Virus record (IMG/VR): IMGVR_UViG_3300045988_181536
Location: 110,314 to 174,313 of that record
Reading direction: 5' to 3' (one strand)
Length of the DNA: 64,000 nt
Source: a virus
Positions within the stretch are counted from its first letter, which is position 1. Each line of letters opens with the position of its first letter. This document shows, piece after piece, positions 1-64,000 of this stretch. The notes under the pieces are model-generated. The model was not told the origin of the DNA. It ran no database searches and saw nothing but the letters and a program-made list of their open reading frames with translations. A program made the translations under genes and the position numbers.

Positions 1-15
1 AATAGTAATGCTTAC

Positions 16-606
16 ATGATAATACAATTTTTAAGCAACCTGTATAAAAGGATAGAACCTTACAGGGCTAATGCACGTGAGCTTGTAAGAAAGTTGTTTA
101 AGGAAATTTGTGCGCGTATATATAAACCATTTACAGATCAAGAGCTTGAAGATTTAAATGCAAAAACTAAATTTAAATTTCAAGACTCCTCTATATGGAG
201 ATATATAACACGTGAAAATACAGATATTGACGTAGATAAGTGTAAACTATTTACAACAGATTATTCTTTAGAAGAATATTTTAATAAGTATACATTTAAC
301 TATAGTAGCTATGAATATTTAAACAGTTTGAAAGATTATGTAGATCTTGATCCTGAGAAAATGGAGCAAGTATTTGAAGAAAGTATTGAATGTGTTGTAA
401 GAAATTGTTTATTCTATAAAGGTGATTATGAAGTGAAAAGATTTATGCCAAGACAGATTTTAGAATTTGAAGATCTAATTTTTGGCAAAGATTTTTACTT
501 AATTGAAACAAACGATAAACATTATAATTTCTTGCTAAGAATTTGTAATAACTATTCATATAAAAGTATTACTGTAGAAGTTTTAAAGTTATTTAAAAAA
601 TCTTAA
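16..606 (+). CDS. hypothetical protein
   Basis: Complete 196-aa ORF at the window start; no recognisable motif. Confidence 0.3.
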   Translation: MIIQFLSNLYKRIEPYRANARELVRKLFKEICARIYKPFTDQELEDLNAKTKFKFQDSSIWRYITRENTDIDVDKCKLFTTDYSLEEYFNKYTFNYSSYEYLNSLKDYVDLDPEKMEQVFEESIECVVRNCLFYKGDYEVKRFMPRQILEFEDLIFGKDFYLIETNDKHYNFLLRICNNYSYKSITVEVLKLFKKS

Positions 607-671
607 TTTTAAAAATTGACAAGTCTAAGCTATTTCTAAAGAAATATTTAAATTTTAAAAATAGCTTAAAA

Positions 672-1019
672 GTGAAAAAGATTGATATTTTAAAAAAAAT
701 TAAACAACAAACATCTAATGCTAATATACAAAAGCAAGGTGTAGTCGATAATTTACATACGCAAATCCGATTTAATCCATCTCAAATTAAATCCAAGACC
801 GTAACTGTAGAAGAAATTAAAAATACCCCTTTGTTAAAGGCGTATTATCAAGATACACTTGGACTTGATACAGATGACCAAATCATAGACATTGATATCT
901 TTAAAGTCAAAAATGGTCGAACAATCATTTACTTCGGAATCAATTCCGAATTTTTGGACAAAAAAGGTATTAATGTGTTGACAACCCCAATCGGGGATGC
1001 TGTATTGATCGACACTTAA
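672..1019 (+). CDS. hypothetical protein (GTG start as listed)
   Basis: 115-aa ORF ending 3 nt before the tRNA; no motif recognised. Confidence 0.25.
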   Translation: MKKIDILKKIKQQTSNANIQKQGVVDNLHTQIRFNPSQIKSKTVTVEEIKNTPLLKAYYQDTLGLDTDDQIIDIDIFKVKNGRTIIYFGINSEFLDKKGINVLTTPIGDAVLIDT

Positions 1020-1022
1020 TAA

Positions 1023-1094
1023 TCCCAGGTAGCTCAGCGGTAGAGCGGACGACTGTTAATCGTTTGGTCGATGGTTCAATCCCATCTCTGGGAG
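1023..1094 (+). tRNA. tRNA-Asn (anticodon GTT)
   Basis: 72-nt cloverleaf read by eye. Acceptor stem tcccagg/tctggga, D-arm tagctcagcggtagagc, anticodon loop ctGTTaa, T-arm gatgg-ttcaatc-ccatc. Confidence 0.8.
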
Positions 1095-1099
1095 TAGAT

Positions 1100-1490
1100 T
1101 TTTGTTCTTTTGCAATTTCTCGGACAATGGGCGTTTTAGGGATAGCGACCCTACCCCTGCCTATAGGGGAATGATAATAACTATCAGTGAAAACGCGAGT
1201 AGCTATCGTAGGAGGGACGTATGAATGTTCCCTTGAAATATGAAACTGATGCCCGATACCGGCGAGTCATGGCTTATCGATAGCGCCTTGGCTTCGTTTT
1301 GCGGTTGAGAATAGGCGTCCGAGCCCTTTTTTAGATCGACATAATTGTTTCCAAAAGTTGAGAGTTCTGATTCCCATAGCGCATAGAGTGTCTATGCGCT
1401 ATTTTATTGTCCAAAAACAAGTTAAGATTCAAGGTTTAAAAGTCCTTTTCATTAAGGACTCCTTGAATCGCCTTGTTTTTACTTTAATAT
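1100..1490 (+). other. GC-rich structured non-coding region (candidate ncRNA or terminator cluster)
   Basis: No ORF over about 400 bp. Local GC is clearly above the flanks. Several stable hairpins (cccct-gcctat-agggg; aggga..tccct; gcgcataga-gtg-tctatgcgc; gtcctt-ttcatt-aaggac), some followed by T-runs. Confidence 0.3.
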
Positions 1491-1535
1491 TTATTCTTAT
1501 TTTTTTTAGATATAACATTTAAACCCTTAGAAATT

Positions 1536-1760
1536 ATGTATAAAAGCTCACCATTTATCTTGAACCTTCAAGCCACATTAATTGATCCCTCTTTTTCCAA
1601 AGAAGCAAATATTGGAGAGTGTATCCGAATAATTGTAAACAAATGTAAAGAAAATGAAGAAATTGCTGAAGCTTGGGACTTTCTCCAAGATTATGCTAAA
1701 GCATTTAAAAAAGATAACCCTAACGCAAGTATTATGCTGGGAGATATATTTGAAATCTAA
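1536..1760 (+). CDS. hypothetical protein
   Basis: 74-aa ORF. Confidence 0.3.
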   Translation: MYKSSPFILNLQATLIDPSFSKEANIGECIRIIVNKCKENEEIAEAWDFLQDYAKAFKKDNPNASIMLGDIFEI

Positions 1761-1775
1761 AAATAATCTACCACA

Positions 1776-2327
1776 ATGTCGGCAAGTTTAGAAGATATCA
1801 GACAATATTTTATTAAACGTCAACGTGAGCGCAATAAATTTTACAAATTATTGCCTAAGTTTGATCAAATAGAAGTTTGGCAAAAACTTGCCGATAATTG
1901 CAAAAAACTGGATGTAACGGAAAAGTTTTATATAGATTTTGTTTTTGATGAACTTGCTAATGCAAGACAAACGATTTTTCCAAAAACACTTTTAAATTCA
2001 AAAATCATTGGAAAAATTAAAATTTATCAAGAAACCATCGGAAAACAAATACAACTAACCGCAAAAGAATATGTTGATCAAGAATTTCAAAAAGCTTTTT
2101 CGGCTATTAAAAATTTTCTGCAAACGCATCCAGGATCATCACATTTAACGGTCTTACGCATGGCGGGATTTCAAATTCCTGCATGGCTAAGACTATCTTT
2201 AGCTCCTACAGACCCTAAAGTATACACGCATTATATAGCGGAAGCGAGAAAAGAGCTTGCAAATATCAAAGGTCTAAAGGAAGCTATCGAAGCTACAAAG
2301 GGATTATTAAACACCTCATGGATTTAA
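1776..2327 (+). CDS. hypothetical protein
   Basis: 183-aa ORF whose end overlaps the helicase start by 10 nt, which suggests an operon. Confidence 0.35.
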   Translation: MSASLEDIRQYFIKRQRERNKFYKLLPKFDQIEVWQKLADNCKKLDVTEKFYIDFVFDELANARQTIFPKTLLNSKIIGKIKIYQETIGKQIQLTAKEYVDQEFQKAFSAIKNFLQTHPGSSHLTVLRMAGFQIPAWLRLSLAPTDPKVYTHYIAEARKELANIKGLKEAIEATKGLLNTSWI

Positions 2328-3886
2328 ACTCCCCAAAACCACAGCCAACTGAAACAAATGATGCAATTGCCGTTACAGAAAATCCGGCAATTAAAAGTTT
2401 GGTGCGTAGTAATACCAGAATGTTTGAGCAGTATTTAATGGCTGCAATGATTTTAAGTTATGATTTTTGGAGAGTTTACTGTAAGGACAGAATTAACGCT
2501 AGAATAAGCTCCCACAGATCATACGAAGATTTTAGTAAAAGCGTATATAACAATATTTATGACGGAATTTGCACGTTTTATAACACTTTATCCGACAAAA
2601 ACGACCCAAATAGTTCTTCAATTACCCAAGTCGATGTAAGCTTTGTTAATAGTCTTTTAAAAGACCAGATGTATCTGGGACAAATAAGTATTGAAGACAC
2701 GAAATTTGCCGAAGAAAGTTTAAATGAAATTGTCCAGTTAATTAACAATTCTGCCGGAAACAATGATGTTATTTTTAATTTTGCCAAATCCGGTTTTGCA
2801 TTTTGGCTGGAATTAAGACGAGTATCCCAGATAACTGAAAAGTCGTTTAATACAAAAATAACGGCTGATGAATTAATTAATAAACTTAAATCAGCTACAG
2901 ATGGATTAGATGTAGATGATTCTACGTTTATGTCGTTTAATGACGCCGTGGACTTTGAAGACGTAGATAATGGCGGTTATCGTATGCCCGTGGCTACATT
3001 GCCTATTTTTACAAGAGTATTAGCCGGAGGATTAAAGAAAGGCGAAACTGGCATTGTTGCGTCACTGCCTTCGGGAGGAAAAACAGTTTTTGCATGTCAG
3101 CTTGCCGTTGGGTTGGCCTTAAATGCTTTTAAGGTATTATTTATTTCAACTGAGCAACATGCTGTTAATCTCGTGCCGAGATGTGTTAGTCTTAGCACAA
3201 ATATACCTTTTAGTTTAATAAATGATGGCATTAAACATGCTGTTAAAAATAGCAAATTAAATGACCAACAAATAACCGAAATAAAGGAGTTTACACAGTT
3301 AGTGCAACCTTATCTTTATTTTGAAAATTGGGGATTAAAGGGTAATAAGATAACAAGCAGTTTAGAACATGCCATTGAAAAATTTATAGAAGTTAATGGC
3401 AGTTTGGATGTTGTTATTATTGACTGGATAGGCGGTGGCATTGAAAAACCTCCGGAAGATCGCGCCAAAAAGCACGAGTATTATGACTATACCATGAAAT
3501 ACATTTGCAAGGTTATGAAACAAAAACATCTTGCAGGAGTGGTTATGGCACAGGTTAATCCTAAACAAGCGGAAAATGTCGCAATGATTACCATTAACGA
3601 ACTGGCCGATTGTAAAACACTAGACCAAGATGCTTCTTGGGCATTGGGTATCTCGCGTTTAGAGAATCCTAAAACTCGTGTATCAAATCAAATCCAAGCT
3701 TCGTATAAAACGCAACAAACGTTTAACTTTTGGAAAAACCGATTGTCTCCGCCGTATCATTATCCCGTGCTTCGTGATTTTGCTTATCAAAGATTTGCGG
3801 AAAAAGAACAAGCAAGTCCTATGACAAATGTGGCGACCAAGGTTGAACTTGGCAGTATGGATACATTAAACATTAAGCCAATTTAA
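2318..3886 (+). CDS. DnaB-like replicative helicase
   Basis: C-terminal RecA-fold helicase motifs in DnaB order: Walker A ASLPSGGKTVFACQLAVGLA (H1), VLFISTEQ (H1a), VVIIDWIGGG (H3), AGVVMAQVNPK (H4). Confidence 0.6.
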   Translation: MDLNSPKPQPTETNDAIAVTENPAIKSLVRSNTRMFEQYLMAAMILSYDFWRVYCKDRINARISSHRSYEDFSKSVYNNIYDGICTFYNTLSDKNDPNSSSITQVDVSFVNSLLKDQMYLGQISIEDTKFAEESLNEIVQLINNSAGNNDVIFNFAKSGFAFWLELRRVSQITEKSFNTKITADELINKLKSATDGLDVDDSTFMSFNDAVDFEDVDNGGYRMPVATLPIFTRVLAGGLKKGETGIVASLPSGGKTVFACQLAVGLALNAFKVLFISTEQHAVNLVPRCVSLSTNIPFSLINDGIKHAVKNSKLNDQQITEIKEFTQLVQPYLYFENWGLKGNKITSSLEHAIEKFIEVNGSLDVVIIDWIGGGIEKPPEDRAKKHEYYDYTMKYICKVMKQKHLAGVVMAQVNPKQAENVAMITINELADCKTLDQDASWALGISRLENPKTRVSNQIQASYKTQQTFNFWKNRLSPPYHYPVLRDFAYQRFAEKEQASPMTNVATKVELGSMDTLNIKPI

Positions 3887-3908
3887 GTATACAATATTTT
3901 AAGGATTA

Positions 3909-3944
3909 TTAACCGCTCACCATATAAACTGGTGAGCGGTTTTA
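3909..3944. terminator. bidirectional rho-independent terminator between convergent genes
   Basis: Perfect 11-bp stem aaccgctcacc/ggtgagcggtt, loop atataaact, flanked by A/T on both sides. Confidence 0.6.
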
Positions 3945-3955
3945 ACTTAAAAATC

Positions 3956-6271
3956 TCAGAATACAAAGGCTTTCCTTATTTCATCCATCAAGTTATTATG
4001 GTTTTCCCTAATGGTATTTGCGCATACCTGAAGATAAGCGGGATACCACTTAATGTTGGATGTGCCCTTTGATACAACATTTTTCATCCAAGAAGTAAAG
4101 TATCCTATAAAAGATACGTGGTCAATTGCATTCTTGAAATCCTTAAAGCAATCGGCATATAAGCTGCCTTTTCCGGTGCCGAAGGTTTTATGTACAGCCA
4201 AAGCTACAGCTTCAAAGATTTGTTGAATATAGGGCGTTTTGTCACAATGACCTTCAGCCATTTCAGTAAACAATATTTGCAGAATATTTGACAAATGGTC
4301 ATAAATCGCAGCTTTATCTTTGCAACGGAAACCTAAGAAACGGGTATTTATAGGTCCTTGATAAAGCGGATGACCTTGATAATCCGGCAGATCATTCTCT
4401 ACAGGCATATTGTTAATATACTCCACAACCTTTGGAGGCAGCTGATCTAAATTTCGCAGAAGACGCAGTGACTGCATGCTGTGAATTAAGCGCTTGGGGA
4501 ACAACGCCCTGCTTTCATGACCGAATAAGTCGCAAATCCTAAGTTTCTCTTCCATAGGAATGCTGTTATATTTTTCATGTCTGCAAAGATAAGAGCACAT
4601 GCTCCTATGCCACCAGTTAGGCATAACATCCGCCTTTACATTCGGATTTTTATTTAACTGATCCGCGTGTAAAATCTTTTGATAATCATTTATAAATTCA
4701 TCCAACAAAGACTTAGGTTCAGGAATAGATCCAGGGAACAAAGCGTCCTCTGCCATAATAACTTCAAGCGTAGGACGGAAACGCTGTACTTTGCCTATGC
4801 TGCGAACATTTTTCCGAAGTTCTTTAAGTTCTTCAATGGCCTCATTTAAATCTATTTCATATTCGCTTTTATTTATTCCAGTCCAAGCATTTCCTGGCTG
4901 AATAGGAAATACCTTTTCAGGTTCTTGATTTAACCTTGCGGCCTTTTCTGCAATTGCCTTCTGCCTTTGTTCGAAAATGGTTATGCTGTAATCTATTGCT
5001 TCCTGAATGTCTTTAATATGGTTGCTGCGACGTTCCAGAGATTTAAAAAACCTAAACGGAGCCAAATAAACCGCATGCAAAGATTCGCTTAAAAATCTAT
5101 AACTCATCACTGAAGAGAATTGTTTTTCAGGACGAATATATTTTCCAAGATAACGCTTGCTTATGGACTTAAGATCCTTTTGAAATCTTTCCCATTTGCG
5201 GCATTTATCCGCTTGAATTGTATCCTCTAAAGATTCTGTGCCCTGGGGCTTGGCTGGAGGAGACCATTTGAGGGCTTTTCTGTCCACCTCCATATAGTCT
5301 ATTATGGTTTTATTGGAATCATTTCCTGTATGTGCGCTGCAAGCAACTCTAAGTTCATTCAACATCTTCCAATAGCTTTTTTTGCAGAATCTGCCACCCA
5401 TAGAATTGATAAGATTCTTAAGATAAAGAATATTGGGAAGATGATGCTGTATATCACCTTCTCGCTTACGTTCTAAATCAAGATAAAGCGAATGATAAAA
5501 CTTGGTTCCGTGAAGCTTATTGGATATGAACTTGAAATTCATCATTACCGCCATATTCGGATTTGACGGGCAATAATCCAAAGACATGTCTAAGAGATGA
5601 AGCGCATGTGTATCTGCCAAGGAGCAATGATTGTAATTGGCATATTGTATGCGCTTTAATTGAGGATTATAACCTGCAAAAAACTTAACAGACTTAAGCC
5701 CCCTTTCTGGAACATTGCAACGACGATCAGATAAAGTCCAGCCGTAACCGTTGGTGGCTTTAGGGTTTTTTTCAGCCCATTCCTTCTCAAGCTGTGCTCT
5801 TTTCTGAGCACGTTCCTTTGCCTGTTGCTCCTTTTTTAAGGCTGCTTCTTTTTCCAGCTTTTCCTTTTTTAAAGCCTCTTCCTTGGCCTTTCTTCTCTCT
5901 GCAAGCATCTGTTGATAGATTGCTCTGCCTTTTGCAATAGCTTGTCTTCTACGCTCTCTGTCTTCTTCGGAGATATTTAAAGGCTTAGTGACTTTGTAAC
6001 CCTTGGGGCGTCGAAAACGATATTTGTCCAACTTGGCTTTAGCTAATTCTAAAACTTTTTCTGAAACCGTATATTTCCTCTTGCCAGTTTTCGTGGCTCT
6101 ATCTGCAGCCACTAAATTCATGCAACATTGTACTAAAGTTTTTTGATTTGCTTTAAGCTTATCTTGATCCAAACGTCCAGTTCCACCCCCGCGAGCTCTG
6201 TGCACCTTCTCGTTCAGGATGCTCTTAGACATATCGCAGTATTCTTCTGTATTACCAATAGTTGTTGCCAT
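3956..6271 (-). CDS. large hypothetical protein with a Lys/Glu-rich coiled-coil segment
   Basis: 771-aa ORF and the only long minus-strand gene. Contains KAKEEALKKEKLEKEAALKKEQQAKERAQKRAQLEKE low-complexity coiled coil. Confidence 0.45.
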   Translation of the reverse strand: MATTIGNTEEYCDMSKSILNEKVHRARGGGTGRLDQDKLKANQKTLVQCCMNLVAADRATKTGKRKYTVSEKVLELAKAKLDKYRFRRPKGYKVTKPLNISEEDRERRRQAIAKGRAIYQQMLAERRKAKEEALKKEKLEKEAALKKEQQAKERAQKRAQLEKEWAEKNPKATNGYGWTLSDRRCNVPERGLKSVKFFAGYNPQLKRIQYANYNHCSLADTHALHLLDMSLDYCPSNPNMAVMMNFKFISNKLHGTKFYHSLYLDLERKREGDIQHHLPNILYLKNLINSMGGRFCKKSYWKMLNELRVACSAHTGNDSNKTIIDYMEVDRKALKWSPPAKPQGTESLEDTIQADKCRKWERFQKDLKSISKRYLGKYIRPEKQFSSVMSYRFLSESLHAVYLAPFRFFKSLERRSNHIKDIQEAIDYSITIFEQRQKAIAEKAARLNQEPEKVFPIQPGNAWTGINKSEYEIDLNEAIEELKELRKNVRSIGKVQRFRPTLEVIMAEDALFPGSIPEPKSLLDEFINDYQKILHADQLNKNPNVKADVMPNWWHRSMCSYLCRHEKYNSIPMEEKLRICDLFGHESRALFPKRLIHSMQSLRLLRNLDQLPPKVVEYINNMPVENDLPDYQGHPLYQGPINTRFLGFRCKDKAAIYDHLSNILQILFTEMAEGHCDKTPYIQQIFEAVALAVHKTFGTGKGSLYADCFKDFKNAIDHVSFIGYFTSWMKNVVSKGTSNIKWYPAYLQVCANTIRENHNNLMDEIRKAFVF

Positions 6272-7498
6272 AATCGTTGTTTTAAATTTTTCGTTATCTT
6301 TTCAAATTTTTATTATCCAATCAAGAAAAATTTTCTTAAAACCTGTAAAATTTTTAATAAGTATATAAAAATTAATGAGTTAAAGTTAAAATTTTTCTGA
6401 TTCATGGTTGTTTATGTTGAATTTTAGGATTAGTGTGCCTTATTGGAAGAACCTATTACTATTTCTGAATAGCTAATCGGCCAACTTTTTGGTTAACATG
6501 GCGAGAGCGTAGCCCTCGCCTACACTCTGCATGTTAAATGTTAAAGATGCTTTAATGTTACAAATTAAAAGTCAAACATTAAAGATAAAAAAGTTGGCCT
6601 TTACGAACCTCTCATGTTCATGCCATCGGTCAACGCCCGATGTCACTTTTTCCGTTACTAAGATCTTGCGCCCCTACGGGGCGCTGGCGGAACCCCTGTA
6701 ACTCCGCAATTTTTACGAAAATTGGCGCGAAAAACTGTTTAAATTCTCCAAAATTACATAGGAAAAAATGTGTCATTGCTAAAAATTGCAGTGCATTTGC
6801 CCGCTGTAAATAGACTAAAAAATAGCCAAATGATCAAAACGGAAATCTGGAACAATAGCTATATGCAGGAAAAAATGGGCTTAGAATCTTTTTTAAATTT
6901 AAAGGTATATAAATATATAGCCTAAAAGCTAAAAATCATTTTTAAGGGCGTTTATTCGCGTTTTTTAATTTTATCGCTGGGTCAGAACTAAATCCCTAAA
7001 AGCTGTATTAAGGGAGATTGCGTTATATCAAAAGTCGCCATGATAGCTATTATAAAAACGCTAAGTCTATTATACTGTGAAAATAAGCCCTAATTTCCCT
7101 TCCCCTGCACCCCTACCTTTGAATGAATATATTTTTATCTTCGAATTAACATTCTCGATAAAAAGCTTTTTATATTCTATCTGCATAAATGCATCTAGCA
7201 TATAAAAAGAAAAATTATTAACATAATTTTTTCTACCTATTACTATTTCTGAATAGCAAAATAGTATTACCTTCGGAACTGCGTTCCTGCGGTAATACTA
7301 TTTATTTTCTTTTTTAAAGGTGTTAAAATTTAAAGAGAAGAATCTTAAAAGAATTAGAGAAAAAATAACCAAAATTTAAAATGACAATAAAACACCATAC
7401 AATAATCCTAAATTAAAAAGCGATTATTGCATATCCATTAAGTAAAATTTTTTAAATAAAAAAAAAACAAACCATGTGTAAGTGTCAATAGAAATTTC
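6272..7498. promoter_or_regulatory. 1.2-kb divergent intergenic region with a 23-bp direct repeat pair and GC-rich hairpins (candidate promoter hub or origin)
   Basis: No ORF. Perfect 23-nt repeat acctattactatttctgaatagc at 6451-6473 and 7235-7257, each followed by a GC-rich stem-loop. Also gcgcccctacggggcgc hairpin at about 6665-6685, the ggccaacttttt/aaaaagttggcc long-range pair at 6479-6599, and AT-rich tracts. Confidence 0.3.
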
Positions 7499-7540
7499 TT
7501 GATTAGTAAATCAATCCCATGCTTCAATCTATATCCCACA

Positions 7541-8869
7541 ATGAGCACAGCTAAAACCTACATACTTGATGACAGATTATTAAAAATAGATCTGTCCGCT
7601 TTGGAAAAAACATGCACAGCATTGAATTTTAAGTTAAGTCAACAAATACAAAGATTAGTTACGCGATTGCTTACAGTACATTTTACAGGCAAGTTGCATG
7701 TCATAGATCATAACCATTTGGAATTATCATTGCCTGATCCAGAATTATTGCAGGATGATGGTCCTAAAGAGTTAATGTCCAAGCATCTTTATGTAAACTT
7801 ATCAAAATTTGCAGCAGAGGGTCATAATTGCGCTGCACGCTGTGTTAAAACCAATCGGTTTTATAATATAAAGGATTTGTTGGAAATGCGTCCCATAGGA
7901 TTAAGACATAAAGACAAGTCTTATAAATGGTATATAACTTGGGATCCGGATAAATTTTTAAAGAATTATAAAAATAAAGATTTATTGACCTCTTCTTTAG
8001 TATTTAATTCCGAAGATGCTTTAGAGAATAAATGGATTTCTCCCGGCACATGCATTCCACTAAATAAATTGCCTGTATCCCATCCTGCAGTCTCTTATTT
8101 AAATGACAGGGGTTATACAGATATGGATGCTCTTGTCCGCCAGTTTAACGCTTCGTTTTGCACTGAGGAAAACCCGCAACTTAAACATCTAAAATTCGGT
8201 AAGGATACTGAAGGCTATATAATTGACCCTTTTAAATTCTTTACCCCTCAAGGGTGTATTATTTTTACCGCTTTTCAATTAGGCCAGCCTAAATTATGGC
8301 AAGCAAGAATTTTAGATAAAAAATTAGGCAATGATAAATTGCATTATATGCATTTTGTCAATGACCCATTTAAAAGAATAAGCGGGTATTATAAAGTAGC
8401 CGAAAAAGACGCTACAGGTAAATACATACCTTTACAGGGTGTGTCTGATTCCATTATAAAAAGAAAATATTATTTATCTCCAGGTTCTAAGGCCGGTAAT
8501 GTTTTGATGGGTTATGATGCCGCGAGAGAATTTAATTTATCCCGTCCGTCAGGGAAGAAAGTTATAGGGCTTTGTGAAGGCGTTTTAGATGCTGCCAGAA
8601 TGGGGCCGCCGTTTTGCGCTTATTTGGGAGGCGCTTTGTCCGTAGGACAGCTAAAATTAATTAGCAATGGCATGTTTGATAAAATAATTCTTGCCGTAGA
8701 CCATGATAAAGTCGGAAGCACTACGGCAGCTAAGTTGAGGCGTAGCATTTCTATGCTGGGAGGAATTGATATAGATGAATTAGACTATCCTTTGAAGTTT
8801 AAAGATTTAGGAGAAATAACCGACAATAACCTGATTTTAGACTTAAAAAAACAATACGATTTATCTTGA
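7541..8869 (+). CDS. TOPRIM-domain primase-like protein
   Basis: C-terminal Toprim signature: conserved Glu in VIGLCEGVLDAARMG and DxD in ILAVDHDKVG. The first ATG is taken at 7541; the ORF track extends to a TTG at 7499. Confidence 0.45.
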   Translation: MSTAKTYILDDRLLKIDLSALEKTCTALNFKLSQQIQRLVTRLLTVHFTGKLHVIDHNHLELSLPDPELLQDDGPKELMSKHLYVNLSKFAAEGHNCAARCVKTNRFYNIKDLLEMRPIGLRHKDKSYKWYITWDPDKFLKNYKNKDLLTSSLVFNSEDALENKWISPGTCIPLNKLPVSHPAVSYLNDRGYTDMDALVRQFNASFCTEENPQLKHLKFGKDTEGYIIDPFKFFTPQGCIIFTAFQLGQPKLWQARILDKKLGNDKLHYMHFVNDPFKRISGYYKVAEKDATGKYIPLQGVSDSIIKRKYYLSPGSKAGNVLMGYDAAREFNLSRPSGKKVIGLCEGVLDAARMGPPFCAYLGGALSVGQLKLISNGMFDKIILAVDHDKVGSTTAAKLRRSISMLGGIDIDELDYPLKFKDLGEITDNNLILDLKKQYDLS

Positions 8870-8904
8870 AAGTTAATTAAATATAAAGAATCTAAACCAA
8901 CACT

Positions 8905-11900
8905 ATGGAAGAACAAGTAAAAACAAAAACCACGGATAATCCGGATCCGTTTACGAATGAGTTTTCCCGACAGATTTGGGAAGTAACCTATAAAACGCAA
9001 AATGAAAAGAGTATTACAGATACGTGGAAACGTGTGGCAAATGCTGTAGCCAATGTAGAAAAGGATGAAGAATCCAAAAGATTTTATGCTGAGGCTTTTT
9101 ATGAGATTTTAAAAGATTTTAAGTTTATACCCGGAGGTCGTATATTGGCCAATGCAGGGGGTAGTTGTAAGAATGTCTCTCTCGTCAACTGTTATCTCTC
9201 ACCTGCTCCCAAATACGACATGGATTCCGTTGAAGGAATTATGGAGGTATTAAAGAACCAGGTTTTAACTTTAAAATCTGAAGGAGGCTGGGGTTTAAAT
9301 TGTAGTTTTATTCGTCCCAGAGGTTCTTATATAGAAGGCATAGGTGCCAGAACCCCCGGTGCTGTAAAGTATTTGGAGCTGTTTGATAAAAGTTCCGAAA
9401 TTATTACGGAAGGTCCAGGAGAGTATTACATAGAGAATAAAGAAAAAACGCCTAAGAATGAAAAGAAGAAAATTCGCAAGGGTGCAATGATGCTTTGTTT
9501 AAGCTGCTGGCATCCTGATATATACGAATTTATTACTGCCAAACAAAAGCCGTTTCATCTAACTAAAATGAATATGTCCGTAAATGTTACCAATGCTTTT
9601 ATGGATATTTTAAATAGAGTTAACGAGCTTGTTAAAAACAATGCTTCGCAGGAAGAAATCGATGCTGTTGATTTTTGGCAATTGAGATTTCCTGATACGG
9701 CTTTTGAAAAGTATAAATCCGAATGGGATGGAGACTTGGATAAATGGGAGAAAAAAGGTTATCCTGTAAAAGTTTATCGTACAGTAAGGGCTACTGATCT
9801 ATGGGAAGCCTTAATGCAGTCTACCAGCAATCGTTCGGAGCCTGGAGTTTTATTTCTCGATAGGGCAAATGAGACACATTGCGCAAATTATATCCCTGAG
9901 TTGCAATTAGTTGGGACAAATCCTTGTCTTACTGGAGATACCAAAGTTGCTGTTGCTGACGGGCGTACAAATGTGACTATTAAAGAGTTGGCCGAAGCTG
10001 GCAGAGATGTTCCGGTGTTAGCTTGTGATAATGCTGGCAATATTGTTACAAAGTTAATGCGTAATCCTCGTATTACAGGCTATAATAAAGATATTTATCG
10101 AGTGACTTTAGATGATGGTAATCATATTGATTGCACGTCTAATCATAAGTTTAGATTGTCTGATGGAACATATAAAGAGGTAAAAGATTTATCAACAGGT
10201 GTAGCTTTGCACACAAATACGTTAAGTGTAGAAGAGTATAAACGTTATTTAGTGCAGGAAGTTTTAAATACGGAAATTACCCCTAATCTTCAGCTTGATT
10301 CCGTACAACAACTGTGTGAAGAAGCAAAGTCTCAGGGTTATGAGGTAAAAATAGATAATAACATAGTTTTGGTTAAGAGGGTTTGTGAGGAATGTGGAAA
10401 AGAACATTTTGTTCCATTTACTCATCGCGAAATTGCGTTTTGTTCTCTGGAATGTTTAAATACCCATTTGAATAAAGAAAAAATCGCTGCCAAAACCACA
10501 AATACTGATTTAGATGTAATATCTGCTGAGGATTGGCCTGTAAGGTTTGTTTCGTCTATTGAATATATAGGCAAACAAGATGTCTATACCGGTACAGTTG
10601 ATGATGTGCATAATTATTGCGTTGGGATGTTTGAAACTGTGAATGAACATGGACATCCAAAATTTTATATACTTAATAATCAGCAGTGCGGAGAGCAGGT
10701 TTTATACAGCGGAGGATGCTGCAACTTAGGATCCATCAATCTTACGGCATTTATAGAGTACGATGAAACTAAACATGCCGCCGTTTTTAACTTTCAGAAG
10801 TTCTCTGATATTGTTCCTTATTGCGTAAGATTCTTGGATAATGTCATAGACATTGCCAATCTGCCTTTGGAAGAATATAAATATATGGCTGAAAGTTATC
10901 GAAGAATCGGGCTTGGTATTACAGGCATAGGCTCTGCTTTAATGATGTTGGGTCTAAAATACGATTCTAAGGAAGCTAAAGACTTTTTAACTAAAGTTTT
11001 TGATGTTTATAATTTCTTAGGGATAAGGGCAAGTATCGCTTTAGCTAAATGTAAAGGTGCGTTTAAAGGATGCAATCCTGCAAAACATGCTGATAATATA
11101 AAATATACGTTTAGACATTTACCGAAGTATATATTGGATGCTTTGCAAAAAGAATTGTTAGAAACTAACGGCATCCGCAATTCAGCCTTGTTCTCAGTCC
11201 AACCGACAGGCAATACAGGGTGTCTAGCCAATAATATTTCAGGCGGTGTGGAACCTGTGTTTCAGTTAGAATACTACAGAATTGTTGGAGTGCCGATTGT
11301 TCCTGAAAGCATAAAAGATAAATGTCCTAGGTTCTGGGAGGGGGATTTTACTCCGAACAATTATTTCAAAGAAGTTAAATACGCAGATTTTACTTACTTG
11401 TCTTACGTAACTGAAGCTGGCCAAGAATATCAGATACATAAAGATAGAGGTCTGTGTGAAAAAGTAAAAATTCGAGATTATGCTTACCAATGGATCTTGG
11501 ATCATAATTTAGAATATCCACAGGAAGTTTTTACAACAGCTATGCAACTACCTGTTGAATCTCATTTGGAAATTCTGAAATTAGTATCTGCACATTTGGA
11601 TTCCGCTGTAAGTAAAACGATAAATGTTGGCAAGGATTACCCTTATGAACAGTTTAAGAATGTTTATTTAGATGCATATAATAGCGGAGTAATAAAAGGA
11701 GTTACGACTTATCGTGAGGGTTCTATGAGTGCAGTATTGCAAACTACGGATTCGAAAGATGACGTAAATCCTACATCTACATCGATTATTCATCCTACTA
11801 TTACTGCTGAGAAACGTCCTGATATATTGCCGTGTAGAGTATTTTTTAGAACGGTAAAAGGAATATCTTATTACTTTATTGTAAGTTTCTTGGAAAATAG

Positions 11901-12351
11901 TCCGTTTGAGATGTTTATTGACATAAATGAAGATAACATTTTTGACGAGGATGGAGAATGGGTTGAGCGCCGTCGCATTATACCCAAGACTGTAAAGGAA
12001 GGAACTTTAAAGAAGTTGGGTAAGGCTACGTTCGAGTTTGTATCTAAAGATGAGAAATTTATATTTAAAATTGTAAAAGCCAATGAGTCTTCAGATAAAG
12101 CCACATTAACAGCCCTTGCTCGTTTGGTGGCTTTGAATTTGCAGTCCGGTGTATCAGTGAAAGAGATAATACATCAGCTATCTAAAACCGAAGGGGATTT
12201 TACTTCAATTGTGAAAGCAATTAACAAAGTATTGTCTCAGTGTGCTGGTAAAGTTGATCTTGGAGAAACATGCCCTGTTTGCGGAGGTAAAGTGTTACGT
12301 GAAGAGGGATGTAAAAAATGCTATGCATGTGGATGGTCTGCATGCGGCTAA
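8905..12351 (+). CDS. ribonucleotide reductase large subunit (class II-like) interrupted by an intein
   Basis: RNR active-site NPCGE motif is split as LVGTNP | CLTGDTKV..(intein)..ILNNQQ | CGEQVLYSGGCCNLGSINL. C-terminal Cys-rich tail CPVCGGKV..CKKCYACGWSACG. Confidence 0.7.
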   Translation: MEEQVKTKTTDNPDPFTNEFSRQIWEVTYKTQNEKSITDTWKRVANAVANVEKDEESKRFYAEAFYEILKDFKFIPGGRILANAGGSCKNVSLVNCYLSPAPKYDMDSVEGIMEVLKNQVLTLKSEGGWGLNCSFIRPRGSYIEGIGARTPGAVKYLELFDKSSEIITEGPGEYYIENKEKTPKNEKKKIRKGAMMLCLSCWHPDIYEFITAKQKPFHLTKMNMSVNVTNAFMDILNRVNELVKNNASQEEIDAVDFWQLRFPDTAFEKYKSEWDGDLDKWEKKGYPVKVYRTVRATDLWEALMQSTSNRSEPGVLFLDRANETHCANYIPELQLVGTNPCLTGDTKVAVADGRTNVTIKELAEAGRDVPVLACDNAGNIVTKLMRNPRITGYNKDIYRVTLDDGNHIDCTSNHKFRLSDGTYKEVKDLSTGVALHTNTLSVEEYKRYLVQEVLNTEITPNLQLDSVQQLCEEAKSQGYEVKIDNNIVLVKRVCEECGKEHFVPFTHREIAFCSLECLNTHLNKEKIAAKTTNTDLDVISAEDWPVRFVSSIEYIGKQDVYTGTVDDVHNYCVGMFETVNEHGHPKFYILNNQQCGEQVLYSGGCCNLGSINLTAFIEYDETKHAAVFNFQKFSDIVPYCVRFLDNVIDIANLPLEEYKYMAESYRRIGLGITGIGSALMMLGLKYDSKEAKDFLTKVFDVYNFLGIRASIALAKCKGAFKGCNPAKHADNIKYTFRHLPKYILDALQKELLETNGIRNSALFSVQPTGNTGCLANNISGGVEPVFQLEYYRIVGVPIVPESIKDKCPRFWEGDFTPNNYFKEVKYADFTYLSYVTEAGQEYQIHKDRGLCEKVKIRDYAYQWILDHNLEYPQEVFTTAMQLPVESHLEILKLVSAHLDSAVSKTINVGKDYPYEQFKNVYLDAYNSGVIKGVTTYREGSMSAVLQTTDSKDDVNPTSTSIIHPTITAEKRPDILPCRVFFRTVKGISYYFIVSFLENSPFEMFIDINEDNIFDEDGEWVERRRIIPKTVKEGTLKKLGKATFEFVSKDEKFIFKIVKANESSDKATLTALARLVALNLQSGVSVKEIIHQLSKTEGDFTSIVKAINKVLSQCAGKVDLGETCPVCGGKVLREEGCKKCYACGWSACG
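9925..10686 (+). other. intein in the RNR gene (about 254 aa)
   Basis: Starts with Cys directly after NP of the NPCGE motif. Host sequence resumes at CGEQ. The last intein residue appears to be Gln rather than Asn, so the exact C-boundary is uncertain. Confidence 0.5.
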
Positions 12352-12364
12352 TTTAAACTTAACA

Positions 12365-12399
12365 AACGACGGGCAAGACTTCCTGCCCGTCGTTTTTAA
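12365..12399 (+). terminator. rho-independent terminator
   Basis: Stem aacgacgggca/tgcccgtcgtt, loop agacttcc, followed by ttttt. Confidence 0.55.
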
Positions 12400-12404
12400 A
12401 AACC

Positions 12405-15400
12405 ATGAGAGAAAGCGAAATTAATTTACCCCCCGTGAATATGGATTTGCCATGTCCTAAATTGGCAGATTTTTGCGGAGATTTATCGTATAAACGTTGT
12501 AAGGATGACTTAACTCCCGAAAACGATAATGTAGTATTTTTAAATGGTGTAGGCAGGTTAAATGCGGATATAATGTTTTTAACTGCGGCGCCATTAAAAG
12601 AGGATGTGGATGCGAGATATTCTACACCTATGCATTTAAAATCGGGTGCCGGTGAAATGTTTCGCGCAATATGTTTGCAAAATGGCATTGATATTGATGA
12701 CTGTTATTTTACGTCATTAATAAAGTACGGAATAAAACAAAAGAATTTAAAAGGTTGTAAAAAGGATATAGATTATTGTTTGCCTTTGCTTCTGGAAGAA
12801 TTTCAGTATTGTCACCCAAAAATTATAGTTTGCGTCGGTACGGAAGCGTGTGACTTTATTTTAAATTATAAAATAAGCGTATCAAAATTGGAAGAGGCGT
12901 GGTTTTTTAGTCAAGAACACAACGCTCATGTGTTTGTAATTAGCAGTATTTATAATGCCTATTATAAGCCTGAATTGTACGATAAATTAGATAAAGAGAT
13001 AGGCATGTTGGCTGACTTTTATGATCATTTTCTACAAGGCAAGCCAATCGAGCAGATAAAGTGTGACTATCAATGTATTTCAACTTATTCACAGTTATCC
13101 AATTTGTTAAATCAGCTTAAGTCTGAAGGTTATAAATTATTTGGAGTTGACTGCGAGTGGGGTAAACAATGTTTTGTAGACGGATATCTTAGATCAATAC
13201 AATTTGCATGGGCTCCAGGCAAGGCAGCTTATATAAACTTTAATAATGAACAAGCCGAATGGGTCTTTGATGCATCAAAAGAATCGGTATGTAAATTATT
13301 GCAAGATTTTTTTAATGACCCTGAAGTGCATTTTGTAGGGCATAACGGAGCGGCTGATGCTCAATGGATGTCAACACATTTGGGACTAAATGTGTATGAC
13401 GGCAAGTTTATTTTTGACACCATGTTTGGTATTCAGACAGCTGATGAATATGCTGATCAAAAGTTGGAAAAATTAGCTGCCAAATACACAGATAAAGGCA
13501 GATATGATATTGATCTGATCTTATGGAAGAAAAATAATAAAGGCGTATCCTTTGATGAAGATGAAGGATATGGACAAGTTCCTTTGGAAATTCTTTACCC
13601 ATATGGTTGTTCGGATGCCGATGTAACTTTAAGATTGTATCCGATTATTAAAGACATGTTAATTAAAGACGGCACTTATGATTATTTCATGAATATTAAG
13701 TTGCCGTTTGTTATTGATGGATTTACCTCCATGTCTATTGCGGGTGTGCCTTTTTGCACTGAGGATGCCAATAAAGCGCGAATAGCTTATCTGGCCGCAG
13801 GCGTAGTCATGCAAAAGTTGTTTATGCAAATGCTTAAAAAAGAGGCATATGATTTGTTTTATACGGAAGTGTCAAAAATTCCGCAGGAAACGCCTGTAGC
13901 GAATATTGCAGAAATTCAAAAGTTTTTTGATGATGAAAGATCTTTTGAAGATATTTTTAATCTGTTAAAAAAACTTTATGGGCGCAAAGCATTGCCTTTA
14001 TTGCCGTTTGCTGAACATTATTACTATGTGGATGCCTTTAATCCCAATTCTGCAGAGCATAAAAAGAAATGGTTGTTTGACGTAAAGAAATACACGCCTA
14101 TTAAAACAACTAAGCCGGAAGAGGGTAATGCAATACCCTGGGAAAGAGTATTAAAAATGTCCCCCGCTAAGCAGAAAAATTATAAGCCTGCTGTGGATAA
14201 AGATACTCTTAAAATATTTGCGGATAAAGGAGATGATTTATGTCTGCATTTATTGCAAATGAATGCAATTAATCAGATAACCAAGAATTTTCTAAAAGGT
14301 GAAGAAGGCGGGCTGCAAAAGTTTTTAACTTCAGATGGAAGGCTGCATTCCAACTTCGTTATGACCGAAAGCTCACGGCCACGATCGTTTAAGCCTAACA
14401 TCTTAAACATACCAAGATATGTTACAGATTACATAGACAAGGGTTTCACGAAAGTATTAAAGTATTTTAATATTACAGATAAATCTGATTTGTCGGAGTT
14501 TAATGAAGATAATTTTAATGAAATCGTAAATTCTTTACGTGAAACTTACGGCATTACCGAAAATATAACGATAAAAGATATGGTGCCTGCACCGTTGCGC
14601 TGGTGCTTTAAAGCGCCTGAAGGGTATTGTTTTGTCGATGCAGACTATGCCACAGCTGAAGTATGGTCGATTGCATATTTGGCAAATGATAAAAAGTTAA
14701 TTTCCACTTTGAATGATCCGGATCCGCAATTTGCATTTAAAAAGATGCCTGATGGTTCGGAAAAACAAGTGCGTATAGCATATTGTGATGACATTGTTGA
14801 ATTTACTGAAGATGCAAAAGATCCTGCACTACTTGTAGATCCTAATGATCCGGATTTGGTGAGAAATAATGACGGGTCTCTAAAGCATCCGAAACAAGAT
14901 GTTCACTGGGTTGCAGTGGAAAATAAATTTATGCTTAACACACCCCGAGAAAAGTTAAACAAGAAGAAGACGAGAGATGCTGCGGGAAAGGTAGCTAATT
15001 TTTGTTCTGGCAAAGAAAATTACGTTTATACTTTAGAGGGTTATAAAAAAGCAAAGTTAATAAAACAAGGAGATATTTTAAAATCAATATCCGGTTTTAC
15101 AAAAACTTTATCTGTTACTGCTTTAAATGAGAGAGACTGCATTAAGATCAGATTAAGTTCCGGATTAGTGGCTACTTATCATAAATATCATAAGCTTAGA
15201 TGCTTTAATGGTACGGAAATGGTCTGGGTAAGAGTTAAAGATATCGATCCAAAAAGGCATAAAGTAGTTACCTTCAATCCGAGTTTTACTGAAGTTATAG
15301 GCACTTTTAATGTTCCAAAAGATTCTTATACGGATTTTTATACAGAATTGAAATGTCGTGAAGGTGATAATACCTATCGCTTGCCTGAGTGGATATTCTC

Positions 15401-16364
15401 TTTAAGTCGTGCTGAGATTTGGAGTATATTGCAACGCTTTTTAGAATTAAACCCCCGAGTCACCGATGCGGTGTGTTATCATTTTCCGTTAAAATTTTGG
15501 AAAAATAATTTAGAATTTATTTCCGATATTGCTTTATTGTTGAATTTTATAGGTTTTCAAACCAAGCTTTCGTTGGAACAAGGCGAGGATGTTTTAGTGG
15601 CTTCGGCTGCTATCGAACCTAATGGGCCTTTGCAAAATATTTATTTTAGTGAAGTTGTTTCTTTGGAACATGTGAAAGAAGATATTGTGGCAATTGAATG
15701 TGAATCCCATGAATATATAGACACTTCAATGAATAGCCATAATTCGATTCCTTATGGTGCAAGTCCTTCTTTGCTGGAACGTAACATTGAAATAGCTTCA
15801 GGTGAAAAACCTGAACCTGGTACGGGACAAAAACTTATTGACGCCTATATGAACACCAAACCGCAAGTTGCAGAATTTTTGGAATGGTGTAAGTCTCTGC
15901 CTGACGGACAAGGGTATTACCAATCGCCTTCGGGATTTAAAAGACATTTTAAAATACCGCCTTTGGATGCTCAAATGTCGGATGATCTTAGAGAAAGTAT
16001 CATAAGTAAACTTCGTCGAGAAGCTTGCAATATAGGATTGCAATCTTTGGTTGCTGACTCTTTAGCAAGGGCCATACCTCCACTAAATGCCAGTTTTAGA
16101 AAGATGAATATGAAGAGCAGAGTAGTAATTCCTTTGTATGACGCTATTTATATTTTATCTCCTTACAACGAAGTCGATTTGGCTGTAAGTATGTTGAAGT
16201 TTTTTATGTCTGAGAATAATTATTGGGACCTAAAAGGCGGTCGCTTGCGTTACAGTATTGATGTCGAAGTTACAAAACGGTGGGGTACAGAACTTTCTGA
16301 AGAAGAACACAAAGAACTAACTGAAGGATTAAAAAACGCTTGCCAGACGTTCAAGCTTGCGTAG
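12405..16364 (+). CDS. family-A DNA polymerase with N-terminal UDG-like domain, 3'-5' exonuclease domain and an intein in motif B
   Basis: N-terminus resembles family-4 UDG but carries TAAPL where GEAPG is expected. Exonuclease motif FGVDCEWG. PolA motif A DYATAEVWSIAYLAND. Motif B KVANF | intein | SIPYGAS (KxxNFGxxYG interrupted). Confidence 0.75.
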   Translation: MRESEINLPPVNMDLPCPKLADFCGDLSYKRCKDDLTPENDNVVFLNGVGRLNADIMFLTAAPLKEDVDARYSTPMHLKSGAGEMFRAICLQNGIDIDDCYFTSLIKYGIKQKNLKGCKKDIDYCLPLLLEEFQYCHPKIIVCVGTEACDFILNYKISVSKLEEAWFFSQEHNAHVFVISSIYNAYYKPELYDKLDKEIGMLADFYDHFLQGKPIEQIKCDYQCISTYSQLSNLLNQLKSEGYKLFGVDCEWGKQCFVDGYLRSIQFAWAPGKAAYINFNNEQAEWVFDASKESVCKLLQDFFNDPEVHFVGHNGAADAQWMSTHLGLNVYDGKFIFDTMFGIQTADEYADQKLEKLAAKYTDKGRYDIDLILWKKNNKGVSFDEDEGYGQVPLEILYPYGCSDADVTLRLYPIIKDMLIKDGTYDYFMNIKLPFVIDGFTSMSIAGVPFCTEDANKARIAYLAAGVVMQKLFMQMLKKEAYDLFYTEVSKIPQETPVANIAEIQKFFDDERSFEDIFNLLKKLYGRKALPLLPFAEHYYYVDAFNPNSAEHKKKWLFDVKKYTPIKTTKPEEGNAIPWERVLKMSPAKQKNYKPAVDKDTLKIFADKGDDLCLHLLQMNAINQITKNFLKGEEGGLQKFLTSDGRLHSNFVMTESSRPRSFKPNILNIPRYVTDYIDKGFTKVLKYFNITDKSDLSEFNEDNFNEIVNSLRETYGITENITIKDMVPAPLRWCFKAPEGYCFVDADYATAEVWSIAYLANDKKLISTLNDPDPQFAFKKMPDGSEKQVRIAYCDDIVEFTEDAKDPALLVDPNDPDLVRNNDGSLKHPKQDVHWVAVENKFMLNTPREKLNKKKTRDAAGKVANFCSGKENYVYTLEGYKKAKLIKQGDILKSISGFTKTLSVTALNERDCIKIRLSSGLVATYHKYHKLRCFNGTEMVWVRVKDIDPKRHKVVTFNPSFTEVIGTFNVPKDSYTDFYTELKCREGDNTYRLPEWIFSLSRAEIWSILQRFLELNPRVTDAVCYHFPLKFWKNNLEFISDIALLLNFIGFQTKLSLEQGEDVLVASAAIEPNGPLQNIYFSEVVSLEHVKEDIVAIECESHEYIDTSMNSHNSIPYGASPSLLERNIEIASGEKPEPGTGQKLIDAYMNTKPQVAEFLEWCKSLPDGQGYYQSPSGFKRHFKIPPLDAQMSDDLRESIISKLRREACNIGLQSLVADSLARAIPPLNASFRKMNMKSRVVIPLYDAIYILSPYNEVDLAVSMLKFFMSENNYWDLKGGRLRYSIDVEVTKRWGTELSEEEHKELTEGLKNACQTFKLA
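15003..15743 (+). other. intein in DNA polymerase motif B (247 aa)
   Basis: Begins CSGKENY right after ANF and ends ..MNSHN followed by S-IPYG. In frame with the host ORF. Confidence 0.6.
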
Positions 16365-16404
16365 CGTTGGCAGGTATACAAACACAAGAATATACACATA
16401 AAAT

Positions 16405-17955
16405 ATGGCTTATTTGAATCTATCACAATCATCTATGAATAATACAAAACAAAATTCAGTTTTATCTTCGTTTTTTCGGAATAATATTCCGTGGGTTAGG
16501 CTAGCTCCTCCTCGTGAAAACGAACCGAATATGGTTGTCCGAATACTTCCGGGCATGGATTTTTCATTTCAGAATAACACAGAAGCTCTACTAAGTTCTA
16601 CAGAACCTTTTAAAACAGCATCCGGACAATATACATCTTGGGCGCAGTTTGTAAAAGGTTATATGTTTTTTGGCAGTTTTAAGATGCATTTGTTATCGCC
16701 TGATACTTTGGATATGACTTCACATACGTATCCAAGAAGAGGCGCAGATGCATTTTGCGATTTAAGGAGTTTTATCTTCTTTAACACAGGAAAATATGCG
16801 ACAACAAATCCTCTTACAGGACAGCCTACAATTACACCTGAAGAGGAAGAACTGATTAAGTATAGACCATATTCGCCTAATAATACTGCTGCAAATTTTG
16901 AATCGGTTAAGCTACCGAGCAAACCTCGTACATTTGTTTTGTCGAATGTTTTGCATCGCAATCCTCAAACTGAACAAATGGAGCAGAAGATAGGCGTATA
17001 TAGTGAGCAAATGTTCCAGACGCTTGTGCAAATTGTAAAACAGCAAATTGCTGCCAATTCCGGTTTGTCTTCAGTGTCGGCAAATTATCCTGAACTGTTG
17101 TTCGGAGACGTAACTGATCAGGAAACGGGATGTTTGCTTGAAGTGAGGTATTGTCATAATACTTTAACAAACAATAGAATACTCACTCTTACTCCTTCGA
17201 AAGATCCAAATAATGAAACACGTTTGGGCTATTCACAATATCCCGTTTCGGATGATATTTTGAAGAAAAGGTATATATTGTGTGATCCTGAAAATGTTTT
17301 AGAGATCTGGACTTATCAACAGCAGCTCGATTTGCTGTGTAAGGATCCTATGTTCCCGATCGACTTGTTGAAAAAGGCTAAGGATAATGGAGTCTTTAAA
17401 GACGCAGAATTGCATTTGGAATTGCGCGAAGAAGGTTTGGAAATGCTGGCAAGGCGTGAATCGTTTAAGCGAAATGCTGCTGAAGGCATTTATACGCCGC
17501 AACCTGGCGTTGCCAAAGCTGCTATAGGAAATCGCCCAATTCCAACAATACAAAAACCTGTGATTCCGATTCCAGCAACAGATAAAGCTGCAGCAAATCT
17601 TCCTCCAGTGAATGTTGAAGCTTTGCATACAGCTTCTATATCTGCCAAACCCGTAACGGAACTAGATTTAATTGTAGAAGATTATCATGAGGATGCACAA
17701 AATAGTGCACCGGTTGTTGAAGAGGTTAAACCTGCGGAAACTGTCAAACGCTCAGTTCAGGGGGAGCCTTATACTCCAACATCAAATACAGATATTCCGG
17801 AGGATAATGCGACATTAAGTCGTGCTAAAGCTTCACTATCTGCAGAAGATTATGAAAAGTTTCGTACATTGCATATGGCAATGATAACGAATCCTCAAAA
17901 AATGACTCCTCAAACAATGATGGAGTATTTTCAACTTAACGCTAAAATACATTAA
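16405..17955 (+). CDS. hypothetical protein
   Basis: 516-aa ORF; no motif recognised. Confidence 0.4.
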   Translation: MAYLNLSQSSMNNTKQNSVLSSFFRNNIPWVRLAPPRENEPNMVVRILPGMDFSFQNNTEALLSSTEPFKTASGQYTSWAQFVKGYMFFGSFKMHLLSPDTLDMTSHTYPRRGADAFCDLRSFIFFNTGKYATTNPLTGQPTITPEEEELIKYRPYSPNNTAANFESVKLPSKPRTFVLSNVLHRNPQTEQMEQKIGVYSEQMFQTLVQIVKQQIAANSGLSSVSANYPELLFGDVTDQETGCLLEVRYCHNTLTNNRILTLTPSKDPNNETRLGYSQYPVSDDILKKRYILCDPENVLEIWTYQQQLDLLCKDPMFPIDLLKKAKDNGVFKDAELHLELREEGLEMLARRESFKRNAAEGIYTPQPGVAKAAIGNRPIPTIQKPVIPIPATDKAAANLPPVNVEALHTASISAKPVTELDLIVEDYHEDAQNSAPVVEEVKPAETVKRSVQGEPYTPTSNTDIPEDNATLSRAKASLSAEDYEKFRTLHMAMITNPQKMTPQTMMEYFQLNAKIH

Positions 17956-17961
17956 TTTTAA

Positions 17962-19458
17962 ATGCCTAGAATTAAAAAAGATCAATCAACAGCGGAGGTT
18001 AAACCCTCCGCTGTTGTAAGAGATGTTTTAGACGACTCTGGTATTTCTTTAAGGGCCATGGGCACAACCAAGAAAGCCAGTTTAGCCGGTTTAAGTTTGA
18101 GCCAGTTTTTAGAAGAAGAAGCTGTGCCTGCTTTGCCGTTTGAATCGCCTTTGTTACAATATACGTTTGCAAGTACAGGTATCAATACGGGTACTGCATT
18201 GGAAATTATTGGAGAAGATGGTATTGGTAAAACCACTATGGCTTTGTCTTTAGTTGGTATGGGATTGAGAAATCATCCGTATGCAGTTGCTTTATATTTA
18301 AATTCAGAGGGTAAAAATAAATTATTTAGCGAAGATCGCATTGCTTCTTGTTTAAGTCTTAATAAGCAGGAAGCAAAAGATATGATTGCTAATCGCGTGC
18401 GTTGGAGTGAAGTTGCGACGTTAAATCATGCATTGGAATCCATTCTGAATTTTGGGCGTGTAGTACGAGAAAATCTAGATAAACGAGGAATTAGCAGAAA
18501 CGATTCCCCAATTTTTGTGGTTTTGGATACCTTGTCTAAATTGATGCCGAAAAACGAAGCGGCGTTGCTTGGTTTAGGGGACAAATCCAGTAATCCTGCA
18601 ATTAATTCTTTGGAAGATACCTCAAATCTTGAATTTGCCAGAACATTGCAGCGTTGGTCAAGGGCTATGGCTTATAGCCTTGAGGAGTATGGTATTTGTT
18701 TAATTTTGGTGTCCCATCAAAATACTAAAATTGAGATGAATACTTTTGCTGCAAGATTTTTATCTCAGGCTGCCTTGAAAGAAGATAACCGAACAAAAAT
18801 CGGAGGAAATGCTTTAAATCAAAGTGTAACTTTGCAGTTTACCTTAACTAAGGGAAAAATTTTAACGAGGGAAACTTCGACAAGTAAAACTCCCATAGGT
18901 CAAATTGTGAAGTTAAAGGTGGTAAAAAATTCCCTCTCGATTCCGCATCGCGATTGTCTGTATGTATTAAATATAGATCATAGTTTTGATACGGAGGAAG
19001 AATGGGATCAGCCGTTAAAGTTTGATTACGGCTTGCCGGAAATGTTTATTAAAGAACGCTTGTATGGACTAAAAGTAGCTTCAGTTCAAAAAGATACATT
19101 TACGTCTAAAGCTTTGAATATAGATAATGCTCCTCGGCAGGATGTAATATCAGTACTTAAACCTTTAATATCTGATGTTTTAGATGAGTTAAATATACGC
19201 GGGCATGATCGTATACAAGACATACAAGATGTGGATATCGAGGGAGATCAGGTGTTGGAGGGTGATGAATCTGAAGTAAATACTCCTGAGGGTTCTCAAG
19301 AAACTGAAGAAACATTTGATGATATTTCAGATGCAATAGGACCTTCTTTTGATGAAGAACCTGCGGAAGAGATTACATTAAATGCGGAAGTTACTCCGAA
19401 AAAACGAGGTCGAAAACCTAAAGTAAAAAAAGATAAGGATGACGAAAGGGATCTCTAA
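17962..19458 (+). CDS. RecA/UvsX-like recombinase ATPase
   Basis: Walker A GINTGTALEIIGEDGIGKTTMAL resembles RecA GG..G.I.EI.G.ESSGKTTLAL. Walker B IFVVLDTLSKLMPK. Acidic C-terminal tail followed by a KKRGRKPK basic tail. Confidence 0.55.
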   Translation: MPRIKKDQSTAEVKPSAVVRDVLDDSGISLRAMGTTKKASLAGLSLSQFLEEEAVPALPFESPLLQYTFASTGINTGTALEIIGEDGIGKTTMALSLVGMGLRNHPYAVALYLNSEGKNKLFSEDRIASCLSLNKQEAKDMIANRVRWSEVATLNHALESILNFGRVVRENLDKRGISRNDSPIFVVLDTLSKLMPKNEAALLGLGDKSSNPAINSLEDTSNLEFARTLQRWSRAMAYSLEEYGICLILVSHQNTKIEMNTFAARFLSQAALKEDNRTKIGGNALNQSVTLQFTLTKGKILTRETSTSKTPIGQIVKLKVVKNSLSIPHRDCLYVLNIDHSFDTEEEWDQPLKFDYGLPEMFIKERLYGLKVASVQKDTFTSKALNIDNAPRQDVISVLKPLISDVLDELNIRGHDRIQDIQDVDIEGDQVLEGDESEVNTPEGSQETEETFDDISDAIGPSFDEEPAEEITLNAEVTPKKRGRKPKVKKDKDDERDL

Positions 19459-19954
19459 CTTTTTATTGTATTCCGATCATAATTATCTTCAATCGTTAAA
19501 AAAATTAACTGGCGTTAGGCTTCCTCCTGAGATTCAAACAATGGAGGAAGCTTTATTTTATCACGTAAGTCAGGTAGGTGACCTAAATTTGCCTTTAGAT
19601 GAAGATAATTTAATTGTTGTTTATGAGAGTATTAATCCTGTTTTGGCATTTGTTAATTCTGCAGTTACGGGTAAGTTAAATACTAAAATGTTTAATTTAT
19701 TGGACTCTATTTCAACAGATCCAAACATGATTATGGTTTTGGCGGATACAAGCTTTATGCCACCAAATAATCTTTTTGTATATTCTCCTAGCACCAAACT
19801 CAGGAAACATGTTACGTCTAATACGGACGCTGCTGTATTCACAATGACTTCTGCAGATTATACTTTGGAAAAATATAATTCCAAAGAAGATCTGGAATTT
19901 ATCCCTGAATGCAGGCAGTTGATTTCTTTGAAATCCTTTTTAATACAACTTTAA
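19439..19954 (+). CDS. hypothetical protein
   Basis: 171-aa ORF; the true start may lie downstream of the listed one. Confidence 0.3.
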   Translation: MTKGISNFLLYSDHNYLQSLKKLTGVRLPPEIQTMEEALFYHVSQVGDLNLPLDEDNLIVVYESINPVLAFVNSAVTGKLNTKMFNLLDSISTDPNMIMVLADTSFMPPNNLFVYSPSTKLRKHVTSNTDAAVFTMTSADYTLEKYNSKEDLEFIPECRQLISLKSFLIQL

Positions 19955-20025
19955 AGAATGTTGCTTAACTTACTGAAATTTACAAGTAAAGTTTAGTTTA
20001 TAATCACTAACTTTTAATAAACTAT

Positions 20026-20340
20026 ATGCTTCGTATTTGTCCATGTGATGGCATAATCATAATGGATAAGGCTTTATTAGAGTTAGTGAAACAAAAAAAG
20101 CTTACTTATCATAAGGCATTGACGGACGAAAAATATAGGAAATATGTCTATTGGTATGAGGTATATTCTCTATCAACAGATGAAGATAGCCAATCAGACT
20201 GTGCTCGAGAATCGAGATTTGACAATTTAAAATCAAAATTTGCTCGACGAAAGCTGTCACGGTTATATCAAGCTATAGAATTTCGACGACGAACGCGCAA
20301 ACCTTGTGATCAAAATAAATCTTCAAAGCGTACATCATAA
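20026..20340 (+). CDS. hypothetical basic protein
   Basis: 104-aa ORF; its 3' end runs into the 112-bp tandem repeat. Confidence 0.3.
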   Translation: MLRICPCDGIIIMDKALLELVKQKKLTYHKALTDEKYRKYVYWYEVYSLSTDEDSQSDCARESRFDNLKSKFARRKLSRLYQAIEFRRRTRKPCDQNKSSKRTS

Positions 20341-20552
20341 TCGGCACAAGACAAATACCACCTATCTCTTCAGGTAGGTGCCCTCACTAAAAAACCAGAA
20401 CTTGACATTCTTGGACATCGGGAGGCCACGCCACTAATAACGTACATCATAATCGGCACAAGACAAATACCACCTATCTCTTCAGGTAGATGCCCTCACT
20501 AAAAAACCAGAACTTGACATTCTTGGACATCGGGAGGCCACGCCACTAATAA
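20329..20552. repeat. tandem direct repeat, 2 x 112 bp (one mismatch)
   Basis: cgtacatcataatcggcacaagacaaataccacctatctcttcaggtag[g/a]tgccc...gccactaataa occurs at 20329-20440 and 20441-20552. Each copy contains the hairpin caccta-N10-taggtg. Confidence 0.9.
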
Positions 20553-20579
20553 CGAAAGGTTTATATACAGCAAAAATAC

Positions 20580-22355
20580 ATGAATGAAACTATAACTGAA
20601 ACACATAAAACCTTATCGAATCCGCCACCTTCGACAAATGGTAAAACTTCGATTTTTGAGAAGAGACGAATCTTGGCATCTCTAGATAAAACGCATCGCG
20701 ATTTTAATACCTATATGCGTAATCTGCAGAAGGTATTGGAGGTGTTTGAGTATCCTTCGTTAAGGCCTAATCAAGTTGAACCTGTAATCCATTTGTTAAA
20801 AGGTCAAGATTTGCTGCTTGTATCTAGTACATCTTCTGGCAAATCTTTTTGCTATATTGCCCCATCCTTAGCGATGGGGTATAAAACCATAGTGTTTTTT
20901 CCTTTGGTAGCGTTAATTCAAGACCAATGGAAAGAGTTGATGCAGAGAGGAGTGCGTGTAGGCGTAGTATCTTCGGGAGTATCATTAACAGAAGCGAATA
21001 AAGCCATGGCCGAATGGGAGCAGGGTGCTTTGGACTTTTTGTTTGTGGCTCCGGAAAGATTGCAAAATAAAAAATTTTTAGAGCTAATGGATAGAGTTCC
21101 CCCTGATTTTGTTGTGGTGGATGAAATTCATTGCGCTTATGAGCAGGCTACCTCGTTTCGATCTTCGTATAAAAAGATAGCGCCATTTGTGGAGCGGGTT
21201 TGTCCAAAACTTTTTCTTGGTCAAACAGCTACGATGTCGGATGATGTAGAAAAGGCTGTTAGAGAAATTTATAATCTAAAGGACACACCTAAGTTAGTTA
21301 AGTCTTATCCAAGACCGAATTTGCATTTTCGTTCAATAAAAATTGAATCGGACAAGGCTGATGATTGGGTATTTCGGGAACTTAATAAATCTCCATTGGT
21401 TCCTAGTATCGTTTATTGTTCTACAGTTAATATGGTATCCGATCTTTACAGGATTTATGGTCCTGCAATTGTTGGGGGTTCCATGATGTACACAGGACAA
21501 ATGTCTCCATCCCAACGTAAAGCCAATCAAACGAATTTTCTTAACGGTAATATTCGTGTGGCTTTTGCTACCAATGCTTTTGGAATGGGCATTAACAAAC
21601 CTGATATTGGCAGAATTATTTTACGCTCGTTTCCAGGAAGCCTGGAGGAATTAATTCAAGAGTTTGGAAGAGGAGGTCGCAACGGTTGTGACTGTGATTG
21701 TGTTTTGTTGGCGGATTATCGTACATTAAATACGCAAAACTTTTTTATCGATACAGCATTTCCTGACATTCGTTATTACTATAAATTTTTTGACGCTTTA
21801 AAACAATTTCAAAATCCCAGTACGCACATGGTTACTGCTACATTAAAAGAGTTGGCAGACAAGATTGGTATTCATCCTATGTGTATTGGGGGCATCAGTG
21901 AGGCGTTGAAAGGTTTTAAGATAATTGATCGCGCTGAACCTACTACAGAGACTCGAATTAGATTTCTTGATTGTCCTGACGATACGTCTTCGGGTGTAGG
22001 TAAAAAATTTGCATTGTATAAAGAGAAAATTGATTTAATAGGTATTGATAATACTGATCTTTCTTGCTTTGAAGTTGATTTAGAATATCTTGCAGAAGAA
22101 GTTGGAGCATCTAATGTAAATACGATTAAAACTAATTTAACTAAATTTCAAAATTTAGGCTGGATAGATGTAAAAATGCCTTCTCGTAGTCAACCAATTA
22201 AGATTATTGGAGATATGTCATTATTTAGTGAAGAAAAAATTAAGCAAGAGCGTGAAAAAAAGAAATTAAAGCTTGAAGAGGTAAAAAATTTTGTTGATAT
22301 TCCTGATCCATATAAGGCAGAGTATCTAGATAAATACTTTGAAACACATAGCTAA
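20580..22355 (+). CDS. RecQ-like superfamily-2 DNA helicase
   Basis: Motif I SSGKSFCY, DEIH box (VVVDEIHCAYEQ), and motifs V/VI VAFATNAFGMGINKPDIGRIILRSFPGSLEELIQEFGRGGRNG, which match the RecQ pattern. Confidence 0.65.
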   Translation: MNETITETHKTLSNPPPSTNGKTSIFEKRRILASLDKTHRDFNTYMRNLQKVLEVFEYPSLRPNQVEPVIHLLKGQDLLLVSSTSSGKSFCYIAPSLAMGYKTIVFFPLVALIQDQWKELMQRGVRVGVVSSGVSLTEANKAMAEWEQGALDFLFVAPERLQNKKFLELMDRVPPDFVVVDEIHCAYEQATSFRSSYKKIAPFVERVCPKLFLGQTATMSDDVEKAVREIYNLKDTPKLVKSYPRPNLHFRSIKIESDKADDWVFRELNKSPLVPSIVYCSTVNMVSDLYRIYGPAIVGGSMMYTGQMSPSQRKANQTNFLNGNIRVAFATNAFGMGINKPDIGRIILRSFPGSLEELIQEFGRGGRNGCDCDCVLLADYRTLNTQNFFIDTAFPDIRYYYKFFDALKQFQNPSTHMVTATLKELADKIGIHPMCIGGISEALKGFKIIDRAEPTTETRIRFLDCPDDTSSGVGKKFALYKEKIDLIGIDNTDLSCFEVDLEYLAEEVGASNVNTIKTNLTKFQNLGWIDVKMPSRSQPIKIIGDMSLFSEEKIKQEREKKKLKLEEVKNFVDIPDPYKAEYLDKYFETHS

Positions 22356-22357
22356 AA

Positions 22358-22876
22358 ATGGAAAATATCGAACAAGATAAACTTTTGGGAGCTTTAAATA
22401 AGGCTTCTGAAGGTTTACAAAATCTAATTTCAAGCGTTAAGACGCAAGACGAAGCGGTTAAGTTATTTGGCGCTGAGAACGTTCAAGAAGGCTCATATCA
22501 GTGCAAAGTTTGCGGAAAATTGGTAAGTTATTCAAAATTAATTATTTTTGATACCCCAGTAGTCAAAGGAGTCACAGCTTATATTTGTCCTGATTGTTGG
22601 AAACTTGTAAATGAAAATAAATTATGGAAGTTAGTTTGTGTAGGGTGTAAAGAATTTAAACAGGCCATGGAGCCTGGAATTAACCCTAAGAACGGTTTTG
22701 AATTTAAACCTGGAAAATGTTATCATCTGTTACAATGTCCATCTTGTCACCCTGAACATTTTGACTTGACCAATAAAAAGCAAGGTGAGGTAATTGCACT
22801 GCCTTTAATTGAAGAGATATTATACGATCAAAAGCTAAAAGAAAGATTTGCTAAACCCTTTAATCCTGAAAAATAA
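22358..22876 (+). CDS. Cys-rich (zinc-binding) hypothetical protein
   Basis: Four CxxC pairs (CKVCGK, CPDCWK, CVGCKE, CPSCHPEH). Confidence 0.35.
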   Translation: MENIEQDKLLGALNKASEGLQNLISSVKTQDEAVKLFGAENVQEGSYQCKVCGKLVSYSKLIIFDTPVVKGVTAYICPDCWKLVNENKLWKLVCVGCKEFKQAMEPGINPKNGFEFKPGKCYHLLQCPSCHPEHFDLTNKKQGEVIALPLIEEILYDQKLKERFAKPFNPEK

Positions 22877-22878
22877 TA

Positions 22879-23355
22879 ATGAAAAAAGAAACTAAAGAAT
22901 CTAAAAAAGACACAACACTTCGCGACATATATAAAATGTACAACAGCGATAAGAGAAAGTTCATAGATACGATTATAAATAGCGGAGAACAATGCATTCT
23001 TCGTGCAGGAAGTTTGACTGTTCCAGTTTACATGGAAGAGTACATAGAAGAGGAATCTCCAGACGAAAAGTTTTACTTCTTCACAGTTACGCCAGAAGTA
23101 CTAGAGGAAGATATTGTAGATCTGAAAATTTTTAACGAGTTTATCAGTGATATGTTATTTTCTGTATCGGATTTTAGCGTATCTGTTAATTCTGAAAATT
23201 TAATTGAAATTGTTTTGGATCCTAAACATTGGAAAGAGTTGTTAACTGAACTAATTGAGGACGTTAGGGAACGTCAGATATTATATGCGAATGTTTGCGA
23301 ATTGACACTTAATCCTTTTCGCCAATTTAATTTTAATACGATAGAAGTAGAGTAA
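22879..23355 (+). CDS. hypothetical acidic protein
   Basis: 158-aa ORF. Confidence 0.3.
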   Translation: MKKETKESKKDTTLRDIYKMYNSDKRKFIDTIINSGEQCILRAGSLTVPVYMEEYIEEESPDEKFYFFTVTPEVLEEDIVDLKIFNEFISDMLFSVSDFSVSVNSENLIEIVLDPKHWKELLTELIEDVRERQILYANVCELTLNPFRQFNFNTIEVE

Positions 23356-23373
23356 AACACTAAAGGAGTCTAC

Positions 23374-24165
23374 ATGAACGAAATAAATCAAGAATATAAT
23401 AGTCAAATAGATAAGCGTTTAAGTGGTATAGATACAATGCCTTGTTATACGAATTTTAAAAGCAAGGAGGTAACAATTGTTCGCTTAGGACATCCCATAG
23501 GGATAACAGAGATGTTGGAGAATAAGAATGGTTCTGTCTTTGGAGGAGCTGTTTATATTCCAAAGGTACTTCGTCGAATTGGTATTCCCATTGTTGTTAG
23601 AACAAATGACAATAGTACCCTGGAAGTCACAGTGCCTGCTACAGATGAACTTTGGGATGCGATTGTGGAAACTCAGTTATTTATGGCTACTAATCCTATG
23701 AGGGTTAAGTTTGATGTTAACGGCATTGCTTATGATATTGTTGTGGATAAAGTTGTGCACAATATGGATAGTCCTGAATATCGTGGTTATGCCAATATTA
23801 AATGGCCAGAAGATCAAGAAGATCCAGATATTCTACGTACTCAACGTGTTTTGTCAAAAGATTTTGGATCTTATAAGACACTGATGGAATATGTGCACAA
23901 AGATTCTTCACTTACTGCAGATATCGGAAATGTGAAGGATTCAGCAACAAGAGATCTTGTGATTCTTTCCTTTGATGGTGACAAAAAAGATTTTTCGATT
24001 GAGTTCCGTGATTCTTCGGTAAGTGTTTACGATGCTGAAGCTATTAGGGCTAAATTGTCGTCACTCTCTAAAAAGACACCAATCAAAACGATGGATTATA
24101 TAAAAGATCCTAAAGCTATTGTGTCCGATATTCGTAAGGGAATGTATTATGTGAAAAAGCTTTAA
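23374..24165 (+). CDS. hypothetical protein
   Basis: 263-aa ORF with an upstream RBS aaggag. Confidence 0.35.
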   Translation: MNEINQEYNSQIDKRLSGIDTMPCYTNFKSKEVTIVRLGHPIGITEMLENKNGSVFGGAVYIPKVLRRIGIPIVVRTNDNSTLEVTVPATDELWDAIVETQLFMATNPMRVKFDVNGIAYDIVVDKVVHNMDSPEYRGYANIKWPEDQEDPDILRTQRVLSKDFGSYKTLMEYVHKDSSLTADIGNVKDSATRDLVILSFDGDKKDFSIEFRDSSVSVYDAEAIRAKLSSLSKKTPIKTMDYIKDPKAIVSDIRKGMYYVKKL

Positions 24166-24190
24166 AAGTTTAAAATGCTTTAGTTAATAA

Positions 24191-24230
24191 TTTAAGGGCG
24201 CCAATTAAGACGCCCTTAAATTATGTTTGC
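24191..24230 (+). terminator. putative terminator hairpin
   Basis: tttaagggcg-ccaattaaga-cgcccttaaa inverted repeat, followed by a weak T-rich tail. Confidence 0.4.
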
Positions 24231-24276
24231 ATTTCAATAGAAAATTTGCCTTAATGTTTGCAGTTCAATAATTATT

Positions 24277-25056
24277 ATGATTCCTGATGAGGACAAATAT
24301 ACGTTAAATAAAGAGACATACGCTGTTGATGATAGTGATTATGTAAGATCATCTTTGGAAAATAAGGTTCAGGCTGCTTTAAAGGAAAGTTTTCCATTGG
24401 AATACGGTGGTGTACGTTTAGAAGTAAAGAATATAAATATTCCAAAGCTTAAGAGATACACCTTAGGCGAACAGAAAAAGGCTTTACTGCAAAATAAATA
24501 TTTAGCCAATAGTGTTAGAGGAGATTTGTATCTTTATGATGCAAAAACTGGTGAACTCTTAGATGTAGCTCCAGAAAGAACTTTAATGAGAGTTCCGTAT
24601 TATACTGAACGTGGCACATTTATTCATAATGGTAACGAGTACAACACTTTAAGACAAATGAGGCTGCGTCCTGGAGTGTATTCTCGGAGAAAATCAAATG
24701 GCGAATTAGAATCACAGTTTAATGTGGAGAGAGGTACAGGCAACGGATTCAGGGTATCTTTAGACCCGTCATCTGGTATTTATAAATTAAATGTAGGGCA
24801 ATCTAGCTCAAATCTTTACTCAATACTACATGACCTTGGTATACCTGATGAAGAACTAGAATCAGCCTGGGGGCCGGATATTTTAGCACGTAATAAACGT
24901 AGATATGACCCAAGAGCTTTATCCAAAGTTCACAGTAAATTGGTACCGAAGCGCATTTCAAAAGCGACAAACAGGGATGAAATGATTGCTGAATTAAAAG
25001 AGGCATTTGATAATCAGCAAATTGATGAAGAAATTAAATTAAGAAATTTAGGATAA
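24277..25056 (+). CDS. RNA polymerase beta subunit N-terminal fragment
   Basis: TERGTFIHNGNEYNTLRQMRLRPGVYSRR aligns to bacterial beta [28 protein letters not shown] (beta lobe 1). Confidence 0.55.
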   Translation: MIPDEDKYTLNKETYAVDDSDYVRSSLENKVQAALKESFPLEYGGVRLEVKNINIPKLKRYTLGEQKKALLQNKYLANSVRGDLYLYDAKTGELLDVAPERTLMRVPYYTERGTFIHNGNEYNTLRQMRLRPGVYSRRKSNGELESQFNVERGTGNGFRVSLDPSSGIYKLNVGQSSSNLYSILHDLGIPDEELESAWGPDILARNKRRYDPRALSKVHSKLVPKRISKATNRDEMIAELKEAFDNQQIDEEIKLRNLG

Positions 25057-25063
25057 TTTATAC

Positions 25064-26206
25064 ATGTCGTTTAACATTAGTAATTTTAAAAAATTTGCGG
25101 ATTACGCTCCAATCTACATTCCAAAGAACACCGTCACCAAAGATGAAGCAAATGTTTGGGCTCAAGATCCAAATAATGCTAAAATTGTACGAGAATTTCA
25201 GCAAAACGTAGATAATTTGGCAAAAGAAAATTACCTTTCAAATGCTGTCAAAGATAATGAGCTTTTAAAAGTTAATAAAAAGGATAATGGCCTGGTGCGA
25301 ATGGGGAAAAATGTTATTAATTCCTCTGCAAATTTTGCTACAGACTTGTATTATAATGCTCCTAAAGCTTTGAAATATGTGTCTCCAATTGGCGCTATTA
25401 CCTCTAAAGTTATGCAATGGAATAAACCTGATTCGCATGCAAAAGTGCAGCAAATGATGAAGGAACATCCGGAGTTGCGTTATTTTTCATCAGGTCTTAA
25501 TGCCTATAAAGGTTATTACGATCCCAATACTATGGCTCGCAATGCAGCGCAAGATGCAAATAACCTTAAAAATGAAATTGATAACAACGCTCTTAGCGCA
25601 GGACTTACTGCTGCAGCAACTGCAGCTACCTTACCTGTAGGTGGCGCGGGCGGTTTAGTTGCACGAGGTGGTAGTTTAGCCGCTTCCAGAATTGCCGCTC
25701 GAACAGGAAGTAAGGGCTTAGGGAAAACTGTAGATTGGGTTTCTAGAAATCTTTTAGAACCTGGCATTCAATATTCAGTTAACCCTATGGCGGCTGTGGG
25801 AGGTGTGGCTAAATCATTAGTCCCAGGAGGCGCACGTTCTTTATCAAGTCGAGCAGTAGAGGGTGCTTTAGGGGCTTCCATATTGCCATGGGGAAATAAT
25901 TCTGTAGATAATGCGTATAAGACGGATTTTAATTTTAAAACTTTCTTAAAAAATAATCCTGAATTTGCGAATTTATCTGATGATGATCAGGGGCGATTAT
26001 ATCAATATTTGCAAGACTTTGGATTTGAAAACTATATACGCAATAATCCAGAATTGTTAAAACGTATTGAAAATACTCCTGAACAGGATCGAGCGAAGCT
26101 ACTTAACGAGTTACGTGCAAATTATAAAGGAGGGATTCCAAATATAAAGGAGCATGCTGCAGAATATAATGAGTTGCGTAATGCTCTTTTAAATGCCAAT
26201 AGGTAG
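25064..26206 (+). CDS. hypothetical protein with a Gly/Ala-rich low-complexity core
   Basis: 380-aa ORF lying between two beta fragments. The central Ala/Gly-rich stretch is GC-rich at the DNA level (about 25.55-25.86 kb). Confidence 0.35.
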   Translation: MSFNISNFKKFADYAPIYIPKNTVTKDEANVWAQDPNNAKIVREFQQNVDNLAKENYLSNAVKDNELLKVNKKDNGLVRMGKNVINSSANFATDLYYNAPKALKYVSPIGAITSKVMQWNKPDSHAKVQQMMKEHPELRYFSSGLNAYKGYYDPNTMARNAAQDANNLKNEIDNNALSAGLTAAATAATLPVGGAGGLVARGGSLAASRIAARTGSKGLGKTVDWVSRNLLEPGIQYSVNPMAAVGGVAKSLVPGGARSLSSRAVEGALGASILPWGNNSVDNAYKTDFNFKTFLKNNPEFANLSDDDQGRLYQYLQDFGFENYIRNNPELLKRIENTPEQDRAKLLNELRANYKGGIPNIKEHAAEYNELRNALLNANR

Positions 26207-26226
26207 TAAGCAGATTGGTTAATATT

Positions 26227-27372
26227 ATGTTTAAGTTTAACACCCATAAAAAAGCATCTACTTCACCATTTCCGAAAATTCAAGTGGCGGAAATGGACAA
26301 AAATACCCCAAGAGCTTCAGTAGGATTGGATTCGGTTATCAAAGCTACAAAAAAACTTTTAGCGATAAATCGCGGAGATACGGATTCTGACGAAAGAGAT
26401 TCTTTAAGATTTAAAAAGATTTTAGGGCCTGATGATTTAATTGCTGAACGGGTCAGATTGGATGCTGGAAAATTGCGCAATGCTTTAATGTTTAAGCTAA
26501 GCAAGAATCGCAGTTTAAAATTCTTCCCGTCCGGAGCTTTTGATTCTTATGCCACTGGACATATTATAGGTAATCCTTTGTCTTTGCCATCAGAAGAAAT
26601 TAATCCGGTTTATAATCTTGATCAACAATCACGAGTGACGGTTTTTGGCCCCGGTGGAGTTTCATCAGCTGATTTAGTATCTGAAGAGGCGCAAAATGTG
26701 CACCCAAGTCAGTTTGGAGTGATTGATGCCGTGGTGGGCCCTGAATGTTTGGTGTTTAATCCGAGATATGAGATTTTAACTGAGACTGGATTTAAATCTA
26801 TAAAGGATATAACTTTAAAAGATAAAATTGGTTATTGGAAGCGTGACGATAGAATCATAGGTTTTACAGAACCGGATAAGATCATATTGCAAGAATACGA
26901 AGGGAATATTGTTGGCATTGACAATGGAGTAATTTTTCAGGAAACAACACCTGATCACCGTGTTTTAATAACGAATCCGGATTTGGCAAAGGATTTGCAA
27001 TATGAGATTGTTGAAGCAAAAGATCTCATAGAAAATCCTTTAAAAGATATTTATTTATTTTCTGTACAGCAGGATTTATGTAAACAATCTTTAAAAATTG
27101 TGCCTGACAATTGTTATGTAAAACATTTTCATGGTCAAATTTGGTGCTTGAAAATTTCCGGTGGTATGTTTGTTATACGTTATGGTTCAGAAGGAATACC
27201 TTATTGGACTGGTAACTCAGAGAAAATAGGAGTTGACGTTAGGCTAGCTTCTATGACAAGAATTGGTAAAAACGGAAAATTATATACTTTATTAAGGGAT
27301 CGAAAAACCGGTAAAAAGGTTTGGATGACACCTGATGAAATAGAGGACAACATTGTAAGTTTTCCGGTTTAA
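26227..27372 (+). CDS. RNA polymerase beta subunit middle fragment containing a mini-intein
   Basis: VFGPGGVSSADLVSEEAQNVHPSQFGVIDAVVGPE aligns to beta [35 protein letters not shown]. Intein blocks A (CLVFNPRYEILTETG) and B (TPDHRVLIT) follow. After the intein, SEKIGVDVRLAS..RDRKTGKKVWMTPDE aligns to beta NIGLINSLS..YRKVTDGVVTDE. The first ATG is taken at 26227. Confidence 0.65.
   Translation: MFKFNTHKKASTSPFPKIQVAEMDKNTPRASVGLDSVIKATKKLLAINRGDTDSDERDSLRFKKILGPDDLIAERVRLDAGKLRNALMFKLSKNRSLKFFPSGAFDSYATGHIIGNPLSLPSEEINPVYNLDQQSRVTVFGPGGVSSADLVSEEAQNVHPSQFGVIDAVVGPECLVFNPRYEILTETGFKSIKDITLKDKIGYWKRDDRIIGFTEPDKIILQEYEGNIVGIDNGVIFQETTPDHRVLITNPDLAKDLQYEIVEAKDLIENPLKDIYLFSVQQDLCKQSLKIVPDNCYVKHFHGQIWCLKISGGMFVIRYGSEGIPYWTGNSEKIGVDVRLASMTRIGKNGKLYTLLRDRKTGKKVWMTPDEIEDNIVSFPV
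26746..27216 (+). other. mini-intein (157 aa) in the RNAP beta fragment
   Basis: Starts with Cys where the Gly of the conserved TPEG would be. Ends ..IPYWTGN followed by Ser. The terminal pair is Gly-Asn, not the usual His-Asn. Confidence 0.55.
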
Positions 27373-27397
27373 TTAAAGAATAATATTAAAATAAAAA

Positions 27398-29008
27398 ATG
27401 ACACAAAAAGAAATTATAGAAAAGGTTATAGACTCTTTAAGAAATGTTTTAAATTCGGAAGAGGAGGTTATTGAGGTTGCAAAAGTTTTCACAAGGGATG
27501 GTTATAGGGAAGCCAGAAAGGCTGATTCTTCGTCATTTCCTTCTGATAAAATCATAGCAAAAGTCTTTGGCAGCTTTAAAGAATTTAAATTCCAACTTTT
27601 AGCTACATTGCAAGGGAGACGTACAGCGGATACTTCCGATTCTGATACCAAACATAGCACAGGTAATTCGGAATACATAGTAGAAGCTGACGGGGTTTTA
27701 TATAATCCAAATACTGAAGATTATGTATTTGATTTCACCAATGTTGCAAATATAGCTAATGTTATAACTATTAAGAAAACTCAACTTTTAGCGATTTTGC
27801 AGGATTATTCGAATTTTGATAATGATCCTCAAACGGTTTCGGCAATTGCTTTAAAACATAAGATTCCTACATTCATATTAGAGAAGATTTTACACAAGCT
27901 CAGATTTAGGCATAATTCCTTGCCTGTTACATCGTCTTATCTGACTGAAGTAAATGATGATGAAAAGGTTGTTGAAGATTTGGCAGCAATTCGTAAATTT
28001 CGTGTAGCTGAAAAATACAATCACCTGCAGTGGAAAGAGATACAGCTAAATGCGAATAAGTGGATTCAGTTTGAGCAATGCATCTATAATCCTATAAAGG
28101 ATGTGCTTTCGACGTTTAAACTTCCCAGAGTTACTCAGGATTGTTTGCCTAAATCAATAAATATAGGGAAAAATTCTTGTAAATTTGCAAAGGATAAATC
28201 ATTTGTTGTTACTTTATCTGATCTTCACTTTGGAGTTTTTACAGATAAAAATAATGTGTTTTATTCTGATAAGGATTGGACTATAGAAAGTACTAAACGT
28301 GCCGTTGATAATTATATTAAACAAATTGTCGATGAACTTTCAAATATGCGCGTTATACCGAAGGAATGTATTATTATTTCCCTTGGGGATATTTTACATT
28401 CAATTACAGGATTTACAGACAAAGGCACTCAATTAATTGTAAATCCTAGAGGTGTGACTCAATTTAAATATGCCTTGGAATCAATTTCTTATTTCCTACA
28501 GCAACTTGCGGCAATTTGGAAGGGTATTTCACGGATAAAGGTTTTAGCTGTGAGTGGGAATCATGATTCATTTGGAGATTGGGTATTGTTTACTTGCCTT
28601 GAACAAATGTTTAAGGATGTTATGGATTTTGAAATCGGCTCATCTCGCTGGTTGATTTTCCAATATGGAGCGAATGCTTGTGTATTGGAACATGGTGCAG
28701 CTGCAAAATATCATAGTAAGGTGCCAAGTGATGATAAATCCAAAGAAAATTATGTGCAAAAATTACTCTTAGAAAAGATAGCCCAATTTAAATCTCCAGT
28801 TTTAAATCGCTATTTCTTTATGGGAGACAGGCACCATTACAATCAAAAAGAGATGTCGTCTTTTGAATTTATTCAATTGCCTACTTTAGTGCCATCGGAT
28901 GATTATGCGGATAACTTAAACTTAAGTAGCCGTGCTCGTCAGATTTGTTTTGTAATGGATGCGCAAAAAGGTATTATTAAAACAATAAACTTTTTTATTG
29001 ACGTTTAA
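27398..29008 (+). CDS. hypothetical protein with C-terminal calcineurin-like metallophosphoesterase motifs
   Basis: LSDLHFG, ISLGDILH and VSGNHDS occur in the canonical order of DxH / GD / GNH(D/E) motifs. Confidence 0.45.
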   Translation: MTQKEIIEKVIDSLRNVLNSEEEVIEVAKVFTRDGYREARKADSSSFPSDKIIAKVFGSFKEFKFQLLATLQGRRTADTSDSDTKHSTGNSEYIVEADGVLYNPNTEDYVFDFTNVANIANVITIKKTQLLAILQDYSNFDNDPQTVSAIALKHKIPTFILEKILHKLRFRHNSLPVTSSYLTEVNDDEKVVEDLAAIRKFRVAEKYNHLQWKEIQLNANKWIQFEQCIYNPIKDVLSTFKLPRVTQDCLPKSINIGKNSCKFAKDKSFVVTLSDLHFGVFTDKNNVFYSDKDWTIESTKRAVDNYIKQIVDELSNMRVIPKECIIISLGDILHSITGFTDKGTQLIVNPRGVTQFKYALESISYFLQQLAAIWKGISRIKVLAVSGNHDSFGDWVLFTCLEQMFKDVMDFEIGSSRWLIFQYGANACVLEHGAAAKYHSKVPSDDKSKENYVQKLLLEKIAQFKSPVLNRYFFMGDRHHYNQKEMSSFEFIQLPTLVPSDDYADNLNLSSRARQICFVMDAQKGIIKTINFFIDV

Positions 29009-29043
29009 GAAATAATTTTGCTTAATTATTCTATAATAATTCT

Positions 29044-29259
29044 ATGGATAAGAAATTTCAAAAGATGCAGCAACAAATAAAGCAAGCTTATGTGCTTGGA
29101 TTTAAAAATCAGTGCAAGATTCTCGGCGCTTCAAAAGAACAAGTGCCTGAGTTAACAAAAATTGCATCGGCACATTTTGACAAGGTTGGCAATCGTTATA
29201 CTCAAAAGGTTGCCAGCTGCAAGGATGCTATTAGAGAAGCTCTAGCTTCTTTAAAGTAG
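29044..29259 (+). CDS. hypothetical small protein
   Basis: 71-aa ORF. Confidence 0.3.
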   Translation: MDKKFQKMQQQIKQAYVLGFKNQCKILGASKEQVPELTKIASAHFDKVGNRYTQKVASCKDAIREALASLK

Positions 29260-29291
29260 TTTTTGCTTTTGTTGCATAGGTTCCTTTTTAA

Positions 29292-29332
29292 GCACACACT
29301 GCTTGAAATGTCTTGCAGTGTGTGCATTTTTG
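29292..29332 (+). terminator. rho-independent terminator
   Basis: Stem gcacacactgc/gcagtgtgtgc, then atttttgtgtt. Confidence 0.55.
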
Positions 29333-29348
29333 TGTTCCTATCTTGGAC

Positions 29349-29972
29349 ATGTTGGTAGATTTAAAGAAGTTAGATGAAGCTTTAAAATTTGTTGCACGTG
29401 CTAATAACCTAACCTTAAAAGGGTTTCTAACAGGAAAAGGTCTTCAGCGCGGTATTATTTATTATCTCAAAAAGGTATGCGATACTCCATCTTTGTATAC
29501 CTTAGAGAAAGTTTTTAATGCTGCAGGATTAAATCCTACAAGTTTTATATTTACACCTTCTTCCAAAACCGTGCCGTTTAACCCTGTGTCTGATCTGTTA
29601 TGTCCGGAAAAAATAGTCACCCGAGATAATTTAAAGTTATTTTTTAAATCATTGATTTACAATTATGGTGATTATCTAATGAGTTTAAGTTTTATCCATA
29701 AATTTTTATCTAATGAATTTCCGGATATTCGTATGGATTTGCTTATTTATGGGGATAAAAAACATGCGTGTTTAACTATAAATTTATCTGACGATAAAGT
29801 TATATACATTTATTTTAGATTGTGGCATAACAAAATTTATAGCTGCTTGGCAGACAGTACAATTCCTGCGGAGAATTTAAACAAGGTTGCGTATGATTCC
29901 TTGACAGCTACGATTATTTTAAAATATTTAAGAATAGTAGACTTAAATACAACTTTGATTAAAACAACATAA
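29349..29972 (+). CDS. hypothetical protein
   Basis: ORF track starts at 29313, inside the terminator hairpin. The ATG at 29349 (MLVDLKK) is more plausible. Confidence 0.3.
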   Translation: MLVDLKKLDEALKFVARANNLTLKGFLTGKGLQRGIIYYLKKVCDTPSLYTLEKVFNAAGLNPTSFIFTPSSKTVPFNPVSDLLCPEKIVTRDNLKLFFKSLIYNYGDYLMSLSFIHKFLSNEFPDIRMDLLIYGDKKHACLTINLSDDKVIYIYFRLWHNKIYSCLADSTIPAENLNKVAYDSLTATIILKYLRIVDLNTTLIKTT

Positions 29973-29976
29973 AATC

Positions 29977-30618
29977 ATGAGCATCATAAAGGAGCCAAAA
30001 TCTTCAGTGGACATGTTTGCTAATATTTCTAAAAGCATTCAACCTGTAGATGTAAAAAGCAGAGTAACTATCAAAAATTTTCCTGTTGTGTCAAACACTT
30101 CGTTGGAAGATAAAATCAATGTTAACCCAGTCCCTGTGGATACAGCGATTGAAGAAATAAAAAAATCTGAAGCATTTAAAAAGGAATTGCCTGCAGAGGA
30201 TGCAACAATTGTAGAAAGGTTAAATGCCATTCATAGGGATATTTTTGAAGTAAAAAATTTATTAACAAAAGTATCTTTAACTCCTGAAGTTAATAATTAT
30301 CCAGCTATAACTTCCACAGAACCTTTAGATAAATCAGAGGGCATTTTTGTTATTCCGAATGTTATAAATTATAACTTTAAGTTTATTAAGTTTCAACAGG
30401 ATGGCAATCTATGCAGTTTAATTGTTGATCCAAAAGATTTTACTTTAGAGGTAAACCCTGGAACAGAGGCAGTAATTAAACTACCTCAGAAGGGTGAACC
30501 CGATATTTATATGGAATTTAATTTACGGGTTTTGTCTTCAAAAATTTTAGTCGATTTAGGTAATGTAGAATATAATATATTTCTTTTCTATATTCCACAG
30601 CATACAACAAAAGCTTGA
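29977..30618 (+). CDS. hypothetical protein
   Basis: 213-aa ORF. Confidence 0.3.
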   Translation: MSIIKEPKSSVDMFANISKSIQPVDVKSRVTIKNFPVVSNTSLEDKINVNPVPVDTAIEEIKKSEAFKKELPAEDATIVERLNAIHRDIFEVKNLLTKVSLTPEVNNYPAITSTEPLDKSEGIFVIPNVINYNFKFIKFQQDGNLCSLIVDPKDFTLEVNPGTEAVIKLPQKGEPDIYMEFNLRVLSSKILVDLGNVEYNIFLFYIPQHTTKA

Positions 30619-30810
30619 CTGTGGTTATACTTTTGAGCAAAATTGTACTTAATATGATAAAAAAAGGCGTAGTAGTCAAAGATGAATCTTCTCAGCAAGA
30701 GGTATCAGAAGAAGAACTTTTAAAAGACAAGAAAGAGAATATTTCTGATAATTGTCCAGATTTTGCGAGTATTATAGCTGAATTGCCTCTTTCCAAGCCT
30801 GAAAATCAAG

Positions 30811-32598
30811 ATGTCCGATAGGCCCATTATATCCGATTTTTTCTCTCCCTATGCTTCAAAGTTTAGGGATCCTGTTTTCATGCCTTCATCGGCATGGTTT
30901 CCGAGAACTCTAAGCGAAGGGTTTGAACTATGTCAGTGGCTGTATGCCAATGTTCCGATTTTTCGTCAAGTAGTTCGTAGACTTACATCGTTTTTTATAT
31001 CGGATTTTGAATTTAAGAATTGCGATGAAGCTACGCAAAAATCTTTAAGAGCATTTTTTAATGATATTCTTGATATAAAACAGGTTATGCAGAATATTGG
31101 GGATGAATGGGGGTGTTATGGGAATGCCTTTATAAGGTTATATGTACCATTTCGTCGAATTTTAATTGATCCCCGTCCGCAATTCAGCGGTAAATTTTAT
31201 ACCTTTACGGATTTTCGTGATAATATTAGTTTAGTTAAATATAATTCAAAAGATTTAACTTTTACAGTTCCTGATCCTCAAAATAATTTTCAAGGCACAA
31301 TTACTTGTCAGTTTATAGATAAGATCGATAAGCGTAAAGAAAACTTTCGCTTAATGCTTATTGACCCTCGTTATATTAGGATCATTCATAGTAGAATTAA
31401 CGGGGAAAATACTTATATTTGGAAGTTTGATCAAGACATAAGAGAGCAAGTGGAACGAGGAGTACTTGACGTAATTAACACGATTCCGCGTTCTATGCTG
31501 GAAGCTTTGAATAAAAATCAGGATTTTAAATTTAATAAAGGTGAATTATTTCATTTTAGAGGTCCTGTAATTTCTGGGTTGTCACGTGACGGCTGGGGTA
31601 TTTCAGAGTTCTTGTTAAACTTTCGTGTAATCTATAAATTGCTACTTTATTCAAAGGCTGACGAAATGTTGGCTTTGGATTACGTAACACCGCTTCGAGT
31701 TATATCTTTGGATCCTCACGCATTACAAGGAGGTAACGACAGCATTGCTCAGTCTTTTGACGCAGTAATGTTCAGGGATCAAATGACTCGTATGGTTGCC
31801 AATTATAGGGCTGACCCAACAACTTGGCAAGTAGCGCCTTTTGCGTTGAGCTATCAAGAGCTGGGAGGCACGGGCAAACAGTATATTAGTAAAGACATAA
31901 TAAATGCGGAAAAAGAAGAATTGCTTAATGGTGCAGGCTTTCCGTCGCGTTTGTATGATTTGTCTTTAGACTTGCAGGTTTTACCTACATCTTTAAAGGT
32001 TTTACAAAATAATTTTTGGTATATTTATAATCAATTTAATAAATTGGGCAAATGGGTCTTAAAAAAGACGCAAAAGATATTTAATGAAAAGCCTGTCGAA
32101 GTTGAGTTGCCACAACCGAGGATTATTGATGACATTGAAACACAAGCTGCCAAGATGAATCTCGGTATGCAAGGGTTACTTCCGTATAAAACCTTTATGG
32201 AATCGTTGGGCATTACCGATCCAATCAGTTCCATCACTCAAAGACAGCGTGAAGACGCCCAGATACAAGTTGAGCAACAGAAAGTTCAAGAAGAAATTCA
32301 AAAGGAGCAAGAAGCACGCCAGAATCTTGAAGCCGAACTTCAAGATAACTCTATGGCTGCAGGTGGTGCTGCTCCAAGCACTTCCGTGCTGACAATGGAA
32401 CAAAGGGCCATGGGCATAGCACAACAGCTGTTAGCGATGCCAGTAGGCCAATCGAGACAGCAACTACAACAGCTTGAACAATCTGACTTTACCTTGTATT
32501 CATTGGTGAGGTCTTATATGAATAAAGAACGAGATCAAATGAGGAATCAAGGCTATGCCCTAATGAAAGAACAGAATGGATATAACTTAAATGGCTAA
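30811..32598 (+). CDS. hypothetical protein (595 aa; possibly virion-associated)
   Basis: Long ORF in a block of Gly-rich and membrane-like genes; no catalytic motif recognised. Confidence 0.35.
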   Translation: MSDRPIISDFFSPYASKFRDPVFMPSSAWFPRTLSEGFELCQWLYANVPIFRQVVRRLTSFFISDFEFKNCDEATQKSLRAFFNDILDIKQVMQNIGDEWGCYGNAFIRLYVPFRRILIDPRPQFSGKFYTFTDFRDNISLVKYNSKDLTFTVPDPQNNFQGTITCQFIDKIDKRKENFRLMLIDPRYIRIIHSRINGENTYIWKFDQDIREQVERGVLDVINTIPRSMLEALNKNQDFKFNKGELFHFRGPVISGLSRDGWGISEFLLNFRVIYKLLLYSKADEMLALDYVTPLRVISLDPHALQGGNDSIAQSFDAVMFRDQMTRMVANYRADPTTWQVAPFALSYQELGGTGKQYISKDIINAEKEELLNGAGFPSRLYDLSLDLQVLPTSLKVLQNNFWYIYNQFNKLGKWVLKKTQKIFNEKPVEVELPQPRIIDDIETQAAKMNLGMQGLLPYKTFMESLGITDPISSITQRQREDAQIQVEQQKVQEEIQKEQEARQNLEAELQDNSMAAGGAAPSTSVLTMEQRAMGIAQQLLAMPVGQSRQQLQQLEQSDFTLYSLVRSYMNKERDQMRNQGYALMKEQNGYNLNG

Positions 32599-33331
32599 TT
32601 CAAATACACAAGCAGCATTTGATATTTTTTCTTCTTTATTTAAAGACCTTAGCTTAGGTAAAACTACAAAGCTAAGAACTGACACTGCAGATAGTGTTAA
32701 AGTAAAAGATGGAGATACAGATGTAGAATTTGGGGTGAATGATAATTCGCGTCAAATTAATAGTCTGCCAAAAGTTAGTGATTTTAAGTTAAAATTCGAT
32801 TTAGGCAATCGCTTTCCACAAAATACCATGGACTCAGGTTCAAGCATTCAATTTCCGCCGAATTTTTACACATACGAATACTCTAATGTCAGCACTGGTA
32901 CAGGTGCAGGGCAAGAAATATTTCCACGTTCTATGGTCAAATCTTCTGCTGTTGATTGGAAAAATATTCCCGAGGTTAAGCCTGGTACACAATTTGTGTA
33001 TAATCCATCGAAATTCGAAGAGTTTAGAGACGCTGCACTTGATATTACGAAACCCATTAATCCTTTATATATTACAGGACAATCTGCAAAGGGCGGTGCA
33101 ATACAAGGTGCATTGGGAGGTGCTTTAAGTTTTGGGGCATTAGGAGCATTAGCAAATGCTGGATATCGTTGGTGGAGAAATAGAGGATTACCTCCTGAAT
33201 ATCGAGATCCTGAAGATACACTATCACGGTCTCTGTTAAAAGGGGCTTTAGCAGTAGGCGGTGCTGGCGCCTTATTAGGTGCGTTGTTAGGTTCTGAACA
33301 AAAAGGGGAGAAATCTACATGGGAGGCTTAG
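32591..33331 (+). CDS. hypothetical Gly-rich protein with hydrophobic C-terminal segments
   Basis: GGAIQGALGGALSFGALGALANAG and AVGGAGALLGALLG segments. Confidence 0.3.
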   Translation: MANSNTQAAFDIFSSLFKDLSLGKTTKLRTDTADSVKVKDGDTDVEFGVNDNSRQINSLPKVSDFKLKFDLGNRFPQNTMDSGSSIQFPPNFYTYEYSNVSTGTGAGQEIFPRSMVKSSAVDWKNIPEVKPGTQFVYNPSKFEEFRDAALDITKPINPLYITGQSAKGGAIQGALGGALSFGALGALANAGYRWWRNRGLPPEYRDPEDTLSRSLLKGALAVGGAGALLGALLGSEQKGEKSTWEA

Positions 33332-33639
33332 AGCAAAGGTTACTACAGGATTATACATTACCTTATAATCAACGTATGGCTTTAATTGGTTATGTACAAA
33401 CATTACCTTACAGCATTCAATCTCAATTAAATGCAGCCACATCTACAGCAATGGGTGCAGGTTTAGGTGCAGTGGTAGCCAAATTGTTGTTTAACATGGG
33501 GTTAAAGGGTTCTATTATTATGTCTATATTAGGTGGACTTATGGGAAGAACAATGGGCATAAATAATTCTTTGACACCCCCGGCATTTAATCCTTTACAA
33601 AATTCTGGATTTAGAGATACTTTTGGAAGGCTGCTTTAA
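33319..33639 (+). CDS. small putative membrane protein
   Basis: Two hydrophobic Gly-rich helices (MGAGLGAVVAKLLF; IIMSILGGLMG). Confidence 0.3.
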   Translation: MGGLEQRLLQDYTLPYNQRMALIGYVQTLPYSIQSQLNAATSTAMGAGLGAVVAKLLFNMGLKGSIIMSILGGLMGRTMGINNSLTPPAFNPLQNSGFRDTFGRLL

Positions 33640-34255
33640 AATATTTATAGAAATGTCTGATAATACTTTTAAAAAATTTGGTACTACTTTGGAATTATTT
33701 TCTTACGGAGTAACTCCGAAAAATATTTCTTCTGAAGTAATTGAACAATATAATAATGCAGATAAAGCTGCTGAGCCTGATTTGGTAGATCATGTATACA
33801 CCAAACTCGCTGCTTCGTTTGCTGATCTACTTAGGGTTACAGATAATTATGAGTATACTCCGGAAATTTTGGTGCTTACTAAGGTTGCATCTGCAAACAG
33901 TGACCAATGGAATAGTTATTATCATAATGTAGTAAAAACTTGCATTAATGCTTCTATTGATTCCGTTAGTGGTATGCATAAACATGCAAGCAATCCTGCT
34001 CTTGGAGCTGCAGCAAAAGCATTACCTGGCGTTGTGGGAGGTTTGCCAGGTCTGGCATTAGCAGCAATTCCAATTATCGGAGCATTATTATCCGGATCCG
34101 CGTACTTTGCAGAAAAAAGTGTCAATGAAGACTCTGCAGATGTAGAAAAACAAAAAGCCAAGAATATAGCCTATAGGACTTTAGCTGCAGACGTTGTTCG
34201 TAGATTACGGGATGAAGGACTGTCCATAGGTCCTGAATATGAATATGAGTCTTAA
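33623..34255 (+). CDS. hypothetical protein
   Basis: 210-aa ORF with a Gly/Ala-rich hydrophobic segment. Confidence 0.3.
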   Translation: MEGCFKIFIEMSDNTFKKFGTTLELFSYGVTPKNISSEVIEQYNNADKAAEPDLVDHVYTKLAASFADLLRVTDNYEYTPEILVLTKVASANSDQWNSYYHNVVKTCINASIDSVSGMHKHASNPALGAAAKALPGVVGGLPGLALAAIPIIGALLSGSAYFAEKSVNEDSADVEKQKAKNIAYRTLAADVVRRLRDEGLSIGPEYEYES

Positions 34256-34769
34256 TGGCATATCTAAAGAAGATCTATCCAAACTTGAAGATTTAGAGTC
34301 TCCAGGTGAAGGGATAGGAGAACTTGCCCAAGTATCTAATGCCTTATCTGCTTCAGATGTGATACTAGATGCTTCACGGACTGTATCTGATGAGGATTTA
34401 TCCAGTCAGGCAAAATCTGTAGAATTAATTGATTATACAAAAGATTTAATTAATAATGATGAGAACAACATAGCTGCAAAAGCTACTTCAGACACTGTGC
34501 CAGTTTATCCTGAATGGAATAAAATGCCGGTAATTAAAAACCAACTGGAACAGTATCCAAATTTATGTGAGAGAGTTAAAACTTGTGTATCAGTTTTAGA
34601 CTTTAAAAATTCGGAAGATGTAGAACAATATCAATCACTTTTAAACCAAGCGCAAGGAGAATCTGCTTGCATAAAGCTACGCAATAGTATCATAAAATTT
34701 TCTGAACAAACTGGTAATTTTATTGCTTTAGTAATCTTTGACACATTTAAATTTAAAAGGCCTTTATAA
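34239..34769 (+). CDS. hypothetical protein
   Basis: 176-aa ORF. Confidence 0.3.
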   Translation: MNMSLNGISKEDLSKLEDLESPGEGIGELAQVSNALSASDVILDASRTVSDEDLSSQAKSVELIDYTKDLINNDENNIAAKATSDTVPVYPEWNKMPVIKNQLEQYPNLCERVKTCVSVLDFKNSEDVEQYQSLLNQAQGESACIKLRNSIIKFSEQTGNFIALVIFDTFKFKRPL

Positions 34770-34771
34770 AC

Positions 34772-36070
34772 ATGAATATCTCAGATTATAACATTTTGTC
34801 CACAATCCTTACGGCTGCAGCTGCAGGCGGAGGAACCAGTCTTTTACTTAATACCATTTCTGAACTACGTGATTTACAACGAAAACGTAATTTAGAAAAA
34901 CGTATAACAAAGCGAGTAACAGGAACAACAGCAGATACCACAGATGAAGATTTAAAAAATCTTTTAATAAAAGATGCTTTAGAGGATAATAATGTCAAAC
35001 ACGCTGCGGAAGAAGATCGCCATGGAGATGCCTATACTACAATGGCAAACGTGTTGGGAAGTATTCTCGCATTAGGAGCTTCTTATTATGGTGCAAATAA
35101 GCTATATAATTCCGTAAAAAAGAGACTATTACAGGATGAAGGGGCTGATATTACAAAAGATTATTATGACCAGTTATTTCTTTTGAAGAAGTTACAAGAT
35201 CAAAATATTGTAACTGGACGTACGAGAAAATACGGCTCTTTTGCAGGCGCTTTAGGAGGTTTAGGTGGTATTTTACTCTTAGGGGGGTTGGCTTCGGCAA
35301 TTATGACGCGCCAAATTTTAAAGGATAAATATCCATTATTAAATACTTCTAACGCATACGATGAGGCTTTAAAAATTGTCCCACAGCCTGCATTAGAATT
35401 TGCAGATGATCGTAAGTTAAGGGAACAGAATGAACTTGATAAGAAAGAACTTTTACGAAATTTGGTTGAAGAAACTTCGGAAGACAATGAGGGAGCTTCT
35501 TTAAAGTTAGCTTCTACTGTTAAAGATTTACTAGCTGATGAAGTAAATGAGAATATTCTAAAATTAGCTTACTACTCAGAAAATGAATGTGCAGACAATC
35601 TTGGAATACAAAATATTGTACATAGTGTAGCTAACGGACATAGAAATTTACTAAAACAAGCTAATACTATCGAAGAACTTTTTGAGATTGCAGATAAATG
35701 TGCTTTGACTAAGTTTGCTTCTGCAGAACCTTTGAAAATTCAGTTGGCTTTTACAGCAATCGCTAAAGATCCAATGCTGAAAGAAACAGTTATTCCTGCA
35801 GCAGGTATACAGGTGTTACATGCGTATCCACTACAAAATAAATTAGCTTCTTTAATATCTGAGGAAGTGGATAATGATTTTGCAAGATCTGATATGTCTG
35901 TTATTTGTGCTGTTAATAATTTGTTAAGCAGGGCGCACGCTTTTGCACCATTCCGTAAAGAAGCAGCTGAAAAGTTAAAGCAGGAAGACAAACTTGATAA
36001 AATTTTTGATTATCCTTTTGATAACGGCTTGACAACCTTTACTCAAATCTGCAGATTTTTGGATAGTTAA
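34772..36070 (+). CDS. hypothetical protein
   Basis: 432-aa ORF with Gly-rich hydrophobic segments. Confidence 0.35.
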   Translation: MNISDYNILSTILTAAAAGGGTSLLLNTISELRDLQRKRNLEKRITKRVTGTTADTTDEDLKNLLIKDALEDNNVKHAAEEDRHGDAYTTMANVLGSILALGASYYGANKLYNSVKKRLLQDEGADITKDYYDQLFLLKKLQDQNIVTGRTRKYGSFAGALGGLGGILLLGGLASAIMTRQILKDKYPLLNTSNAYDEALKIVPQPALEFADDRKLREQNELDKKELLRNLVEETSEDNEGASLKLASTVKDLLADEVNENILKLAYYSENECADNLGIQNIVHSVANGHRNLLKQANTIEELFEIADKCALTKFASAEPLKIQLAFTAIAKDPMLKETVIPAAGIQVLHAYPLQNKLASLISEEVDNDFARSDMSVICAVNNLLSRAHAFAPFRKEAAEKLKQEDKLDKIFDYPFDNGLTTFTQICRFLDS

Positions 36071-36078
36071 TCTGCAGG

Positions 36079-36717
36079 ATGAAGAGAAAAAAGGACAAAC
36101 TAATTTTTGAAGGGATCACATTTGATTCTGAAGAAGAAATTCAGTTTTACATTTTTCTACGTGATGCAAAAAGACTTGGGTTAATTGTAGATTTTCAATA
36201 TCAACCCGAGTCTTTCTTGTTAGTTCCTAAAGCTACAGAGGATATAATAGTTAATTTAAAGTCAGGTAAGCAAAAAGTTAAAACAAAGGTTCTTTATCGA
36301 GAGCATAGCTATACTGCGGATTTTTGGGTTAAAGTAAACCCTGAAAAGTTTTATAATTCAGTAATTCTTAATAGTTCAAAAATACGATTGATAGATGATG
36401 AATTTTATGTCGATGTAAAAGGTGATTATAATCGTCATGGGGGAGATAGAATTTTTCCAATTCATCAAAAGTTAGTTTTTTGGAAGTATCATAAACATGT
36501 AAATAAGATTGTACCTGACGAGTTTTTTAAGTCTATAGGGTTTATTCCTGAAGAATTACGTTGGATAAAAAGAAGAAAAGTAAAAACTTTAAGACCTAAA
36601 TATTTAAATTTAAGGTCTTTAGAAACAATTTTTGAAAATAACCAAACACAAACCAACATAGGATTTTTGCCTACTGTTGAAACTTTTACCGCTAATGTCA
36701 GAAAAAATTGTTGTTAA
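36079..36717 (+). CDS. hypothetical protein
   Basis: 212-aa ORF. Confidence 0.3.
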   Translation: MKRKKDKLIFEGITFDSEEEIQFYIFLRDAKRLGLIVDFQYQPESFLLVPKATEDIIVNLKSGKQKVKTKVLYREHSYTADFWVKVNPEKFYNSVILNSSKIRLIDDEFYVDVKGDYNRHGGDRIFPIHQKLVFWKYHKHVNKIVPDEFFKSIGFIPEELRWIKRRKVKTLRPKYLNLRSLETIFENNQTQTNIGFLPTVETFTANVRKNCC

Positions 36718-37135
36718 AAAACAGATTTTAAAAGATTTTAAACCTACTTTTAAATCCAATGGTAGGGTAATGGTTTTAAAAGATAAAGTTACTGAAAGTG
36801 GAGATATAATAACAGATTTATTTAACTCTTTCGGCAATCTTTCAATTAAAAACGATACTCCTGTAACAGGTGTTGTAGTATATATCCCAGATAATGTAAA
36901 TAAACAAAGTTTAGGTATTGAAGTAGGAGACAGAATTTTATCTGTTCATAATAAAGTTATTTATATTTCTGACCAAGAACAGGAATTGTTTTTAGTGTTA
37001 GAAGATGATATCTTAGCAAAGATTCCTATTGATTTAGAGTTGGATTTTGTAAATATGAAGAAGATGGATGTAGGATCTGATGATGATTACTACGGATTTA
37101 ATCAAAAGAAACATAGAGATCAATTTGAAGACTAA
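36677..37135 (+). CDS. hypothetical protein
   Basis: 152-aa ORF; overlaps its neighbours, so the start is uncertain. Confidence 0.25.
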   Translation: MKLLPLMSEKIVVKKQILKDFKPTFKSNGRVMVLKDKVTESGDIITDLFNSFGNLSIKNDTPVTGVVVYIPDNVNKQSLGIEVGDRILSVHNKVIYISDQEQELFLVLEDDILAKIPIDLELDFVNMKKMDVGSDDDYYGFNQKKHRDQFED

Positions 37136-37454
37136 ACCACATATGACAAAAGTATCAGCAAAGGAAGAACAGAAAAATTATTATAAGAATGTAATGTTGC
37201 CAATTTTAAACGGTTATTGGCAAACCGTTAAAGGATTGCCGTATTATAATTATCCCCCTGCAATTACGGCGGAAAATATCGGAGCTTTATATTTCCCAAG
37301 ATTGTTTTTAAAAGATAGGGATAGCGATTTGGGAAAGGTGTTTATTTCCGTGTTGAAAAAAGACGGAGATAGAATCCCTGATACTCCTTTGCATAGTTAT
37401 CCGATTGTGCAAATAAAAGAATTTGTTAAGTTTTTAGCTAAAAAATCAGCTTAA
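37080..37454 (+). CDS. hypothetical protein
   Basis: 124-aa ORF. Confidence 0.25.
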   Translation: MMITTDLIKRNIEINLKTKPHMTKVSAKEEQKNYYKNVMLPILNGYWQTVKGLPYYNYPPAITAENIGALYFPRLFLKDRDSDLGKVFISVLKKDGDRIPDTPLHSYPIVQIKEFVKFLAKKSA

Positions 37455-37511
37455 AATTTAAAACTTGCGGATACAGAAGATTTAATGTTATATTTTTAGA
37501 CAAGTAAAATT

Positions 37512-37976
37512 ATGTCCCAAAATTTTGTTAAAGATACAGCAAAAGATCTTCTGTATTCCGCATTGTTAAAGTGCGGTTATAAAAAGTATGCAGATTCAAA
37601 AAGCCCTTCAATTAAATCTCAAGGGTTAAGAATTGATCGTTTTAATTCCATGGTGGCAGAGTGGAAACAAAAACGGGCGGATGAAGCAGCAAAAGCAGAG
37701 CAGGCTGCACTTGAGGAGCAAAAAGCTAAAATGGAAAATAGTGCTCCACCTCCACAAGATCAAGCTCCTCAAACGCCTGCAGATCAATGGAAACAAAACG
37801 TATCAAATTTTGCCAATACGTCACAAAACCTAGGCACTAATACGAATCCAGCTCCGGCTAATTCCCCTCAAGATGCAGGTTTACCTACACCTCCGAGTAC
37901 ACAGTTGCCGCCTAAAACGTCGCCAAATATGAAAGTTGCTAGCCAAAATGTAACCTTTAAGTGGAAAGTTAATTAA
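37512..37976 (+). CDS. hypothetical Pro/Gln-rich protein
   Basis: 154-aa ORF with a low-complexity C-terminal half. Confidence 0.3.
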   Translation: MSQNFVKDTAKDLLYSALLKCGYKKYADSKSPSIKSQGLRIDRFNSMVAEWKQKRADEAAKAEQAALEEQKAKMENSAPPPQDQAPQTPADQWKQNVSNFANTSQNLGTNTNPAPANSPQDAGLPTPPSTQLPPKTSPNMKVASQNVTFKWKVN

Positions 37977-37980
37977 AAAT

Positions 37981-39123
37981 ATGAGTGTCGCAGTATTATC
38001 AAAGATTTTTCGTAAGGTACCGTCTTTGTTAGGGTTAGGTTTAGGTGGTTACGCGGGCCACAATATGGCTCAATGGGAAAATGCGCATTTATATTCTAAT
38101 GATACCACTAAATCCTTGGCTGATTTAACCGGTACAGGAGTTGGCGCGTTAGGTACGGCTGCATTGTTTAGCCCCGCCCATCGTGCTACTGGTTTAAAGC
38201 TTTTGGGAAGTTTAATGGGTCCTAAACAGCTTGGCTTATACGGAATTGATAAATTTACCCAAGGTATTAATGCGGTAGAGGACTACACGGATATTCAGAA
38301 TGAATTGGCGAATAAAAATGTAGAAATTACAAAAAATCAGTTAGAGACCGCCAAACAAAATAAAGAAATTGCAGATATATCCAATGAGACATCTAAAAAA
38401 TGGTTGGATTTAGCAAATAAAGGTTTGCCGTACATTGGAGGTTTAGCAGCTTTGATTACAGCTTTATATGCCTATAATTCCTTTAAGAAAAATAAGGGCA
38501 ATGGAAATGTAGCGTTTCAAATTCCTGAAGAAAAATTATCGCCTCAGTTTTACAGTAGATTAGGTAGAGAAATTTTATTTAAGGATCGTGATGAGAACGG
38601 TAGAATTATAAAGAGGAAGTATATCAAACAAAATGATATAGAGGATTATACATTACCGGAATATAATGAAGCTGTGGAGAAGATTGCTTCGGTTTTAAAT
38701 ATAAAGCGAGCAGCAAATCTTACTAAAGATACAAGACAATTGGTAAATAATGTTAATGATTTAGCTAAAGACAATAGAGTTCCAGAAGCAAAGGCAGAGA
38801 CTATAGGGCAAGTTATTGAGAAGCATCCTTCCAATAAAACATGGGGAGGATTTGTGGCTAACAAATTAAATAAATATGGTCCGTTTGCCTTGGAGTACTT
38901 TGGATTAATTACACCTTCTGCACAAATTAGACAAGATGTAAGCTTTATTGATCAAAATGGGCGTTCCCGTGCTGCTCCTTCTTTAACCGCAAGTTCTATG
39001 TACTCGGATCCGAGTGCAGTGGGTAGGTTATATGAATATGCGCGTAATCGTATGGCAAAAGCAGGCAACCCATATTTCACACATAGTTTAAGTTATCCGA
39101 ATTTTGGATCTTATTTCTTTTAA
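37981..39123 (+). CDS. hypothetical protein with an N-terminal hydrophobic segment
   Basis: 380-aa ORF. Confidence 0.35.
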   Translation: MSVAVLSKIFRKVPSLLGLGLGGYAGHNMAQWENAHLYSNDTTKSLADLTGTGVGALGTAALFSPAHRATGLKLLGSLMGPKQLGLYGIDKFTQGINAVEDYTDIQNELANKNVEITKNQLETAKQNKEIADISNETSKKWLDLANKGLPYIGGLAALITALYAYNSFKKNKGNGNVAFQIPEEKLSPQFYSRLGREILFKDRDENGRIIKRKYIKQNDIEDYTLPEYNEAVEKIASVLNIKRAANLTKDTRQLVNNVNDLAKDNRVPEAKAETIGQVIEKHPSNKTWGGFVANKLNKYGPFALEYFGLITPSAQIRQDVSFIDQNGRSRAAPSLTASSMYSDPSAVGRLYEYARNRMAKAGNPYFTHSLSYPNFGSYFF

Positions 39124-39145
39124 ACGTAAAAAATTCTCTTGACGT

Positions 39146-39180
39146 AAGCGCAGATTTTTTAGAATCTGCGCTTAACTTTT
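39146..39180 (+). terminator. rho-independent terminator
   Basis: Stem aagcgcagatt/aatctgcgctt, loop ttttag, then aactttttaa. Confidence 0.5.
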
Positions 39181-39187
39181 TAATACT

Positions 39188-39529
39188 ATGATTAAAGAAC
39201 TCGAACTAAAAGCTCCGAAAGGAAAAATTATTGTTAGGCAGCTGCAAGCTGCGGAGATGGAACGTGAAGGGATTATTATCCCAGCAGGTAAAACTTTTTA
39301 TAATAAAGAGGCTTTAGTGATTTCCATAGGAGATATGGATAATGGTGAATTTAAAGATATAAATTGTAATAATAAAAAACGTAAAAATATTTTAAAAGTT
39401 GGAGATCATGTATTGTTAAGCTTTATGCCTGTTGACAGATATGAAGCTTTAGGTCCTGACAATAAGCGATATTTTTATGCTACTATTAATCCCTGCCAAG
39501 TCCTTTTAATAGGACAAAACTTTGCTTAA
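39188..39529 (+). CDS. GroES-like co-chaperonin
   Basis: 113 aa. KIIVRQLQAAE..GIIIPAGK...ISIGDM...LKVGDHVLLSF matches the GroES/Hsp10 pattern (mobile loop, GIIIP, GD.V.F). Confidence 0.5.
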   Translation: MIKELELKAPKGKIIVRQLQAAEMEREGIIIPAGKTFYNKEALVISIGDMDNGEFKDINCNNKKRKNILKVGDHVLLSFMPVDRYEALGPDNKRYFYATINPCQVLLIGQNFA

Positions 39530-39563
39530 GAATTTAATTTTCACTTAAATCAGAAAGGAAAAC

Positions 39564-40091
39564 ATGAAAACAATAATTCTAAACGAACAAACACGCATTA
39601 CCGATCCTTGCTATAATAAAAATGTTTCTTTTACTGCAATAATCCCAACCCTTCCAGGGGAATATCGTGTCGTGGGATTAAATACATTCGAGGATACTAC
39701 ATTGGATGTACAATTATTGCGCAGCGCGGTGATTTATCATCAGTCTCTACTAAAGCAAGACCAGTTTGCAGATACATTGGATATGAGAGAAATTGAATAT
39801 GGCATAGCAGTCGATAGTGGAGAATGTGGTGTGTACCAGGATGACAAGTATCCTGCGGAAGGTCTAAAATTGAAAAATCTTGATGGCGTCAAAGGAGATT
39901 CTAGAGTTCCTGATGGTAATTGGGGCGTTACGTTTAATCACTTTGGAGGAGATATATGTCCGCGAATTTATGGGCATCAAAATCAAGACGGTGTATATGA
40001 TGCTATTTATTTAGATTGGAATTTTTGTAATAGAAAGATGGACAAGGTAATATCGGAGTTAGTATCGGCTATTATTAAAGTAAATTTTTAA
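39564..40091 (+). CDS. hypothetical protein
   Basis: 175-aa ORF. Confidence 0.3.
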   Translation: MKTIILNEQTRITDPCYNKNVSFTAIIPTLPGEYRVVGLNTFEDTTLDVQLLRSAVIYHQSLLKQDQFADTLDMREIEYGIAVDSGECGVYQDDKYPAEGLKLKNLDGVKGDSRVPDGNWGVTFNHFGGDICPRIYGHQNQDGVYDAIYLDWNFCNRKMDKVISELVSAIIKVNF

Positions 40092-40105
40092 GTAAAATAA
40101 ATTTA

Positions 40106-41473
40106 ATGGAGCAGCAAACAATCAAAAAGAGAGGGCGTCCCGCTGGCTATAGAAAGCAAGCAGACGGTACTTGGGTTAGGGTTATAACGACTGAACCCAA
40201 ACAGTCACAATCATCTAAACCAAAGCCCGTGCAGCCGGAACATGCGTCTACACCTAAAAAACGAGGTCGCCCCGCAGGTTATAGAAAAATGCCTGATGGT
40301 ACTTGGGTAAAGCAAGCACCTGAAATAATGCATACAAAAACGAATGTGTCTGTTAATAAACGTGGTAAAAAGTCTAAACTGAAAAATTCGGATGCAGACT
40401 TATTGATAGAATCAGATTTAGCTATATCCCCTACAGCTGCAGATTTAAAATCTTCAAAAGATCATGCCTCAAATGTTTTTTCGTTTGTCAATATTGTTGT
40501 AGATATAAGTTTAAAAGATAAAGGAATATCTGACGAAGGTTTCATTCATAATGATTCCGTATTTAAGCTATTTGCTCAGAAATATAATTCTGAAACTCCT
40601 ATAGAATTTTATTTAGATGATCCTTATAATAGTTTAACTGAAGAAGAGTATTCCAATTTTTATGATTGGTTAGAAATTGAAGGGTATTTTAAGCGAAATA
40701 ATGTAAGCATTACTTCTTCCGCAAATGGATCTTCAGCTAAAAGGTTGTTTACTTTAGTTTTAAAAGGGGGCATACCTTTCTTTATTTTATGTCCTGTAGT
40801 TTGTCATCAAGACGGTTCTTATAATATTAAAATTGGAGGCATTGTACAGAATCAGATAGCTAATTCAAAAGCCACATCCCTATCAGGAATTTGGGGGATA
40901 TTTCCCTCAAAACATTTAAAAACTTTATCTTCTGAATCTAAAGCTTTGATTTCGGATCTAAGGTTTACGCCTGTGGGTTTTTACGCTTCAACTCCTTCAT
41001 TTAATAATGATCAATTTGAAGTGTTTTTTGATGGATTGGTAGTTGAACTTGGTTCAAAGGCACACTCGAAAACTTTAGTAAGTTTGGAAATAGATGACAT
41101 GGTTCCTGCAAATGTTGAATCAACAGCAGTGCCACATACTGTTTCGACATTGCTTGCAGAGTCTCATGAATTTGAGGATTCAGATGAGCAAGAAAAGGTT
41201 TCCAACGAAGAATATGCTGATGATTACGATTTAGACGATTATAAGTTAAAAATATCGCATAAAAAAGTTAACGATTTCGTTTTAGAGGAAGACGGTGTTT
41301 ATAGGCGTCGTTTTAAGGATAGAGCCAGTAACTATGTTCCTGCAAACCATAATGATATTTATTATGATGATACGAACATAGAAAGAGACAACTATCAAGA
41401 AATCGGAGAAGGTCATTATAGAAGTGTTAATCATCAACTAAGTGATGATATAGATTTTGATTATTGGGATTAA
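40106..41473 (+). CDS. hypothetical protein with two AT-hook-like RGRP repeats at the N-terminus
   Basis: KKRGRPAGYRKQADGTWVRV and KKRGRPAGYRKMPDGTWVKQ form a tandem pair. Acidic C-terminal half. Confidence 0.4.
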   Translation: MEQQTIKKRGRPAGYRKQADGTWVRVITTEPKQSQSSKPKPVQPEHASTPKKRGRPAGYRKMPDGTWVKQAPEIMHTKTNVSVNKRGKKSKLKNSDADLLIESDLAISPTAADLKSSKDHASNVFSFVNIVVDISLKDKGISDEGFIHNDSVFKLFAQKYNSETPIEFYLDDPYNSLTEEEYSNFYDWLEIEGYFKRNNVSITSSANGSSAKRLFTLVLKGGIPFFILCPVVCHQDGSYNIKIGGIVQNQIANSKATSLSGIWGIFPSKHLKTLSSESKALISDLRFTPVGFYASTPSFNNDQFEVFFDGLVVELGSKAHSKTLVSLEIDDMVPANVESTAVPHTVSTLLAESHEFEDSDEQEKVSNEEYADDYDLDDYKLKISHKKVNDFVLEEDGVYRRRFKDRASNYVPANHNDIYYDDTNIERDNYQEIGEGHYRSVNHQLSDDIDFDYWD

Positions 41474-41512
41474 TTTGCATAATTTTCAAACACAAAATTA
41501 AAAAGGAATAAA

Positions 41513-41755
41513 ATGCGCACTCTTAAAGTTTCACTAAGACGGAATAATTCTACTGTTGCAGTTTTTGATTATGAGGATGATAAAAAATTAGTGTCAGATG
41601 CTGAGGTTGTTGGCTTGCTCGCAAAGGAATTGCTTAGGCATGTGCGAGACGAATCGCCGACGGCCTTACTGTTTGATGTTGATGATGCAGAAGAAGCAAT
41701 CAATACGTATGCTAGTGGGGAGATGCCTTGTGCAATCGTTTTGAGTGATTATTAA
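41513..41755 (+). CDS. hypothetical small protein
   Basis: 80-aa ORF. Confidence 0.25.
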   Translation: MRTLKVSLRRNNSTVAVFDYEDDKKLVSDAEVVGLLAKELLRHVRDESPTALLFDVDDAEEAINTYASGEMPCAIVLSDY

Positions 41756-41798
41756 GACAAATCTTTAAGGAAATAATAGTTTAAAAAAACAATAAAAA

Positions 41799-42452
41799 AT
41801 GGAAACACAATTCGAAAAAGTTATTCAAGAAGTAAAAGCCTCAAACAAGGCATTTCCAAATGAAGCTTATAACAAATATAAGTTGCAGTTTTTAAATGCT
41901 TTAAGAAAGTATGGTGAAATTGTTTTACCTTCATTCCAAGATGATAATATGCAGCTTTGGAATATTGGAGATACCGAGGGTAATCAGGATATAATTATTA
42001 ATGAAGATGGGTGTTTTAATTCTTATAACAACAACCTTTTACTTACGTGGGTAGTCAAGCCTGCTAATTTAGAATCAGCAAATTATTTGCAGCTTTGTTA
42101 TTCTGATAAAGAAGAAGATAAATGGCCTTATACTGCATTTTTTATGCATTTGCATGGAGATGTGCGTGCAAATTATAGTCAGTGTATTTTATTGCCATAT
42201 AATAAAAAAATACTGTTTGATTTGTTATTCGATGATGACGATTTTCGTTATTATATAAAGAGTGACAAGTTTGATATCTACTATGAACCCTTGAATGAAC
42301 AATCTGTTTTAAGGGTTCAAGGGGAAGATGTGAATGATGAAATTTCCACTTATAAAACTAAGCAAGAATTGTTAGATGAAGATATTCCTGAAGAAGTCAT
42401 AACCGCAATCCAAGAAGATCCATTATTTGGAGAGGACATCAGAGATGAATAA
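41799..42452 (+). CDS. hypothetical acidic protein
   Basis: 217-aa ORF. Confidence 0.3.
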   Translation: METQFEKVIQEVKASNKAFPNEAYNKYKLQFLNALRKYGEIVLPSFQDDNMQLWNIGDTEGNQDIIINEDGCFNSYNNNLLLTWVVKPANLESANYLQLCYSDKEEDKWPYTAFFMHLHGDVRANYSQCILLPYNKKILFDLLFDDDDFRYYIKSDKFDIYYEPLNEQSVLRVQGEDVNDEISTYKTKQELLDEDIPEEVITAIQEDPLFGEDIRDE

Positions 42453-42786
42453 GCGAAACAATAAACCTGAATTGATTATTAGAGAACGAGAAGATCCTTT
42501 TAAAAAGGACCTTCTGGATAGCATTGGTGCTTTAAAGGAAGCAATTGGGCTTTTGACATCAGAGGTACAACAGTTGAGAGCTAGCATATTAATGAGTGGT
42601 TTAGATAGGATTTCAGATAAACAAAAAGATACTATTACGCAACCAACAACTCCTAGTAATCCTCTTTCGCCATATTATCCTCCAACCACTCCTTATCCTT
42701 CAACCACTCCTTATCCTCAGCTTGACCCCAACTATGTTTGGACTTCTACAGCAGCAAGCTCGGATAATACTTCTGGCAAGGCATGA
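42445..42786 (+). CDS. hypothetical protein with TPYP-type repeats
   Basis: PPTTPYPSTTPYPQ repeat; the ATG at 42445 is preferred over 42427. Confidence 0.25.
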   Translation: MNKRNNKPELIIREREDPFKKDLLDSIGALKEAIGLLTSEVQQLRASILMSGLDRISDKQKDTITQPTTPSNPLSPYYPPTTPYPSTTPYPQLDPNYVWTSTAASSDNTSGKA

Positions 42787-42794
42787 AGAAATTC

Positions 42795-44095
42795 ATATTC
42801 TATTTAGTCAACTACTAATCATACAAGCTGATTAGCTTGTAACTAGGTATTACTACCCGCTACAATAGGCTTGTTGACGGAAGCCCGAAAGTTATTTGCT
42901 ATATTGATAGCTGCATTTAAATCTGCATTGCATTCAAATCCACATTTCTTACACTTGAAATGGGATTGTGTAGTTCGATTGCCTTTAACGGTATACCCAC
43001 ATCTACTGCATTTTTGCGATGTATAACGAGCATCAACGTGTTGAACACTACAGCCCTTAGCTAATGCTTTGTATGTTAGGAATTGCTCTAGCTGGAAGAA
43101 ACTCCACGAATTTACTTTAGCCCTTTCGGACTTTCGCAATTTGCTACTACGATCTCTAATACCATCTAGTTTTTCAAGAACTATAGTAGTACCGGGAACG
43201 CACATAGAAACAATATTCTTACTAATACAATGATTCATATCCGTAACGAAACGGTTCTCCTTCATACTTAATGTACGGAGGTGTCTTTTAGCGGATTTAG
43301 AACCCTTGGATTGTAGTTTGGATCTTAAAATAGCATAGCGTTTCTTTACTTGTAGAACATGTTCTCCAGAGAAGATAGTACCATCAGATAGTGTAGCTAT
43401 ATTGACTATGCCTCGATCTATACCGAGTACATTATCATTGGAACATTGCACATCCTCAACCTCCTTCTCAAATATGATGTGTAGGAATAATTTGCCTTTC
43501 TTTAATGAGAGTGTAGCACCTTTCCTACGCCACGAGAAGTATTGTTTAAAGTGGTCTGTTAGATTTACTTTAAATCGTAATCTACCATTCAATGTTAGGA
43601 TAGAAACCTCGAAACGATCGAACCATATATTAAAGGAGTTCTTAGTTAATCTTAAAGCCATTTGTTTGGATTTAGGACATTTGAATTTCTTATGTTTCTT
43701 TCGTTCTAGTTTCGTAGTGGCTTTGATGGCTTCCGCTGCCTGATCCCGAACTTGTGTAGCGAGATCAGCTGGTAGTGAGAATTGTGTTCTACAATAATCA
43801 TAGGTTTGATCGTGAAGCTTTCGTTTATCAAAATTACGATCCTTGAAACCTATTTCACAAATATAGTTATACGCCTCAGTATAGGCTCGAAATGTAGGAA
43901 GTAAATCGGTAGGATTTACGTTCTCTAGCTTAAGCTTTACTGTGCGGAGTAATTTCATTTAATAGTTAATATATTCATATATTAATATAATAATGTCAAC
44001 AACAAATACTTCAAAACACTAAACAATAGAAAGGAGACTTCCGAAATTCCTTGCAATAGACAATCTATTGCGTATCCTTTCGGGACTAACAATGA
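42795..44095 (-). mobile_element. IS200/IS605-family TnpB-only (IS1341-like) element
   Basis: A tnpB ORF is flanked by subterminal hairpins: caagct-gatt-agcttg at about 42808-42833 on the tnpB 3' side and the nested ccgaaa..gcaataga-caa-tctattgc..tttcgg at about 44041-44087 on the 5' side. No terminal inverted repeats, as expected for this family. Ends are approximate. Confidence 0.55.
42843..43958 (-). CDS. tnpB: TnpB (RuvC-like RNA-guided nuclease of the IS605 family)
   Basis: 371 aa. C-terminal zinc finger within the RuvC-III region: CSRCGYTVKGNRTTQSHFKCKKCGFECNADLNAAINIA. Confidence 0.8.
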   Translation of the reverse strand: MKLLRTVKLKLENVNPTDLLPTFRAYTEAYNYICEIGFKDRNFDKRKLHDQTYDYCRTQFSLPADLATQVRDQAAEAIKATTKLERKKHKKFKCPKSKQMALRLTKNSFNIWFDRFEVSILTLNGRLRFKVNLTDHFKQYFSWRRKGATLSLKKGKLFLHIIFEKEVEDVQCSNDNVLGIDRGIVNIATLSDGTIFSGEHVLQVKKRYAILRSKLQSKGSKSAKRHLRTLSMKENRFVTDMNHCISKNIVSMCVPGTTIVLEKLDGIRDRSSKLRKSERAKVNSWSFFQLEQFLTYKALAKGCSVQHVDARYTSQKCSRCGYTVKGNRTTQSHFKCKKCGFECNADLNAAINIANNFRASVNKPIVAGSNT

Positions 44096-44253
44096 GGTTT
44101 TTGCTTTATTTAATGAGATGGCAAATGTCATCTCTCATTCTTATACCAGTTATTGCCGCTATTGCTGACCCTGTGTGGTCAGCAATTATTGGCAATTTAA
44201 TTGGAGGTTGTGTATTTTTCCTTGTGGATAAAAAGATATTTAACTTAAAATAA
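44092..44253 (+). CDS. small hydrophobic (two-helix) membrane protein
   Basis: MRFLLYLMRWQMSSLILIPVIAAIADPVWSAIIGNLIGGCVFFLV. The listed start at 44068 overlaps the IS end; the ATG at 44092 is preferred. Confidence 0.3.
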   Translation: MRFLLYLMRWQMSSLILIPVIAAIADPVWSAIIGNLIGGCVFFLVDKKIFNLK

Positions 44254-44268
44254 TAGGATGCAATAAAT

Positions 44269-44538
44269 ATGGAGTATGTATTTATCGTAACATGCACTGT
44301 TGCTGCTGTAGTTGCAATTTTTCTACTATCACTGTGCTTTGTAGCTGTATTGCAAAGATTTATTTTTGCTGACACTGCGAGCGACCATGGTTCTGATCAC
44401 AAGCATTATTGGTCATTTTTGCGCAGTGAGTGCAACGTGTATAAGGATATCAATAATATTGAACATAAAAAAATAATTGTAGTCTATAATTGCCTACATT
44501 GTGGAAAATTAAAAAAGGAAGAAATAATATTATACTAA
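44269..44538 (+). CDS. small membrane-anchored Cys-containing protein
   Basis: N-terminal transmembrane helix; C-terminal CNVY..CLHCGKL. Confidence 0.3.
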   Translation: MEYVFIVTCTVAAVVAIFLLSLCFVAVLQRFIFADTASDHGSDHKHYWSFLRSECNVYKDINNIEHKKIIVVYNCLHCGKLKKEEIILY

Positions 44539-44542
44539 TAAA

Positions 44543-45280
44543 ATGAAAATAATAGATCCAAGTGTTAGTTTATTAGGACAAACCTATGCATTGGATGACT
44601 TGAGTGACGAGTCTCCAATGAAGCTACTAGAGTTATGTATACGAAACTGTTATAAATCCGAAGACAAGATTACTGAAGATTCTTGGAAGTCTATAATAAA
44701 GCTTGTATTAGATAATGGACACACTTCAACTCTTGAGCATGTTTCGTTTACATTTAGAATAATAACATCAAGAGATGTATTGCAGGAATATGCAAGACAT
44801 AGAATCCAAAGTTTGTCTGTGGAAAGTACTAGGTACTGTAATTACGGGGATTCTAAGAAGGGACTAACCTTTGTAAAACCTCAATGGATTACCTGGGAAC
44901 AAATAGAAAAGGCAAACAATTTGTTACAATCCAGGGACGAATCTTCGGTATTGTATGAATTAAACAATCCAGATATTGATAAGGATATAAAGTGCGTTTG
45001 TAATTGGATTGAAGATATAAAACGTGCTGAGTTTTCATATAATATGAAGTTGGACTTAGGTTGGAAACCCCAACAAGCTCGTGTGTCTTTGCCGGGGTGT
45101 TTAAAGACCGAGATCATATCTACTATGAATATAAGGTCATTGCTAAACTTTCTTGATCTTAGAACTTCACCAAGAGCTCACCCTGATATTCAAGTAATAG
45201 CTAAAAGTATGGAGGATATACTTAAAGAAAAGTATCCAGTTATATTTACTAACCCAAGTCAACAAGAAAAGGAGAGTTAA
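44543..45280 (+). CDS. thyX: flavin-dependent thymidylate synthase ThyX
   Basis: ThyX signature RHRIQSLSVESTRY (RHR-x7-S-x-RY). Confidence 0.8.
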   Translation: MKIIDPSVSLLGQTYALDDLSDESPMKLLELCIRNCYKSEDKITEDSWKSIIKLVLDNGHTSTLEHVSFTFRIITSRDVLQEYARHRIQSLSVESTRYCNYGDSKKGLTFVKPQWITWEQIEKANNLLQSRDESSVLYELNNPDIDKDIKCVCNWIEDIKRAEFSYNMKLDLGWKPQQARVSLPGCLKTEIISTMNIRSLLNFLDLRTSPRAHPDIQVIAKSMEDILKEKYPVIFTNPSQQEKES

Positions 45281-45290
45281 TATTGATATA

Positions 45291-45848
45291 ATGAAAAAGT
45301 ATAACATTATTTACGCTGATCCTCCCTGGACATATCAAGATAAGAACTGTCAAGGTGCTTGTGCCCGGCATTATAAAACAATGACGGATTCCGAATTACA
45401 GTCACTTCCAATTAAAGATATAGCTGCGGATGACTGTATATTGTTTATGTGGGCTACGTATCCCAAACTAAAAGAAGCCCTAGATGTGATTGATGCTTGG
45501 GGATTTAAATATAAAACCATAGCTTTTCAGTGGATAAAACAGAATAAATCTGGAGACGGATTATTCTTTGGATTAGGAAGGTGGACCAGAGGCAACAGTG
45601 AACCTTGTTTATTAGCAATTAAGGGTAGACCTAAAAGAATCAGCCCAAAGGTATCACAGATTGTGTTTAGTCCATTACGCAATCATTCGCAAAAACCTGA
45701 TTGTGTAAGAGATAAAATTATAGAACTAGTAGGTGATTTGCCTAGAATAGAATTATTTGCTAGAAATAAAGCTGATGGTTGGGATAGTTGGGGAGACGAA
45801 ATAGATTCTGATATCAGCTTTGACTTAAACGATAACAATAAGGAGTAA
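45291..45848 (+). CDS. MT-A70 family DNA N6-adenine methyltransferase
   Basis: IIYADPPWTY (the DPPW catalytic motif) near the N-terminus; 185 aa. Confidence 0.7.
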   Translation: MKKYNIIYADPPWTYQDKNCQGACARHYKTMTDSELQSLPIKDIAADDCILFMWATYPKLKEALDVIDAWGFKYKTIAFQWIKQNKSGDGLFFGLGRWTRGNSEPCLLAIKGRPKRISPKVSQIVFSPLRNHSQKPDCVRDKIIELVGDLPRIELFARNKADGWDSWGDEIDSDISFDLNDNNKE

Positions 45849-45853
45849 AAAAT

Positions 45854-46078
45854 ATGCCTGATTCAGTTAAGAATAGTGTGTCCATAGGAAGATGCCCAAG
45901 GTGTCATTCTGAGAATGTAGTTTATGACAAAGAATTCGTAGATGATGATTTGTTAATATTTCCAGGTAGATGCCTGGATTGTGAATGTCAATTTAATGAG
46001 AGGTACTTCCTGGATTACCTCGATACGGAGTATATAGATACAGAAGACAACGAAGAATCTAACGCAATAAAAGAATAA
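45854..46078 (+). CDS. small zinc-ribbon protein with acidic tail
   Basis: CPRCHS...CLDCEC, then a D/E-rich C-terminus. Confidence 0.35.
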   Translation: MPDSVKNSVSIGRCPRCHSENVVYDKEFVDDDLLIFPGRCLDCECQFNERYFLDYLDTEYIDTEDNEESNAIKE

Positions 46079-46099
46079 ATTAAACCTAATAGACAACTA

Positions 46100-46145
46100 A
46101 CGTAATAAAAAGGAGCCAAATAACGTAATAAAAAGGAGCCAAATA
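46100..46145 (+). repeat. tandem 23-bp duplication that includes the RBS
   Basis: aacgtaataaaaaggagccaaat occurs twice in tandem immediately upstream of the ATG at 46153. Confidence 0.8.
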
Positions 46146-46152
46146 ACGTAAT

Positions 46153-46725
46153 ATGAAATCATTGAAGCTAGTGTTTTCTCGAGAAAGCCCAAAACATCTT
46201 TTAATACAGGTAAAATCAAGACATGGTAATTTTAAAAGTTCAGGAAGAATAATATTTGAGGACGATAGGGTATGCAGTATTCCGTTAATAGATTACGCAC
46301 CTATCATAGGCTGCAAAGATTCCTTAGTATGTATACCTACAGTCGATAGATACTATAGAAGAAAGTTAGAAAAAACTATAGTAGACTCAATAACCAAGGA
46401 ACAATTTAGTAAAAAGATTGATGTGGCTGATGTCATACCAACGAAAAAGGATATTGGAACCTTATGTGAATTTAGTGATGACAATAAAGATTGGACTAAC
46501 CCTTTGGAGCTTGTTGCTATATTACCACAGACAGATGTAGAAAGAAGATATATATGCTGTGGCAATTTTTTGAAGTCCGATAGTGGGCTTAAACCAGTAA
46601 TGGCTTGGGCTTATGCTAAAAAGTTTAACAATTCTTCTAAAGATGATACAATAGAAATTAAACCTGAAGTGGTTAACAGTAAAAATAGACTATTGACGAC
46701 GTACACTTGGAAGATGGAGGAATAA
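46153..46725 (+). CDS. hypothetical protein
   Basis: 190-aa ORF. Confidence 0.3.
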   Translation: MKSLKLVFSRESPKHLLIQVKSRHGNFKSSGRIIFEDDRVCSIPLIDYAPIIGCKDSLVCIPTVDRYYRRKLEKTIVDSITKEQFSKKIDVADVIPTKKDIGTLCEFSDDNKDWTNPLELVAILPQTDVERRYICCGNFLKSDSGLKPVMAWAYAKKFNNSSKDDTIEIKPEVVNSKNRLLTTYTWKMEE

Positions 46726-46772
46726 GCATATTTGTTTCGGAAACTAGATATTAACCAATAATCAATCTTACT

Positions 46773-47168
46773 TTGTTTATGAAAAGAGGAGTAAAAACAA
46801 TAATTAATAAATATGTTAAGGGTAAGGGTATCCCTATAGTAAAGTTTGAGGTCCATTTGAGGGATAATAGAACTGAGGATAGCCCAATAGTAAAGAAAGA
46901 CGGATATCTTATAGACGGAAGGTTAGATTCTTCTGAGGTAAAATCATTAAATGAAGAGCTTAAATCAAAAGGGTTTAAAGGGTTTAAAGCTCTTGGCGTA
47001 ATGCATAAAGACGAGGATTGGACTGCGCCAGATCTACTGTATGACAAACCAATAGGAGTTAATTATTTAGGTTTGTTGGTAATACCCACAGATGGATTAA
47101 CCTTTAAAAAGGATAAATATGGGTGTATTACCAATTTGGACATAGAAGATTATTATTATAATACTTAA
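46773..47168 (+). CDS. hypothetical protein
   Basis: 131-aa ORF. Confidence 0.3.
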   Translation: MFMKRGVKTIINKYVKGKGIPIVKFEVHLRDNRTEDSPIVKKDGYLIDGRLDSSEVKSLNEELKSKGFKGFKALGVMHKDEDWTAPDLLYDKPIGVNYLGLLVIPTDGLTFKKDKYGCITNLDIEDYYYNT

Positions 47169-47193
47169 TGAATAAATACGGAGGTAAAGAAAT

Positions 47194-47397
47194 ATGGATA
47201 ACTTTCTAGATAAATTCATCGAGGCTTTAAAGATTTTTAGAACGTATACAAAGACTCCTTATCCTTGTTGGTGTAATATCGAAGAGTTTCATGTTGGAGT
47301 AGATCCCGAAACGATACCTGATGGAGATAAAGAAAGGCTTGAGGAATTAGGCTTTATCTATGATTCTGAGACAGAATCCTTTTATATATTTATTTAA
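47194..47397 (+). CDS. small acidic hypothetical protein
   Basis: 67 aa. Confidence 0.25.
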   Translation: MDNFLDKFIEALKIFRTYTKTPYPCWCNIEEFHVGVDPETIPDGDKERLEELGFIYDSETESFYIFI

Positions 47398-47659
47398 TGA
47401 TAACTTAATAAATAAGGAAAAGATAGAGATGAAAAAACAAGACTACATTTTAGCCATATCACAATTTCAAGATGATATGGCTAATTTTAGCGGAGATGAA
47501 GAAGTACTCTTTGATTATATGAGCATTTTAGACCCTAATGATGACTCTTACATTTACGACGATATTGAAGTTTTAAAGACGATATGGGACGATTTGATGA
47601 GATTTTTAAAGCGAAACAAGAAAGAGCTTTTGGAAGGCGGCGTAAAGTTTAAATTTTAA
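47360..47659 (+). CDS. small acidic hypothetical protein
   Basis: 99 aa. Confidence 0.25.
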   Translation: MILRQNPFIYLFNDNLINKEKIEMKKQDYILAISQFQDDMANFSGDEEVLFDYMSILDPNDDSYIYDDIEVLKTIWDDLMRFLKRNKKELLEGGVKFKF

Positions 47660-47674
47660 TTAAGGAAAAGAAAC

Positions 47675-47911
47675 ATGAATACATATCAATTACGTTTTAA
47701 TTGTACAGCTACGGAATTATATTCCGGAGATGCCACAGTAAGGGCTAACAGCTTGGAAGAAGCTAAAGGAAAGCTAGAAGAAGTATTACTTGCAGGAGGT
47801 AGTGACTCCGAAGATGTCCAATGCGTGTATGATTGCTACGGAGAAACCTGTGAAGATACTTTTCAGGTTGATTATATTGACGAAGTGAAACCAGAGGAAG
47901 ATAACCAATAA
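47675..47911 (+). CDS. small acidic protein, paralog of the 49155 ORF
   Basis: Both share the pattern h.h.F......G...VRA.S.EEA...h.E followed by a D/E-rich tail: TVRANSLEEAKGKLEE here and VIRAKSKEEAERIAYE in the 49155 ORF. Confidence 0.35.
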   Translation: MNTYQLRFNCTATELYSGDATVRANSLEEAKGKLEEVLLAGGSDSEDVQCVYDCYGETCEDTFQVDYIDEVKPEEDNQ

Positions 47912-47947
47912 TTTAATATAAAACCCAAACAAAAGGAATAAAATATT

Positions 47948-49081
47948 ATGGAACAAAAATACTATAAAATTTTAACTTCAAAAAATACCTCGTTTGAAAG
48001 AGGGTTTGATTACACCCCCTATCTCCCAGAGAATGGAAAGCCAGGAAAGGAAACACCATTTATTATGAACCCGATTCCCTGTAGTAGAGGGTATCATGTT
48101 ACGCCTAATTGGTTAAAGTATTCAAGAGTACGAGATCTAGATAATATAAAAATATATGAGGTTGAGACTATCGGCGAGTCATTTGATTTGCCATTTAATT
48201 TTGGAAAAGAACCTGCTTTTATAATTTCATGTAGTTCAATTCGTTTTTTGAAAGATGTCACGTCTGAATGTAAAACCTTATTGAAACAATTCAAGGAAAA
48301 GAACCAAGGTTCATTTAACCTAGGCGAGAATAACACAGGAGACGCAAACGAAGGAGATTATAATACAGGATCCGCAAATACGGGTAACCATAACACTGGA
48401 AATTTTAACTCAGGTTCATACAATTCTGGGTGTCATAATACGGGAAATAATAATACGGGAACTGCAAATCTTGGGAATTACAATGCAGGCACTGGCAATA
48501 TAGGTGATAAAAATTGCGGAAGTTTTAATGTTGGTTCTTTTAATGTTGGGGACTTTAATATAGGAAATCGTCATGTTGGATATTTTAATATAGGTGTCTC
48601 TAATATTAAAATGTTTAATAAAGAAATAGATATTCTTCCAGAAGACATACAGTTTCCGCGTTGGATAACTGTAGATGATCCGTTTTCATTTATGTTTAGT
48701 AAGAGGGAATTAAGATCGCGATTTGAAAACGCAGATAGTGACGACATCTACCGTACAATTAATCTTCCTAACTTTAACTACGCTATCTTTGAGAAAATAA
48801 CTGGTATCTCAAAGGAAGATATTGATAAGAAATTAAGTTGGGTTACTCTTAAGGAAAGTGCATTAAGTGAACATAAAAAAATTAAGGTAAATCTTAATGA
48901 AGACTTTACAGAGCTAAAGCCTTGTCCATTTTGTGGTAGCAAGAATATAGAATTAAGTGCTGAAGAATATTATGATAAAGACGTATTTTACATTGTTTCT
49001 TGTAATAACTGTGGGGCTAAGATCGAAGGCTCCGGCAGAAATAAAGAAGCTGCAGAAGCTTGGAATACAAGGTGTGAATAA
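47948..49081 (+). CDS. protein with NTG pentapeptide-like repeats and a C-terminal Lar-like zinc ribbon
   Basis: About 20 tandem 5-residue repeats (NTGDA NEGDY NTGSA NTGNH NTGNF NSGSY ...). C-terminus LKPCPFCGS..VSCNNCGAKIEG..EAAEAWNTR resembles Lar restriction-alleviation proteins (CPFCG...C..C......AWN.R). Confidence 0.5.
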   Translation: MEQKYYKILTSKNTSFERGFDYTPYLPENGKPGKETPFIMNPIPCSRGYHVTPNWLKYSRVRDLDNIKIYEVETIGESFDLPFNFGKEPAFIISCSSIRFLKDVTSECKTLLKQFKEKNQGSFNLGENNTGDANEGDYNTGSANTGNHNTGNFNSGSYNSGCHNTGNNNTGTANLGNYNAGTGNIGDKNCGSFNVGSFNVGDFNIGNRHVGYFNIGVSNIKMFNKEIDILPEDIQFPRWITVDDPFSFMFSKRELRSRFENADSDDIYRTINLPNFNYAIFEKITGISKEDIDKKLSWVTLKESALSEHKKIKVNLNEDFTELKPCPFCGSKNIELSAEEYYDKDVFYIVSCNNCGAKIEGSGRNKEAAEAWNTRCE

Positions 49082-49154
49082 ATGTTAATTTAGGTCTACA
49101 CAAAACAACAGATTAATGCTCAAATTTTAAAACATAAGAAAGGAAAAATAAAAA

Positions 49155-49367
49155 ATGGAAAAGGATTATTTGGTTGAATTTCACTATTCTCAGGAAGTTA
49201 TTTGTACAGGACAGGTTGTTATACGTGCTAAGTCTAAAGAAGAAGCTGAACGTATTGCTTATGAGAAAGATTATGACTGCGAATTTGATGACATAATTGA
49301 TGATCCAGAAGTTGTAGCAAGTGATTTTGTTATTGAGAGCATCAGTCCTTTAAGCGATGACAAATAA
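49155..49367 (+). CDS. small acidic protein, paralog of the 47675 ORF
   Basis: See 47675. Confidence 0.35.
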   Translation: MEKDYLVEFHYSQEVICTGQVVIRAKSKEEAERIAYEKDYDCEFDDIIDDPEVVASDFVIESISPLSDDK

Positions 49368-49851
49368 ACTAACTGAGGCCCAATTAAATAAAGTTAAGTG
49401 TATCGTTGAGTCAAAGGCATATCAAGGAAGTTTAAGTTTTACTAAAAAAGGGGTTACACCTAAGGATAAAAGATTTAATAGATATGCGAAACAATTGTTA
49501 AAACGAGGGTTTGACGATTCAGAAACTTGGGACTTGGGATCAGCTATGGCAAGATGGTTAATTCCAAGGCTAAAAAGGTTTAAGAAGTTAAATGTGGGAT
49601 ACCCTGGCATATTTGCTAAGTATAAAGACGGGTATGAGAAATGGAATAAAATTATAGACGAAATTCTTTGGATGTTAGAAGAAAAAGTGACTGAAAAAGA
49701 AGAAAACGATCTGTTTTATCAGTACAATAAACTTCCGCTTGCAGAGCGCCCAAGTTCTTTGGGTGAATGGGAAGAATGGAAGAAATATGAAAAACGTATG
49801 AATAAAGCTAAAAAATTATTTGGCGAATTTTGGCCACATTTTTGGTGGTAG
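49357..49851 (+). CDS. hypothetical protein
   Basis: 164-aa ORF with a Trp-rich C-terminus. Confidence 0.3.
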   Translation: MTNKLTEAQLNKVKCIVESKAYQGSLSFTKKGVTPKDKRFNRYAKQLLKRGFDDSETWDLGSAMARWLIPRLKRFKKLNVGYPGIFAKYKDGYEKWNKIIDEILWMLEEKVTEKEENDLFYQYNKLPLAERPSSLGEWEEWKKYEKRMNKAKKLFGEFWPHFWW

Positions 49852-49865
49852 TAGGGAAGCTTATT

Positions 49866-50831
49866 ATGAATAACAGAGCAAAATATAATGTTTGTGCGAT
49901 ATCAGACATACATTTTTTAGATTTATTTTGTGGTAAATTTTCTTCTTATGTAGACCCTAATATAGATCTTGTGCTTATTGCTGGGGACATAGCCGACAGT
50001 TATGTCCCCAGCAATGATAAAATTATTATAGATACGAAAATGTGCATGAATAAAGTATATCTTGACAGTTCATTATCTATAGATGAATGCATTATAAAAA
50101 TTGATCAACTGAAAAATAAATTTGACAAATATTGCTTAAAGCGTTCCGCGCATCATGTAGCTAACTTTCTTTATGATCAGGTATTTAAAATGTTCCCAAA
50201 TGCCCAGTTTGTATGTGCGATACGAGGCAATCATGACCGTTATTCTTGGAAAGATGTTAAGGCTCAAAGTAAAAATTATGCTAAAACCGCAGATAAGGTG
50301 AAATTGTTAGAAGGTACGGGTTTTATAACTTTACCTATGACAAAATTAAATAAAGGTGATAATCTTTCCATCTTTTATAGTGAAATTGTCAGCACCGATA
50401 AAACCTTTTTAAATGTGCAGCAAAATGAAAAAGTTAAAAATCGCATGACAACGGATGATAACTTTTTAAAGGCTTTGCAAAAAACTTGCCGTAAAAATAA
50501 AGATATAATGCCGGATATTGTTTTAACACATATGCCGCCGTATAATATCATTTCTTCTAAAGTTTACACGCCATTGGGTGATTTTAGTACTGATATTGGT
50601 TCAAAGGCATTAAGGTATGCAATAGATTTTGAATTTAATGAAACACCGGTTTTTGTTTTCGGGCATTGTCATAAAGGTTTTACTGATGATAGAACGTATG
50701 AAGAGAAAAATGCTAATTCCGGCATAATGCAGTCATTTTATAATGCGTCGATAGTTTCGGATGATATGGCTTTAACATTTAATCATCAAAAATTTGCAGA
50801 GTTTATAACATTTACCTTAGGCACTTACTGA
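49866..50831 (+). CDS. calcineurin-like metallophosphoesterase
   Basis: VCAISDIHF, LIAGDIADS and IRGNHDRY in canonical order. The ATG at 49866 is preferred over the listed TTG at 49830. Its stop overlaps the next start (tgATG). Confidence 0.55.
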   Translation: MNNRAKYNVCAISDIHFLDLFCGKFSSYVDPNIDLVLIAGDIADSYVPSNDKIIIDTKMCMNKVYLDSSLSIDECIIKIDQLKNKFDKYCLKRSAHHVANFLYDQVFKMFPNAQFVCAIRGNHDRYSWKDVKAQSKNYAKTADKVKLLEGTGFITLPMTKLNKGDNLSIFYSEIVSTDKTFLNVQQNEKVKNRMTTDDNFLKALQKTCRKNKDIMPDIVLTHMPPYNIISSKVYTPLGDFSTDIGSKALRYAIDFEFNETPVFVFGHCHKGFTDDRTYEEKNANSGIMQSFYNASIVSDDMALTFNHQKFAEFITFTLGTY

Positions 50832-51424
50832 TGCACTTAGACACTCAACCTGATTTTAAAAATACATTTAAGTATCAAACTATACAGTATTTATGGGAAT
50901 TAAATGCAGTTTATTCTACCGATCAACTGAATAGAGTGCAAATTGTTACTCCAAAATCTTTGAAATATTTAAGAAAAAGTTTGCGTCCCTGGTTTGGCTT
51001 CAGAAACTATTTTCCTCCTATATGGAAAGACGGTCATCCGGACCTAAAGTTTAATGGATCACGCATATATCCCGAAAGTAAGCATAAAGAATTGCAGAAG
51101 GAATTAGTTGGTTATGTTACTGACATATTTGCCGTAAATAATAAAATATTTGTTAAATGCGCTTATAATGATGCAGGTAAGAAATTGTTAAAACGATTTC
51201 CTTCGTTTGGATCTAAAGCATCTGCAAGACAAACTAAGCGGTTTTCGCCGTTATGGTTGATTCAGGTTACAAATAATCCTGTTGATCTTTTGGAAATTGC
51301 AATAAATTTACCGTATAGTTGTCCTATATCTGAAATAGCCTTACCTAGGCAGTTATTATCTTTAGCTATTAGCACAGTAGAAAAAGTACGATATAAAGAT
51401 AGCGGACAAATTGTTGTTAAATAA
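50831..51424 (+). CDS. hypothetical protein
   Basis: 197-aa ORF between two phosphoesterase paralogs and translationally coupled to the upstream one. Confidence 0.3.
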   Translation: MHLDTQPDFKNTFKYQTIQYLWELNAVYSTDQLNRVQIVTPKSLKYLRKSLRPWFGFRNYFPPIWKDGHPDLKFNGSRIYPESKHKELQKELVGYVTDIFAVNNKIFVKCAYNDAGKKLLKRFPSFGSKASARQTKRFSPLWLIQVTNNPVDLLEIAINLPYSCPISEIALPRQLLSLAISTVEKVRYKDSGQIVVK

Positions 51425-51437
51425 CAAATTAAAAATT

Positions 51438-52445
51438 ATGGAAATAATTTACCCATTTTCTATCCAATATGCATCAGATCTACATTTAGAATTTGATGAT
51501 AACAAAGATTATTTAAAACAAAATCCCTTAATACCCTCAGCTGATATTTTAATATTGGCGGGTGACATAAATTATCTGTCCAATTATACAAGTGAGTTTA
51601 TGCTGGATTGGTTTAAAGCCCTTTCCAAGCAATTTAAAGAAATTATTATAGTCCCCGGAAATCACGAGTATTATTTAAGTTATGAGGATGAAGAAGAGCT
51701 TACAATGAACCTGCTTCATCAGAAAGCCAAGTCAAGTTATCCAAGATTACGATTTTCCATGGTTGCGGATACATTGGGATGGGCAAATTCCTTGTCTGTT
51801 ACTGAGAGCATATTTGCTGCAAACGGCATTTATAACATTAGGTTTCTTAATAATACCGTCGCAGAATATACGAAAAAATCTTGCGAATTTTTTAATAAAA
51901 ATTCTTCTTTTAATAAAGTAAATATCATTTGCTCAACCCTTTGGTCAGACATTGATATTCCGACCATTGAAGCGTCGAAATATTATATGAATGATTGGGA
52001 GTGCAGATATGATGAGAATCTAAAATTAACGCCGAAAGTGATAAAGCCTATATTTTGGGTTAGTCAGTCATTTATATGTCATAAACTAATCCAGGAATCT
52101 TCTTGGGATGTAAATCTCGACTGCATTAACATTGTTGTAACGCATCATGCACCACTTTTAAAATGCGTTAAATTTAATAAAAATAAGAAAAGTGTTCTAA
52201 AGTCTTGTTACGCCAGTGCTTTAGATAGTTATGGATTTTTTAACAAAACCATTGATGGCAAACAAATAGCGCCGCAATTTTGGATTTATGGTCATAGTCA
52301 TTATGAGCCTGAGTATAAAGAACTTTATGATTTCACTGTAAAGAATAAACGTGGCAATGCTATTACCAGGATTGTAAAAAACCCCGTTGGTTATGTGCAT
52401 GCCAACCATCATATTCATTTTAATCCCTCAAAAATTTTATTTTAA
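51438..52445 (+). CDS. calcineurin-like metallophosphoesterase (paralog of 49866..50831)
   Basis: ASDLHLEFDD, ILAGDINYL and VPGNHEYY. The ATG at 51438 is preferred over the listed TTG at 51411. Confidence 0.55.
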   Translation: MEIIYPFSIQYASDLHLEFDDNKDYLKQNPLIPSADILILAGDINYLSNYTSEFMLDWFKALSKQFKEIIIVPGNHEYYLSYEDEEELTMNLLHQKAKSSYPRLRFSMVADTLGWANSLSVTESIFAANGIYNIRFLNNTVAEYTKKSCEFFNKNSSFNKVNIICSTLWSDIDIPTIEASKYYMNDWECRYDENLKLTPKVIKPIFWVSQSFICHKLIQESSWDVNLDCINIVVTHHAPLLKCVKFNKNKKSVLKSCYASALDSYGFFNKTIDGKQIAPQFWIYGHSHYEPEYKELYDFTVKNKRGNAITRIVKNPVGYVHANHHIHFNPSKILF

Positions 52446-52461
52446 CCCGGAAAGGAAACTT

Positions 52462-52791
52462 ATGGAAAATACCACTGAAAATACAAAATCAAATAATCTT
52501 ATGAACTTTGGTCAAGCGATTGAAGCTCTCAACAGGGGAGAAAAGGTGTCTCGCAAGGGATGGAACGGAAAGGGAATGTATCTCTGGAAGAAGCCGGCTT
52601 TTGAAATCACCCCCGAAATATGCTCCGACCCAAAGCTTAAACAGGCCGTTATCGACAACGGGGGAAAGCTTCTCGGGCTGCCGACAATCTGCATGTACAC
52701 GCATGATTCGACCGGACGCAAGGCGGTTTTGACCGGATGGCTGGCCAGCCAATCGGATATATTCGCCGAAGATTGGGAATTAGTTGATTAA
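52462..52791 (+). CDS. DUF2829-like (Tad2-like) small protein
   Basis: MNFGQAIEALNRGEKVSRKGWNGKGMYLW is characteristic of the DUF2829 family, to which the Thoeris anti-defence protein Tad2 belongs. The gene is conspicuously GC-rich against the AT-rich background. The real start is the ATG at 52462, after an aaggaaa RBS. Confidence 0.5.
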   Translation: MENTTENTKSNNLMNFGQAIEALNRGEKVSRKGWNGKGMYLWKKPAFEITPEICSDPKLKQAVIDNGGKLLGLPTICMYTHDSTGRKAVLTGWLASQSDIFAEDWELVD

Positions 52792-52990
52792 AGATCAAAT
52801 AATCCTTGACGATTTATTTTTCTTAGTGCAGTTTAAAAAGTGAAAAATATTTTATTTTTATACGAGATTTATAGGTTAATAAAATTTTAATATTTTAGTA
52901 TAACTTATTTATGACCGTATATTTATAAAATATTTTCACTTAAAATATTACATATAAGTAAATTAAGCATTAAAAAAACAGATTTTATAT

Positions 52991-53365
52991 ATGCCAAACG
53001 AAACATCAAATACACAAGATTCTGATATAAATGAAGTTACGGATTTTTCTCAAGAATTTTCCGAAGTTGAAGTCGTAAAAGATGATTCTAACGTTGAAGT
53101 AAGTGACAGTGAAATAAAAGAAATTAATGATGAGTTAAAAGAAGCGATTAGTGAAGATCAAGAAGTATTTGAAGAACTTGCTGATGAAGATAAAGAAGAG
53201 TTAAAAGACCCTGATGCTTCAGAGGAAGAATCATCTATTCCTGTAGAAAATAACAGTGATAGTGTAGTAATAAATAAACCTGTAAGTGCATATGATAACG
53301 AATCAAAGTTTCCTTATGCGATTCCTGATGCTACATTAAATACGTGTCCTGCCAAAGGTTATTAA
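52991..53365 (+). CDS. hyperacidic protein (about 40% D/E)
   Basis: 124 aa dominated by E/D/S (EVEVVKDDSNVEVSDSEIKEINDELKEAISEDQEVFEELADEDKEELKD). Preceded by a 190-bp AT-rich promoter-like region and followed by a strong terminator. Confidence 0.45.
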   Translation: MPNETSNTQDSDINEVTDFSQEFSEVEVVKDDSNVEVSDSEIKEINDELKEAISEDQEVFEELADEDKEELKDPDASEEESSIPVENNSDSVVINKPVSAYDNESKFPYAIPDATLNTCPAKGY

Positions 53366-53394
53366 ATAAAACTATATTTTTATATCTATATAAT

Positions 53395-53440
53395 AAACGC
53401 CCATTTAGGTTTATGCCTTTTTGGGCGTTTATTTATTTTA
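53395..53440 (+). terminator. rho-independent terminator
   Basis: Stem aaacgccca/tgggcgttt, loop tttaggtttatgccttt, then atttatttta. Confidence 0.6.
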
Positions 53441-53554
53441 TAAGCGAAAAAATAAACTAAATTGAGGTATATATTATTAAGAAAGAATATTTATCTACAG
53501 CTAGACATTTCGCATATTCTGTGCGAAATGGGAAATTTAGATGTAGATAAATAA

Positions 53555-54076
53555 ATGATTACTATGGAAAAAGTTGTATATGGAAATCCCACAATTGAAG
53601 GCAAAGTGATGGACAACGTAAGCGTCAACCACGACGCTTACGTTGGACCTAACGCAGTCGTCAAGGGAAATGCGTACGTGCGTGATGGTGCACGCATAGA
53701 GGGCAATGCCGTCGTGGATGGCAACGCCGAAATCCACGATGCCGCTACAATAAAGGGAAATGCCGTCGTTGATGGCAACGCCCGCGTGGGTGGGAATTTC
53801 ATCGTGGGCGGCCACGCCCACGTAGGAGGGGAAGCCTCTCTAAGTGGGGAAGGTTCCGTAGGCGGTTTCGCCGACATCAACTCTGACGACGACTACGTCG
53901 TTATACATGGGCTGACCCCCCACCCGTTGACGGTGTACAAATCCTCCGTGTGGGGGTTTGAGGTTTCCATCCAGGGGCAGTGGGAGACATCGATTGAGAA
54001 TTTCCTGGAACTCGAAAGATTTCCAGGAAATGTAAAGAAAATTATCGAGCTCATAGCTCAAAAATGGAAAAAATAA
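53555..54076 (+). CDS. repeat protein with GNAxVxDGxA-type deca/icosapeptide repeats (beta-helix-like), GC-rich gene
   Basis: VKGNAYVRDGARIEGNAVVDGNAEIHDAATIKGNAVVDGNARVGGNFIVGGHAHVGGEASLSGEGSVGG. Tandem repeats of about 30 nt are visible at the DNA level. GC content is far above the flanks. Confidence 0.45.
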   Translation: MITMEKVVYGNPTIEGKVMDNVSVNHDAYVGPNAVVKGNAYVRDGARIEGNAVVDGNAEIHDAATIKGNAVVDGNARVGGNFIVGGHAHVGGEASLSGEGSVGGFADINSDDDYVVIHGLTPHPLTVYKSSVWGFEVSIQGQWETSIENFLELERFPGNVKKIIELIAQKWKK

Positions 54077-54090
54077 AATAGCCCCACAAT

Positions 54091-54130
54091 ACACAACCGG
54101 TGGAAATCCACCGGTTGTGTATTTTTTTTT
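54091..54130 (+). terminator. rho-independent terminator
   Basis: Perfect 13-bp stem acacaaccggtgg/ccaccggttgtgt, loop aaat, then a run of 9 T. Confidence 0.7.
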
Positions 54131-54201
54131 AGCTATAACACCTTGCTCACCTAAAAAATAAATCCTTGAATTTAACTCTTAAATAAGCGAATATACAATA
54201 C

Positions 54202-57200
54202 ATGTCATCTTCGAATATAAACGACTTAAGCGCATCAAATAATCCTAAAGAAATTATGGCTAAAAAAAATAAGCTTATTCCGGTATTAAAACGCGGAGTA
54301 ATAACAGAAGAACCGGATGATATTGAAAAGGTTAGATATGAGTTCGTGTCTCCAAATCAATTCTTTGGCAATACATTAAATTTATTACCAATGCAAAATT
54401 CCGTTACTGCTGCAAGGGCGTTTTATGAGCATAAGTTTATTACTCAAGCCTTGCCTATTAAAGACGGCGAATCCCCTAATGTGCAATCTTTAAAAAATGC
54501 GGATAATAACGAGTCATATGAGGATTATTTAGGCAAAAAAACCGGTGTTATTTCATTGGATGACGACGATAATTCTGCTGATATTTTGGAAGTGACGCCG
54601 GATTATATTAAATATAAAAACGATAAAGGCGAAACTAAGACTAAGAATTTATATAACAATTTTGCCTTTAATCGTAAAACCATGCTTACTAATTATCCTT
54701 TGGTAAAAGCGGGTGACAAAATAAGCAGGGATAAATCCAAAAATCCGCCTATTTTGGCTAAAACCAACTTTACTGATAATAACGGCACTTTAAATATGGG
54801 CCTAAATGCCAGAGTGGGATTTGTGCCGTATAAGGGATGGTCCATGGATGATGCCGTGGTGATATCGGAAGATTTTGCTAAAAAGATGACTTCGCAACAT
54901 ATGTATCAATATAGCGAAGCTAATGACAGCAAGGATATAAAAACAGGCAAAGACCATTTTAAAGCTTTTTATCCGGATAAGTTTAACAAGGAACAGATGG
55001 ATAAAATAGACGATAATGGCGTTATTAAAGCAGGCACTGTGGTGAATCCCGGTGATCCATTAATCGTATCCACACGTTCCAGGGTTGTGTCCTCTAATGA
55101 TGCTAATTTAGGTAGATTATCCAAGTATTTAAAAACAACGCGATTGGACTCATCCCAAGTATGGGATCATAATACTCCGGGTGTCGTAACTGATGTTGTC
55201 AAAACAAATGACGGATATAAGGTTAACGTTGAGACTTTTGCGCCTATGCAAGAGGGGGATAAGATGTGCTATCACCCCGATACTGAAGTATTCACGGAAG
55301 ACGGATGGAAGAATATAACTGAGGTTAAATTGGGCGACAAAGTTGTTGCTTTAACCACAGATTTATCAGGAAAACCGAGCGGATATAAGCTTTCAGATGT
55401 AATAGAAATACATAAATATAAATTAAATAATGATACTTTATATGGTTATGAAGATGAGCATGTTGCTCAGTTAGTTACTGGAAATCATAATTGCGCTATT
55501 AATTGTTTAGACAAGTTGACCTATGAAACTGCAAATCTTTTATCTTATTCCTCAAAAGATGAACAGTTTATTTCTGTAAGTCCTGATTTTGATTTAAATA
55601 ATGGGAATGATTTAAAGTATACGTTTATAAATAAAAACAATGTATATAAAGCATATGATTATTCCGGAGAGGTAATAGGCATAGGAGTTAACGCTTTTTC
55701 GCATATTATTTTAACGAGATATCATAATAAACCTATATTCTCGGGCAACTCAAGTCGCTCCGGTAATAAGTTAACTGTATCCCATATTTTACCGCAAAAT
55801 GAAATGCCGAGAACAAAAGACGGCAAACCGTTAGATGTATTATTTAATCAGTTGGGTTTGGTGTCTCGAGTTAATGCCAATATGATGTATGAAGCTATGC
55901 TTGGGAAGGTTGCCGAGAAAACGGGTAAAAAATATAAATTGCCGACCTTTAATAAAAATAGCGAAAAATGGTATGATTTTGTCGAAAACGAATTAAAGAA
56001 AAATAACTTGTCTGATGTCGAACCCGTTTATGATCCAGTAATTGATAGAGACTTAGACCAACCTATTGCTGTAGGCAATGCTTATTTTCTTAAACTGCAT
56101 CATACGTCTGACTCCAAACTTTCCTCAAGGGGTCAGGGCATTTATGACCAAAATGAAATGCCTGTAAAGGGCGGGGAAGAAGGCATGAAAAGTAAAAGAC
56201 ACAGCAACTTGGAGAGTAATGCGATTTTATCTTCCGGTGCATATAACGTAATTAAAGACGCAATACATTTAAGGGGACAACGCAATGATGATTATTGGCG
56301 TAAGGTTCGTATGGGGCAGACGCCATCATTAGCCAAAAAATCGCCTTTTATCTGGGATAAGTATATTGCTTTAATGCAAGGCGCAGGAATAAATGCAAAA
56401 CGCGCTGATAATGGCGATTCGATTCAAGCCACACCTTTTACAGATAAGGACTTTGCATTATTTAACCCTGTTGAAATAAAAAATGACGGCATTATAGACT
56501 TTAAAAATATGAAACCTATTTCCGGCGGATTATTTGATCCTGCTTTAACTGTCGGCAACAGATGGGGAAAAATTACATTAGATAGGCCTTATCCTAATCC
56601 TGCATTTGAAGATACGATAATATCTTTATTAGGACTTAAAAGGTCTACGTTTAATGATATATTAGCCGGAAAAGAATCATTGCTTAAATACGGCACCGGA
56701 ACCAAGGCTATATATAATGCATTGTCGGATATAGACATAGACAAAGATTTAGAACAGGCAAAACAAGATTTTAAATATGGACCAAAATCTAAAAAGCAAC
56801 AGGCACTAAATCGTATAATGGCTTTAGACGGATTAAAAAATAACCGTATGAAGCCTGAAGAATTTATGATTACGAAGGTGCCTGTTATACCACCTAAATT
56901 CAGGCCTTATTCTGTTATGGGTAAAGATACTTTCTTGCCTGGGGATGCAAACGAGCTATATCAAGATGTAATTAACATGGCGCATACCCAGGGCGAGATA
57001 TTGCAAGAATTAGGCCCCGATGAAGCAGATAAAAATGTGCCTAATGTTTATAAATCTTTAAAAGCTTTGTATGGTTACGGAGAGCCTGCAAGTCGCAAAT
57101 TAAAGCAAAGAGGAGTATCAGGATTTTTACAAAAACTTATCGGGGGAACTTCTAAGTTTTCGCAATGGAATAGGAATATCATAAGCAAGCCCGTGGATTT

Positions 57201-57582
57201 TTCTGCGAGAGGCGTAATCGATGCAAATCCCGAGATTTCTATGGATGAGCTTGGTATTCCTTATGAAATGGGTTTTGAGATTTATTCGCCATATATTCAG
57301 CGAGAGCTTGTAAAAAGAGGCCTTTCACCAAAAGATGCGTTACAGAATATTAAAGACCAGACAAAAATGGCAAAAGATGCGTTGCAGACTGTGGTGGATG
57401 GAGGCAGATGGATTACTGCAAGTAGGGCACCGGCGTGGCATAAGTTCAATGTACTTGGCTTTAAACCTGTGTTTCATGAGGGCAAGAATATATTGCTTCC
57501 GCCTGTGGTGAGCTCTGGATTAGGGGCTGATTTTGACGGCGACTGCCAATGGGGGCACGTGTTCCTGTTAACTAAGTCTTGA
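54202..57582 (+). CDS. RNA polymerase beta C-terminal portion fused to beta' N-terminal portion (through the DFDGD active site), containing a mini-intein
   Basis: LNARVGFVPYKGWSMDDAVVISEDF aligns to beta [25 protein letters not shown]. GDKM | intein | SSRSGNKLTVSHILP..DVLFNQLGLVSR aligns to beta GDKMAGRHGNKGVISKINP..DIVLNPLGVPSR. Beta' motifs follow: PPKFRP, DFSARG, RAPAWHKF, and the catalytic GADFDGD 13 residues before the stop. Confidence 0.8.
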   Translation: MSSSNINDLSASNNPKEIMAKKNKLIPVLKRGVITEEPDDIEKVRYEFVSPNQFFGNTLNLLPMQNSVTAARAFYEHKFITQALPIKDGESPNVQSLKNADNNESYEDYLGKKTGVISLDDDDNSADILEVTPDYIKYKNDKGETKTKNLYNNFAFNRKTMLTNYPLVKAGDKISRDKSKNPPILAKTNFTDNNGTLNMGLNARVGFVPYKGWSMDDAVVISEDFAKKMTSQHMYQYSEANDSKDIKTGKDHFKAFYPDKFNKEQMDKIDDNGVIKAGTVVNPGDPLIVSTRSRVVSSNDANLGRLSKYLKTTRLDSSQVWDHNTPGVVTDVVKTNDGYKVNVETFAPMQEGDKMCYHPDTEVFTEDGWKNITEVKLGDKVVALTTDLSGKPSGYKLSDVIEIHKYKLNNDTLYGYEDEHVAQLVTGNHNCAINCLDKLTYETANLLSYSSKDEQFISVSPDFDLNNGNDLKYTFINKNNVYKAYDYSGEVIGIGVNAFSHIILTRYHNKPIFSGNSSRSGNKLTVSHILPQNEMPRTKDGKPLDVLFNQLGLVSRVNANMMYEAMLGKVAEKTGKKYKLPTFNKNSEKWYDFVENELKKNNLSDVEPVYDPVIDRDLDQPIAVGNAYFLKLHHTSDSKLSSRGQGIYDQNEMPVKGGEEGMKSKRHSNLESNAILSSGAYNVIKDAIHLRGQRNDDYWRKVRMGQTPSLAKKSPFIWDKYIALMQGAGINAKRADNGDSIQATPFTDKDFALFNPVEIKNDGIIDFKNMKPISGGLFDPALTVGNRWGKITLDRPYPNPAFEDTIISLLGLKRSTFNDILAGKESLLKYGTGTKAIYNALSDIDIDKDLEQAKQDFKYGPKSKKQQALNRIMALDGLKNNRMKPEEFMITKVPVIPPKFRPYSVMGKDTFLPGDANELYQDVINMAHTQGEILQELGPDEADKNVPNVYKSLKALYGYGEPASRKLKQRGVSGFLQKLIGGTSKFSQWNRNIISKPVDFSARGVIDANPEISMDELGIPYEMGFEIYSPYIQRELVKRGLSPKDALQNIKDQTKMAKDALQTVVDGGRWITASRAPAWHKFNVLGFKPVFHEGKNILLPPVVSSGLGADFDGDCQWGHVFLLTKS
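55267..55749 (+). other. mini-intein (161 aa) in the conserved beta GDKxxxRHGNKG motif
   Basis: Starts CYHPDTEV after GDKM. Block B is LVTGNHNCAI. Ends ..KPIFSGN followed by SSRSGNK. The terminal pair is Gly-Asn. Confidence 0.6.
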
Positions 57583-57613
57583 CAAAGTTTTCCATATTCT
57601 AATGATGTAGGGT

Positions 57614-59050
57614 ATGGAAAATAAATTATCAGACTTAATTTCTTTAAAACACAGCAAAGAATTTAATAACAAGAAACAAAAGTTTATAGATTTCTTAAAT
57701 ACCAATCTGGAAGTTCTACAGTTAAGAGAAAAATATAACTTAACTGTAGAAGATTTAAATTGGCATCTTACGAGAAAATTAGATTTCTATAAACACGAGT
57801 GTCCTGTATGTGGAAAACCTGTGCATGCTAACAAATGGGGTTGTTGGGATTTTCCCACCTATTGCTCAGTTAAGTGTAGAATGTCTGATCCGAAATATTG
57901 GGATAAAATTAAAGAAAGTAACGTAAAAAAATATGGTACGCCTTATTCGTTTCAGTCTGAAATAATTAAGTCGAAAATTAAACAGACGAATCTTCAACGT
58001 TATGGCGTAGAAAATCCAGCTATACTTGATTCTATTAAAGAAAAAGCTAAGGCTACTTGTCTGGATAAGTACGGAGTAGTTTCTACAGCGTTAGTGCCTG
58101 AAATTAGAGAGCTACAGAAAAAATCCCTAATACAGAATTATGTTTTAAATTGTAATATAACTAATGATGTTTTAAATTTAAAAAAAGAAATCTTAAGTTT
58201 TGTTAAAACAATATATTCTGGAGAAATATGTTTTGAAGATAAATCTATTGTTATAGATTCTTTGAATAAAAGAAAAAATCTTGAATTAGACATTTATTTG
58301 CCAGAAAGAAAACTGGCTTTTGAAATTAATGGTTCTTATCAATGTAGTTTGATGGATAAAAAACCAAGTTATAATACATATAAAACTAAGTTGTGTGAGG
58401 AAAAGGGTATACATTTAGTGCATATTATGGAATATACATGGGTTAATAATCCTGAAGGAGTGAAATCCAGAATTAAAGACTTATTGGGTATTTATGATCA
58501 AACAATATACGCCAGAAAATGTGAGGTTAGAAAAATAGAGTATAACAAAGCAAAAGAATTTTTAATTATGAATCATTTGCAAGGAGAAGTAGTTTCTTCG
58601 CGTAACTATGGTCTATTTTATAATGATGACATTGTAGGTGTAATGACTTTTGGTTCTCCAAGGTTTAATAAGAAATATTCTTGGGAATTACTAAGATTTT
58701 GTGTTAAACAAGGTCTGCATATTCCTGGAGCAGCATCAAAATTATTGTCATTTTTTGTAAAAGAAGTTAAACCTGATAACTTAATAAGTTATGCAGATAG
58801 GACTTGGAGTAATGGTAAGCTATATAGAGCATTAGGATTTAAATTAGAAGGTGAAACTAAACCAGGATATGTTTATGTAAAAAATAACAATCAAGAAGTT
58901 TTATGTTGGTATAAAAGTCAAAAACACAATCTAAAGAATTTATTGGGAGACCAATTTGATTCAACATTATCTGCATCAAAAAATATGATTAAGGCACACT
59001 ATTGGAAAGTTTATGACTGCGGAAATTTAATTTTTTCTAAAACATTTTAA
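57614..59050 (+). CDS. Zn-finger / KYG-repeat protein with a C-terminal GNAT-like domain (possible homing-endonuclease-associated protein)
   Basis: N-terminal CPVCGKPVH..CSVKCR. Three tandem repeats of about 35 aa (KKYGTPYSFQSEIIKSKIKQT / QRYGVENPAILDSIKEKAKAT / DKYGVVSTALVPEIRELQKKS). The C-terminal Q-G-x-x-x-G-A-A segment resembles GNAT motif A. It sits exactly where the beta' gene is interrupted. Confidence 0.3.
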   Translation: MENKLSDLISLKHSKEFNNKKQKFIDFLNTNLEVLQLREKYNLTVEDLNWHLTRKLDFYKHECPVCGKPVHANKWGCWDFPTYCSVKCRMSDPKYWDKIKESNVKKYGTPYSFQSEIIKSKIKQTNLQRYGVENPAILDSIKEKAKATCLDKYGVVSTALVPEIRELQKKSLIQNYVLNCNITNDVLNLKKEILSFVKTIYSGEICFEDKSIVIDSLNKRKNLELDIYLPERKLAFEINGSYQCSLMDKKPSYNTYKTKLCEEKGIHLVHIMEYTWVNNPEGVKSRIKDLLGIYDQTIYARKCEVRKIEYNKAKEFLIMNHLQGEVVSSRNYGLFYNDDIVGVMTFGSPRFNKKYSWELLRFCVKQGLHIPGAASKLLSFFVKEVKPDNLISYADRTWSNGKLYRALGFKLEGETKPGYVYVKNNNQEVLCWYKSQKHNLKNLLGDQFDSTLSASKNMIKAHYWKVYDCGNLIFSKTF

Positions 59051-59081
59051 TCTTAACTTATAACTTTATTTTTAAATATTT

Positions 59082-59690
59082 ATGGAAACATCACAAATTA
59101 AATGGGGATTTCTTCGAGAAACTGAAGCTAAAGCAAAACAACTGGGATTGGATGCCGATACAGGTCTACATAGAACAGGCTTAGATACCTATCTATCAGC
59201 AATCTATCCTGAAGTTACTGATTGGATTCACGATAAATGTGTAAAAGGACTTTTAGTTGATGGAAAGCAAAGTCTTTTTCGTCCTGATTATAGAAGTGAA
59301 ACCTTAAAAATGATTGTTGAATTTGACGGTATACAGCATTATCAAAATCCCGAAAAGATTTTAGCGGACAAATTTAAAACAGATCTTTTTACGAAAGCCG
59401 GTTATAAGGTAATTAGAATACCATATTTTATACAGTTAACCAATAAGGTCATTAAAACATTATTTAATGTGGAAATAGAAACACCTATGTTTGATGAGTC
59501 TATTCCTTCAATAGGTGTTAAAGGCAAATGCACTCCTGCATTTTTGTGCCCGACAGGTGTAATAAGGATGGCAAAAGAGTTTCATAATATATCTCCGGAA
59601 CAATATATTATAAACGTTAATGCTGTCAGATCTTATCCAGACGAGCTTACAGGACTAAGTTTACTTGAAGCTTACTATAAAAGTTTATAA
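59082..59690 (+). CDS. DUF559 / Vsr-like PD-(D/E)xK family endonuclease
   Basis: RPDYRSE..IVEFDGIQHY....D..K..LFTKAGYKVIRIPY matches the DUF559 pattern (RPDF...IE.DG..H......D..R...L...G..V.R). Confidence 0.5.
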   Translation: METSQIKWGFLRETEAKAKQLGLDADTGLHRTGLDTYLSAIYPEVTDWIHDKCVKGLLVDGKQSLFRPDYRSETLKMIVEFDGIQHYQNPEKILADKFKTDLFTKAGYKVIRIPYFIQLTNKVIKTLFNVEIETPMFDESIPSIGVKGKCTPAFLCPTGVIRMAKEFHNISPEQYIINVNAVRSYPDELTGLSLLEAYYKSL

Positions 59691-59694
59691 TTAA

Positions 59695-60306
59695 ATGGAA
59701 ACTCTAACCAAACAAAACATGACAATAAAAGAAAAACTGGATTTATTAATCAAAGCCAACACAGCCTATAGAATAGGCAATCCTATTATCACAGACCAAG
59801 AATATGATTTAATCATCAGCGAAATAAAAGATACAAAAGAGTATAATGAAATAAAGTACTTCCTCAATGAAGGCGCAGACGGATCGGATTTTAAACATTC
59901 CTACGTGATAGGATCATTGGAAAAGCTTAAAAATGGTGAAGATGATACAATAAAGTCTTTTGATAAAAATAACTTAACAAAAAATTGGATAATTACACCC
60001 AAACTTGATGGGGCATCTTTGACGTTGTATTACATAAACGGTCAGTTGGCAGATATTGCTACGCGAGGGGATGGTTATAAGGGTAAATCGCAATTTAAAC
60101 GCTTGTTTGATTTAAATATTCCCAAGACTTTAAAATTTGCAAAAGGTACAGTTGTTATAAGAGGAGAAATACTTTTAACTCATCAGGCATTTGATAGACT
60201 TAATGCCGATACTAATGGCAAATATAAAAAGCATCCGAGAAATGCTGTCGTAGGACTTTTGGGAGATAAAAATGACACTTCTGACATTCTCCAAGCACTA
60301 AAGTAG
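59695..60306 (+). pseudogene. truncated NAD-dependent DNA ligase (LigA) fragment; first about 200 aa of the adenylation domain only
   Basis: TPKLDGASLTLYYINGQLADIATRGDGYKGK carries the LigA KxDG adenylation lysine and the TRGDG motif. HPRNAVVGLLGDKND aligns to LigA NPRNAAAGSLRQLDP. The ORF then stops 9 nt inside the convergent tnpB. No continuation is found within the window. Confidence 0.6.
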
Positions 60307-60341
60307 TTGGGTTCTCCTAACCTCGCGGTTTAGGTTTTCTG
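60281..60341. repeat. left arm of a perfect 61-bp inverted repeat
   Basis: ctgacattctccaagcactaaagtagttgggttctcctaacctcgcggtttaggttttctg. Its exact reverse complement occurs at 63940-64000. It spans the ligA stop and the last 14 codons of tnpB. Confidence 0.95.
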
Positions 60342-61497
60342 TTTCATCGGCGACTGCATTGGATGCTTCTGCATCTTTTAGTCTTACACCGCCTCCGCAG
60401 ACAAACACGACTTGCCCAGCCGCTAAAATATTTTTAGCTGCGTTTATATCTCTATCTAATACACTTCCACAGACTTGACATGTCCAAGACCTTTCGGAAA
60501 GCTTTAAGTCTTGTTTGATATAACCGCAGTGATTACAAGTTTTAGAGGAAGGAAAAAATCGATCAATGATTTTTAGATCTCTTCCATACCACTTGCATTT
60601 GTATTCCAACATATTGCGCAGCATACTCCAAGAAGAATTGGAGATAGCGTGTGCTAAATTATGATTTTTAAGCATATTTTTTACTGCAAGATCTTCCATA
60701 ACTATCGTTTGGTTTTCACGAATTAGTTTGGTTGTAATCTTATGCAAGGTATCTATACGCTTATTCGAAATTGTTTGATAGCATTTGGCCACCTTGACGT
60801 TTGCTTTGGTCCTATTCTTAGAACCTAACTTTTTGCAAGAAGCCTTACGTTGCAATCTTCGTAATTTATTAAAATCTTTTTTAGTATCCGGATTTTTGAA
60901 TACTTCCGCATTTGAAGTTGTTATTAAATTGTGCAACCCCAAATCCAGACCTACGGATTTATTTGAAACGGGAAGTTTGCAATCTTCATTACTATCTACA
61001 GTAATTGAAAAATACCATTCTTGAGAAGGGGTTAATCTAATCGTTAAGGATATTAATTTATCTGTAGACTTAATCCTCCAATTATCCTTAGATAATTTTA
61101 AAGGTTGCTTGGATTTAGCAATATAAACTTGGTTATTTTTGATTCTAAATCCTGAAGTAGTAAATCTTGCTGAACTTCCTGAAGATTTCTTTTTAAACTT
61201 AGGGTATTTGGCACGTTTGGCAAAAAAGTTATCAAACGCTGCGCCTAAATTTTTTATAGATTGTTGTAAACAAACATTAGATACTTCATTTAACCATGAG
61301 TATTCAGGCTGACGTTTCCATTTTGTCAGCTCTTTCATTAAATCAAAAGAGCTTAATGATTTGCCTGTTTGCGTAAATGTCGAAGACTTAAGATCAAGAC
61401 TTTTATTATAGATAAACCTAACGCATCCCAAGGTTCTACGTAGAAGAATCTCTTGGTCTTTCGTAGGATAAAATCTATGCTTTATAGTCTTTATCAT
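60298..61497 (-). CDS. tnpB: TnpB (RuvC-like RNA-guided nuclease)
   Basis: 399 aa. C-terminal CNHCGYIKQDLKLSERSWTCQVCGSVLDRDINAAKNILAAG zinc finger. Its sequence differs from the 42843..43958 TnpB. Confidence 0.8.
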   Translation of the reverse strand: MIKTIKHRFYPTKDQEILLRRTLGCVRFIYNKSLDLKSSTFTQTGKSLSSFDLMKELTKWKRQPEYSWLNEVSNVCLQQSIKNLGAAFDNFFAKRAKYPKFKKKSSGSSARFTTSGFRIKNNQVYIAKSKQPLKLSKDNWRIKSTDKLISLTIRLTPSQEWYFSITVDSNEDCKLPVSNKSVGLDLGLHNLITTSNAEVFKNPDTKKDFNKLRRLQRKASCKKLGSKNRTKANVKVAKCYQTISNKRIDTLHKITTKLIRENQTIVMEDLAVKNMLKNHNLAHAISNSSWSMLRNMLEYKCKWYGRDLKIIDRFFPSSKTCNHCGYIKQDLKLSERSWTCQVCGSVLDRDINAAKNILAAGQVVFVCGGGVRLKDAEASNAVADETENLNREVRRTQLL

Positions 61498-61685
61498 TTT
61501 TAATTGAACTTATTTAACTAAATAGATTCAGATAATGCAAGAAAAATTGTATGGTGCGCGTTAAAAAAGCTTGATAAATTAAAAATTTTATTGGATATTA
61601 TATCCAACATACCCGCCAGGCCTCTTAACAATGCCCAAATGTGGAGGGTTTAAATGAAGCCAATGGACTGGGGAATCTCGGTCGG

Positions 61686-61730
61686 TGAAAGATCTCGGAG
61701 TATTTCGGGGTCTTTCATTTTTTTTTTTTT
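61686..61730 (+). terminator. rho-independent terminator on the + strand within the IS 5'-side non-coding region
   Basis: Stem gaaagatctcgg..ggggtctttc, then a run of 13 T. No + strand ORF lies upstream, which suggests a small RNA ending here. Confidence 0.5.
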
Positions 61731-62050
61731 ACATATTTTTTATTTGTATTGACTAAAAGCTTAAGATGCTAAACACTTAATTATTATGTCACATTCTGTA
61801 GTTTTAGACCGCATTAAAGATTCCCCAGCTGTAAAATGGTTGGACAGTGCGGCAAATAATGCAGTTAAATGGCCTGGTTATGGTTTGGGGTTTTAAATAA
61901 GATATTTAATATTGAGGCACCCAAGCATAAGGATAAACATTTTAAGGATTTCATGGATAAAGTTAATCAATATTTTGATGGGAAGTCTAAAATACCTGTG
62001 AGAGTTTCCAAAAATGATTTTGTAACTACTAACTTAGCATAGGAGAAAAT

Positions 62051-62458
62051 ATGACAACAAATACTTATGGTAAAATAATAAAACAAGCCGGACTTGGCAG
62101 GGCTCTGTCATGGCTTGTTTCCAAAGGCATAAATAAGGTTATCAAATCTAAACCGATTGCAAACCGGATGGATAAAGACTGGAATGCTTATGTAAAACAT
62201 AGGGAAAAACTTGAAAATAGATTTCCTAAAGAAACCATTAGGAATGCTGATGGTTCTACTACTACGAGATTGACTCCTGAGGGTGAAAAAGCTTTTAAGA
62301 GAGAATATTTTAATGAAACTATGAAGAGAGATGGTAAAAATGTGCTTGATTTAACTCCTGAACTCACAAAAGCTAGGCTAACAAAATCTATAGACTTTAA
62401 GGATCCTGTTGCAACCACTGAGTTAGTCAGATATATAAGGCAATTAAGAAACCTATAG
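62051..62458 (+). CDS. hypothetical basic protein
   Basis: 135-aa ORF with an RBS aggag 8 nt upstream. Confidence 0.3.
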   Translation: MTTNTYGKIIKQAGLGRALSWLVSKGINKVIKSKPIANRMDKDWNAYVKHREKLENRFPKETIRNADGSTTTRLTPEGEKAFKREYFNETMKRDGKNVLDLTPELTKARLTKSIDFKDPVATTELVRYIRQLRNL

Positions 62459-62565
62459 TACCCGACAATAGGAAAATAATTGATTTTGATGCTGGATATA
62501 AAAATATATTGAAATAATTAAACTAATTATTTGTGAAATAACAGTTAAGAGAACTGTGGAACGAA

Positions 62566-62853
62566 ATGGATCCTGGATTAAAGCTGGGATTATTAGTTTC
62601 CCTACCTGCTACAGCTTTTGATGCTATGTTCACAACTCCGAGGGTTAACATAGTTGATAGAGCAATACGAAATGCTTTAATTGGAGGCACCGTGGGCTAC
62701 GGGGCTAGTAAATTAAAAAGTTATTTGGATAAAAAGCATTTAGCTAAGGAAGTAGAGAAAACTTACGGGGATAATATTATAGGAACCGGAGTAAAATCCA
62801 TTGTTAATAAAATGTATGACAATGGCATGAAATCTAAATTTCGATGGGAATAA
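62566..62853 (+). CDS. hypothetical protein
   Basis: 95-aa ORF. Confidence 0.3.
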   Translation: MDPGLKLGLLVSLPATAFDAMFTTPRVNIVDRAIRNALIGGTVGYGASKLKSYLDKKHLAKEVEKTYGDNIIGTGVKSIVNKMYDNGMKSKFRWE

Positions 62854-62871
62854 ATTTATTCACTTAAGTTT

Positions 62872-62910
62872 AAAACCAAGGAATCATTAGATCCTTGGTT
62901 TTATTTTTGA
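62872..62910 (+). terminator. rho-independent terminator
   Basis: Stem aaaaccaagga/tccttggtttt, then atttttg. Confidence 0.5.
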
Positions 62911-62946
62911 CATATGATTTTGTTTTTGCATTATTAAAACCTAATA

Positions 62947-63915
62947 ATGCAACCAATTAAAAATCCAGAGCTTTTAAATTTACCAGATATTCCGGAGGGT
63001 TATTCAGTATTTTTGGCCGATTTGTCTGAAATACCTCATGGTAAATTGACCAATGTAAATCCGGAGGGTAAAAACGGTCCTATTTATTTTTATGATACAC
63101 AGGATTTAAAAACATTGGCTTTTAATGAAGATAAAGGATGTTGGGACTGGGCTGATGTAAGTTGTTTTTCAATACATCCAAAACGACGATTAGTTATTGT
63201 TACATTATCTAACGGTTTGCAGATTTTTACGGACGATGACCCAAGGGCAATTTACGGATTAAATAAAAATACCGGAAAATACGAAAGACATACACCCGAA
63301 GAAGCTAAAGAATTGAATATAAATATTCCCGTATGTTCAGTGCTTGCAGAACATAAATATAGCAAAGATGAATTTATATTTCCTTTATTTTTTGATGATT
63401 TTAATGAAATAAGGGATGTGCAAAAGGAATTTTATCGAGTAGGAATTATCACATTAGTTTCTTATGATAAAGAACTAAAACAATTTGTTTTAGAAACTGA
63501 CGATAACTATGATTTTGCTGAATGGATTAATAAACCAGGTTTAGAGTTTGCGACTATTGACTTAATTGAAGATACGGGAGTTTATCTGGACGGTTATGAC
63601 CTTACAGTTCCGGGGTATGAAACCTTTATTAATTATAGTGGCGTTGTACTTTCGAATACGATGAATGTGCATGTGCCTGCGCTTCCTGAAGCTCAAGCTG
63701 AAATAAAAGAAAAGTTGCTGCCGTCAAAACAGATTTTTTCTCCCAGGGATTATAGGGTCGTAAATAAGCTAAAGCAGGATTATATCTTAGGTCCCAATTC
63801 TCAGATTACGGCGCCTGCAGAAAATAAATGGATATTAAATAGCGCCAAGGAATTAATGGAAGGATTAAATTCCGGCAAAATTAAATTGTCGGATGAGGTA
63901 GTGATACTACCTTAA
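62947..63915 (+). CDS. RNA polymerase beta' fragment (region just after the active site) with a novel N-terminal extension of about 220 aa and a degenerate DFDGD motif
   Basis: LIEDTGVYL..YSGVVLSNTMNVHVPALPEAQAEIKEKLLPSKQIFSPRDYRVVNKLKQDYILG..AKELMEGLNSGKIKL aligns to beta' [77 protein letters not shown]. The Asp triad is replaced by VxLxN. The ORF stops right at the inverted repeat. Confidence 0.45.
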   Translation: MQPIKNPELLNLPDIPEGYSVFLADLSEIPHGKLTNVNPEGKNGPIYFYDTQDLKTLAFNEDKGCWDWADVSCFSIHPKRRLVIVTLSNGLQIFTDDDPRAIYGLNKNTGKYERHTPEEAKELNINIPVCSVLAEHKYSKDEFIFPLFFDDFNEIRDVQKEFYRVGIITLVSYDKELKQFVLETDDNYDFAEWINKPGLEFATIDLIEDTGVYLDGYDLTVPGYETFINYSGVVLSNTMNVHVPALPEAQAEIKEKLLPSKQIFSPRDYRVVNKLKQDYILGPNSQITAPAENKWILNSAKELMEGLNSGKIKLSDEVVILP

Positions 63916-63939
63916 GTATTATAAACTTGCAGGATTAAG

Positions 63940-64000
63940 CAGAAAACCTAAACCGCGAGGTTAGGAGAACCCAACTACTTTAGTGCTTGGAGAATGTCAG
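63940..64000. repeat. right arm of the 61-bp inverted repeat; reaches the window edge
   Basis: Exact reverse complement of 60281-60341. On the + strand it re-encodes the TnpB C-terminus ENLNREVRRTQLL and its stop, so it is a solo copy of the tnpB 3' end plus adjacent flank. It may extend beyond the window. Confidence 0.95.

Follow-up and report, generated by a model that had tools for sequence, protein, structure and literature searches.

Four contiguous inteins and a probable split intein in the replication and transcription genes of an uncultured large phage

The window, a stretch of 64,000 nucleotides from an uncultured large phage (~170 kb, 35% G+C), very likely encodes four contiguous inteins and a fifth, split intein at the catalytic site of the β′ subunit of RNA polymerase (RNAP), with splicing itself being inferred. 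All features described here lie on the plus strand. In this phage, protein-level mobile elements heavily colonise replication and transcription genes, and the insertion sites place every contiguous intein in a catalytic motif, namely in ribonucleotide reductase (RNR), the family A DNA polymerase (PolA) and the RNAP β subunit, as had been claimed in the original prediction. The four intervals listed there as Cys-starting inteins match their translations exactly and all four insertions are real; however, the list was incomplete, as it missed the split intein encoded at 57544-57579 and 62947-63657. Translation of the intervals gives a Cys at the start of each contiguous intein and a Cys or Ser as +1 residue, and in-silico removal of the inserts leads to gapless alignments with intein-less homologues. 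The four elements are most likely removed post-translationally via standard class 1 protein splicing, in which Cys1 would form a thioester, the N-extein would be passed on to the Cys or Ser at position +1, and cyclisation of the final residue would free the intein. Positions, boundaries, family membership, conservation and the fold of the C-terminal half of the split intein (IntC) were established directly, and from here on we infer the splicing of each element and its chemistry.

The first intein is found in the gene for the RNR large subunit (8905..12351; Pfam Ribonuc_red_lgC, 295 bits, lgN and TSCPD), whose product is read as class II-like because it combines an NPCGE active site with a C-terminal TSCPD domain. 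The intein itself comprises 254 aa (9925..10686; TNP/CLTGD...ILNNQQ/CGEQ, slashes marking the junctions) and exceeds the curated Pfam and TIGR cut-offs (Intein_splicing, 46 bits; TIGR01445, 48.5 bits). It possesses Cys1, the block B motif TSNH, a C-terminal Gln and a +1 Cys, and its boundaries are confirmed by intein-less alleles in two sister contigs (L022 and L023), which read LVGTNPCGEQ, i.e. TNP/CGEQ. The predicted end, NNQQ before CGEQ, is thus real, and the terminal Gln is kept in the intein-bearing sister contigs as NNQQ or NNKQ, including L021, whose RNR is ~79% identical to that of the window. The idea that this Gln reflects unusual chemistry or degeneration is not supported, since functional inteins with a Gln at the C-terminus have been published: the RNR intein of Chilo iridescent virus (CIV) and the Pyrococcus abyssi (Pab) PolII intein have been shown to splice experimentally, and for the CIV intein Gln is even superior to Asn (PMC4031507). 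In the window, Gln would likewise act in place of Asn, presumably by glutarimide formation. Like these two inteins, the RNR intein ends in Gln and lacks a penultimate His, and it shares the host gene, RNR, with the CIV intein; unlike them, it resides in a class II-like phage RNR. Its site is NP/CGE; in Thermus phage P23-45_stolb1 and megaphage LR756501, the inteins at this site end in GN and KN, respectively.

A sister phage (L020) carries a full-length, HNH-bearing RNR intein of 486 aa. Compared with this protein, the intein of the window is an HNH-deleted derivative, apparently a shrunken copy of a homing intein that the sister phage still has intact. A CxxC-x16-CxxC zinc-ribbon segment (10384..10455; weak treble-clef matches) aligns with the L020 intein in the C-terminal part of its endonuclease insert and can be regarded as a leftover of the lost HNH endonuclease region. 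It had been proposed to check the two larger inteins for a retained homing-endonuclease domain; the HNH domain of the RNR intein has been lost, and the ~110 extra residues of the PolA insert contain no recognisable nuclease motif.

The RNAP of the phage is encoded in several pieces. An N-terminal fragment of β forms a separate ORF (24277..25056; aligning to residues 18-259 of Arash gp206), a second β fragment hosts the third intein (26215..27372; gp206 241-419 and 413-468), and the C-terminal part of β is fused to the N-terminal part of β′ (54202..57582; Pfam Rpb2_6, Rpb1_1 and Rpb1_2; gp206 493-1439). Salmonella phage Arash and Vibrio phage D69, whose fused β-β′ proteins are free of inteins, served as references, and the RNAP spliced in silico aligns to these proteins without gaps at all three junctions (B1, B2 and β′); Arash gp206 has no intein at the B1 position. 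Mini-intein B1 (26746..27216; 157 aa; VVGPE/CLVFN...YWTGN/SEKIG) occupies the TPEG-equivalent site (GPE/S) and possesses Cys1, a TPDH motif followed by Arg72, Cys134 in block F, a WTGN end and a +1 Ser. Mini-intein B2 (55267..55749; 161 aa; EGDKM/CYHPD...IFSGN/SSRSGNK) is 28% identical to B1 and interrupts GDKM/SSRSGNK; it has Cys1, TGNH, an FSGN end and a +1 Ser. Both mini-inteins therefore end in GN before Ser, as predicted.

A search with a profile built from B1 and B2 recovered 1575 cluster representatives at E<=1e-3, a family that is barely detected by Pfam. Gly-Asn is present at 71/71 scorable C-termini, a count that is slightly biased by a search profile made from two GN sequences, and is followed by S, C or T; the hallmark of the family would thus be a (T/S/C)-Gly-Asn end. 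Diverged alleles of both B1 and B2 keep open frames, all key residues and the Gly-Asn. Among solved inteins, the family profile matches AceL NrdHF best (E=9.5e-13, nearly full length), followed by DnaX, KlbA and hedgehog. AceL NrdHF splices well with its TGN end, and the exchange G145H abolishes splicing through a clash with a compensating Arg, which was also studied via R69A (PMC7891396); GN termini had earlier been reported for inteins of the second RNAP subunit (PMC1635734). The GN end was suspected to indicate unusual chemistry or degeneration. The 71/71 C-termini, the recurrence of the same β sites and the loss of AceL NrdHF splicing upon Gly-to-His exchange argue instead that it is a trait of the B1/B2 family, not decay. 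An Arg beside the block B His probably replaces the missing penultimate His, as in AceL NrdHF. The RNAP-gene sites PE/, GDKx/ and DKIH/ recur among the family. The first two had been called uncommon insertion points, which is not supported: among the best 150 of the 1575 representatives, 17 domain matches lie at PE/ and 62 at GDKx/, although insertions at these two sites were absent from the GenBank phage records searched.

AceL NrdHF-1-1 (PDB 6zgq) shares with the family the TGN end, a block-F Cys and an Arg that follows the His of block B. However, B1 and B2 are contiguous and start with Cys, whereas AceL NrdHF is canonically split (98+48 aa), starts with Ala and follows the class 3 route; moreover, B2 of the window possesses neither the Arg nor the block-F Cys. 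B1 and B2 also resemble Pno RPA2, Cst/Sas RPB2-b and others, which lie in the fork and hybrid-binding regions of β/RPB2 and have Gly-Asn or TGN ends (PMC1635734, Goodwin et al. 2006), and among the sequences recovered by the family search are GDKF/…TGN/S(A/N)RHGQKG insertions whose sequence type is that of eukaryotes and giant viruses. In contrast to those nuclear and giant-virus inteins, many of which carry LAGLIDADG domains, the elements of the window are endonuclease-free mini-inteins of a bacteriophage multisubunit polymerase.

The remaining contiguous element lies in a family A DNA polymerase (12405..16364; Pfam UDG, DNA_pol_A_exo1 and DNA_pol_A), which also comprises a 3'-5' exonuclease and, at its N-terminus, a UDG-like domain. 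The 247-aa insert in motif B (15003..15743; KVANF/CSGKE...NSHN/SIPYG) is a probable intein on the grounds of its sequence, its alleles and profile comparison by hhalign, and possesses Cys1, His63 in block B, Asp227 and His236 in block F, an SHN end and a +1 Ser. Block B was thought to read TxxH in all four inteins, which is correct for the RNR intein, B1 and B2; in the PolA insert, however, the block B His (KYHKL) is preceded by His or Lys. The suggested alignment to intein profiles succeeds for the RNR intein, whereas B1 and B2 remain below the curated Pfam and NCBIfam cut-offs and the PolA insert has no curated-HMM match. Two alleles of the insert exist, which keep C1, the block B His, the block F Asp and His and HN/S. 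The PolA insert is the weakest case among the inteins, with the right residues, two divergent alleles and moderate profile support; it probably represents a divergent HN-ending intein carrying a decayed endonuclease-sized insert.

For this insert, it is improbable that the segment is a lineage-specific insertion of the fingers domain with a Cys start and a His-Asn end by chance. Such a reading would fit the lack of a significant PDB sequence match (the best solved intein being gp41-1, E=0.04), the absence of insert-free PolA alleles among relatives, the hhalign probability of only 0.3-1.6% against the GN family and the failed single-sequence AF2 model (pLDDT 38). However, the insert splits the invariant NF/G of motif B, and C1…SHN/S is kept in 6/6 relatives; the alleles are only 34% identical within near-identical flanking exteins, which is typical of a mobile element rather than a structural domain; and trimmed-profile hhalign places the His of block B and the D-x8-H of block F in register with bona fide RNR-site inteins (probability 78%, P=1.8e-5). 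It is even less probable that the GN-ending RNAP insertions, or at least B2 of the window, are decaying or non-splicing HINT remnants tolerated as lineage-specific domains. In addition to missing the curated cut-offs, these insertions evolve faster than their exteins (50-70% versus 82-90% identity), and comparison of alleles revealed that B2 of the window has Asn at the family Arg position and Gly at that of the block-F Cys, two residues conserved in the family and the nearest alleles. Yet B1 and B2 lie at the active centre, within the TPEG fork loop and the GDKxxxRHGNKG motif, where a functional polymerase would hardly accommodate a domain of ~160 aa; in a family of more than 1500 representatives, Cys1, the Thr and His of block B, Gly-Asn and a +1 nucleophile are always retained; two further contigs carry the same B2 allele in intact form; and the closest solved relative splices well. 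A different question concerns the route: B1 and much of the GN family could follow a class 3-like pathway, in which the block-F Cys and not Cys1 forms the first branched thioester. This is somewhat less improbable than the two preceding readings, as class 3 splicing is proven for AceL NrdHF, which has a TGN end and a block-F Cys, and as this Cys (C134 in B1) reaches a conservation of at least 90% in the aligned family. Nevertheless, Cys1 shows no variation in the family alignment, while the criterion described for class 3 in the case of AceL NrdHF is that position 1 lacks a nucleophile (Ala1; PMC7891396), the Trp of the WCT triplet is missing, and B2 of the window is maintained despite lacking the block-F Cys. 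Standard class 1 splicing is thus preferred for B1 and B2.

The fifth element is located at the β′ catalytic site. The β-β′ fusion ORF terminates 12 residues past the catalytic DFDGD, which is followed by CQWGHVFLLTKS and a TGA stop codon (57580-57582). These 12 aa (57544..57579) represent the putative N-terminal half (IntN), which relatives keep as CQWGHVF… with a length of 12-13 aa and which is 12-15 aa long across the family. IntC (237 aa; 62947..63657) has its own ATG start, matches TIGR01443 (21 bits; cut-off 15.6) and ends in …GVVLSN; its AF2 model adopts a HINT fold (pLDDT 89), and the best 50 Foldseek hits are all inteins or HINT domains. The same ORF continues with the β′ C-extein (TMNVHVPALPEAQAE…; 63658..63915; TIGR02386 rpoC model positions 447-533), whose +1 Thr is encoded at 63658-63660, and the junction …LSN/TMNVHVP aligns without gaps to ADYDGD/ALSMYLP of Arash. 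IntN would be expected to dock onto IntC and supply the first strands that its HINT fold lacks, and trans-splicing would join DFDGD to TMNVHVP, thereby rebuilding the active-site barrel. About 47 stand-alone IntC-β′ ORF homologues were found (30-97% identity). The two ORFs of the window are 5.3 kb apart, and the split layout is conserved in seven sister contigs with gaps of 1 to 6.5 kb and also in L031, L028, L030 and L033.

It is unlikely, although less so than the alternatives discussed for the contiguous inteins, that β′ has simply been broken by insertion of endonuclease and IS elements, leaving a pseudogene or two halves that work unligated, with IntC serving only as a docking or self-cleaving module. 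The gap contains mobile DNA, the RNAP of this phage is already in several unligated pieces, and block B (TDDDP) has an invariant Asp in place of the His, with Ser instead of His as the penultimate residue. Furthermore, other branches of the family start with Ala, Leu or Gln, none of which can make the first thioester or ester, and because of this variation, class 1 chemistry cannot be general across the family. The window copy, however, possesses Cys1, Asn and Thr+1, so that canonical trans-splicing is chemically possible there. The break falls exactly at DFDGD/xM in the double-psi barrel, whereas the other RNAP breaks occur where Arash and D69 align loosely; 48 sequences with identities as low as 30% all preserve IntC, its terminal Asn and the +1 Thr, and their ORFs are intact; and the layout persists whether the gap measures 142 nt, 1 kb or >10 kb. 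A split, trans-splicing intein is therefore the favoured interpretation.

Published split inteins of the near-N-terminus (S1) type likewise consist of a short peptide that completes a large IntC, and were found in phage-like metagenomic DNA (PMC13014065; PMC10189870). The β′ element differs from them in its IntN, which at 12 aa is shorter than the 15-37 aa published so far, in its DFDGD host site, in the invariant Asp at block B position 10, in the penultimate Ser and in the variable residue 1. The arrangement, in which the halves are separated by a free-standing endonuclease-like gene, is of the 'fractured gene' type; however, the 26 loci described by Dassa et al. (2009) concern DNA synthesis and repair, none of them RNA polymerase, and are split at the canonical position. 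In the window, the intervening ORF is of the DUF7487/DUF723 type and not GIY-YIG or the described Vsr-like type, and the gap has since been enlarged by other genes and a TnpB element, alongside a truncated ligase gene. The DUF7487 ORF with its Mom-like C-terminus (57614..59050; Pfam) is a candidate homing endonuclease, and L011 and L013 have a 99% identical copy in the equivalent position. It is adjoined by a second small ORF (59082..59690) encoding a DUF559 protein with a Vsr-like endonuclease fold (Pfam, E=1e-5). In the distant relatives L028, L030 and L033, a DUF723 ORF lies between the halves as the counterpart of the DUF7487 ORF, and the C-terminal tails of both resemble each other by eye.

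The most interesting element of this region is a conserved, naturally split intein in the β′ subunit of the phage RNA polymerase, which combines an N-terminal part (IntN) of 12 residues with non-canonical catalytic positions and lies just outside the span covered by the original prediction. The β-β′ ORF ends with …GLGADFDGD, followed by CQWGHVFLLTKS and a TGA stop codon (57544-57582), and the first 237 residues of a second ORF (62947-63915) end with …DGYDLTVPGYETFINYSGVVLSN, followed by TMNVHVPALPEAQAE…, which is the β′ sequence after DFDGD. IntN (57544-57579) and the C-terminal part, IntC (62947-63657), which has its own ATG, are 5.3 kb apart. IntC reaches 21 bits with the intein C-terminal model TIGR01443 (cut-off 15.6), and rpoC homology begins with the next residue. 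An AlphaFold model of IntC, calculated with the family alignment, has a pLDDT of 89 and a pTM of 0.86, and inteins or HINT domains, among them TFIIB, Aes123 PolB1 and RadA, account for all of the best 50 Foldseek matches in the PDB, which extend down to E=2.7e-6. The element thus has the features of atypical, S1-type split inteins: the halves are encoded by separate ORFs, each fused to one part of β′, IntN does not exceed 37 residues and IntC has a predicted HINT fold. Read-through of the TGA codon after IntN was rejected, since an in-frame stop codon follows 14 codons on and the relatives stop at differing positions. Published natural IntN sequences span 15 to 37 residues, the 15-residue IntN of PolB16 OarG being called the shortest (PMC13014065; PMC10189870), whereas those of the window and its sister contigs have 12 to 13 residues; such short peptides are wanted by protein chemists for semisynthesis. 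Searches of the literature did not turn up a phage RNA polymerase with a natural split intein.

The arrangement is shared by seven of seven sister contigs, with an IntN of 12 to 13 residues (CQWGHVF…) and gaps of roughly 1 to 6.5 kb. In L031, a contig from a different sample, IntC is 63% identical, IntN reads CQWGHVFIAVKEA, and the halves are separated by 142 nt without a gene between them. A profile search yielded about 47 stand-alone IntC-β′ ORFs of 305 to 400 residues with 30 to 97% identity, many of which carry precomputed Intein_splicing matches; H77, D96, D98, R100, D218, S236, N237 and T238 are invariant in their alignment. Between the two halves, the window encodes a 478-residue protein with a DUF7487 domain and a Mom-like C-terminus, of which L011 and L013 have a 99% identical copy at the corresponding position, and three distant relatives (L028, L030 and L033) have there a DUF723 ORF of about 565 residues with a related C-terminus; both types are presumed to be endonucleases. 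This layout of split halves with an ORF between them matches the 'fractured genes' described by Dassa et al., although their 26 loci are all split at the canonical site and include no RNA polymerase (PMC2677866). The family also departs from that pattern in L031, where the intervening gene is missing, and in L026, L027 and L029, where no N-terminal β′ half is found within 10 kb of IntC. The DNA encoding DFDGD and IntN (57500-57582) has a G+C content of 54%, compared with 40% in the 500 bases before it and 35% in the window overall; it might, as a speculation, reflect a conserved endonuclease target.

The residues at the catalytic positions vary in an unusual manner within this family. In the subclade associated with DUF723, IntN reads AQLAHIQLLRKIK, LQLAYIQLLRRKKEV or AQFAYVQVLRRKTSI, and DFDGD is followed by Ala or Leu (L028, 5429-8269; L030, 7329-8270; L033, 891-1766). 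Two contiguous relatives, P0069 and P0022 (L025), lie inside giant β-β′ ORFs, contain two LAGLIDADG motifs and start with QQLNS… and QQIGS…, respectively, directly after DFDGD. Stop-codon recoding as the source of the Gln-Gln start was rejected for P0069, where the DNA shows both codons to be genuine CAA and the ORF to be continuous in the standard code. Residue 1 is therefore Cys, Ala, Leu or Gln, with Cys confined to the subclade of the window phage, and Gln2 is conserved. Position 10 of block B, where His is expected, is always Asp (block B reads TDDD in the window), position 4 of block F is Asp in place of the block-F Cys, and there is no conserved Cys anywhere. The +1 Thr, the terminal Asn and, at position -1, the catalytic Asp of DFDGD are invariant.

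With Cys1, a terminal Asn and Thr+1, class 1 chemistry is possible for the split intein of the window, whereas Ala, Leu or Gln at residue 1 makes it impossible for the respective relatives. Class 2 inteins are known only with Cys+1 and class 3 inteins need the block-F Cys, so that the relatives fit neither class. They would either have an undescribed way of breaking the bond between Asp and the following residue, or not ligate at all. We consider it rather unlikely, on balance, that the β′ element represents a family whose N-terminal junction is activated in a manner independent of all known devices and which is naturally split after only 12 to 15 residues. In such a family, it could be speculated that Thr+1 directly attacks the N-terminal junction or that the -1 Asp assists there. 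If members lacking a residue-1 nucleophile do ligate, they would constitute a new mechanistic class with the shortest natural IntN known, and the unusual active-site residues thus pose a mechanistic question which is open to direct bench testing. Different inteins are found at or next to the same β′ site in P0079 (913 residues), P0021, P0049, P0059, P0111 and P0136; one of these polymerases reads DFDGD/SVSGDTWV… (Ser1; slashes mark splice junctions) and ends after 31 residues, and several read DFDGN/C…, with Asn for the third catalytic Asp.

The split intein is part of a highly fragmented polymerase. The nearest database relatives of the window are six or seven IMG/VR contigs of 90 to 173 kb, all from metagenome 3300045988; named phages are only remotely related, with about 30% identity to the fused β-β′ proteins of Salmonella phage Arash (gp206, 1525 residues) and of Vibrio phage D69. 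The region equivalent to gp206, a single gene in Arash, is distributed over four ORFs and 40 kb in the window: 24277-25056 corresponds to gp206 residues 18 to 259, 26215-27372 to residues 241 to 468, 54202-57582 to residues 493 to 1439, and 62947-63915 to the sequence from residue 1426 onward. The first two pieces are separated by an unrelated ORF of 380 residues (25064-26206) and the second and third by 27 kb of other genes. When the split intein and the two RNA polymerase mini-inteins, B1 in the β fragment and B2 in the β-β′ fusion, are excised in silico, every junction aligns without gaps to Arash and D69: GPE/SEKIGVD corresponds to TPE/SSSAGLD at the B1 site, GDKM/SSRSGNK to GDKV/TGLHGNK at the B2 site, and ADFDGD/TMNVHVP to ADYDGD/ALSMYLP at the split site. 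Split inteins at the other two β breaks were rejected, as no intein residues are present and the alignments of the pieces to gp206 either overlap or meet only loosely. The β subunit and the N-terminal part of β′ are thus encoded by at least four ORFs with three inteins, one of them split, which makes this polymerase an extreme case of a core enzyme dependent on post-translational repair.

Four contiguous insertions had been described previously as inteins, and their translations agree with that description to the residue. The intein of the ribonucleotide reductase (RNR; 9925-10686, 254 residues) reads TNP/CLTGD…ILNNQQ/CGEQ, the insert of the family A DNA polymerase (PolA; 15003-15743, 247 residues) KVANF/CSGKE…NSHN/SIPYG, B1 (26746-27216, 157 residues) VVGPE/CLVFN…YWTGN/SEKIG and B2 (55267-55749, 161 residues) EGDKM/CYHPD…IFSGN/SSRSGNK. 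All four, as well as the split intein, start with Cys. The +1 residue is Cys in RNR, Ser in PolA, B1 and B2 and Thr in the split intein, and the last residue is Asn in all of them except the RNR intein, which ends with Gln. A block B of the form TxxH, which had been attributed to all four, is present in the RNR intein (TSNH), B1 (TPDH) and B2 (TGNH), but not in PolA, where the conserved His (H63) is present, but the position of the Thr is taken by His or Lys. The RNR intein exceeds the curated cut-offs, whereas B1, B2 and the PolA insert are missed by the curated models. As for the homing endonuclease that the two larger inteins might have retained, the RNR copy of the window lacks an HNH domain and the PolA insert has no detectable nuclease family; B1, B2 and IntC are also without an endonuclease domain. 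The unusual termini had been taken as signs of unusual chemistry or decay; however, both kinds of end, Gly-Asn (GN) and Gln, are conserved within their families and have precedents in experiments, which means that no new chemistry needs to be invoked. The four contiguous inteins are further examples of known intein types, and the splicing of the inteins in the window is a prediction from their sequences.

B1 and B2 are 28% identical and are found by neither the Pfam nor the NCBIfam intein models. A family was defined by a profile of both, which was searched against 1.84 billion cluster representatives and matched 1575 proteins at E≤1e-3 and 110 at E≤1e-10, most of which are very long and contain several matches apiece. 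Among six matched proteins that were scanned, four have Rpb2 domains, two of these also Rpb1 domains, and two are without Pfam domains. Of the 71 domain matches extending to the C-terminal end of the profile, all have Gly as the penultimate residue and 70 have Asn as the last one, a count that is mildly biased as the profile itself ends with GN; the +1 residue is Ser in 60, Cys in eight and Thr in three of them. The insertion sites were thought to be uncommon, yet the same sites are widely occupied in polymerases of metagenomic phages and giant viruses: that of B1 as …(S/T)PE/C…GN/S.K.G.D, that of B2 as …GDK./C…GN/S.R.G.K, including the eukaryote and giant-virus type GDKF/…/SxRHGQKG, and a third one in the largest subunit as …DKIH/C…GN/SR..GP. 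Mini-inteins with GN ends form a very large family that is specialised on RNA polymerase subunits in phages and giant viruses; as almost none of it is detected by the Pfam and NCBIfam models, the host polymerase genes are routinely mis-sized and mis-annotated. Gly-Asn ends have already been noted among the inteins of the second RNA polymerase subunit in fungi, algae and giant viruses (PMC1635734). The family was delimited by Cys1, a block B of the form VTPxHR, a block F of the form YxGxVYCxxVP and a C-terminus W-(T/S/C)-G-N followed by Ser, Cys or Thr, in an RNA polymerase β or β′ homologue; B1 has all of these (R72, C134, WTGN), and B2 has Cys1, TGNH and FSGN, but the family Arg is replaced by Asn and the block-F Cys by Gly. 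Other searches returned little: tblastn of B1 against GenBank phages gave only weak matches to inteins in methylase, NAMPT and RNR β genes and none in an RNA polymerase, single-sequence searches of PolA, B1 and B2 against PDB sequences gave marginal matches only (gp41-1, 0.43; AceL NrdHF, 0.04; PI-MtuI, 2), and a word-indexed protein search, in a database in which the window phage is poorly represented, found one fragment with B1 and nothing with the PolA intein alignment.

In an alignment of 36 members, C1, T12, G15, T68, H71, G156 and N157 are invariant and the block-F Cys is at least 90% conserved. The best match of this profile among solved inteins is AceL NrdHF-1-1 (E=9.5e-13, nearly the whole length), and further matches are Spl DnaX, Mja KlbA, hedgehog and PI-MtuI. 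AceL NrdHF ends with TGN and has Arg69 after the block B His, which is equivalent to Arg72 in B1. Arg69 contacts the C-terminal scissile carbonyl, and a G145H exchange inactivates the intein because the His clashes with Arg69 (PMC7891396). This precedent and the conservation within the family argue that GN is a conserved and probably required trait; by analogy, the proposed exchange of GN for HN would more probably impair splicing than improve it. A class 3-like route via Cys134 is conceivable, but unlikely, for B1. Class 3 inteins lack a nucleophile at residue 1 and have a WCT triplet (Trp B:12, Cys F:4, Thr G:5); B1, although C134 and T155 are present, has Cys1 and a Val at B:12, and B2 has Cys1 and no Cys at F:4; neither is counted among the class 3 inteins. 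As Cys1 is invariant in the GN family, class 1 chemistry is favoured for both inteins and for the family as judged from its sequences. The sister alleles of B1 are 69-70% identical, compared with 87-90% for the exteins, and those of B2 50%, compared with 82-85%; they evolve faster than the exteins, but their frames are always open and every key residue is kept. B2 occurs as two alleles with about 50% identity: the 161-residue allele of the window is common to L011 and L013, whereas a 170- to 174-residue allele in L009, L010 and L031 keeps the family Arg and the block-F Cys.

The RNR intein is the only one of the four insertions that passes the curated models (Pfam Intein_splicing, 46 bits; TIGR01445, 48.5 bits). 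Its boundaries are settled by sister contigs with and without the insertion: L022 and L023 carry the uninterrupted allele LVGTNPCGEQ, and L018, L019 and L021 the same 254-residue intein. In L020, the intein comprises 486 residues with an HNH_3 domain; the shorter copy of the window is therefore a deletion derivative, which keeps only a CxxC-x16-CxxC zinc-ribbon remnant (10384-10455). All copies in the intein-bearing sister contigs end with Gln, as NNQQ in most and as NNKQ in L021, where the RNR shares about 79% identity with that of the window, and the retention of Gln across diverged copies argues for selection on this residue. Gln-ended inteins are known to splice, and in the RNR intein of Chilo iridescent virus Gln supports splicing better than Asn does (PMC4031507). 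At the same NP/CGE site, Thermus phage P23-45_stolb1 has an intein ending SGN/C and the 735-kb phage LR756501 an HNH intein ending KN/C; judging from these termini, inteins at this site can generally do without the penultimate His. L018 contains a second RNR intein (5286-6470) of 395 residues with a LAGLIDADG domain and the end THN/C, whose site, SLVN/CYLSP, is empty in the window (9189/9190, RNR codon 95/96).

Excision of the PolA insert in silico restores …RDAAGKVANF-SIPYG…, in motif B; the consensus of this motif in family A polymerases is RxxAKxxNFGxxYG. All six relatives have an insertion at the same point, none of them having an insert-less allele, and there are two alleles of 247 and 237 residues, which are 33-35% identical in an almost identical polymerase context. 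Both have C1, G54, H63-K-L-R, a terminal S-H-N followed by Ser, and a block-F-like D227-x-x-A-I-E-C-x-x-H236-x-Y-I-D. The insert does not match any curated HMM; it aligns in register with gp41-1 (E=0.04), and the full-length alignment reaches a probability of 0.3% against the GN family (hhalign). A probability of 78% (P=1.8e-5), with the block B His and block F in register, was reached only after the central insert had been trimmed and the remainder compared, profile against profile, with five RNR-site inteins. With regard to an intein model or a HINT fold, the 78% hhalign match is all that the insert offers, as a single-sequence AlphaFold model (pLDDT 38) was unusable. Its central part of about 110 residues has no recognisable nuclease motif. 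Taken together, these features make the PolA insert very probably an intein. In L023 (9746-10750), the polymerase gene is broken by about 1.1 kb with a DUF559 endonuclease-like ORF; the break point, …MTESSR/PRSFKPN, corresponds to position 14378 or thereabouts in the window, where there is no insertion.

Apart from the RNR and PolA, the window encodes a DnaB-like helicase, a primase-like protein, a RecA-like protein and ThyX in addition to the pieces of the multisubunit RNA polymerase. An Rfam scan of the window detected no group I or group II introns; the only matches were a tRNA gene (1023-1094, 65 bits) and an abiF RNA motif (61612-61649, 46 bits, gathering score 37), which lies just upstream of a TnpB gene. 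This TnpB gene, of the IS605 family (60298-61497, minus strand), abuts on the opposite strand an NAD-dependent DNA ligase gene (59695-60306), of which only the first 198 of 636 codons are left, and a second TnpB gene (OrfB_IS605/Cas12f-like TNB) is located at 42843-43958 on the minus strand. The ligase gene is intact, with 636 codons, in the sister contigs L007 and L011.

Follow-up and report, generated by a model that had tools for sequence, protein, structure and literature searches.

A phage RNA polymerase β-β' fusion gene in four ORFs, with three putative inteins of which one is split at the catalytic aspartate loop

Cyanobacteria and phiKZ-like phages have RNA polymerase (RNAP) catalytic subunits that are split into separate polypeptides and assembled non-covalently. 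The locus described here resembles the phiKZ/AR9 jumbo phages and the cyanobacterial γ/β' split in that its RNAP catalytic subunits are encoded in unjoined assembling pieces, and in that one β' break falls after the catalytic barrel. Neither of those systems has a β-β' fusion, whereas ours does. The phiKZ/AR9 phages, moreover, carry two enzyme sets, virion and non-virion, and their sequences are far more divergent; in our locus one set was found, and the best PHROG matches of the fusion protein are not families annotated as RNAP. We found no report in the literature of inteins at the phiKZ/AR9 or cyanobacterial split-RNAP junctions. RNAP inteins are known from archaeal Mja rPol A' and A'' and Nph rPol A'' and from eukaryotic RPB2, RPA2 and RPC2 (PMC1635734). 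Like those reported below, they occupy strongly conserved parts of the two largest subunits, and several share the Gly-Asn ends of our mini-inteins; they are, however, contiguous and reside in cellular or eukaryotic-virus genes, whereas the present set belongs to a phage and includes a split member.

Among split inteins, the atypical N-proximal examples VidaL, PolB16 OarG, AceL-TerL and GOS-TerL are encoded by two genes, one for the N-extein with a very short IntN and the other for a long IntC with the C-extein. Natural IntN fragments of 15-37 aa have been reported, 15 aa being described as the shortest (PMC13014065, PMC10189870), and every natural IntN that our literature search found is longer than 12 residues. 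The putative split intein of our locus shares the two-gene layout, a split right after block A (the 'S1' position), an origin in phage or metagenomic DNA and, in the copy analysed, Cys1. It differs in its 12-residue IntN (12-17 aa in relatives), in having Asp instead of His in block B and a penultimate Ser, in a long IntC (237 aa) with an extra inserted subdomain, and in its host, which is RNAP β' at the catalytic DFDGD loop rather than a terminase, PolB or other reported host protein.

The closest phages to this RNAP are Salmonella phage Arash (gp206 + gp216) and Vibrio phage D69, with which it shares domain order, the C-terminal end point of β'N and 29-31% identity. In both, an uninterrupted, intein-free gene encodes the fusion (Arash gp206, 1525 aa; D69, 1527 aa), whereas in the 64,000-nucleotide stretch of DNA analysed here (the window), from a phage genome of approximately 174 kb, the homologous sequence occupies four ORFs spread over 39.6 kb. 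Public records label these RNAP proteins 'hypothetical', and we found no description of their clade in the literature. The pieces, and an unrelated ORF lying among them, are:

24277..25056, plus strand: piece 1 (p1), β N-terminal fragment of 259 aa; BLASTP to Arash gp206, D69 and E. coli RpoB
25064..26206, plus strand: pX, a 380-aa ORFan between pieces 1 and 2, not RNAP; no Arash gp206 or D69 counterpart
26215..27372, plus strand: piece 2 (p2), β middle fragment, 385-aa precursor; BLASTP to Arash gp206 and E. coli RpoB
54202..57582, plus strand: piece 3 (p3), β C-terminal half fused to the β' N-terminal part, with IntN at its end, 1126-aa precursor; Pfam and BLASTP
62947..63915, plus strand: piece 4 (p4), residues 1-237 IntC and the last 85 residues β'; profile and BLASTP

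The initial annotation had read the four pieces as colinear RpoB/RpoC homologues lying tens of kb apart, and profile searches of the window ORFs together with the BLASTP map bear this out. On Arash gp206 their order is strictly colinear: p1 aa 23-259 matches 18-259 (E 9e-27; the D69 match has E 2e-31), p2 aa 21-178 and 329-384 match 241-468, p3 aa 43-356 and 521-1115 match 493-1439, and p4 aa 219-267 matches 1426-1468. On the E. coli subunits the BLASTP matches are RpoB 49-156 for p1, RpoB 423-605 for p2 (with a weak Pfam Rpb2_3 match), RpoB 648-1304 and RpoC 181-472 for p3, and RpoC 463-509 for p4. Pfam matches of p3 to RNA_pol_Rpb2_6 (E 3.5e-48; 165 bits, cut-off 23.4), Rpb1_2 (1.8e-11; 45 bits, cut-off 25.3) and Rpb1_1 (1.5e-9) confirm that it is a β-C/β'-N fusion. 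General Pfam RNAP models match strongly, but the proposed unusual closeness to bacterial sequence is relative only: the pieces are 23-30% identical to E. coli, as is usual in this clade of phage RNAPs.

Searches by tblastn and profile among the remaining window ORFs gave no other RpoB, RpoC, Arash or D69 homologue, no β'C match and no second RNAP set; the second (virion) set that had been proposed as something to look for was not found in the window. The β' C-terminal half, correctly noted as missing, was not found either in the 10 kb that follow piece 4 in an identical contig, and its gene presumably lies elsewhere in the 174-kb genome. The first 60 or so β residues had also been reported missing, but no such piece is lacking, since p1 and the unsplit phage orthologues begin no more than 5 residues apart. 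The extein parts of the four ORFs sum to 259 + (385-157) + (1126-161-12+85) = 1525 aa, the very length of Arash gp206. This RNAP belongs to a clade whose usual layout is a β-β'N fusion of ~1525 aa plus a separate β'C protein, with at least 177 IMG/VR loci carrying a β'C relative and 4019 representative proteins. Joining β to β'N and ending where piece 4 ends are normal clade architecture, as in Arash gp206 and D69, rather than peculiarities of this genome, and the nearest relatives are not enzymes of the phiKZ/AR9 type.

What the earlier reading missed are three inteins, of 157 aa in p2, of 161 aa in p3 and split across p3 and p4, all of them located in catalytic or nucleic-acid-contacting RNAP motifs. 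Their features, with junctions marked by a slash, are:

26746..27216, plus strand: mini-intein 1, 157 aa in piece 2, β GPE/C...WTGN/SEKIG, equivalent to E. coli β E565/G566 (TPE/G)
55267..55749, plus strand: mini-intein 2, 161 aa in piece 3, GDKM/CYHP...FSGN/SSRSGNK, equivalent to E. coli β M1066/A1067 in an active-site motif
57544..57579, plus strand: IntN, 12 residues CQWGHVFLLTKS directly after β' DFDGD (E. coli D464), then a stop codon; from alignment
62947..63657, plus strand: IntC, 237 residues ending ...YSGVVLSN; from profile and AF2/Foldseek
63658..63915, plus strand: C-extein, 85 residues of β', TMNVHVPALPEAQ...SDEVVILP plus stop codon; from profile and BLASTP

The two mini-inteins are homologous over their full length (E 2e-7), and their single-sequence profile matches are weak. 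Each begins with Cys1, has a block B (TPDH and TGNH, respectively) and terminates in GN, without the penultimate His, followed by Ser+1. Removal of mini-intein 1 leaves 228 aa of piece 2, for which an alternative ATG start exists at 26227. Its site is empty in Arash, D69 and several other relatives (L015, L016, L017-L021); in L022 the aligned p2 N-extein is closely followed by a sequence related to mini-intein 1 (40% over aa 8-80). Mini-intein 2 interrupts the β GDK...GNK lysine motif, which p3 reads as GDKM/intein/SSRSGNK, so that what had been passed over as a gap in this motif is a 161-aa intein. It corresponds to a gap in alignments with Arash, D69 and E. coli, and the site is empty in P0119, P0121 and L017. 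A close relative (P0118, 81-93% identical in BLASTP segments) has at this position a version of ~361 aa whose reading frame includes a LAGLIDADG_3 domain (36 bits, cut-off 22.5).

The third interruption follows the β' catalytic loop GADFDGD (p3 aa 1108-1114). The stop codon that had been noted after this motif is real, but 12 residues, not 13, precede it, and they form one side of a split-intein junction rather than the end of a simple subunit. Similarly, the assignment of piece 4 to β' holds for its last 85 residues, whereas residues 1-237 are intein: past the junction LSN/T (Asn, Thr+1) the polymerase resumes, from p4 aa 238, with TMNVHVP, exactly where DFDGD left off. The family profile matches T. 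thermophilus β' 745-829 (E 3.6e-7), and intein-less relatives read DFDGD followed at once by (T/A/Q)MN(V/L)HVP, with the same ...SDEVEI terminus. The site is empty in Arash, D69, L017 and dozens of relatives. As a separate observation, several intein families that are unrelated occupy this DFDGD site.

IntC matches NCBIfam intein_Cterm (21.6 bits, cut-off 15.6). The same family profile matches the TFIIB mini-intein 5o9i (E 1e-7) and DnaB and RadA inteins, with PDB inteins and β' matched in adjacent segments. The AF2 model (pLDDT 83) predicts a Hint fold, Foldseek ranks 1-36 in the PDB being all inteins (best E 2e-7); a fused IntN+IntC single-sequence model gave pLDDT 33 and was uninformative. 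IntN aligns with the first 12 residues (block A) of a contiguous intein in P0126, a homologue that spans the break. The p3/p4 break is accordingly read as a naturally split intein of an atypical type with a very short N-fragment. The copy in the window has Cys1, block B TDDDP without the usual His, and a penultimate Ser (SN) instead of His. Throughout the family block B is an invariant T-D-x-D, and the block-B and penultimate His are missing, whereas Asn and Thr+1 occur without exception in the members examined. The closest relatives keep Cys1, but in many others residue 1 is Q, A, D, Y, E or F, which implies that canonical class-1 chemistry is not general in the family. In full-length members LAGLIDADG homing endonucleases are present, as in ordinary mobile inteins.

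The remaining two breaks, p1/p2 and p2/p3, are without intein motifs and are plain gene fissions. In Arash gp206 and D69 the p1 and p2 regions abut with no equivalent of pX, and in distant relatives (L017-L045) p1 and p2 share one reading frame. In L017 a single 2171-aa ORF comprises p1, p2, p3 and the C-extein, reads DHDGD/TVNIHVP and has the same terminus as piece 4; it probably reflects the ancestral unsplit state. pX has no Pfam or PHROG match, and its database homologues are only those 83-97% identical. In L012-L014 its slot holds a variant 34-36% identical, though the flanks are 75-99% identical; it is a fast-evolving ORFan.

Between pieces 3 and 4 lie 5.4 kb with several unrelated genes:

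57614..59050, plus strand: free-standing gene for a 478-aa homing-endonuclease-like protein; PHROG 3339 'homing endonuclease' (E 1e-116)
59082-59690: DUF559/Vsr-like ORF; Pfam DUF559
59695-60306: NAD-ligase adenylation-domain fragment; Pfam DNA_ligase_aden
60298-61497, minus strand: TnpB; Pfam OrfB_IS605, Cas12f1-like_TNB and HTH_OrfB_IS605

The first of these begins 32 nt past the IntN stop codon and also matches PHROG 559 'HNH endonuclease' (E 7e-76) and Pfam DUF7487 and Mom. The window as a whole has at least two TnpB copies and five inteins. The arrangement recalls the 'fractured genes', which are split-intein gene halves with a free-standing homing endonuclease gene between them (Dassa et al. 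2009, PMC2677866). The endonuclease-like gene after IntN, and a single DUF723 gene between the intein halves in the P0035 contig, fit that pattern. However, the gap in the window is 5.4 kb long and contains several unrelated genes, an IS200/IS605 element occupies the gap in one relative (L008), the cargo is absent from another in which the halves are 141 nt apart (L006), and the window split site is atypical, not the usual position of endonuclease-domain insertion.

The IntC+C-extein protein has 37 homologous clusters, 31-97% identical and nearly all covering 92-100% of the query, on contigs up to 197 kb. Residues of blocks B, F and G are invariant in 23 aligned IntC homologues, and IntN-like tails of 12-17 aa close the N pieces of P0054, L006, L008, P0118-P0125, P0166, P0217 and P0224. 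The identical arrangement is present in ERZ501519 (174,201 bp; 100% identical over 9,799 nt), SRR7989896 and ERZ28628063, plus IMG/VR contigs. Relatives as distant as 31% identity retain the split, and it recurs in at least three independent assemblies, which rules out decay as well as the misassembly that had been raised as a possibility; sequence conservation indicates that the arrangement is under selection.

These features make it likely that two cis-splicing events and one trans-splicing event join the RNAP. In the proposed mechanism piece 3 would supply an N-extein ending ...GADFDGD with the 12-residue IntN, and piece 4 the IntC, Thr+1 and further β'. The IntN strand would dock onto the incomplete Hint fold of IntC, Cys1 would undergo an N-S acyl shift, and the N-extein would be transferred to Thr+1. 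Cyclization of the terminal Asn and formation of the peptide bond would then restore DFDGD-TMNVHVP (junction peptide GADFDGD-TMNVHVPALPEAQAEIK), while the mini-inteins at β TPE/G and GDKM/A would splice in cis. The mature products would be three polypeptides, 259, ~228 and ~1038 aa long, forming the core enzyme together with β'C; by analogy, the pieces at plain fissions presumably assemble non-covalently. Since each of the three inteins interrupts a catalytic or nucleic-acid-contacting motif, the polymerase would be expected to be inactive until their removal.

We consider it probable, with fairly high confidence, that fissions, two cis-splicing inteins and a trans-splicing split intein together account for the locus. 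If the four ORFs were instead stand-alone subunits of the phiKZ/AR9 style, assembled non-covalently, the DFDGD break would be merely another split point. Two of the three breaks (p1/p2 and p2/p3) do look like plain fissions, and jumbo phages provide familiar examples of β and β' splits (PMC7598289, PMC7824862). Yet piece 4 opens with a Hint-fold intein fragment ending LSN/T, not with polymerase, the tail of piece 3 corresponds in alignment to block A of an unsplit homologue, intein-less relatives read straight across the break, and the nearest relatives are Arash/D69-type fusion enzymes; we regard this reading as improbable. Only a little less unlikely is that the intein halves are non-splicing, acting as a non-covalent docking module or cleaving at the C-terminus alone, and so hold or release β' fragments at the active site. 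The lack of a residue-1 nucleophile in many family members and the family-wide absence of the block-B and penultimate His are in keeping with it. Against it stand the Cys1 kept in the window copy and its closest relatives, the invariant Asn and Thr+1, as expected for C-terminal junction chemistry, and the homing endonucleases of full-length members. Furthermore, it would have a ~250-residue domain retained between DFDGD and the next catalytic-barrel strand, and, judging from established RNAP structure, we know of no RNAP with such a domain.

Group I introns with homing endonucleases often interrupt phage genes, and an endonuclease gene directly follows piece 3. Nevertheless, joining at the RNA level by group I/II introns, trans-splicing or translational bypass is scarcely conceivable: no group I intron or other intron family reaches Rfam gathering thresholds in the whole window, the interruptions are in-frame Hint-domain sequence with Cys1 and Asn/Ser or Asn/Thr ends, and the L006 spacer is very short. 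Decay of a gene disrupted by mobile elements, or misjoined contigs, leaving a non-functional gene, is also very improbable. The gap between pieces 3 and 4 is indeed packed with mobile-element genes (HNH-type endonuclease, Vsr-like ORF, TnpB), in a window rich in TnpB and inteins, but every ORF is intact, three assemblies made independently, as well as several IMG/VR contigs, show this layout, the catalytic blocks of the split IntC gene are invariant down to 31% identity, and the window has no second RNAP copy.

The splicing interpretation thus describes catalytic core RNAP genes in which, quite probably, a fusion gene was broken into four ORFs and three inteins were inserted in this lineage. 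A more speculative proposal, which we rate as rather doubtful, is that the DFDGD/T family splices without a residue-1 nucleophile or block-B His and represents a new mechanistic class; candidate routes may be direct attack by the invariant Thr+1, or aid from the invariant -1 Asp of the RNAP catalytic loop. Were this true, the 12-residue IntN would be the shortest natural trans-splicing tag known, and the IntC gene, being transcribed separately, could also set the time at which the phage polymerase becomes active. The frequent lack of a residue-1 nucleophile beside an invariant Asn-Thr poses a directly testable mechanistic question, and a conserved natural IntN of 12-13 residues would be a candidate for peptide-based protein ligation.

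The several unrelated intein families at the DFDGD site make it a useful system for studying how inteins home to an active site that is essential. On the splicing interpretation, the catalytic centre of a phage polymerase would be put together after translation through three rounds of protein splicing, including a trans reaction between the products of genes 5.4 kb apart.

The initial annotation had placed four pieces of a bacterial-like multisubunit RNA polymerase in the window, and all four ORFs were recovered by ORF listing and profile searches. Searches with E. coli RpoB/RpoC and the phage orthologues (tblastn and phmmer) find exactly these four RpoB/RpoC homologues in the window. The third, of 1126 aa, is a true beta-C/beta'-N fusion as had been proposed, because its first half matches Pfam RNA_pol_Rpb2_6 (E 3.5e-48) and its second half contains Rpb1_1 and Rpb1_2. 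These proteins are labelled 'hypothetical' in public records. Their nearest annotated relatives, at ~30% identity, are from Salmonella phage Arash and Vibrio phage D69. In Arash beta and the N-terminal part of beta' form one 1525-aa protein, gp206, and the remaining beta' (hereafter beta'C) is a separate gene; the D69 equivalents are ORFs of 1527 aa and ~610 aa, annotated as hypothetical and recognised by homology. In BLASTP comparisons the window ORFs are colinear with Arash gp206:

24277-25056, piece 1: gp206 residues 18-259
26215-27372, piece 2: gp206 residues 241-419 and 413-468
54202-57582, piece 3: gp206 residues 493-794 and 798-1439
62947-63915, piece 4: its last part matches the C-terminal end of gp206

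Translation of the regions in which these alignments to the orthologues are interrupted reveals, in every case, a Cys as the first residue and an Asn as the last, followed by Ser or Thr. Two of the interruptions are mini-inteins within beta (arrows mark the junctions):

26746-27216, mini-intein 1, 157 aa, in piece 2: GPE↓CLVF...WTGN↓SEKIG, between E565 and G566 of E. coli beta
55267-55749, mini-intein 2, 161 aa, in piece 3: GDKM↓CYHP...FSGN↓SSRSGNK, between M1066 and A1067 of E. coli beta

The site of mini-intein 2 lies within the active-site lysine motif of beta, where the initial annotation had quoted GDKM followed by two dots; those dots concealed the entire 161-aa element. The initial observation of four ORFs and a fusion stands; the initial interpretation was partly right, and the annotation overlooked three inteins, the two above and a split one at the catalytic loop of beta'. 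When the three elements are removed the exteins add up to 259 + 228 + 1038 = 1525 residues, which is the length of Arash gp206.

The two mini-inteins are homologous over their full length (E 2e-7). Once excised they give sub-threshold matches only to Hint or intein_Nterm models in Pfam and NCBIfam, and single-sequence PDB searches with both retrieved no significant match. A version of mini-intein 2 with a LAGLIDADG domain (~361 aa) occupies the same site in P0118, a close relative 81-93% identical in BLASTP segments, and the site is empty in the relatives P0119 and P0121. Likewise, the mini-intein 1 site is empty in loci L015 and L016, and a related sequence occurs at about the same place in L022. 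Such patchy occurrence at identical sites is what mobile inteins usually show. The beta intein family CYHPDTE[VI]FT... is inserted as GDKM↓...↓SSRSGNK in the window and P0118, and seven residues downstream, as GDKIT.L.GNK↓...↓S, in L008:4226-8218 and P0122, as though the insertion point had moved inside a single motif.

The third element is divided between two genes. Piece 3 ends in GADFDGD↓CQWGHVFLLTKS-stop, and piece 4 opens with 237 non-polymerase residues ending in ...YSGVVLSN, after which it reads TMNVHVPALPEAQ..., the sequence that directly follows DFDGD in every intein-less relative. These 237 residues (IntC) score above the cut-off of NCBIfam intein_Cterm, and their AlphaFold2 model (pLDDT 83) retrieves inteins at all of PDB ranks 1-36. 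A profile of 23 homologues detects the M. vulcanius TFIIB mini-intein (E 1e-7) along with DnaB and RadA inteins, and its adjacent segment detects residues 745-829 of T. thermophilus beta' (E 3.6e-7). In the homologue P0126 the intein (237 aa, Cys1) is contiguous, and its alignment covers the break: its first 12 residues match the tail of piece 3 (IntN, 12 residues), and there are ~14 extra linker residues in IntC. LAGLIDADG homing endonuclease domains are present in the large contiguous members of this family. Single-sequence AlphaFold2 modeling of a fused IntN+IntC construct gave a pLDDT of 33, too low to be informative. As hhalign found no match between mini-intein 2 and the IntC family profile, the beta mini-inteins and the split intein belong to different families. 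With Cys1, Asn as its last residue and Thr+1, the split intein is compatible with the canonical pathway; His is missing both from block B and from the penultimate position. A start at residue 2 was considered and rejected, as intein-less relatives read exactly DFDGD-(T/A/Q)-M-N and an extra extein residue would lengthen the catalytic loop. No intron families were detected in the window at Rfam gathering thresholds.

The split is real and maintained. Proteins combining IntC with the C-extein (the last 85 residues of piece 4) comprise 37 homologous clusters of 310-402 aa, with 31-97% identity and on contigs of up to 197 kb. An alignment of 23 of them shows no or almost no variation in block B (T-D-x-D-P-R-A), block F (G-Y-D-L-T-V-P-G-x-E-T-F) and block G (L-S-N↓T). 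In many representatives the N piece carries a terminal tail of 12-17 residues after D(F/Y/N)DGD. The halves are adjacent in L006 (141 nt apart), flank a DUF723 gene in the P0035 contig and an IS200/IS605 element in L008, and in the window are separated by 5.4 kb of cargo beginning with a homing-endonuclease-like gene. A repeat search of this gap found no element boundaries. Misassembly as the source of the split is excluded because the window matches a 174,201-bp ENA contig (ERZ501519 NODE_1) at 100% identity over 9,799 nt and the same layout recurs in two other assemblies and several IMG/VR contigs. Scans for sigma-70 promoters and terminators around the polymerase pieces stayed at chance level.

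The remaining two breaks are plain fissions. Between pieces 1 and 2 lies a 380-aa ORFan:

25064-26206, pX, with spacers of 7 and 8 nt to the flanking pieces

It has no family match in Pfam or PHROG, and a homologue search returned close relatives only, all without annotation. The same slot in relatives holds variants of 34-36% identity between flanks of 75-99% identity. The evolution of pX is much faster than that of the adjacent pieces: in L014 piece 1 is 99% identical versus 36% for pX. The centre of pX is rich in Gly and Ala, and its N-terminal motif (F/Y)KKF(A/S).Y is shared (window and L012-L015). Pieces 2 and 3 are 26.8 kb apart, and piece 3 has the same start in L006 and L008. The fusions in Arash and D69, a single 2171-aa ORF in L017, a distant metagenomic relative, that spans all four pieces with an uninterrupted DHDGD↓TVNIHVP and the same terminus as piece 4, and the single reading frame shared by pieces 1 and 2 in L017-L045 together identify the fused, uninterrupted gene as ancestral and the fragmentation as derived. 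The unsplit L017 protein (L017:5071-11586) also has an extra ~310-aa N-terminal domain and a ~417-aa insertion between the equivalents of piece 3 residues 663 and 667. In many of the L017-L045 loci the beta'C gene lies directly 3' of the fusion. A beta'C gene is absent from the window by tblastn and by a profile of ten beta'C proteins, was not found within 10 kb downstream of piece 4 on the identical ENA contig, and among the best 80 IMG/VR loci a beta'C profile recovers other lineages only.

Residue 1 of the split-intein family is Cys near the window lineage only, and elsewhere Q, A, D, Y, E, F or S, in split members as well as in contiguous ones that bear an endonuclease. Asn-Thr does not vary, nor do blocks B and F, and the family has no conserved Cys elsewhere. 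Cys or Ser is mostly missing at residue 1 in P0119, P0122, P0125, P0138, P0166, P0217, P0224, L008:4226-8218 and others, which retain the invariant T-D-x-D-P-R-A, G-Y-D-L-T-V-P-G, S-N and Thr+1; Asp, Ala or Gln stands at residue 1 in the L008/P0016 pair, P0122 and P0119. Such members either use a non-canonical route or do not splice. The same beta' site also hosts a second, unrelated family, DFDGN↓C(I/V)IG..K...(I/V)VYD↓T (P0104, P0107, P0124, P0134, P0152, P0168, P0172, P0181, P0240, P0252), with Asn at the position of the third catalytic Asp and Asp as its last residue, so that the product of canonical splicing would read DFDGN-T; some of its members are split inteins whose IntN has 23-25 aa. 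A third family there reads (S or C)GRF...VQD↓T, and P0247 has a canonical mini-intein, S...LHN↓T.

Other features of the window are:

1023-1094, tRNA-Asn (GTT), single gene
9925-10686, 254-aa intein in RNR large-subunit ORF 8905-12351: TNP↓CLTGDTKV...ILNNQQ↓CGEQ
15003-15743, 247-aa insertion in family-A DNA polymerase ORF 12405-16364: KVANF↓CSGKEN...NSHN↓SIPYGAS
42843-43958, minus strand, TnpB (OrfB_IS605/Cas12f1-like)
47948-49081, one ORF with pentapeptide repeats and a C-terminal Lar restriction-alleviation domain
59695-60306, 203-aa ORF, N-terminal part only of an NAD-dependent DNA ligase adenylation domain
60298-61497, minus strand, TnpB (OrfB_IS605/Cas12f1-like)
61612-61649, plus strand, abiF RNA motif (Rfam 46 bits, gathering score 37)
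61684-61719, plus strand, strong terminator-like hairpin (16 pairs + T10) after the abiF motif

The RNR intein matches Pfam Intein_splicing (41.8 bits, cut-off 35.8); by position its last residue is apparently Gln, not Asn. The 15003-15743 insertion cuts the DNA_pol_A match into two stretches and, given its Cys1 and His-Asn↓Ser ends, is probably the fifth intein of the window; in its host ORF a UDG-superfamily domain is fused N-terminally to the exonuclease and polymerase. Since the ligase ORF overlaps the 3' end of the convergent second TnpB, the ligase may have been truncated or split by the TnpB insertion. The abiF motif and hairpin lie just upstream of the start of this TnpB, on the opposite strand. 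IS200/IS605 elements are immediately upstream of the IntC gene in L007 and L008, apparently a place where such elements land repeatedly. A similar pentapeptide/Lar gene is found near an RNA polymerase piece in L006.

Inteins have been described in RNA polymerase subunits of archaea and eukaryotes (PMC1635734), and split RNA polymerase subunits in jumbo phages (PMC7598289, PMC7824862). For phage multisubunit RNA polymerases the literature searched contained no mention of either contiguous or split inteins, and searches on phage Arash likewise yielded no description. Atypically split natural inteins have IntN segments of 16 aa in VidaL, 15 aa in PolB16 (the 'shortest'), 25 aa in AceL-TerL and 37 aa in GOS-TerL (PMC13014065, PMC10189870); the conserved 12-13-residue IntN described here would be shorter than all of these, and the host protein, RNA polymerase, is new for this type. 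Most interesting are the three inteins overlooked initially, one of which is a conserved split intein with an ultra-short IntN at the catalytic loop. We propose that two cis-splicing events and one trans-splicing event, the latter predicted to yield the junction peptide GADFDGD-TMNVHVPALPEAQAEIK, would generate three polypeptides, which together with beta'C would form the core enzyme. As all three inteins interrupt catalytic motifs, this polymerase would be expected to remain inactive until splicing is complete.

Follow-up and report, generated by a model that had tools for sequence, protein, structure and literature searches.

Organization and base composition of the locus

The window, i.e. 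the whole stretch of 64,000 nucleotides of phage DNA that was analysed, contains a short region between a metallophosphoesterase gene and an RNA polymerase gene in which three small open reading frames (ORFs) are accompanied by several non-coding elements:

51411..52445, plus strand: calcineurin-like metallophosphoesterase (MPE2; PF00149 and synteny), conserved left-hand anchor of the proposed hotspot
52449..52458, plus strand: Shine-Dalgarno-like GGAAAGGAAA, 3 nt upstream of the ORF1 start, read from the sequence
52462..52791, plus strand: ORF1, Tad2-like (DUF2829) gene, 109 aa (PF11195, PDB relatives, GC3)
52792..52990, plus strand: intergenic region of 16.6% GC that precedes the acidic protein gene and contains several AT-rich inverted repeats
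52991..53365, plus strand: ORF2, clade-specific acidic protein gene, 124 aa
~53392..53445, plus strand: intrinsic terminator of the acidic protein gene (fold z -5.5), conserved in all relatives
53440..54130, plus strand: whole cassette of slot B, ~691 nt, comprising leader, hairpin, ORF3 and terminator (BLAST, junction comparison and identity profile against relatives L151 and L008)
53461..53487, plus strand: leader box TTGAGGTATATATTATTAAGAAAG, conserved and promoter-like; relatives have one per cassette and the window a single one
53488..53553, plus strand: nested hairpin of the 5' leader, its internal loop GGGAAAT being conserved (fold and covariation)
53555..54076, plus strand: ORF3, beta-helix protein, 173 aa (170 aa if the start is at 53564)
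54088..54131, plus strand: intrinsic terminator of the cassette, a 16-bp stem with T-run (fold z -8.3 for 54088-54123 plus T-run)
54202..57582, plus strand: phage multisubunit RNA polymerase beta/beta' fusion gene (PF00562, PF00623, PF04997)

The RNA polymerase fusion gene forms the conserved right-hand anchor, and the synteny is kept in all relatives. An earlier reading of the DNA made without database searches (the sequence-only reading) had located the three small ORFs at these positions and on this strand, which we confirm, and had recognized that the two flanking ones lie far above the background in GC content. ORF1 and ORF3 are indeed the only strong GC outliers in the window: with a window mean of 0.35, their whole-ORF GC reaches 0.47 and 0.51; GC3 averages 0.27 +/- 0.04 in the 55 other ORFs but is 0.54 (z 6.5) in ORF1 and 0.57 (z 7.1) in ORF3; and elsewhere in the window no bin of 400 nt exceeds 0.44 GC. 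The GC-rich parts are internal to both ORFs and do not span them entirely. The Tad2 core from 52501 to ~52791 has 50.5% GC and the 13-codon N-terminal extension (52462-52500) 23%; ORF3 has 57% GC over 53601-54000 and AT-rich ends of 30-32%. Both genes carry foreign codon usage, and their raised GC3 recurs in all relatives.

The neighborhood is rich in defence-evasion genes, including those for an MT-A70 protein, a Pentapeptide+Lar fusion and a Mom-like protein. A megablast search of positions 50000-58000 against 50,697 phage records recovered no match. Among cultured phages, the closest are those of Vibrio and Salmonella, whose RNA polymerase shares ~30% identity. We compared the window with about 20 related loci from uncultured phages of ~165-177 kb, several of these loci deriving from the same studies; several member contigs are labelled as human gut metagenome and the GC content of the clade is 35%. 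Searches with PADLOC and NCBIfam returned nothing specific for any of the three small proteins, and the two metallophosphoesterases, conceivably cyclic-nucleotide phosphodiesterases, had no match in the PDB.

ORF1 belongs to the Tad2 family

The sequence-only reading had assigned ORF1 to DUF2829, the family that includes Tad2, and profile searches bear this out. ORF1 matches the Tad2-like profile PF11195 with 81 bits against a cut-off of 25 (E 9e-23), over profile positions 1-73 of 73 and residues 14-108 of the protein. Among proteins of known structure it recovers SptTad2 (8wjd, E 2.8e-20), HgmTad2 (8kbi, E 1.4e-15), AcrIIA7 (9kzr, E 1.1e-14), ModTad2 (9eib, E 3.7e-12) and SPO1 Tad2 (Gp34.65; 8sme, E 1.3e-10), and ~95 of its 109 residues can be aligned to the solved Tad2 proteins. 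Judged from sequence, ORF1 is a clear Tad2/DUF2829 family member; as with other members, its gene is small, stands singly and lies in an accessory region of the phage.

A comparison with functionally characterized residues showed that: 1) The residues W21/N22 and S90/T92/D93, which mutation showed to be required for gcADPR binding in HgmTad2 (PMC10680739), correspond to W34/N35 and S96/S98/D99 of ORF1, so that four of the five are identical and T92 is replaced by Ser, the consensus residue of ORF1's subfamily. 2) These gcADPR-site residues are near-invariant among the 120 closest homologs of ORF1, and ORF1 also keeps G23, W87 and L88 of HgmTad2; the alignment of the hydrophobic adenine contacts to ORF1 is not clean. 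The gcADPR-holding GWNGKG loop and GWLASQ(S/T)D motif of the family are intact. 3) In a second pocket of HgmTad2, mutating any of four residues (R31, S47, F70, N85) abolished cGG binding. R31 and N85 are Lys and Thr in ORF1 and in essentially all of the 120 closest homologs, and the positions of F70 and S47 fall in an insertion of ORF1 in which the HMMER and MAFFT alignments disagree. The cyclic-dinucleotide pocket of the HgmTad2/SptTad2 type, which is a feature of a sub-type and does not define the family, is not found in ORF1. 4) ORF1 has the beta2-beta5 insertion seen in the Bacteroidota-associated HgmTad2 and SptTad2, in which it differs from the short form represented by SPO1 Tad2, and adds to the known Tad2 proteins a 13-residue N-terminal extension encoded by AT-rich DNA. 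ORF1 and its closest homologs constitute a distinct subfamily, whose second pocket, if used, would probably take another ligand.

Tad2 homologs have been found to bind 3'cADPR, His-ADPR, N7-cADPR, cyclic dinucleotides, cUMP/cCMP and even tracrRNA (PMC12393519, PMC13133391). Homologs differ widely in ligand, and sequence does not specify the signal. The protein is predicted to bind a ligand and is most likely a homotetramer that would soak up TIR-derived signals of the gcADPR type, and thereby blunt Thoeris-type immunity.

The Tad2 gene occupies the same position in most relatives, is missing in three (L141, L142, L146), frameshifted in one (L001) and split by a TnpB insertion in two (L012, L013). 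Comparison of junctions with and without Tad2 revealed a near copy of GGAAAGGAAA on the far side of the insert in relatives. Between intact alleles of the clade dN is 0.009-0.018 and dS 0.12-0.32 (dN/dS ~0.05-0.1), and the frameshifted copy shows a dN of 0.081 and a dS of 0.43. The backbone genes give comparable synonymous values, namely 0.11-0.41 for MPE2 and 0.22-0.33 for the RNA polymerase. Since the synonymous divergence of Tad2 equals that of the backbone, the gene is an old, retained acquisition and not a recent one. Its donor was not found; the closest genes outside the clade share 84% protein and 73% DNA identity, with dS saturated. Tad2 thus appears to have been acquired once, before the relatives diverged, to have been held under strong purifying selection, and to have been lost repeatedly. 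Of the proposal that both flanking genes were acquired recently, the foreign codon usage stands; the recency does not hold for Tad2, and ORF3 belongs to a separately swappable cassette.

The acidic protein is a resident of the clade

ORF2 encodes the most acidic protein of the window, with a net charge of -29, a pI of 4.05 and 8 Lys/Arg. Asp and Glu make up 37 of its 124 residues (29.8%); the value of about 40% given by the sequence-only reading is reached within residues 12-91 and does not apply to the whole protein. Its gene has the lowest GC3 of the window (0.15), i.e. native codon usage, and is both fixed in and restricted to this phage clade. A long helix is predicted at residues 39-70, and the protein further comprises a variable acidic linker and, at its C-terminus, a conserved tail of 40 residues. 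In an AlphaFold2 model built with 21 homologs (mean pLDDT 60, pTM 0.26) only the helix is confident, and residues 1-9, 72-96 and 98-104 fall below a pLDDT of 50; the model is that of a monomer, and folding upon oligomerisation or binding is compatible with it. Its dN/dS ranges from 0.4 to 1.2, and the central linker is replaced between alleles. The AT-rich upstream region (16.6% GC) and the terminator that had been attributed to the gene are both present, and a scan called no sigma-70-type promoter for it.

With Ocr, ArdA and Arn, to which the sequence-only reading had likened it in part, the acidic protein shares small size, strong negative charge and location in a phage accessory region, with an AT-rich region upstream and a terminator downstream. 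It differs from them in that it matches no Pfam family (E up to 0.1) save a sub-threshold Cadherin_5, including those of Ocr (PF08684) and ArdA (PF07275), has no PHROG or NCBIfam match and no meaningful PADLOC match, and is modelled as one helix with disorder in place of a compact fold bearing an array of carboxylates. A DNA-mimic function is therefore unsupported, only the negative charge fitting such a role. We regard ORF2 as a resident, fast-evolving and largely disordered clade protein that is not part of any imported island; it may conceivably have an anti-defence role.

Three independently variable slots

Among the relatives the region varies at three slots that behave independently, and not as one island; the single mini-island of three genes envisaged by the sequence-only reading is not supported, given this and the native, fixed acidic gene. 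The slot of Tad2 can hold the intact gene, a frameshifted or TnpB-cut copy, or nothing. In slot A, between Tad2 and the 52792-52990 region, relatives carry the p258/p265 and p93 genes; this slot is empty in the window. Slot B, immediately before the RNA polymerase gene, holds an array of 0-6 cassettes, of which the window has one. The ORF3 cassette is absent as a block from seven close relatives (L001, L010, L012, L013, L135, L136, L141), and relatives lacking it are 93-95% identical in the flanking DNA. In other relatives slot B contains a GNAT gene (L009), p123 (L011, L146-148) or alleles of ORF3 (L006, L007, L064, L151), and arrays of 3-6 cassettes are found in L008, L014 and L149.

Empty, filled and alternative states have identical junctions. 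The T-run of the acidic-gene terminator is the left junction, and the terminator of the cassette, 94% identical even in the distant relative L008, is the right junction and is followed by AGCTATAACACC; in relatives with an empty slot the acidic-gene terminator runs straight into AGCTATAACACC. In a comparison with L151, leader and hairpin are 92-98% identical, the ORF 46-74%, and the sequence from the terminator onward at least 90%; the dS of ORF3 is 1.8 as against 0.31 for the adjacent RNA polymerase gene. Such allele exchange is seen among phages whose backbones are 95-99% identical.

Each cassette carries a covarying leader hairpin

The nested hairpin noticed by the sequence-only reading just ahead of ORF3 is real: its minimum free energy on the plus strand is -28.4 kcal/mol (z -9.3), none of 200 shuffled sequences folds equally well, and the fold of the minus strand is weaker (-22.5). 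What that reading had missed is that the hairpin lies within a conserved, covarying leader common to every cassette of a variable array. The 3' end of the hairpin lies 1-10 nt ahead of the start codon, and the hairpin changes type together with the downstream gene. In the hairpin alignment (A4) 25 pairs are 94% paired, and 11 of the 25 show double compensatory changes, a level attained by none of 500 shuffles and lost when the pairing is slid; as this covariation rests on three sequence types, it represents few independent events. Since many pairs are G-U and the plus-strand fold is the stronger one, a sense-strand RNA is indicated, possibly with a role at the RNA level. Neither the hairpin nor the leader matches an Rfam family.

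A covariance model of leader and hairpin scores 76-120 bits and finds one copy per cassette, in at least 10 loci, and a single copy in the 64 kb window; in relatives every copy sits in slot B. Neither the leader box nor ATAAGCGAA or TTTTTAGCTATAACA is repeated elsewhere in the window beyond chance. A degenerate leader pattern run against metagenome contigs gave mostly chance matches, of which the covariance model upheld only L064 and L065. A scan called no sigma-70 site in the leader box (53461-53487). By eye TTGAGG-18-AATATT matches 8 of 12 positions of the sigma-70 consensus, which may not be that of the host. As the box has no called site and occurs nowhere else in the window, a promoter function is a guess.

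ORF3 is a predicted left-handed beta-helix

The tandem GNAxVx-type repeats that had been noticed in ORF3 prove to be 16 consecutive hexapeptide units, and Pfam Hexapep (PF00132) is matched with 29.9 bits against a threshold of 27; Bactofilin (PF04519) stays below its cut-off (26.7 versus 27.9 bits). A tandem-repeat search found no DNA-level repeat behind the units. The likelier start is the ATG at 53564, relatives beginning at the equivalent position. Structure prediction, proposed earlier as a check on these proteins, gave a confident beta-helix for ORF3, with a pLDDT >90 (91-94 over residues 11-60), and left the acidic protein mostly disordered. In the model the left-handed beta-helix is followed by an orphan C-terminal alpha/beta domain, and repeats and fold together place ORF3 in the hexapeptide-repeat left-handed beta-helix superfamily. 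The Foldseek matches in PDB and BFVD were all generic ones to left-handed beta-helices, with a probability of 0.99-1.0 for gamma-carbonic anhydrases and PglD and E-values of at least 7e-3. A phmmer search of 1.84 billion representatives with the C-terminal domain yielded a single relative with E <1e-5.

ORF3 thus shares its hexapeptide units and predicted fold with the acyltransferases LpxA and PglD, the gamma-carbonic anhydrases (which it resembles in size), YdcK, phrog_7964 and phrog_5070. It appears to differ from the enzymes in having no conserved catalytic or metal-binding residues, and differs from hexapeptide-repeat proteins generally in that its C-terminal domain is confined to this phage clade and its alleles are extremely divergent among otherwise near-identical phages. 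In an alignment of 20 family members no catalytic residue is invariant and no His column is invariant or reaches 90%; H89 is common and is Arg or Val in some members. We consider ORF3 to be one cassette load, probably a non-enzymatic beta-solenoid that most likely binds a host or defence component. The anti-defence role proposed for it earlier is not borne out as such: it is suggested by the neighboring genes and the variability of the locus, and a literature search found no hexapeptide or beta-helix anti-defence proteins.

A proposed accessory-gene hotspot and its alternatives

The array is reminiscent of the PeSL (promoter-early stem-loop) cassettes of T4-type phages, through which modules are shuffled (Arbiol et al. 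2010, PMC2839356; Comeau et al. 2014, PMC4122927). As in those, a composite motif of terminator, promoter-like box, stem-loop and start codon recurs upstream of variable ORFs, non-essential and of unknown function, within a hyperplastic region, and the motifs mark the limits of the indels and replacements seen between close relatives. The differences are several. The phage lineage is unrelated; PeSLs are scattered across the T4 genome, whereas the motif is confined here to one slot in a tandem array, with one copy in the 64-kb window; the terminator forms a hairpin of its own; a second nested hairpin of ~25 bp, without a T-run, stands beside the start codon and covaries with the gene; and a sigma-70 consensus is not evident in the leader.

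From the observed family membership, composition, polymorphism, mosaic boundaries and hairpin covariation, we propose, with a probability of roughly 0.6 for the explanation as a whole, that a hyperplastic hotspot for accessory genes, with three independently variable slots, extends from the metallophosphoesterase to the RNA polymerase gene. The first would hold the foreign GC-rich Tad2 gene, the second p258/p93 and the third the cassette array. Each cassette would be self-contained, a single ORF being preceded by a conserved promoter-like leader and a sense-strand hairpin of the 5' leader and followed by an intrinsic terminator. Homologous recombination in the conserved leader/hairpin and terminator/junction sequences would add, remove and replace cassettes, in a manner resembling PeSL shuffling in T4.

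Other explanations account for parts of these observations. That ORF3 is an enzyme, i.e. a trimeric hexapeptide-repeat acyl/acetyltransferase or gamma-carbonic-anhydrase-like protein modifying a host or phage molecule, agrees with its above-threshold Hexapep match, with the source annotation of P0125 as 'carbonic anhydrase/acetyltransferase-like (isoleucine patch)', and with gamma-carbonic anhydrases, PglD and LpxA being its best PDB fold and sequence matches. The GNAT acetyltransferase cassettes in the same slot (L009, L008, L014) offer a functional parallel, and acetyltransferases can serve as anti-defence proteins, as in the case of AcrVA5. However, these matches concern the repeat scaffold only, the Foldseek E-values being weak and the NCBIfam scores falling well short of the cut-offs; the family alignment contains neither an invariant His triad nor an invariant catalytic His, and the C-terminal domain is unlike the acyl-CoA-binding tails of known transferases, which makes an enzyme unlikely, if still worth considering. 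The idea of one recently imported island in which a Tad2 sponge, an Ocr/ArdA-like mimic and a beta-helix anti-defence protein act together is more doubtful than this. The family membership of ORF1, the negative charge of ORF2 with its own AT-rich upstream region and terminator, the Lar fusion, MT-A70 and Mom-like genes nearby and the high variability of the locus would all suit it, but the genes vary independently among relatives, ORF2 is native in codon usage, fixed in the clade, mostly disordered and without an Ocr/ArdA match, and Tad2 is as diverged at synonymous sites as the backbone.

Could the hairpins be DNA-level recombination sites, akin to integron attC sites and served by a site-specific recombinase, in place of RNA leaders? 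An ordered array of single-gene cassettes and a structure conserved while its stem sequence varies might be expected of such sites. Yet attC hairpins lie at the 3' ends of cassettes, whereas the present hairpin is 5' of the ORF and switches type with the gene, which puts it inside the exchanged unit and not at its boundary; the boundaries of the mosaic lie to either side of it, in the conserved leader and terminator. Moreover, invariant G-U pairs (e.g. columns 56-62) become mismatches on the other strand, where the fold is weaker, and among the flanking genes tested there is no adjacent tyrosine-recombinase integrase nor any other integrase or recombinase gene. We accordingly reject an integron-like mechanism as very improbable. 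Assembly chimeras or artefacts, which the abrupt composition changes over ~300-400 nt in AT-rich metagenomic sequence might have suggested, are refuted, and their probability is negligible: more than 10 assemblies made independently from different samples and sources (ENA, JGI/IMG-VR, Logan) show the same genes with the same positions and composition, reading frames are intact across the composition boundaries, and the genes are under purifying selection.

A bolder extension of the hotspot reading, which we consider rather improbable, would combine several novelties. The array would be a dedicated platform for exchanging counter-defence genes in a widespread gut phage clade; the hairpin with its invariant GGGAAAT loop would be a new regulatory RNA, e.g. 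a processing or translational-control site for a phage or host factor; the GC-rich beta-solenoid cargo, i.e. ORF3-type beta-helix proteins with their orphan C-terminal domain and short pentapeptide-repeat proteins, would form a new class of decoys or mimics inhibiting host immunity; and the acidic protein would act as a nucleic-acid mimic of an unconventional, disordered kind.

Implications

The Tad2 gene is one more member of a family with thousands of known homologs. Its sub-type is conserved and is common in Bacteroidales-associated sequences, and the Lys/Thr second pocket presents a target for work on ligand specificity. Its history also indicates that atypical GC content can long outlast the acquisition of a phage gene, so that 'GC-rich' is not to be equated with 'recent'. 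The more useful result is the architecture itself: under the hotspot reading, a plug-and-play cassette array at one fixed site in a large uncultured phage clade, with cargo foreign in composition, would extend PeSL-like modular shuffling beyond the T4-like phages. In this respect the leader/hairpin model may provide a sequence handle for harvesting candidate host-interaction or counter-defence genes from metagenomes.

Organization and composition of the locus

The three ORFs that the sequence-only reading had joined into a single, recently acquired island are all present in the sequence at the coordinates it claimed, between a metallophosphoesterase gene and an RNA polymerase gene:

51411-52445, left flank: calcineurin-like metallophosphoesterase (MPE2)
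52462-52791, + strand: ORF1, Tad2-like gene
52991-53365, + strand: ORF2, acidic gene
53555-54076, + strand: ORF3, beta-helix gene
54202-57582, right flank: RNA polymerase beta/beta' domain fusion, 1126 aa (PF00562, PF00623, PF04997)

The window has a GC content of 35% and carries nearly all of its genes on the + strand. Against the 55 other ORFs of the window (GC3 0.27 +/- 0.04), ORF1 and ORF3 stand out with GC3 values of 0.54 (z 6.5) and 0.57 (z 7.1) respectively, and the GC-rich anomaly had thus been correctly located; ORF2 has the window minimum of 0.15, and no other 400-nt bin across the window exceeds 44% GC. The GC-rich DNA is confined to the interiors of the two genes: codons 1-13 of ORF1 have 23% GC versus 50.5% in its DUF2829 core, and the middle of ORF3 has 57% GC with both ends at 30-32%. 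The nested hairpin claimed upstream of ORF3 (53488-53553) and two intrinsic terminators fold with strong support against shuffles, which together with the outlying GC values indicates that the anomaly of composition, hairpin and terminators is real and far above chance.

ORF1 as a member of the Tad2 family

Profile searches place ORF1 inside the DUF2829 family, as had been proposed (PF11195, 81 bits; cut-off 25), and it aligns across its entire domain to solved Tad2 proteins, with matches to SptTad2 (E 2.8e-20), HgmTad2 (1.4e-15), AcrIIA7 (1.1e-14) and SPO1 Tad2 (1.3e-10). In HgmTad2 the substitutions W21A/N22A and S90A/T92A/D93A markedly lower gcADPR binding, and S47A, F70A and R31A/N85A abolish cGG binding (PMC10680739). 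ORF1 contains counterparts of the gcADPR residues (W34/N35 and S96/S98/D99), likewise retains G36, W93 and L94, and the residues of this site are near-invariant among its 120 closest homologs. In contrast, where cGG binding by HgmTad2 needs R31 and N85, ORF1 has Lys44, which is Lys in 120/120 of these homologs, and Thr91, which is Thr in 112/120. Because these replacements extend across the homologs, ORF1 falls into a conserved sub-type with a second pocket unlike the cGG-binding one. The ligands of Tad2 homologs vary, including 3'cADPR, His-ADPR, N7-cADPR, cyclic dinucleotides and cUMP/cCMP (PMC12393519), and one Tad2 form has tracrRNA as its ligand (PMC13133391); given these differences, any exact ligand assigned to ORF1 would be presumptive. 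The nearest homologs outside the clade of uncultured ~165-177 kb phages related to the window phage are ~65-84% identical. One of these is titled 'MAG: DUF2829 domain-containing protein [Bacteroidales bacterium]', and the examined contexts of the 84% homolog are phage-like contigs of 39-47% GC with SU10-type capsid genes.

Retention and loss of Tad2 among related phages

We compared about 20 related loci from 165-177 kb contigs and fragments, several of the contigs being labelled human gut metagenome. Their common gene order is MPE - p197 - MPE2 - (Tad2) - (slot A) - acidic gene - (slot B) - RNA polymerase; slot A is occupied by p258/p265 and p93 in most relatives and by nothing in the window. 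The segment just 5' of Tad2 (49830-52445) encodes two paralogous calcineurin-like metallophosphoesterases on either side of a conserved 197-aa protein, and sequence searches for solved relatives of both enzymes detected none.

Tad2 is intact at the same position in L007, L009, L010, L011, L135-137 and L147. A C-terminal frameshift has removed the WLASQSD motif in L001, and in L012 and L013 the gene is interrupted by a TnpB/OrfB_IS605-type insertion (L013 2865-3671, - strand), leaving the C-terminal 64 codons. It is missing from L141, L142 and L146, where the MPE2 stop codon runs straight into the next gene's ribosome-binding site; near-identical AAAGGAAAAT ribosome-binding sequences lie on both sides of the Tad2 insert. 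Intact clade cores have dN 0.009-0.018 and dS 0.12-0.32, versus dN 0.081 and dS 0.43 for the frameshifted copy. As the dS of Tad2 equals that of the backbone (MPE2 0.11-0.41, RNA polymerase 0.22-0.33) and its GC3 is 0.53-0.59 in all clade copies, the gene is foreign, with an acquisition that predates the divergence of these phages; the recent acquisition proposed earlier does not agree with these values. Tad2 has been under purifying selection with several losses, and this pattern of keeping and loss is in line with a conditionally useful counter-defence gene.

Modular cassettes upstream of the RNA polymerase gene

Seven relatives (L001, L010, L012, L013, L135, L136 and L141) have nothing between the acidic-gene terminator and AGCTATAACACC, a sequence 5' of the RNA polymerase gene; exactly at this junction the window has a ~691-nt insert (53440-54130). 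What fills this slot B differs among other relatives: L006, L007, L064 and L151 have ORF3 alleles there, L009 has a GNAT acetyltransferase, and L011 and L146-148 have a protein of 123-124 aa. L008, L014 and L149, which are more distant, have arrays of 3-6 cassettes. The array cargo comprises GNAT, two left-handed beta-helix paralogs, p120, p123 and a short pentapeptide-repeat protein, the majority of these genes being GC-rich (GC3 0.48-0.66). Every cassette shares a four-element anatomy: 1) a conserved leader box, TTGwGGTATATAT..TTAGAAAGGA; 2) a nested ~25-bp hairpin that ends just 5' of the start codon and whose internal loop, GGGAAAT, is invariant; 3) the ORF; and 4) an intrinsic terminator that has a T-run and is followed by AGCTATAACA. 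The p120 cassettes (L008 3884-4413; L149 4128-4763; L014 about 1960-2490) additionally carry a GC-rich, visibly hairpin-rich leader of 450-600 nt, inserted after the promoter-like box and ahead of the usual hairpin; it matches no Rfam family and may represent a mobile element or a structured RNA not described before.

Between the window and L151, identity is 92-98% in the leader and hairpin, 46-74% in ORF3 and >=90% from the terminator on, and ORF3 has dS 1.8 and dN 0.28 against 0.31 and 0.012 in the neighbouring RNA polymerase. The sharp boundaries and this disparity in dS indicate that the ORF3 alleles are old lineages swapped by recombination rather than products of fast local evolution. 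Even against the distant L008 the hairpin is 98%, the terminator 94% and the ORF about 70% identical. ORF3 is thus the cargo of a modular cassette.

A covariance model of the leader and hairpin, built from ten copies, found a single copy in each cassette (76-120 bits) and exactly one in the 64 kb window. The hairpin occurs as three sequence types with the structure retained: 94% of cells are paired, versus 34-53% in slid controls, and compensatory double changes affect 11/25 pairs, a figure matched by 0/500 shuffles. The invariant G-U pairs and the stronger fold of the + strand (-28.4 versus -22.5 kcal/mol for the - strand) point to a sense-strand RNA, for which Rfam searches found no family.

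The nearest known system is that of the T4 PeSLs, composite terminator/promoter/stem-loop motifs that border exchangeable ORFs with no known function (PMC2839356, PMC4122927). Unlike the dispersed PeSL motifs, those of slot B form one fixed array in which the terminator is separate, and the leader hairpin is not a terminator but moves together with its gene; the leader also lacks a clear sigma-70 consensus.

The ORF3 and ORF2 proteins

ORF3 comprises 16 hexapeptide units, passes the Pfam Hexapep threshold, falls narrowly under that for bactofilin and matches phrog_7964 and phrog_5070, phage families of unknown function. AlphaFold predicts a beta-helix (pLDDT >90) and a C-terminal domain of four strands and two helices (pLDDT about 70), for which one relative with E <1e-5 was recovered among 1.84 billion representatives. 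Its dN/dS of 0.15-0.3 argues that the protein is functional. PDB fold and sequence searches and viral fold searches gave scaffold-level matches only (gamma-carbonic anhydrases, PglD, LpxA, YdcK), and no conserved His was found across the family. We favour, with low confidence, a non-enzymatic binding or decoy role; given the GNAT cassette occupying the same slot in relatives, ORF3 may instead be an acyltransferase.

ORF2 had been described as about 40% Asp/Glu and likened to DNA mimics. The figure applies within residues 12-91 only (40%), the overall content being 29.8%. All 98 detected homologs are 58-100% identical, those with long contigs all come from the 165-179 kb clade, and L008 has a 34%-identical counterpart at the same position. 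The protein consists of a conserved N-terminal part, an amphipathic acidic helix, a central linker replaced wholesale between alleles, and a conserved 40-residue tail with a Cys. dN/dS between close relatives is 0.4-1.2; ORF2 is fixed in the clade, and evolution this fast is unusual for a fixed gene. Family searches matched neither Ocr, ArdA nor any other family, and the AlphaFold model (pTM 0.26) is confident in helix 39-70 only. Charge alone fits DNA mimicry, which is conceivable but unsupported.

The wider neighbourhood

Several genes of defence-evasion type lie nearby:

45291-45848: MT-A70 methyltransferase
47948-49081: 377-aa Pentapeptide_2-Lar restriction-alleviation fusion
57614-59050: DUF7487 and Mom-family protein

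These make an anti-defence theme plausible for the region; homology-based support for such a role is limited to Tad2.

The RNA polymerase ORF fuses the C-terminal part of beta to the N-terminal part of beta' and ends 12 codons past DFDGD-C. Its Rpb2_6 domain has, after GDKM, a ~160-residue interruption starting CYHPDTEV that looks like a mini-intein within the GDKM..GNK motif; in relatives the polymerase either is 1343-1344 aa long and includes a LAGLIDADG domain or is followed downstream by a separate 518-aa homing-endonuclease-like ORF. Further downstream, a TnpB-like gene (HTH_OrfB_IS605, OrfB_IS605, Cas12f1-like TNB; 60298-61497, - strand) adjoins an N-terminal piece, 203 aa long, of an NAD-dependent DNA ligase (59695-60306). 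L006 has an unbroken ligase of >628 aa after the polymerase gene, and the ligase of the window therefore looks to have been split by the TnpB-like insertion. The Rfam abiF RNA motif (RF03085) occurs at 61612-61649 (+ strand; 46.1 bits, gathering score 37), in the intergenic region that borders the TnpB-like gene (- strand) on its 5' side, and again in L008 (10407-10444).

In place of one recent three-gene island, the relatives suggest a hotspot of three independent slots with a cassette system akin to the PeSLs. Its Tad2 gene is unremarkable; the slot-B cassettes, with their covarying leader hairpin, give a known kind of architecture in a new form.
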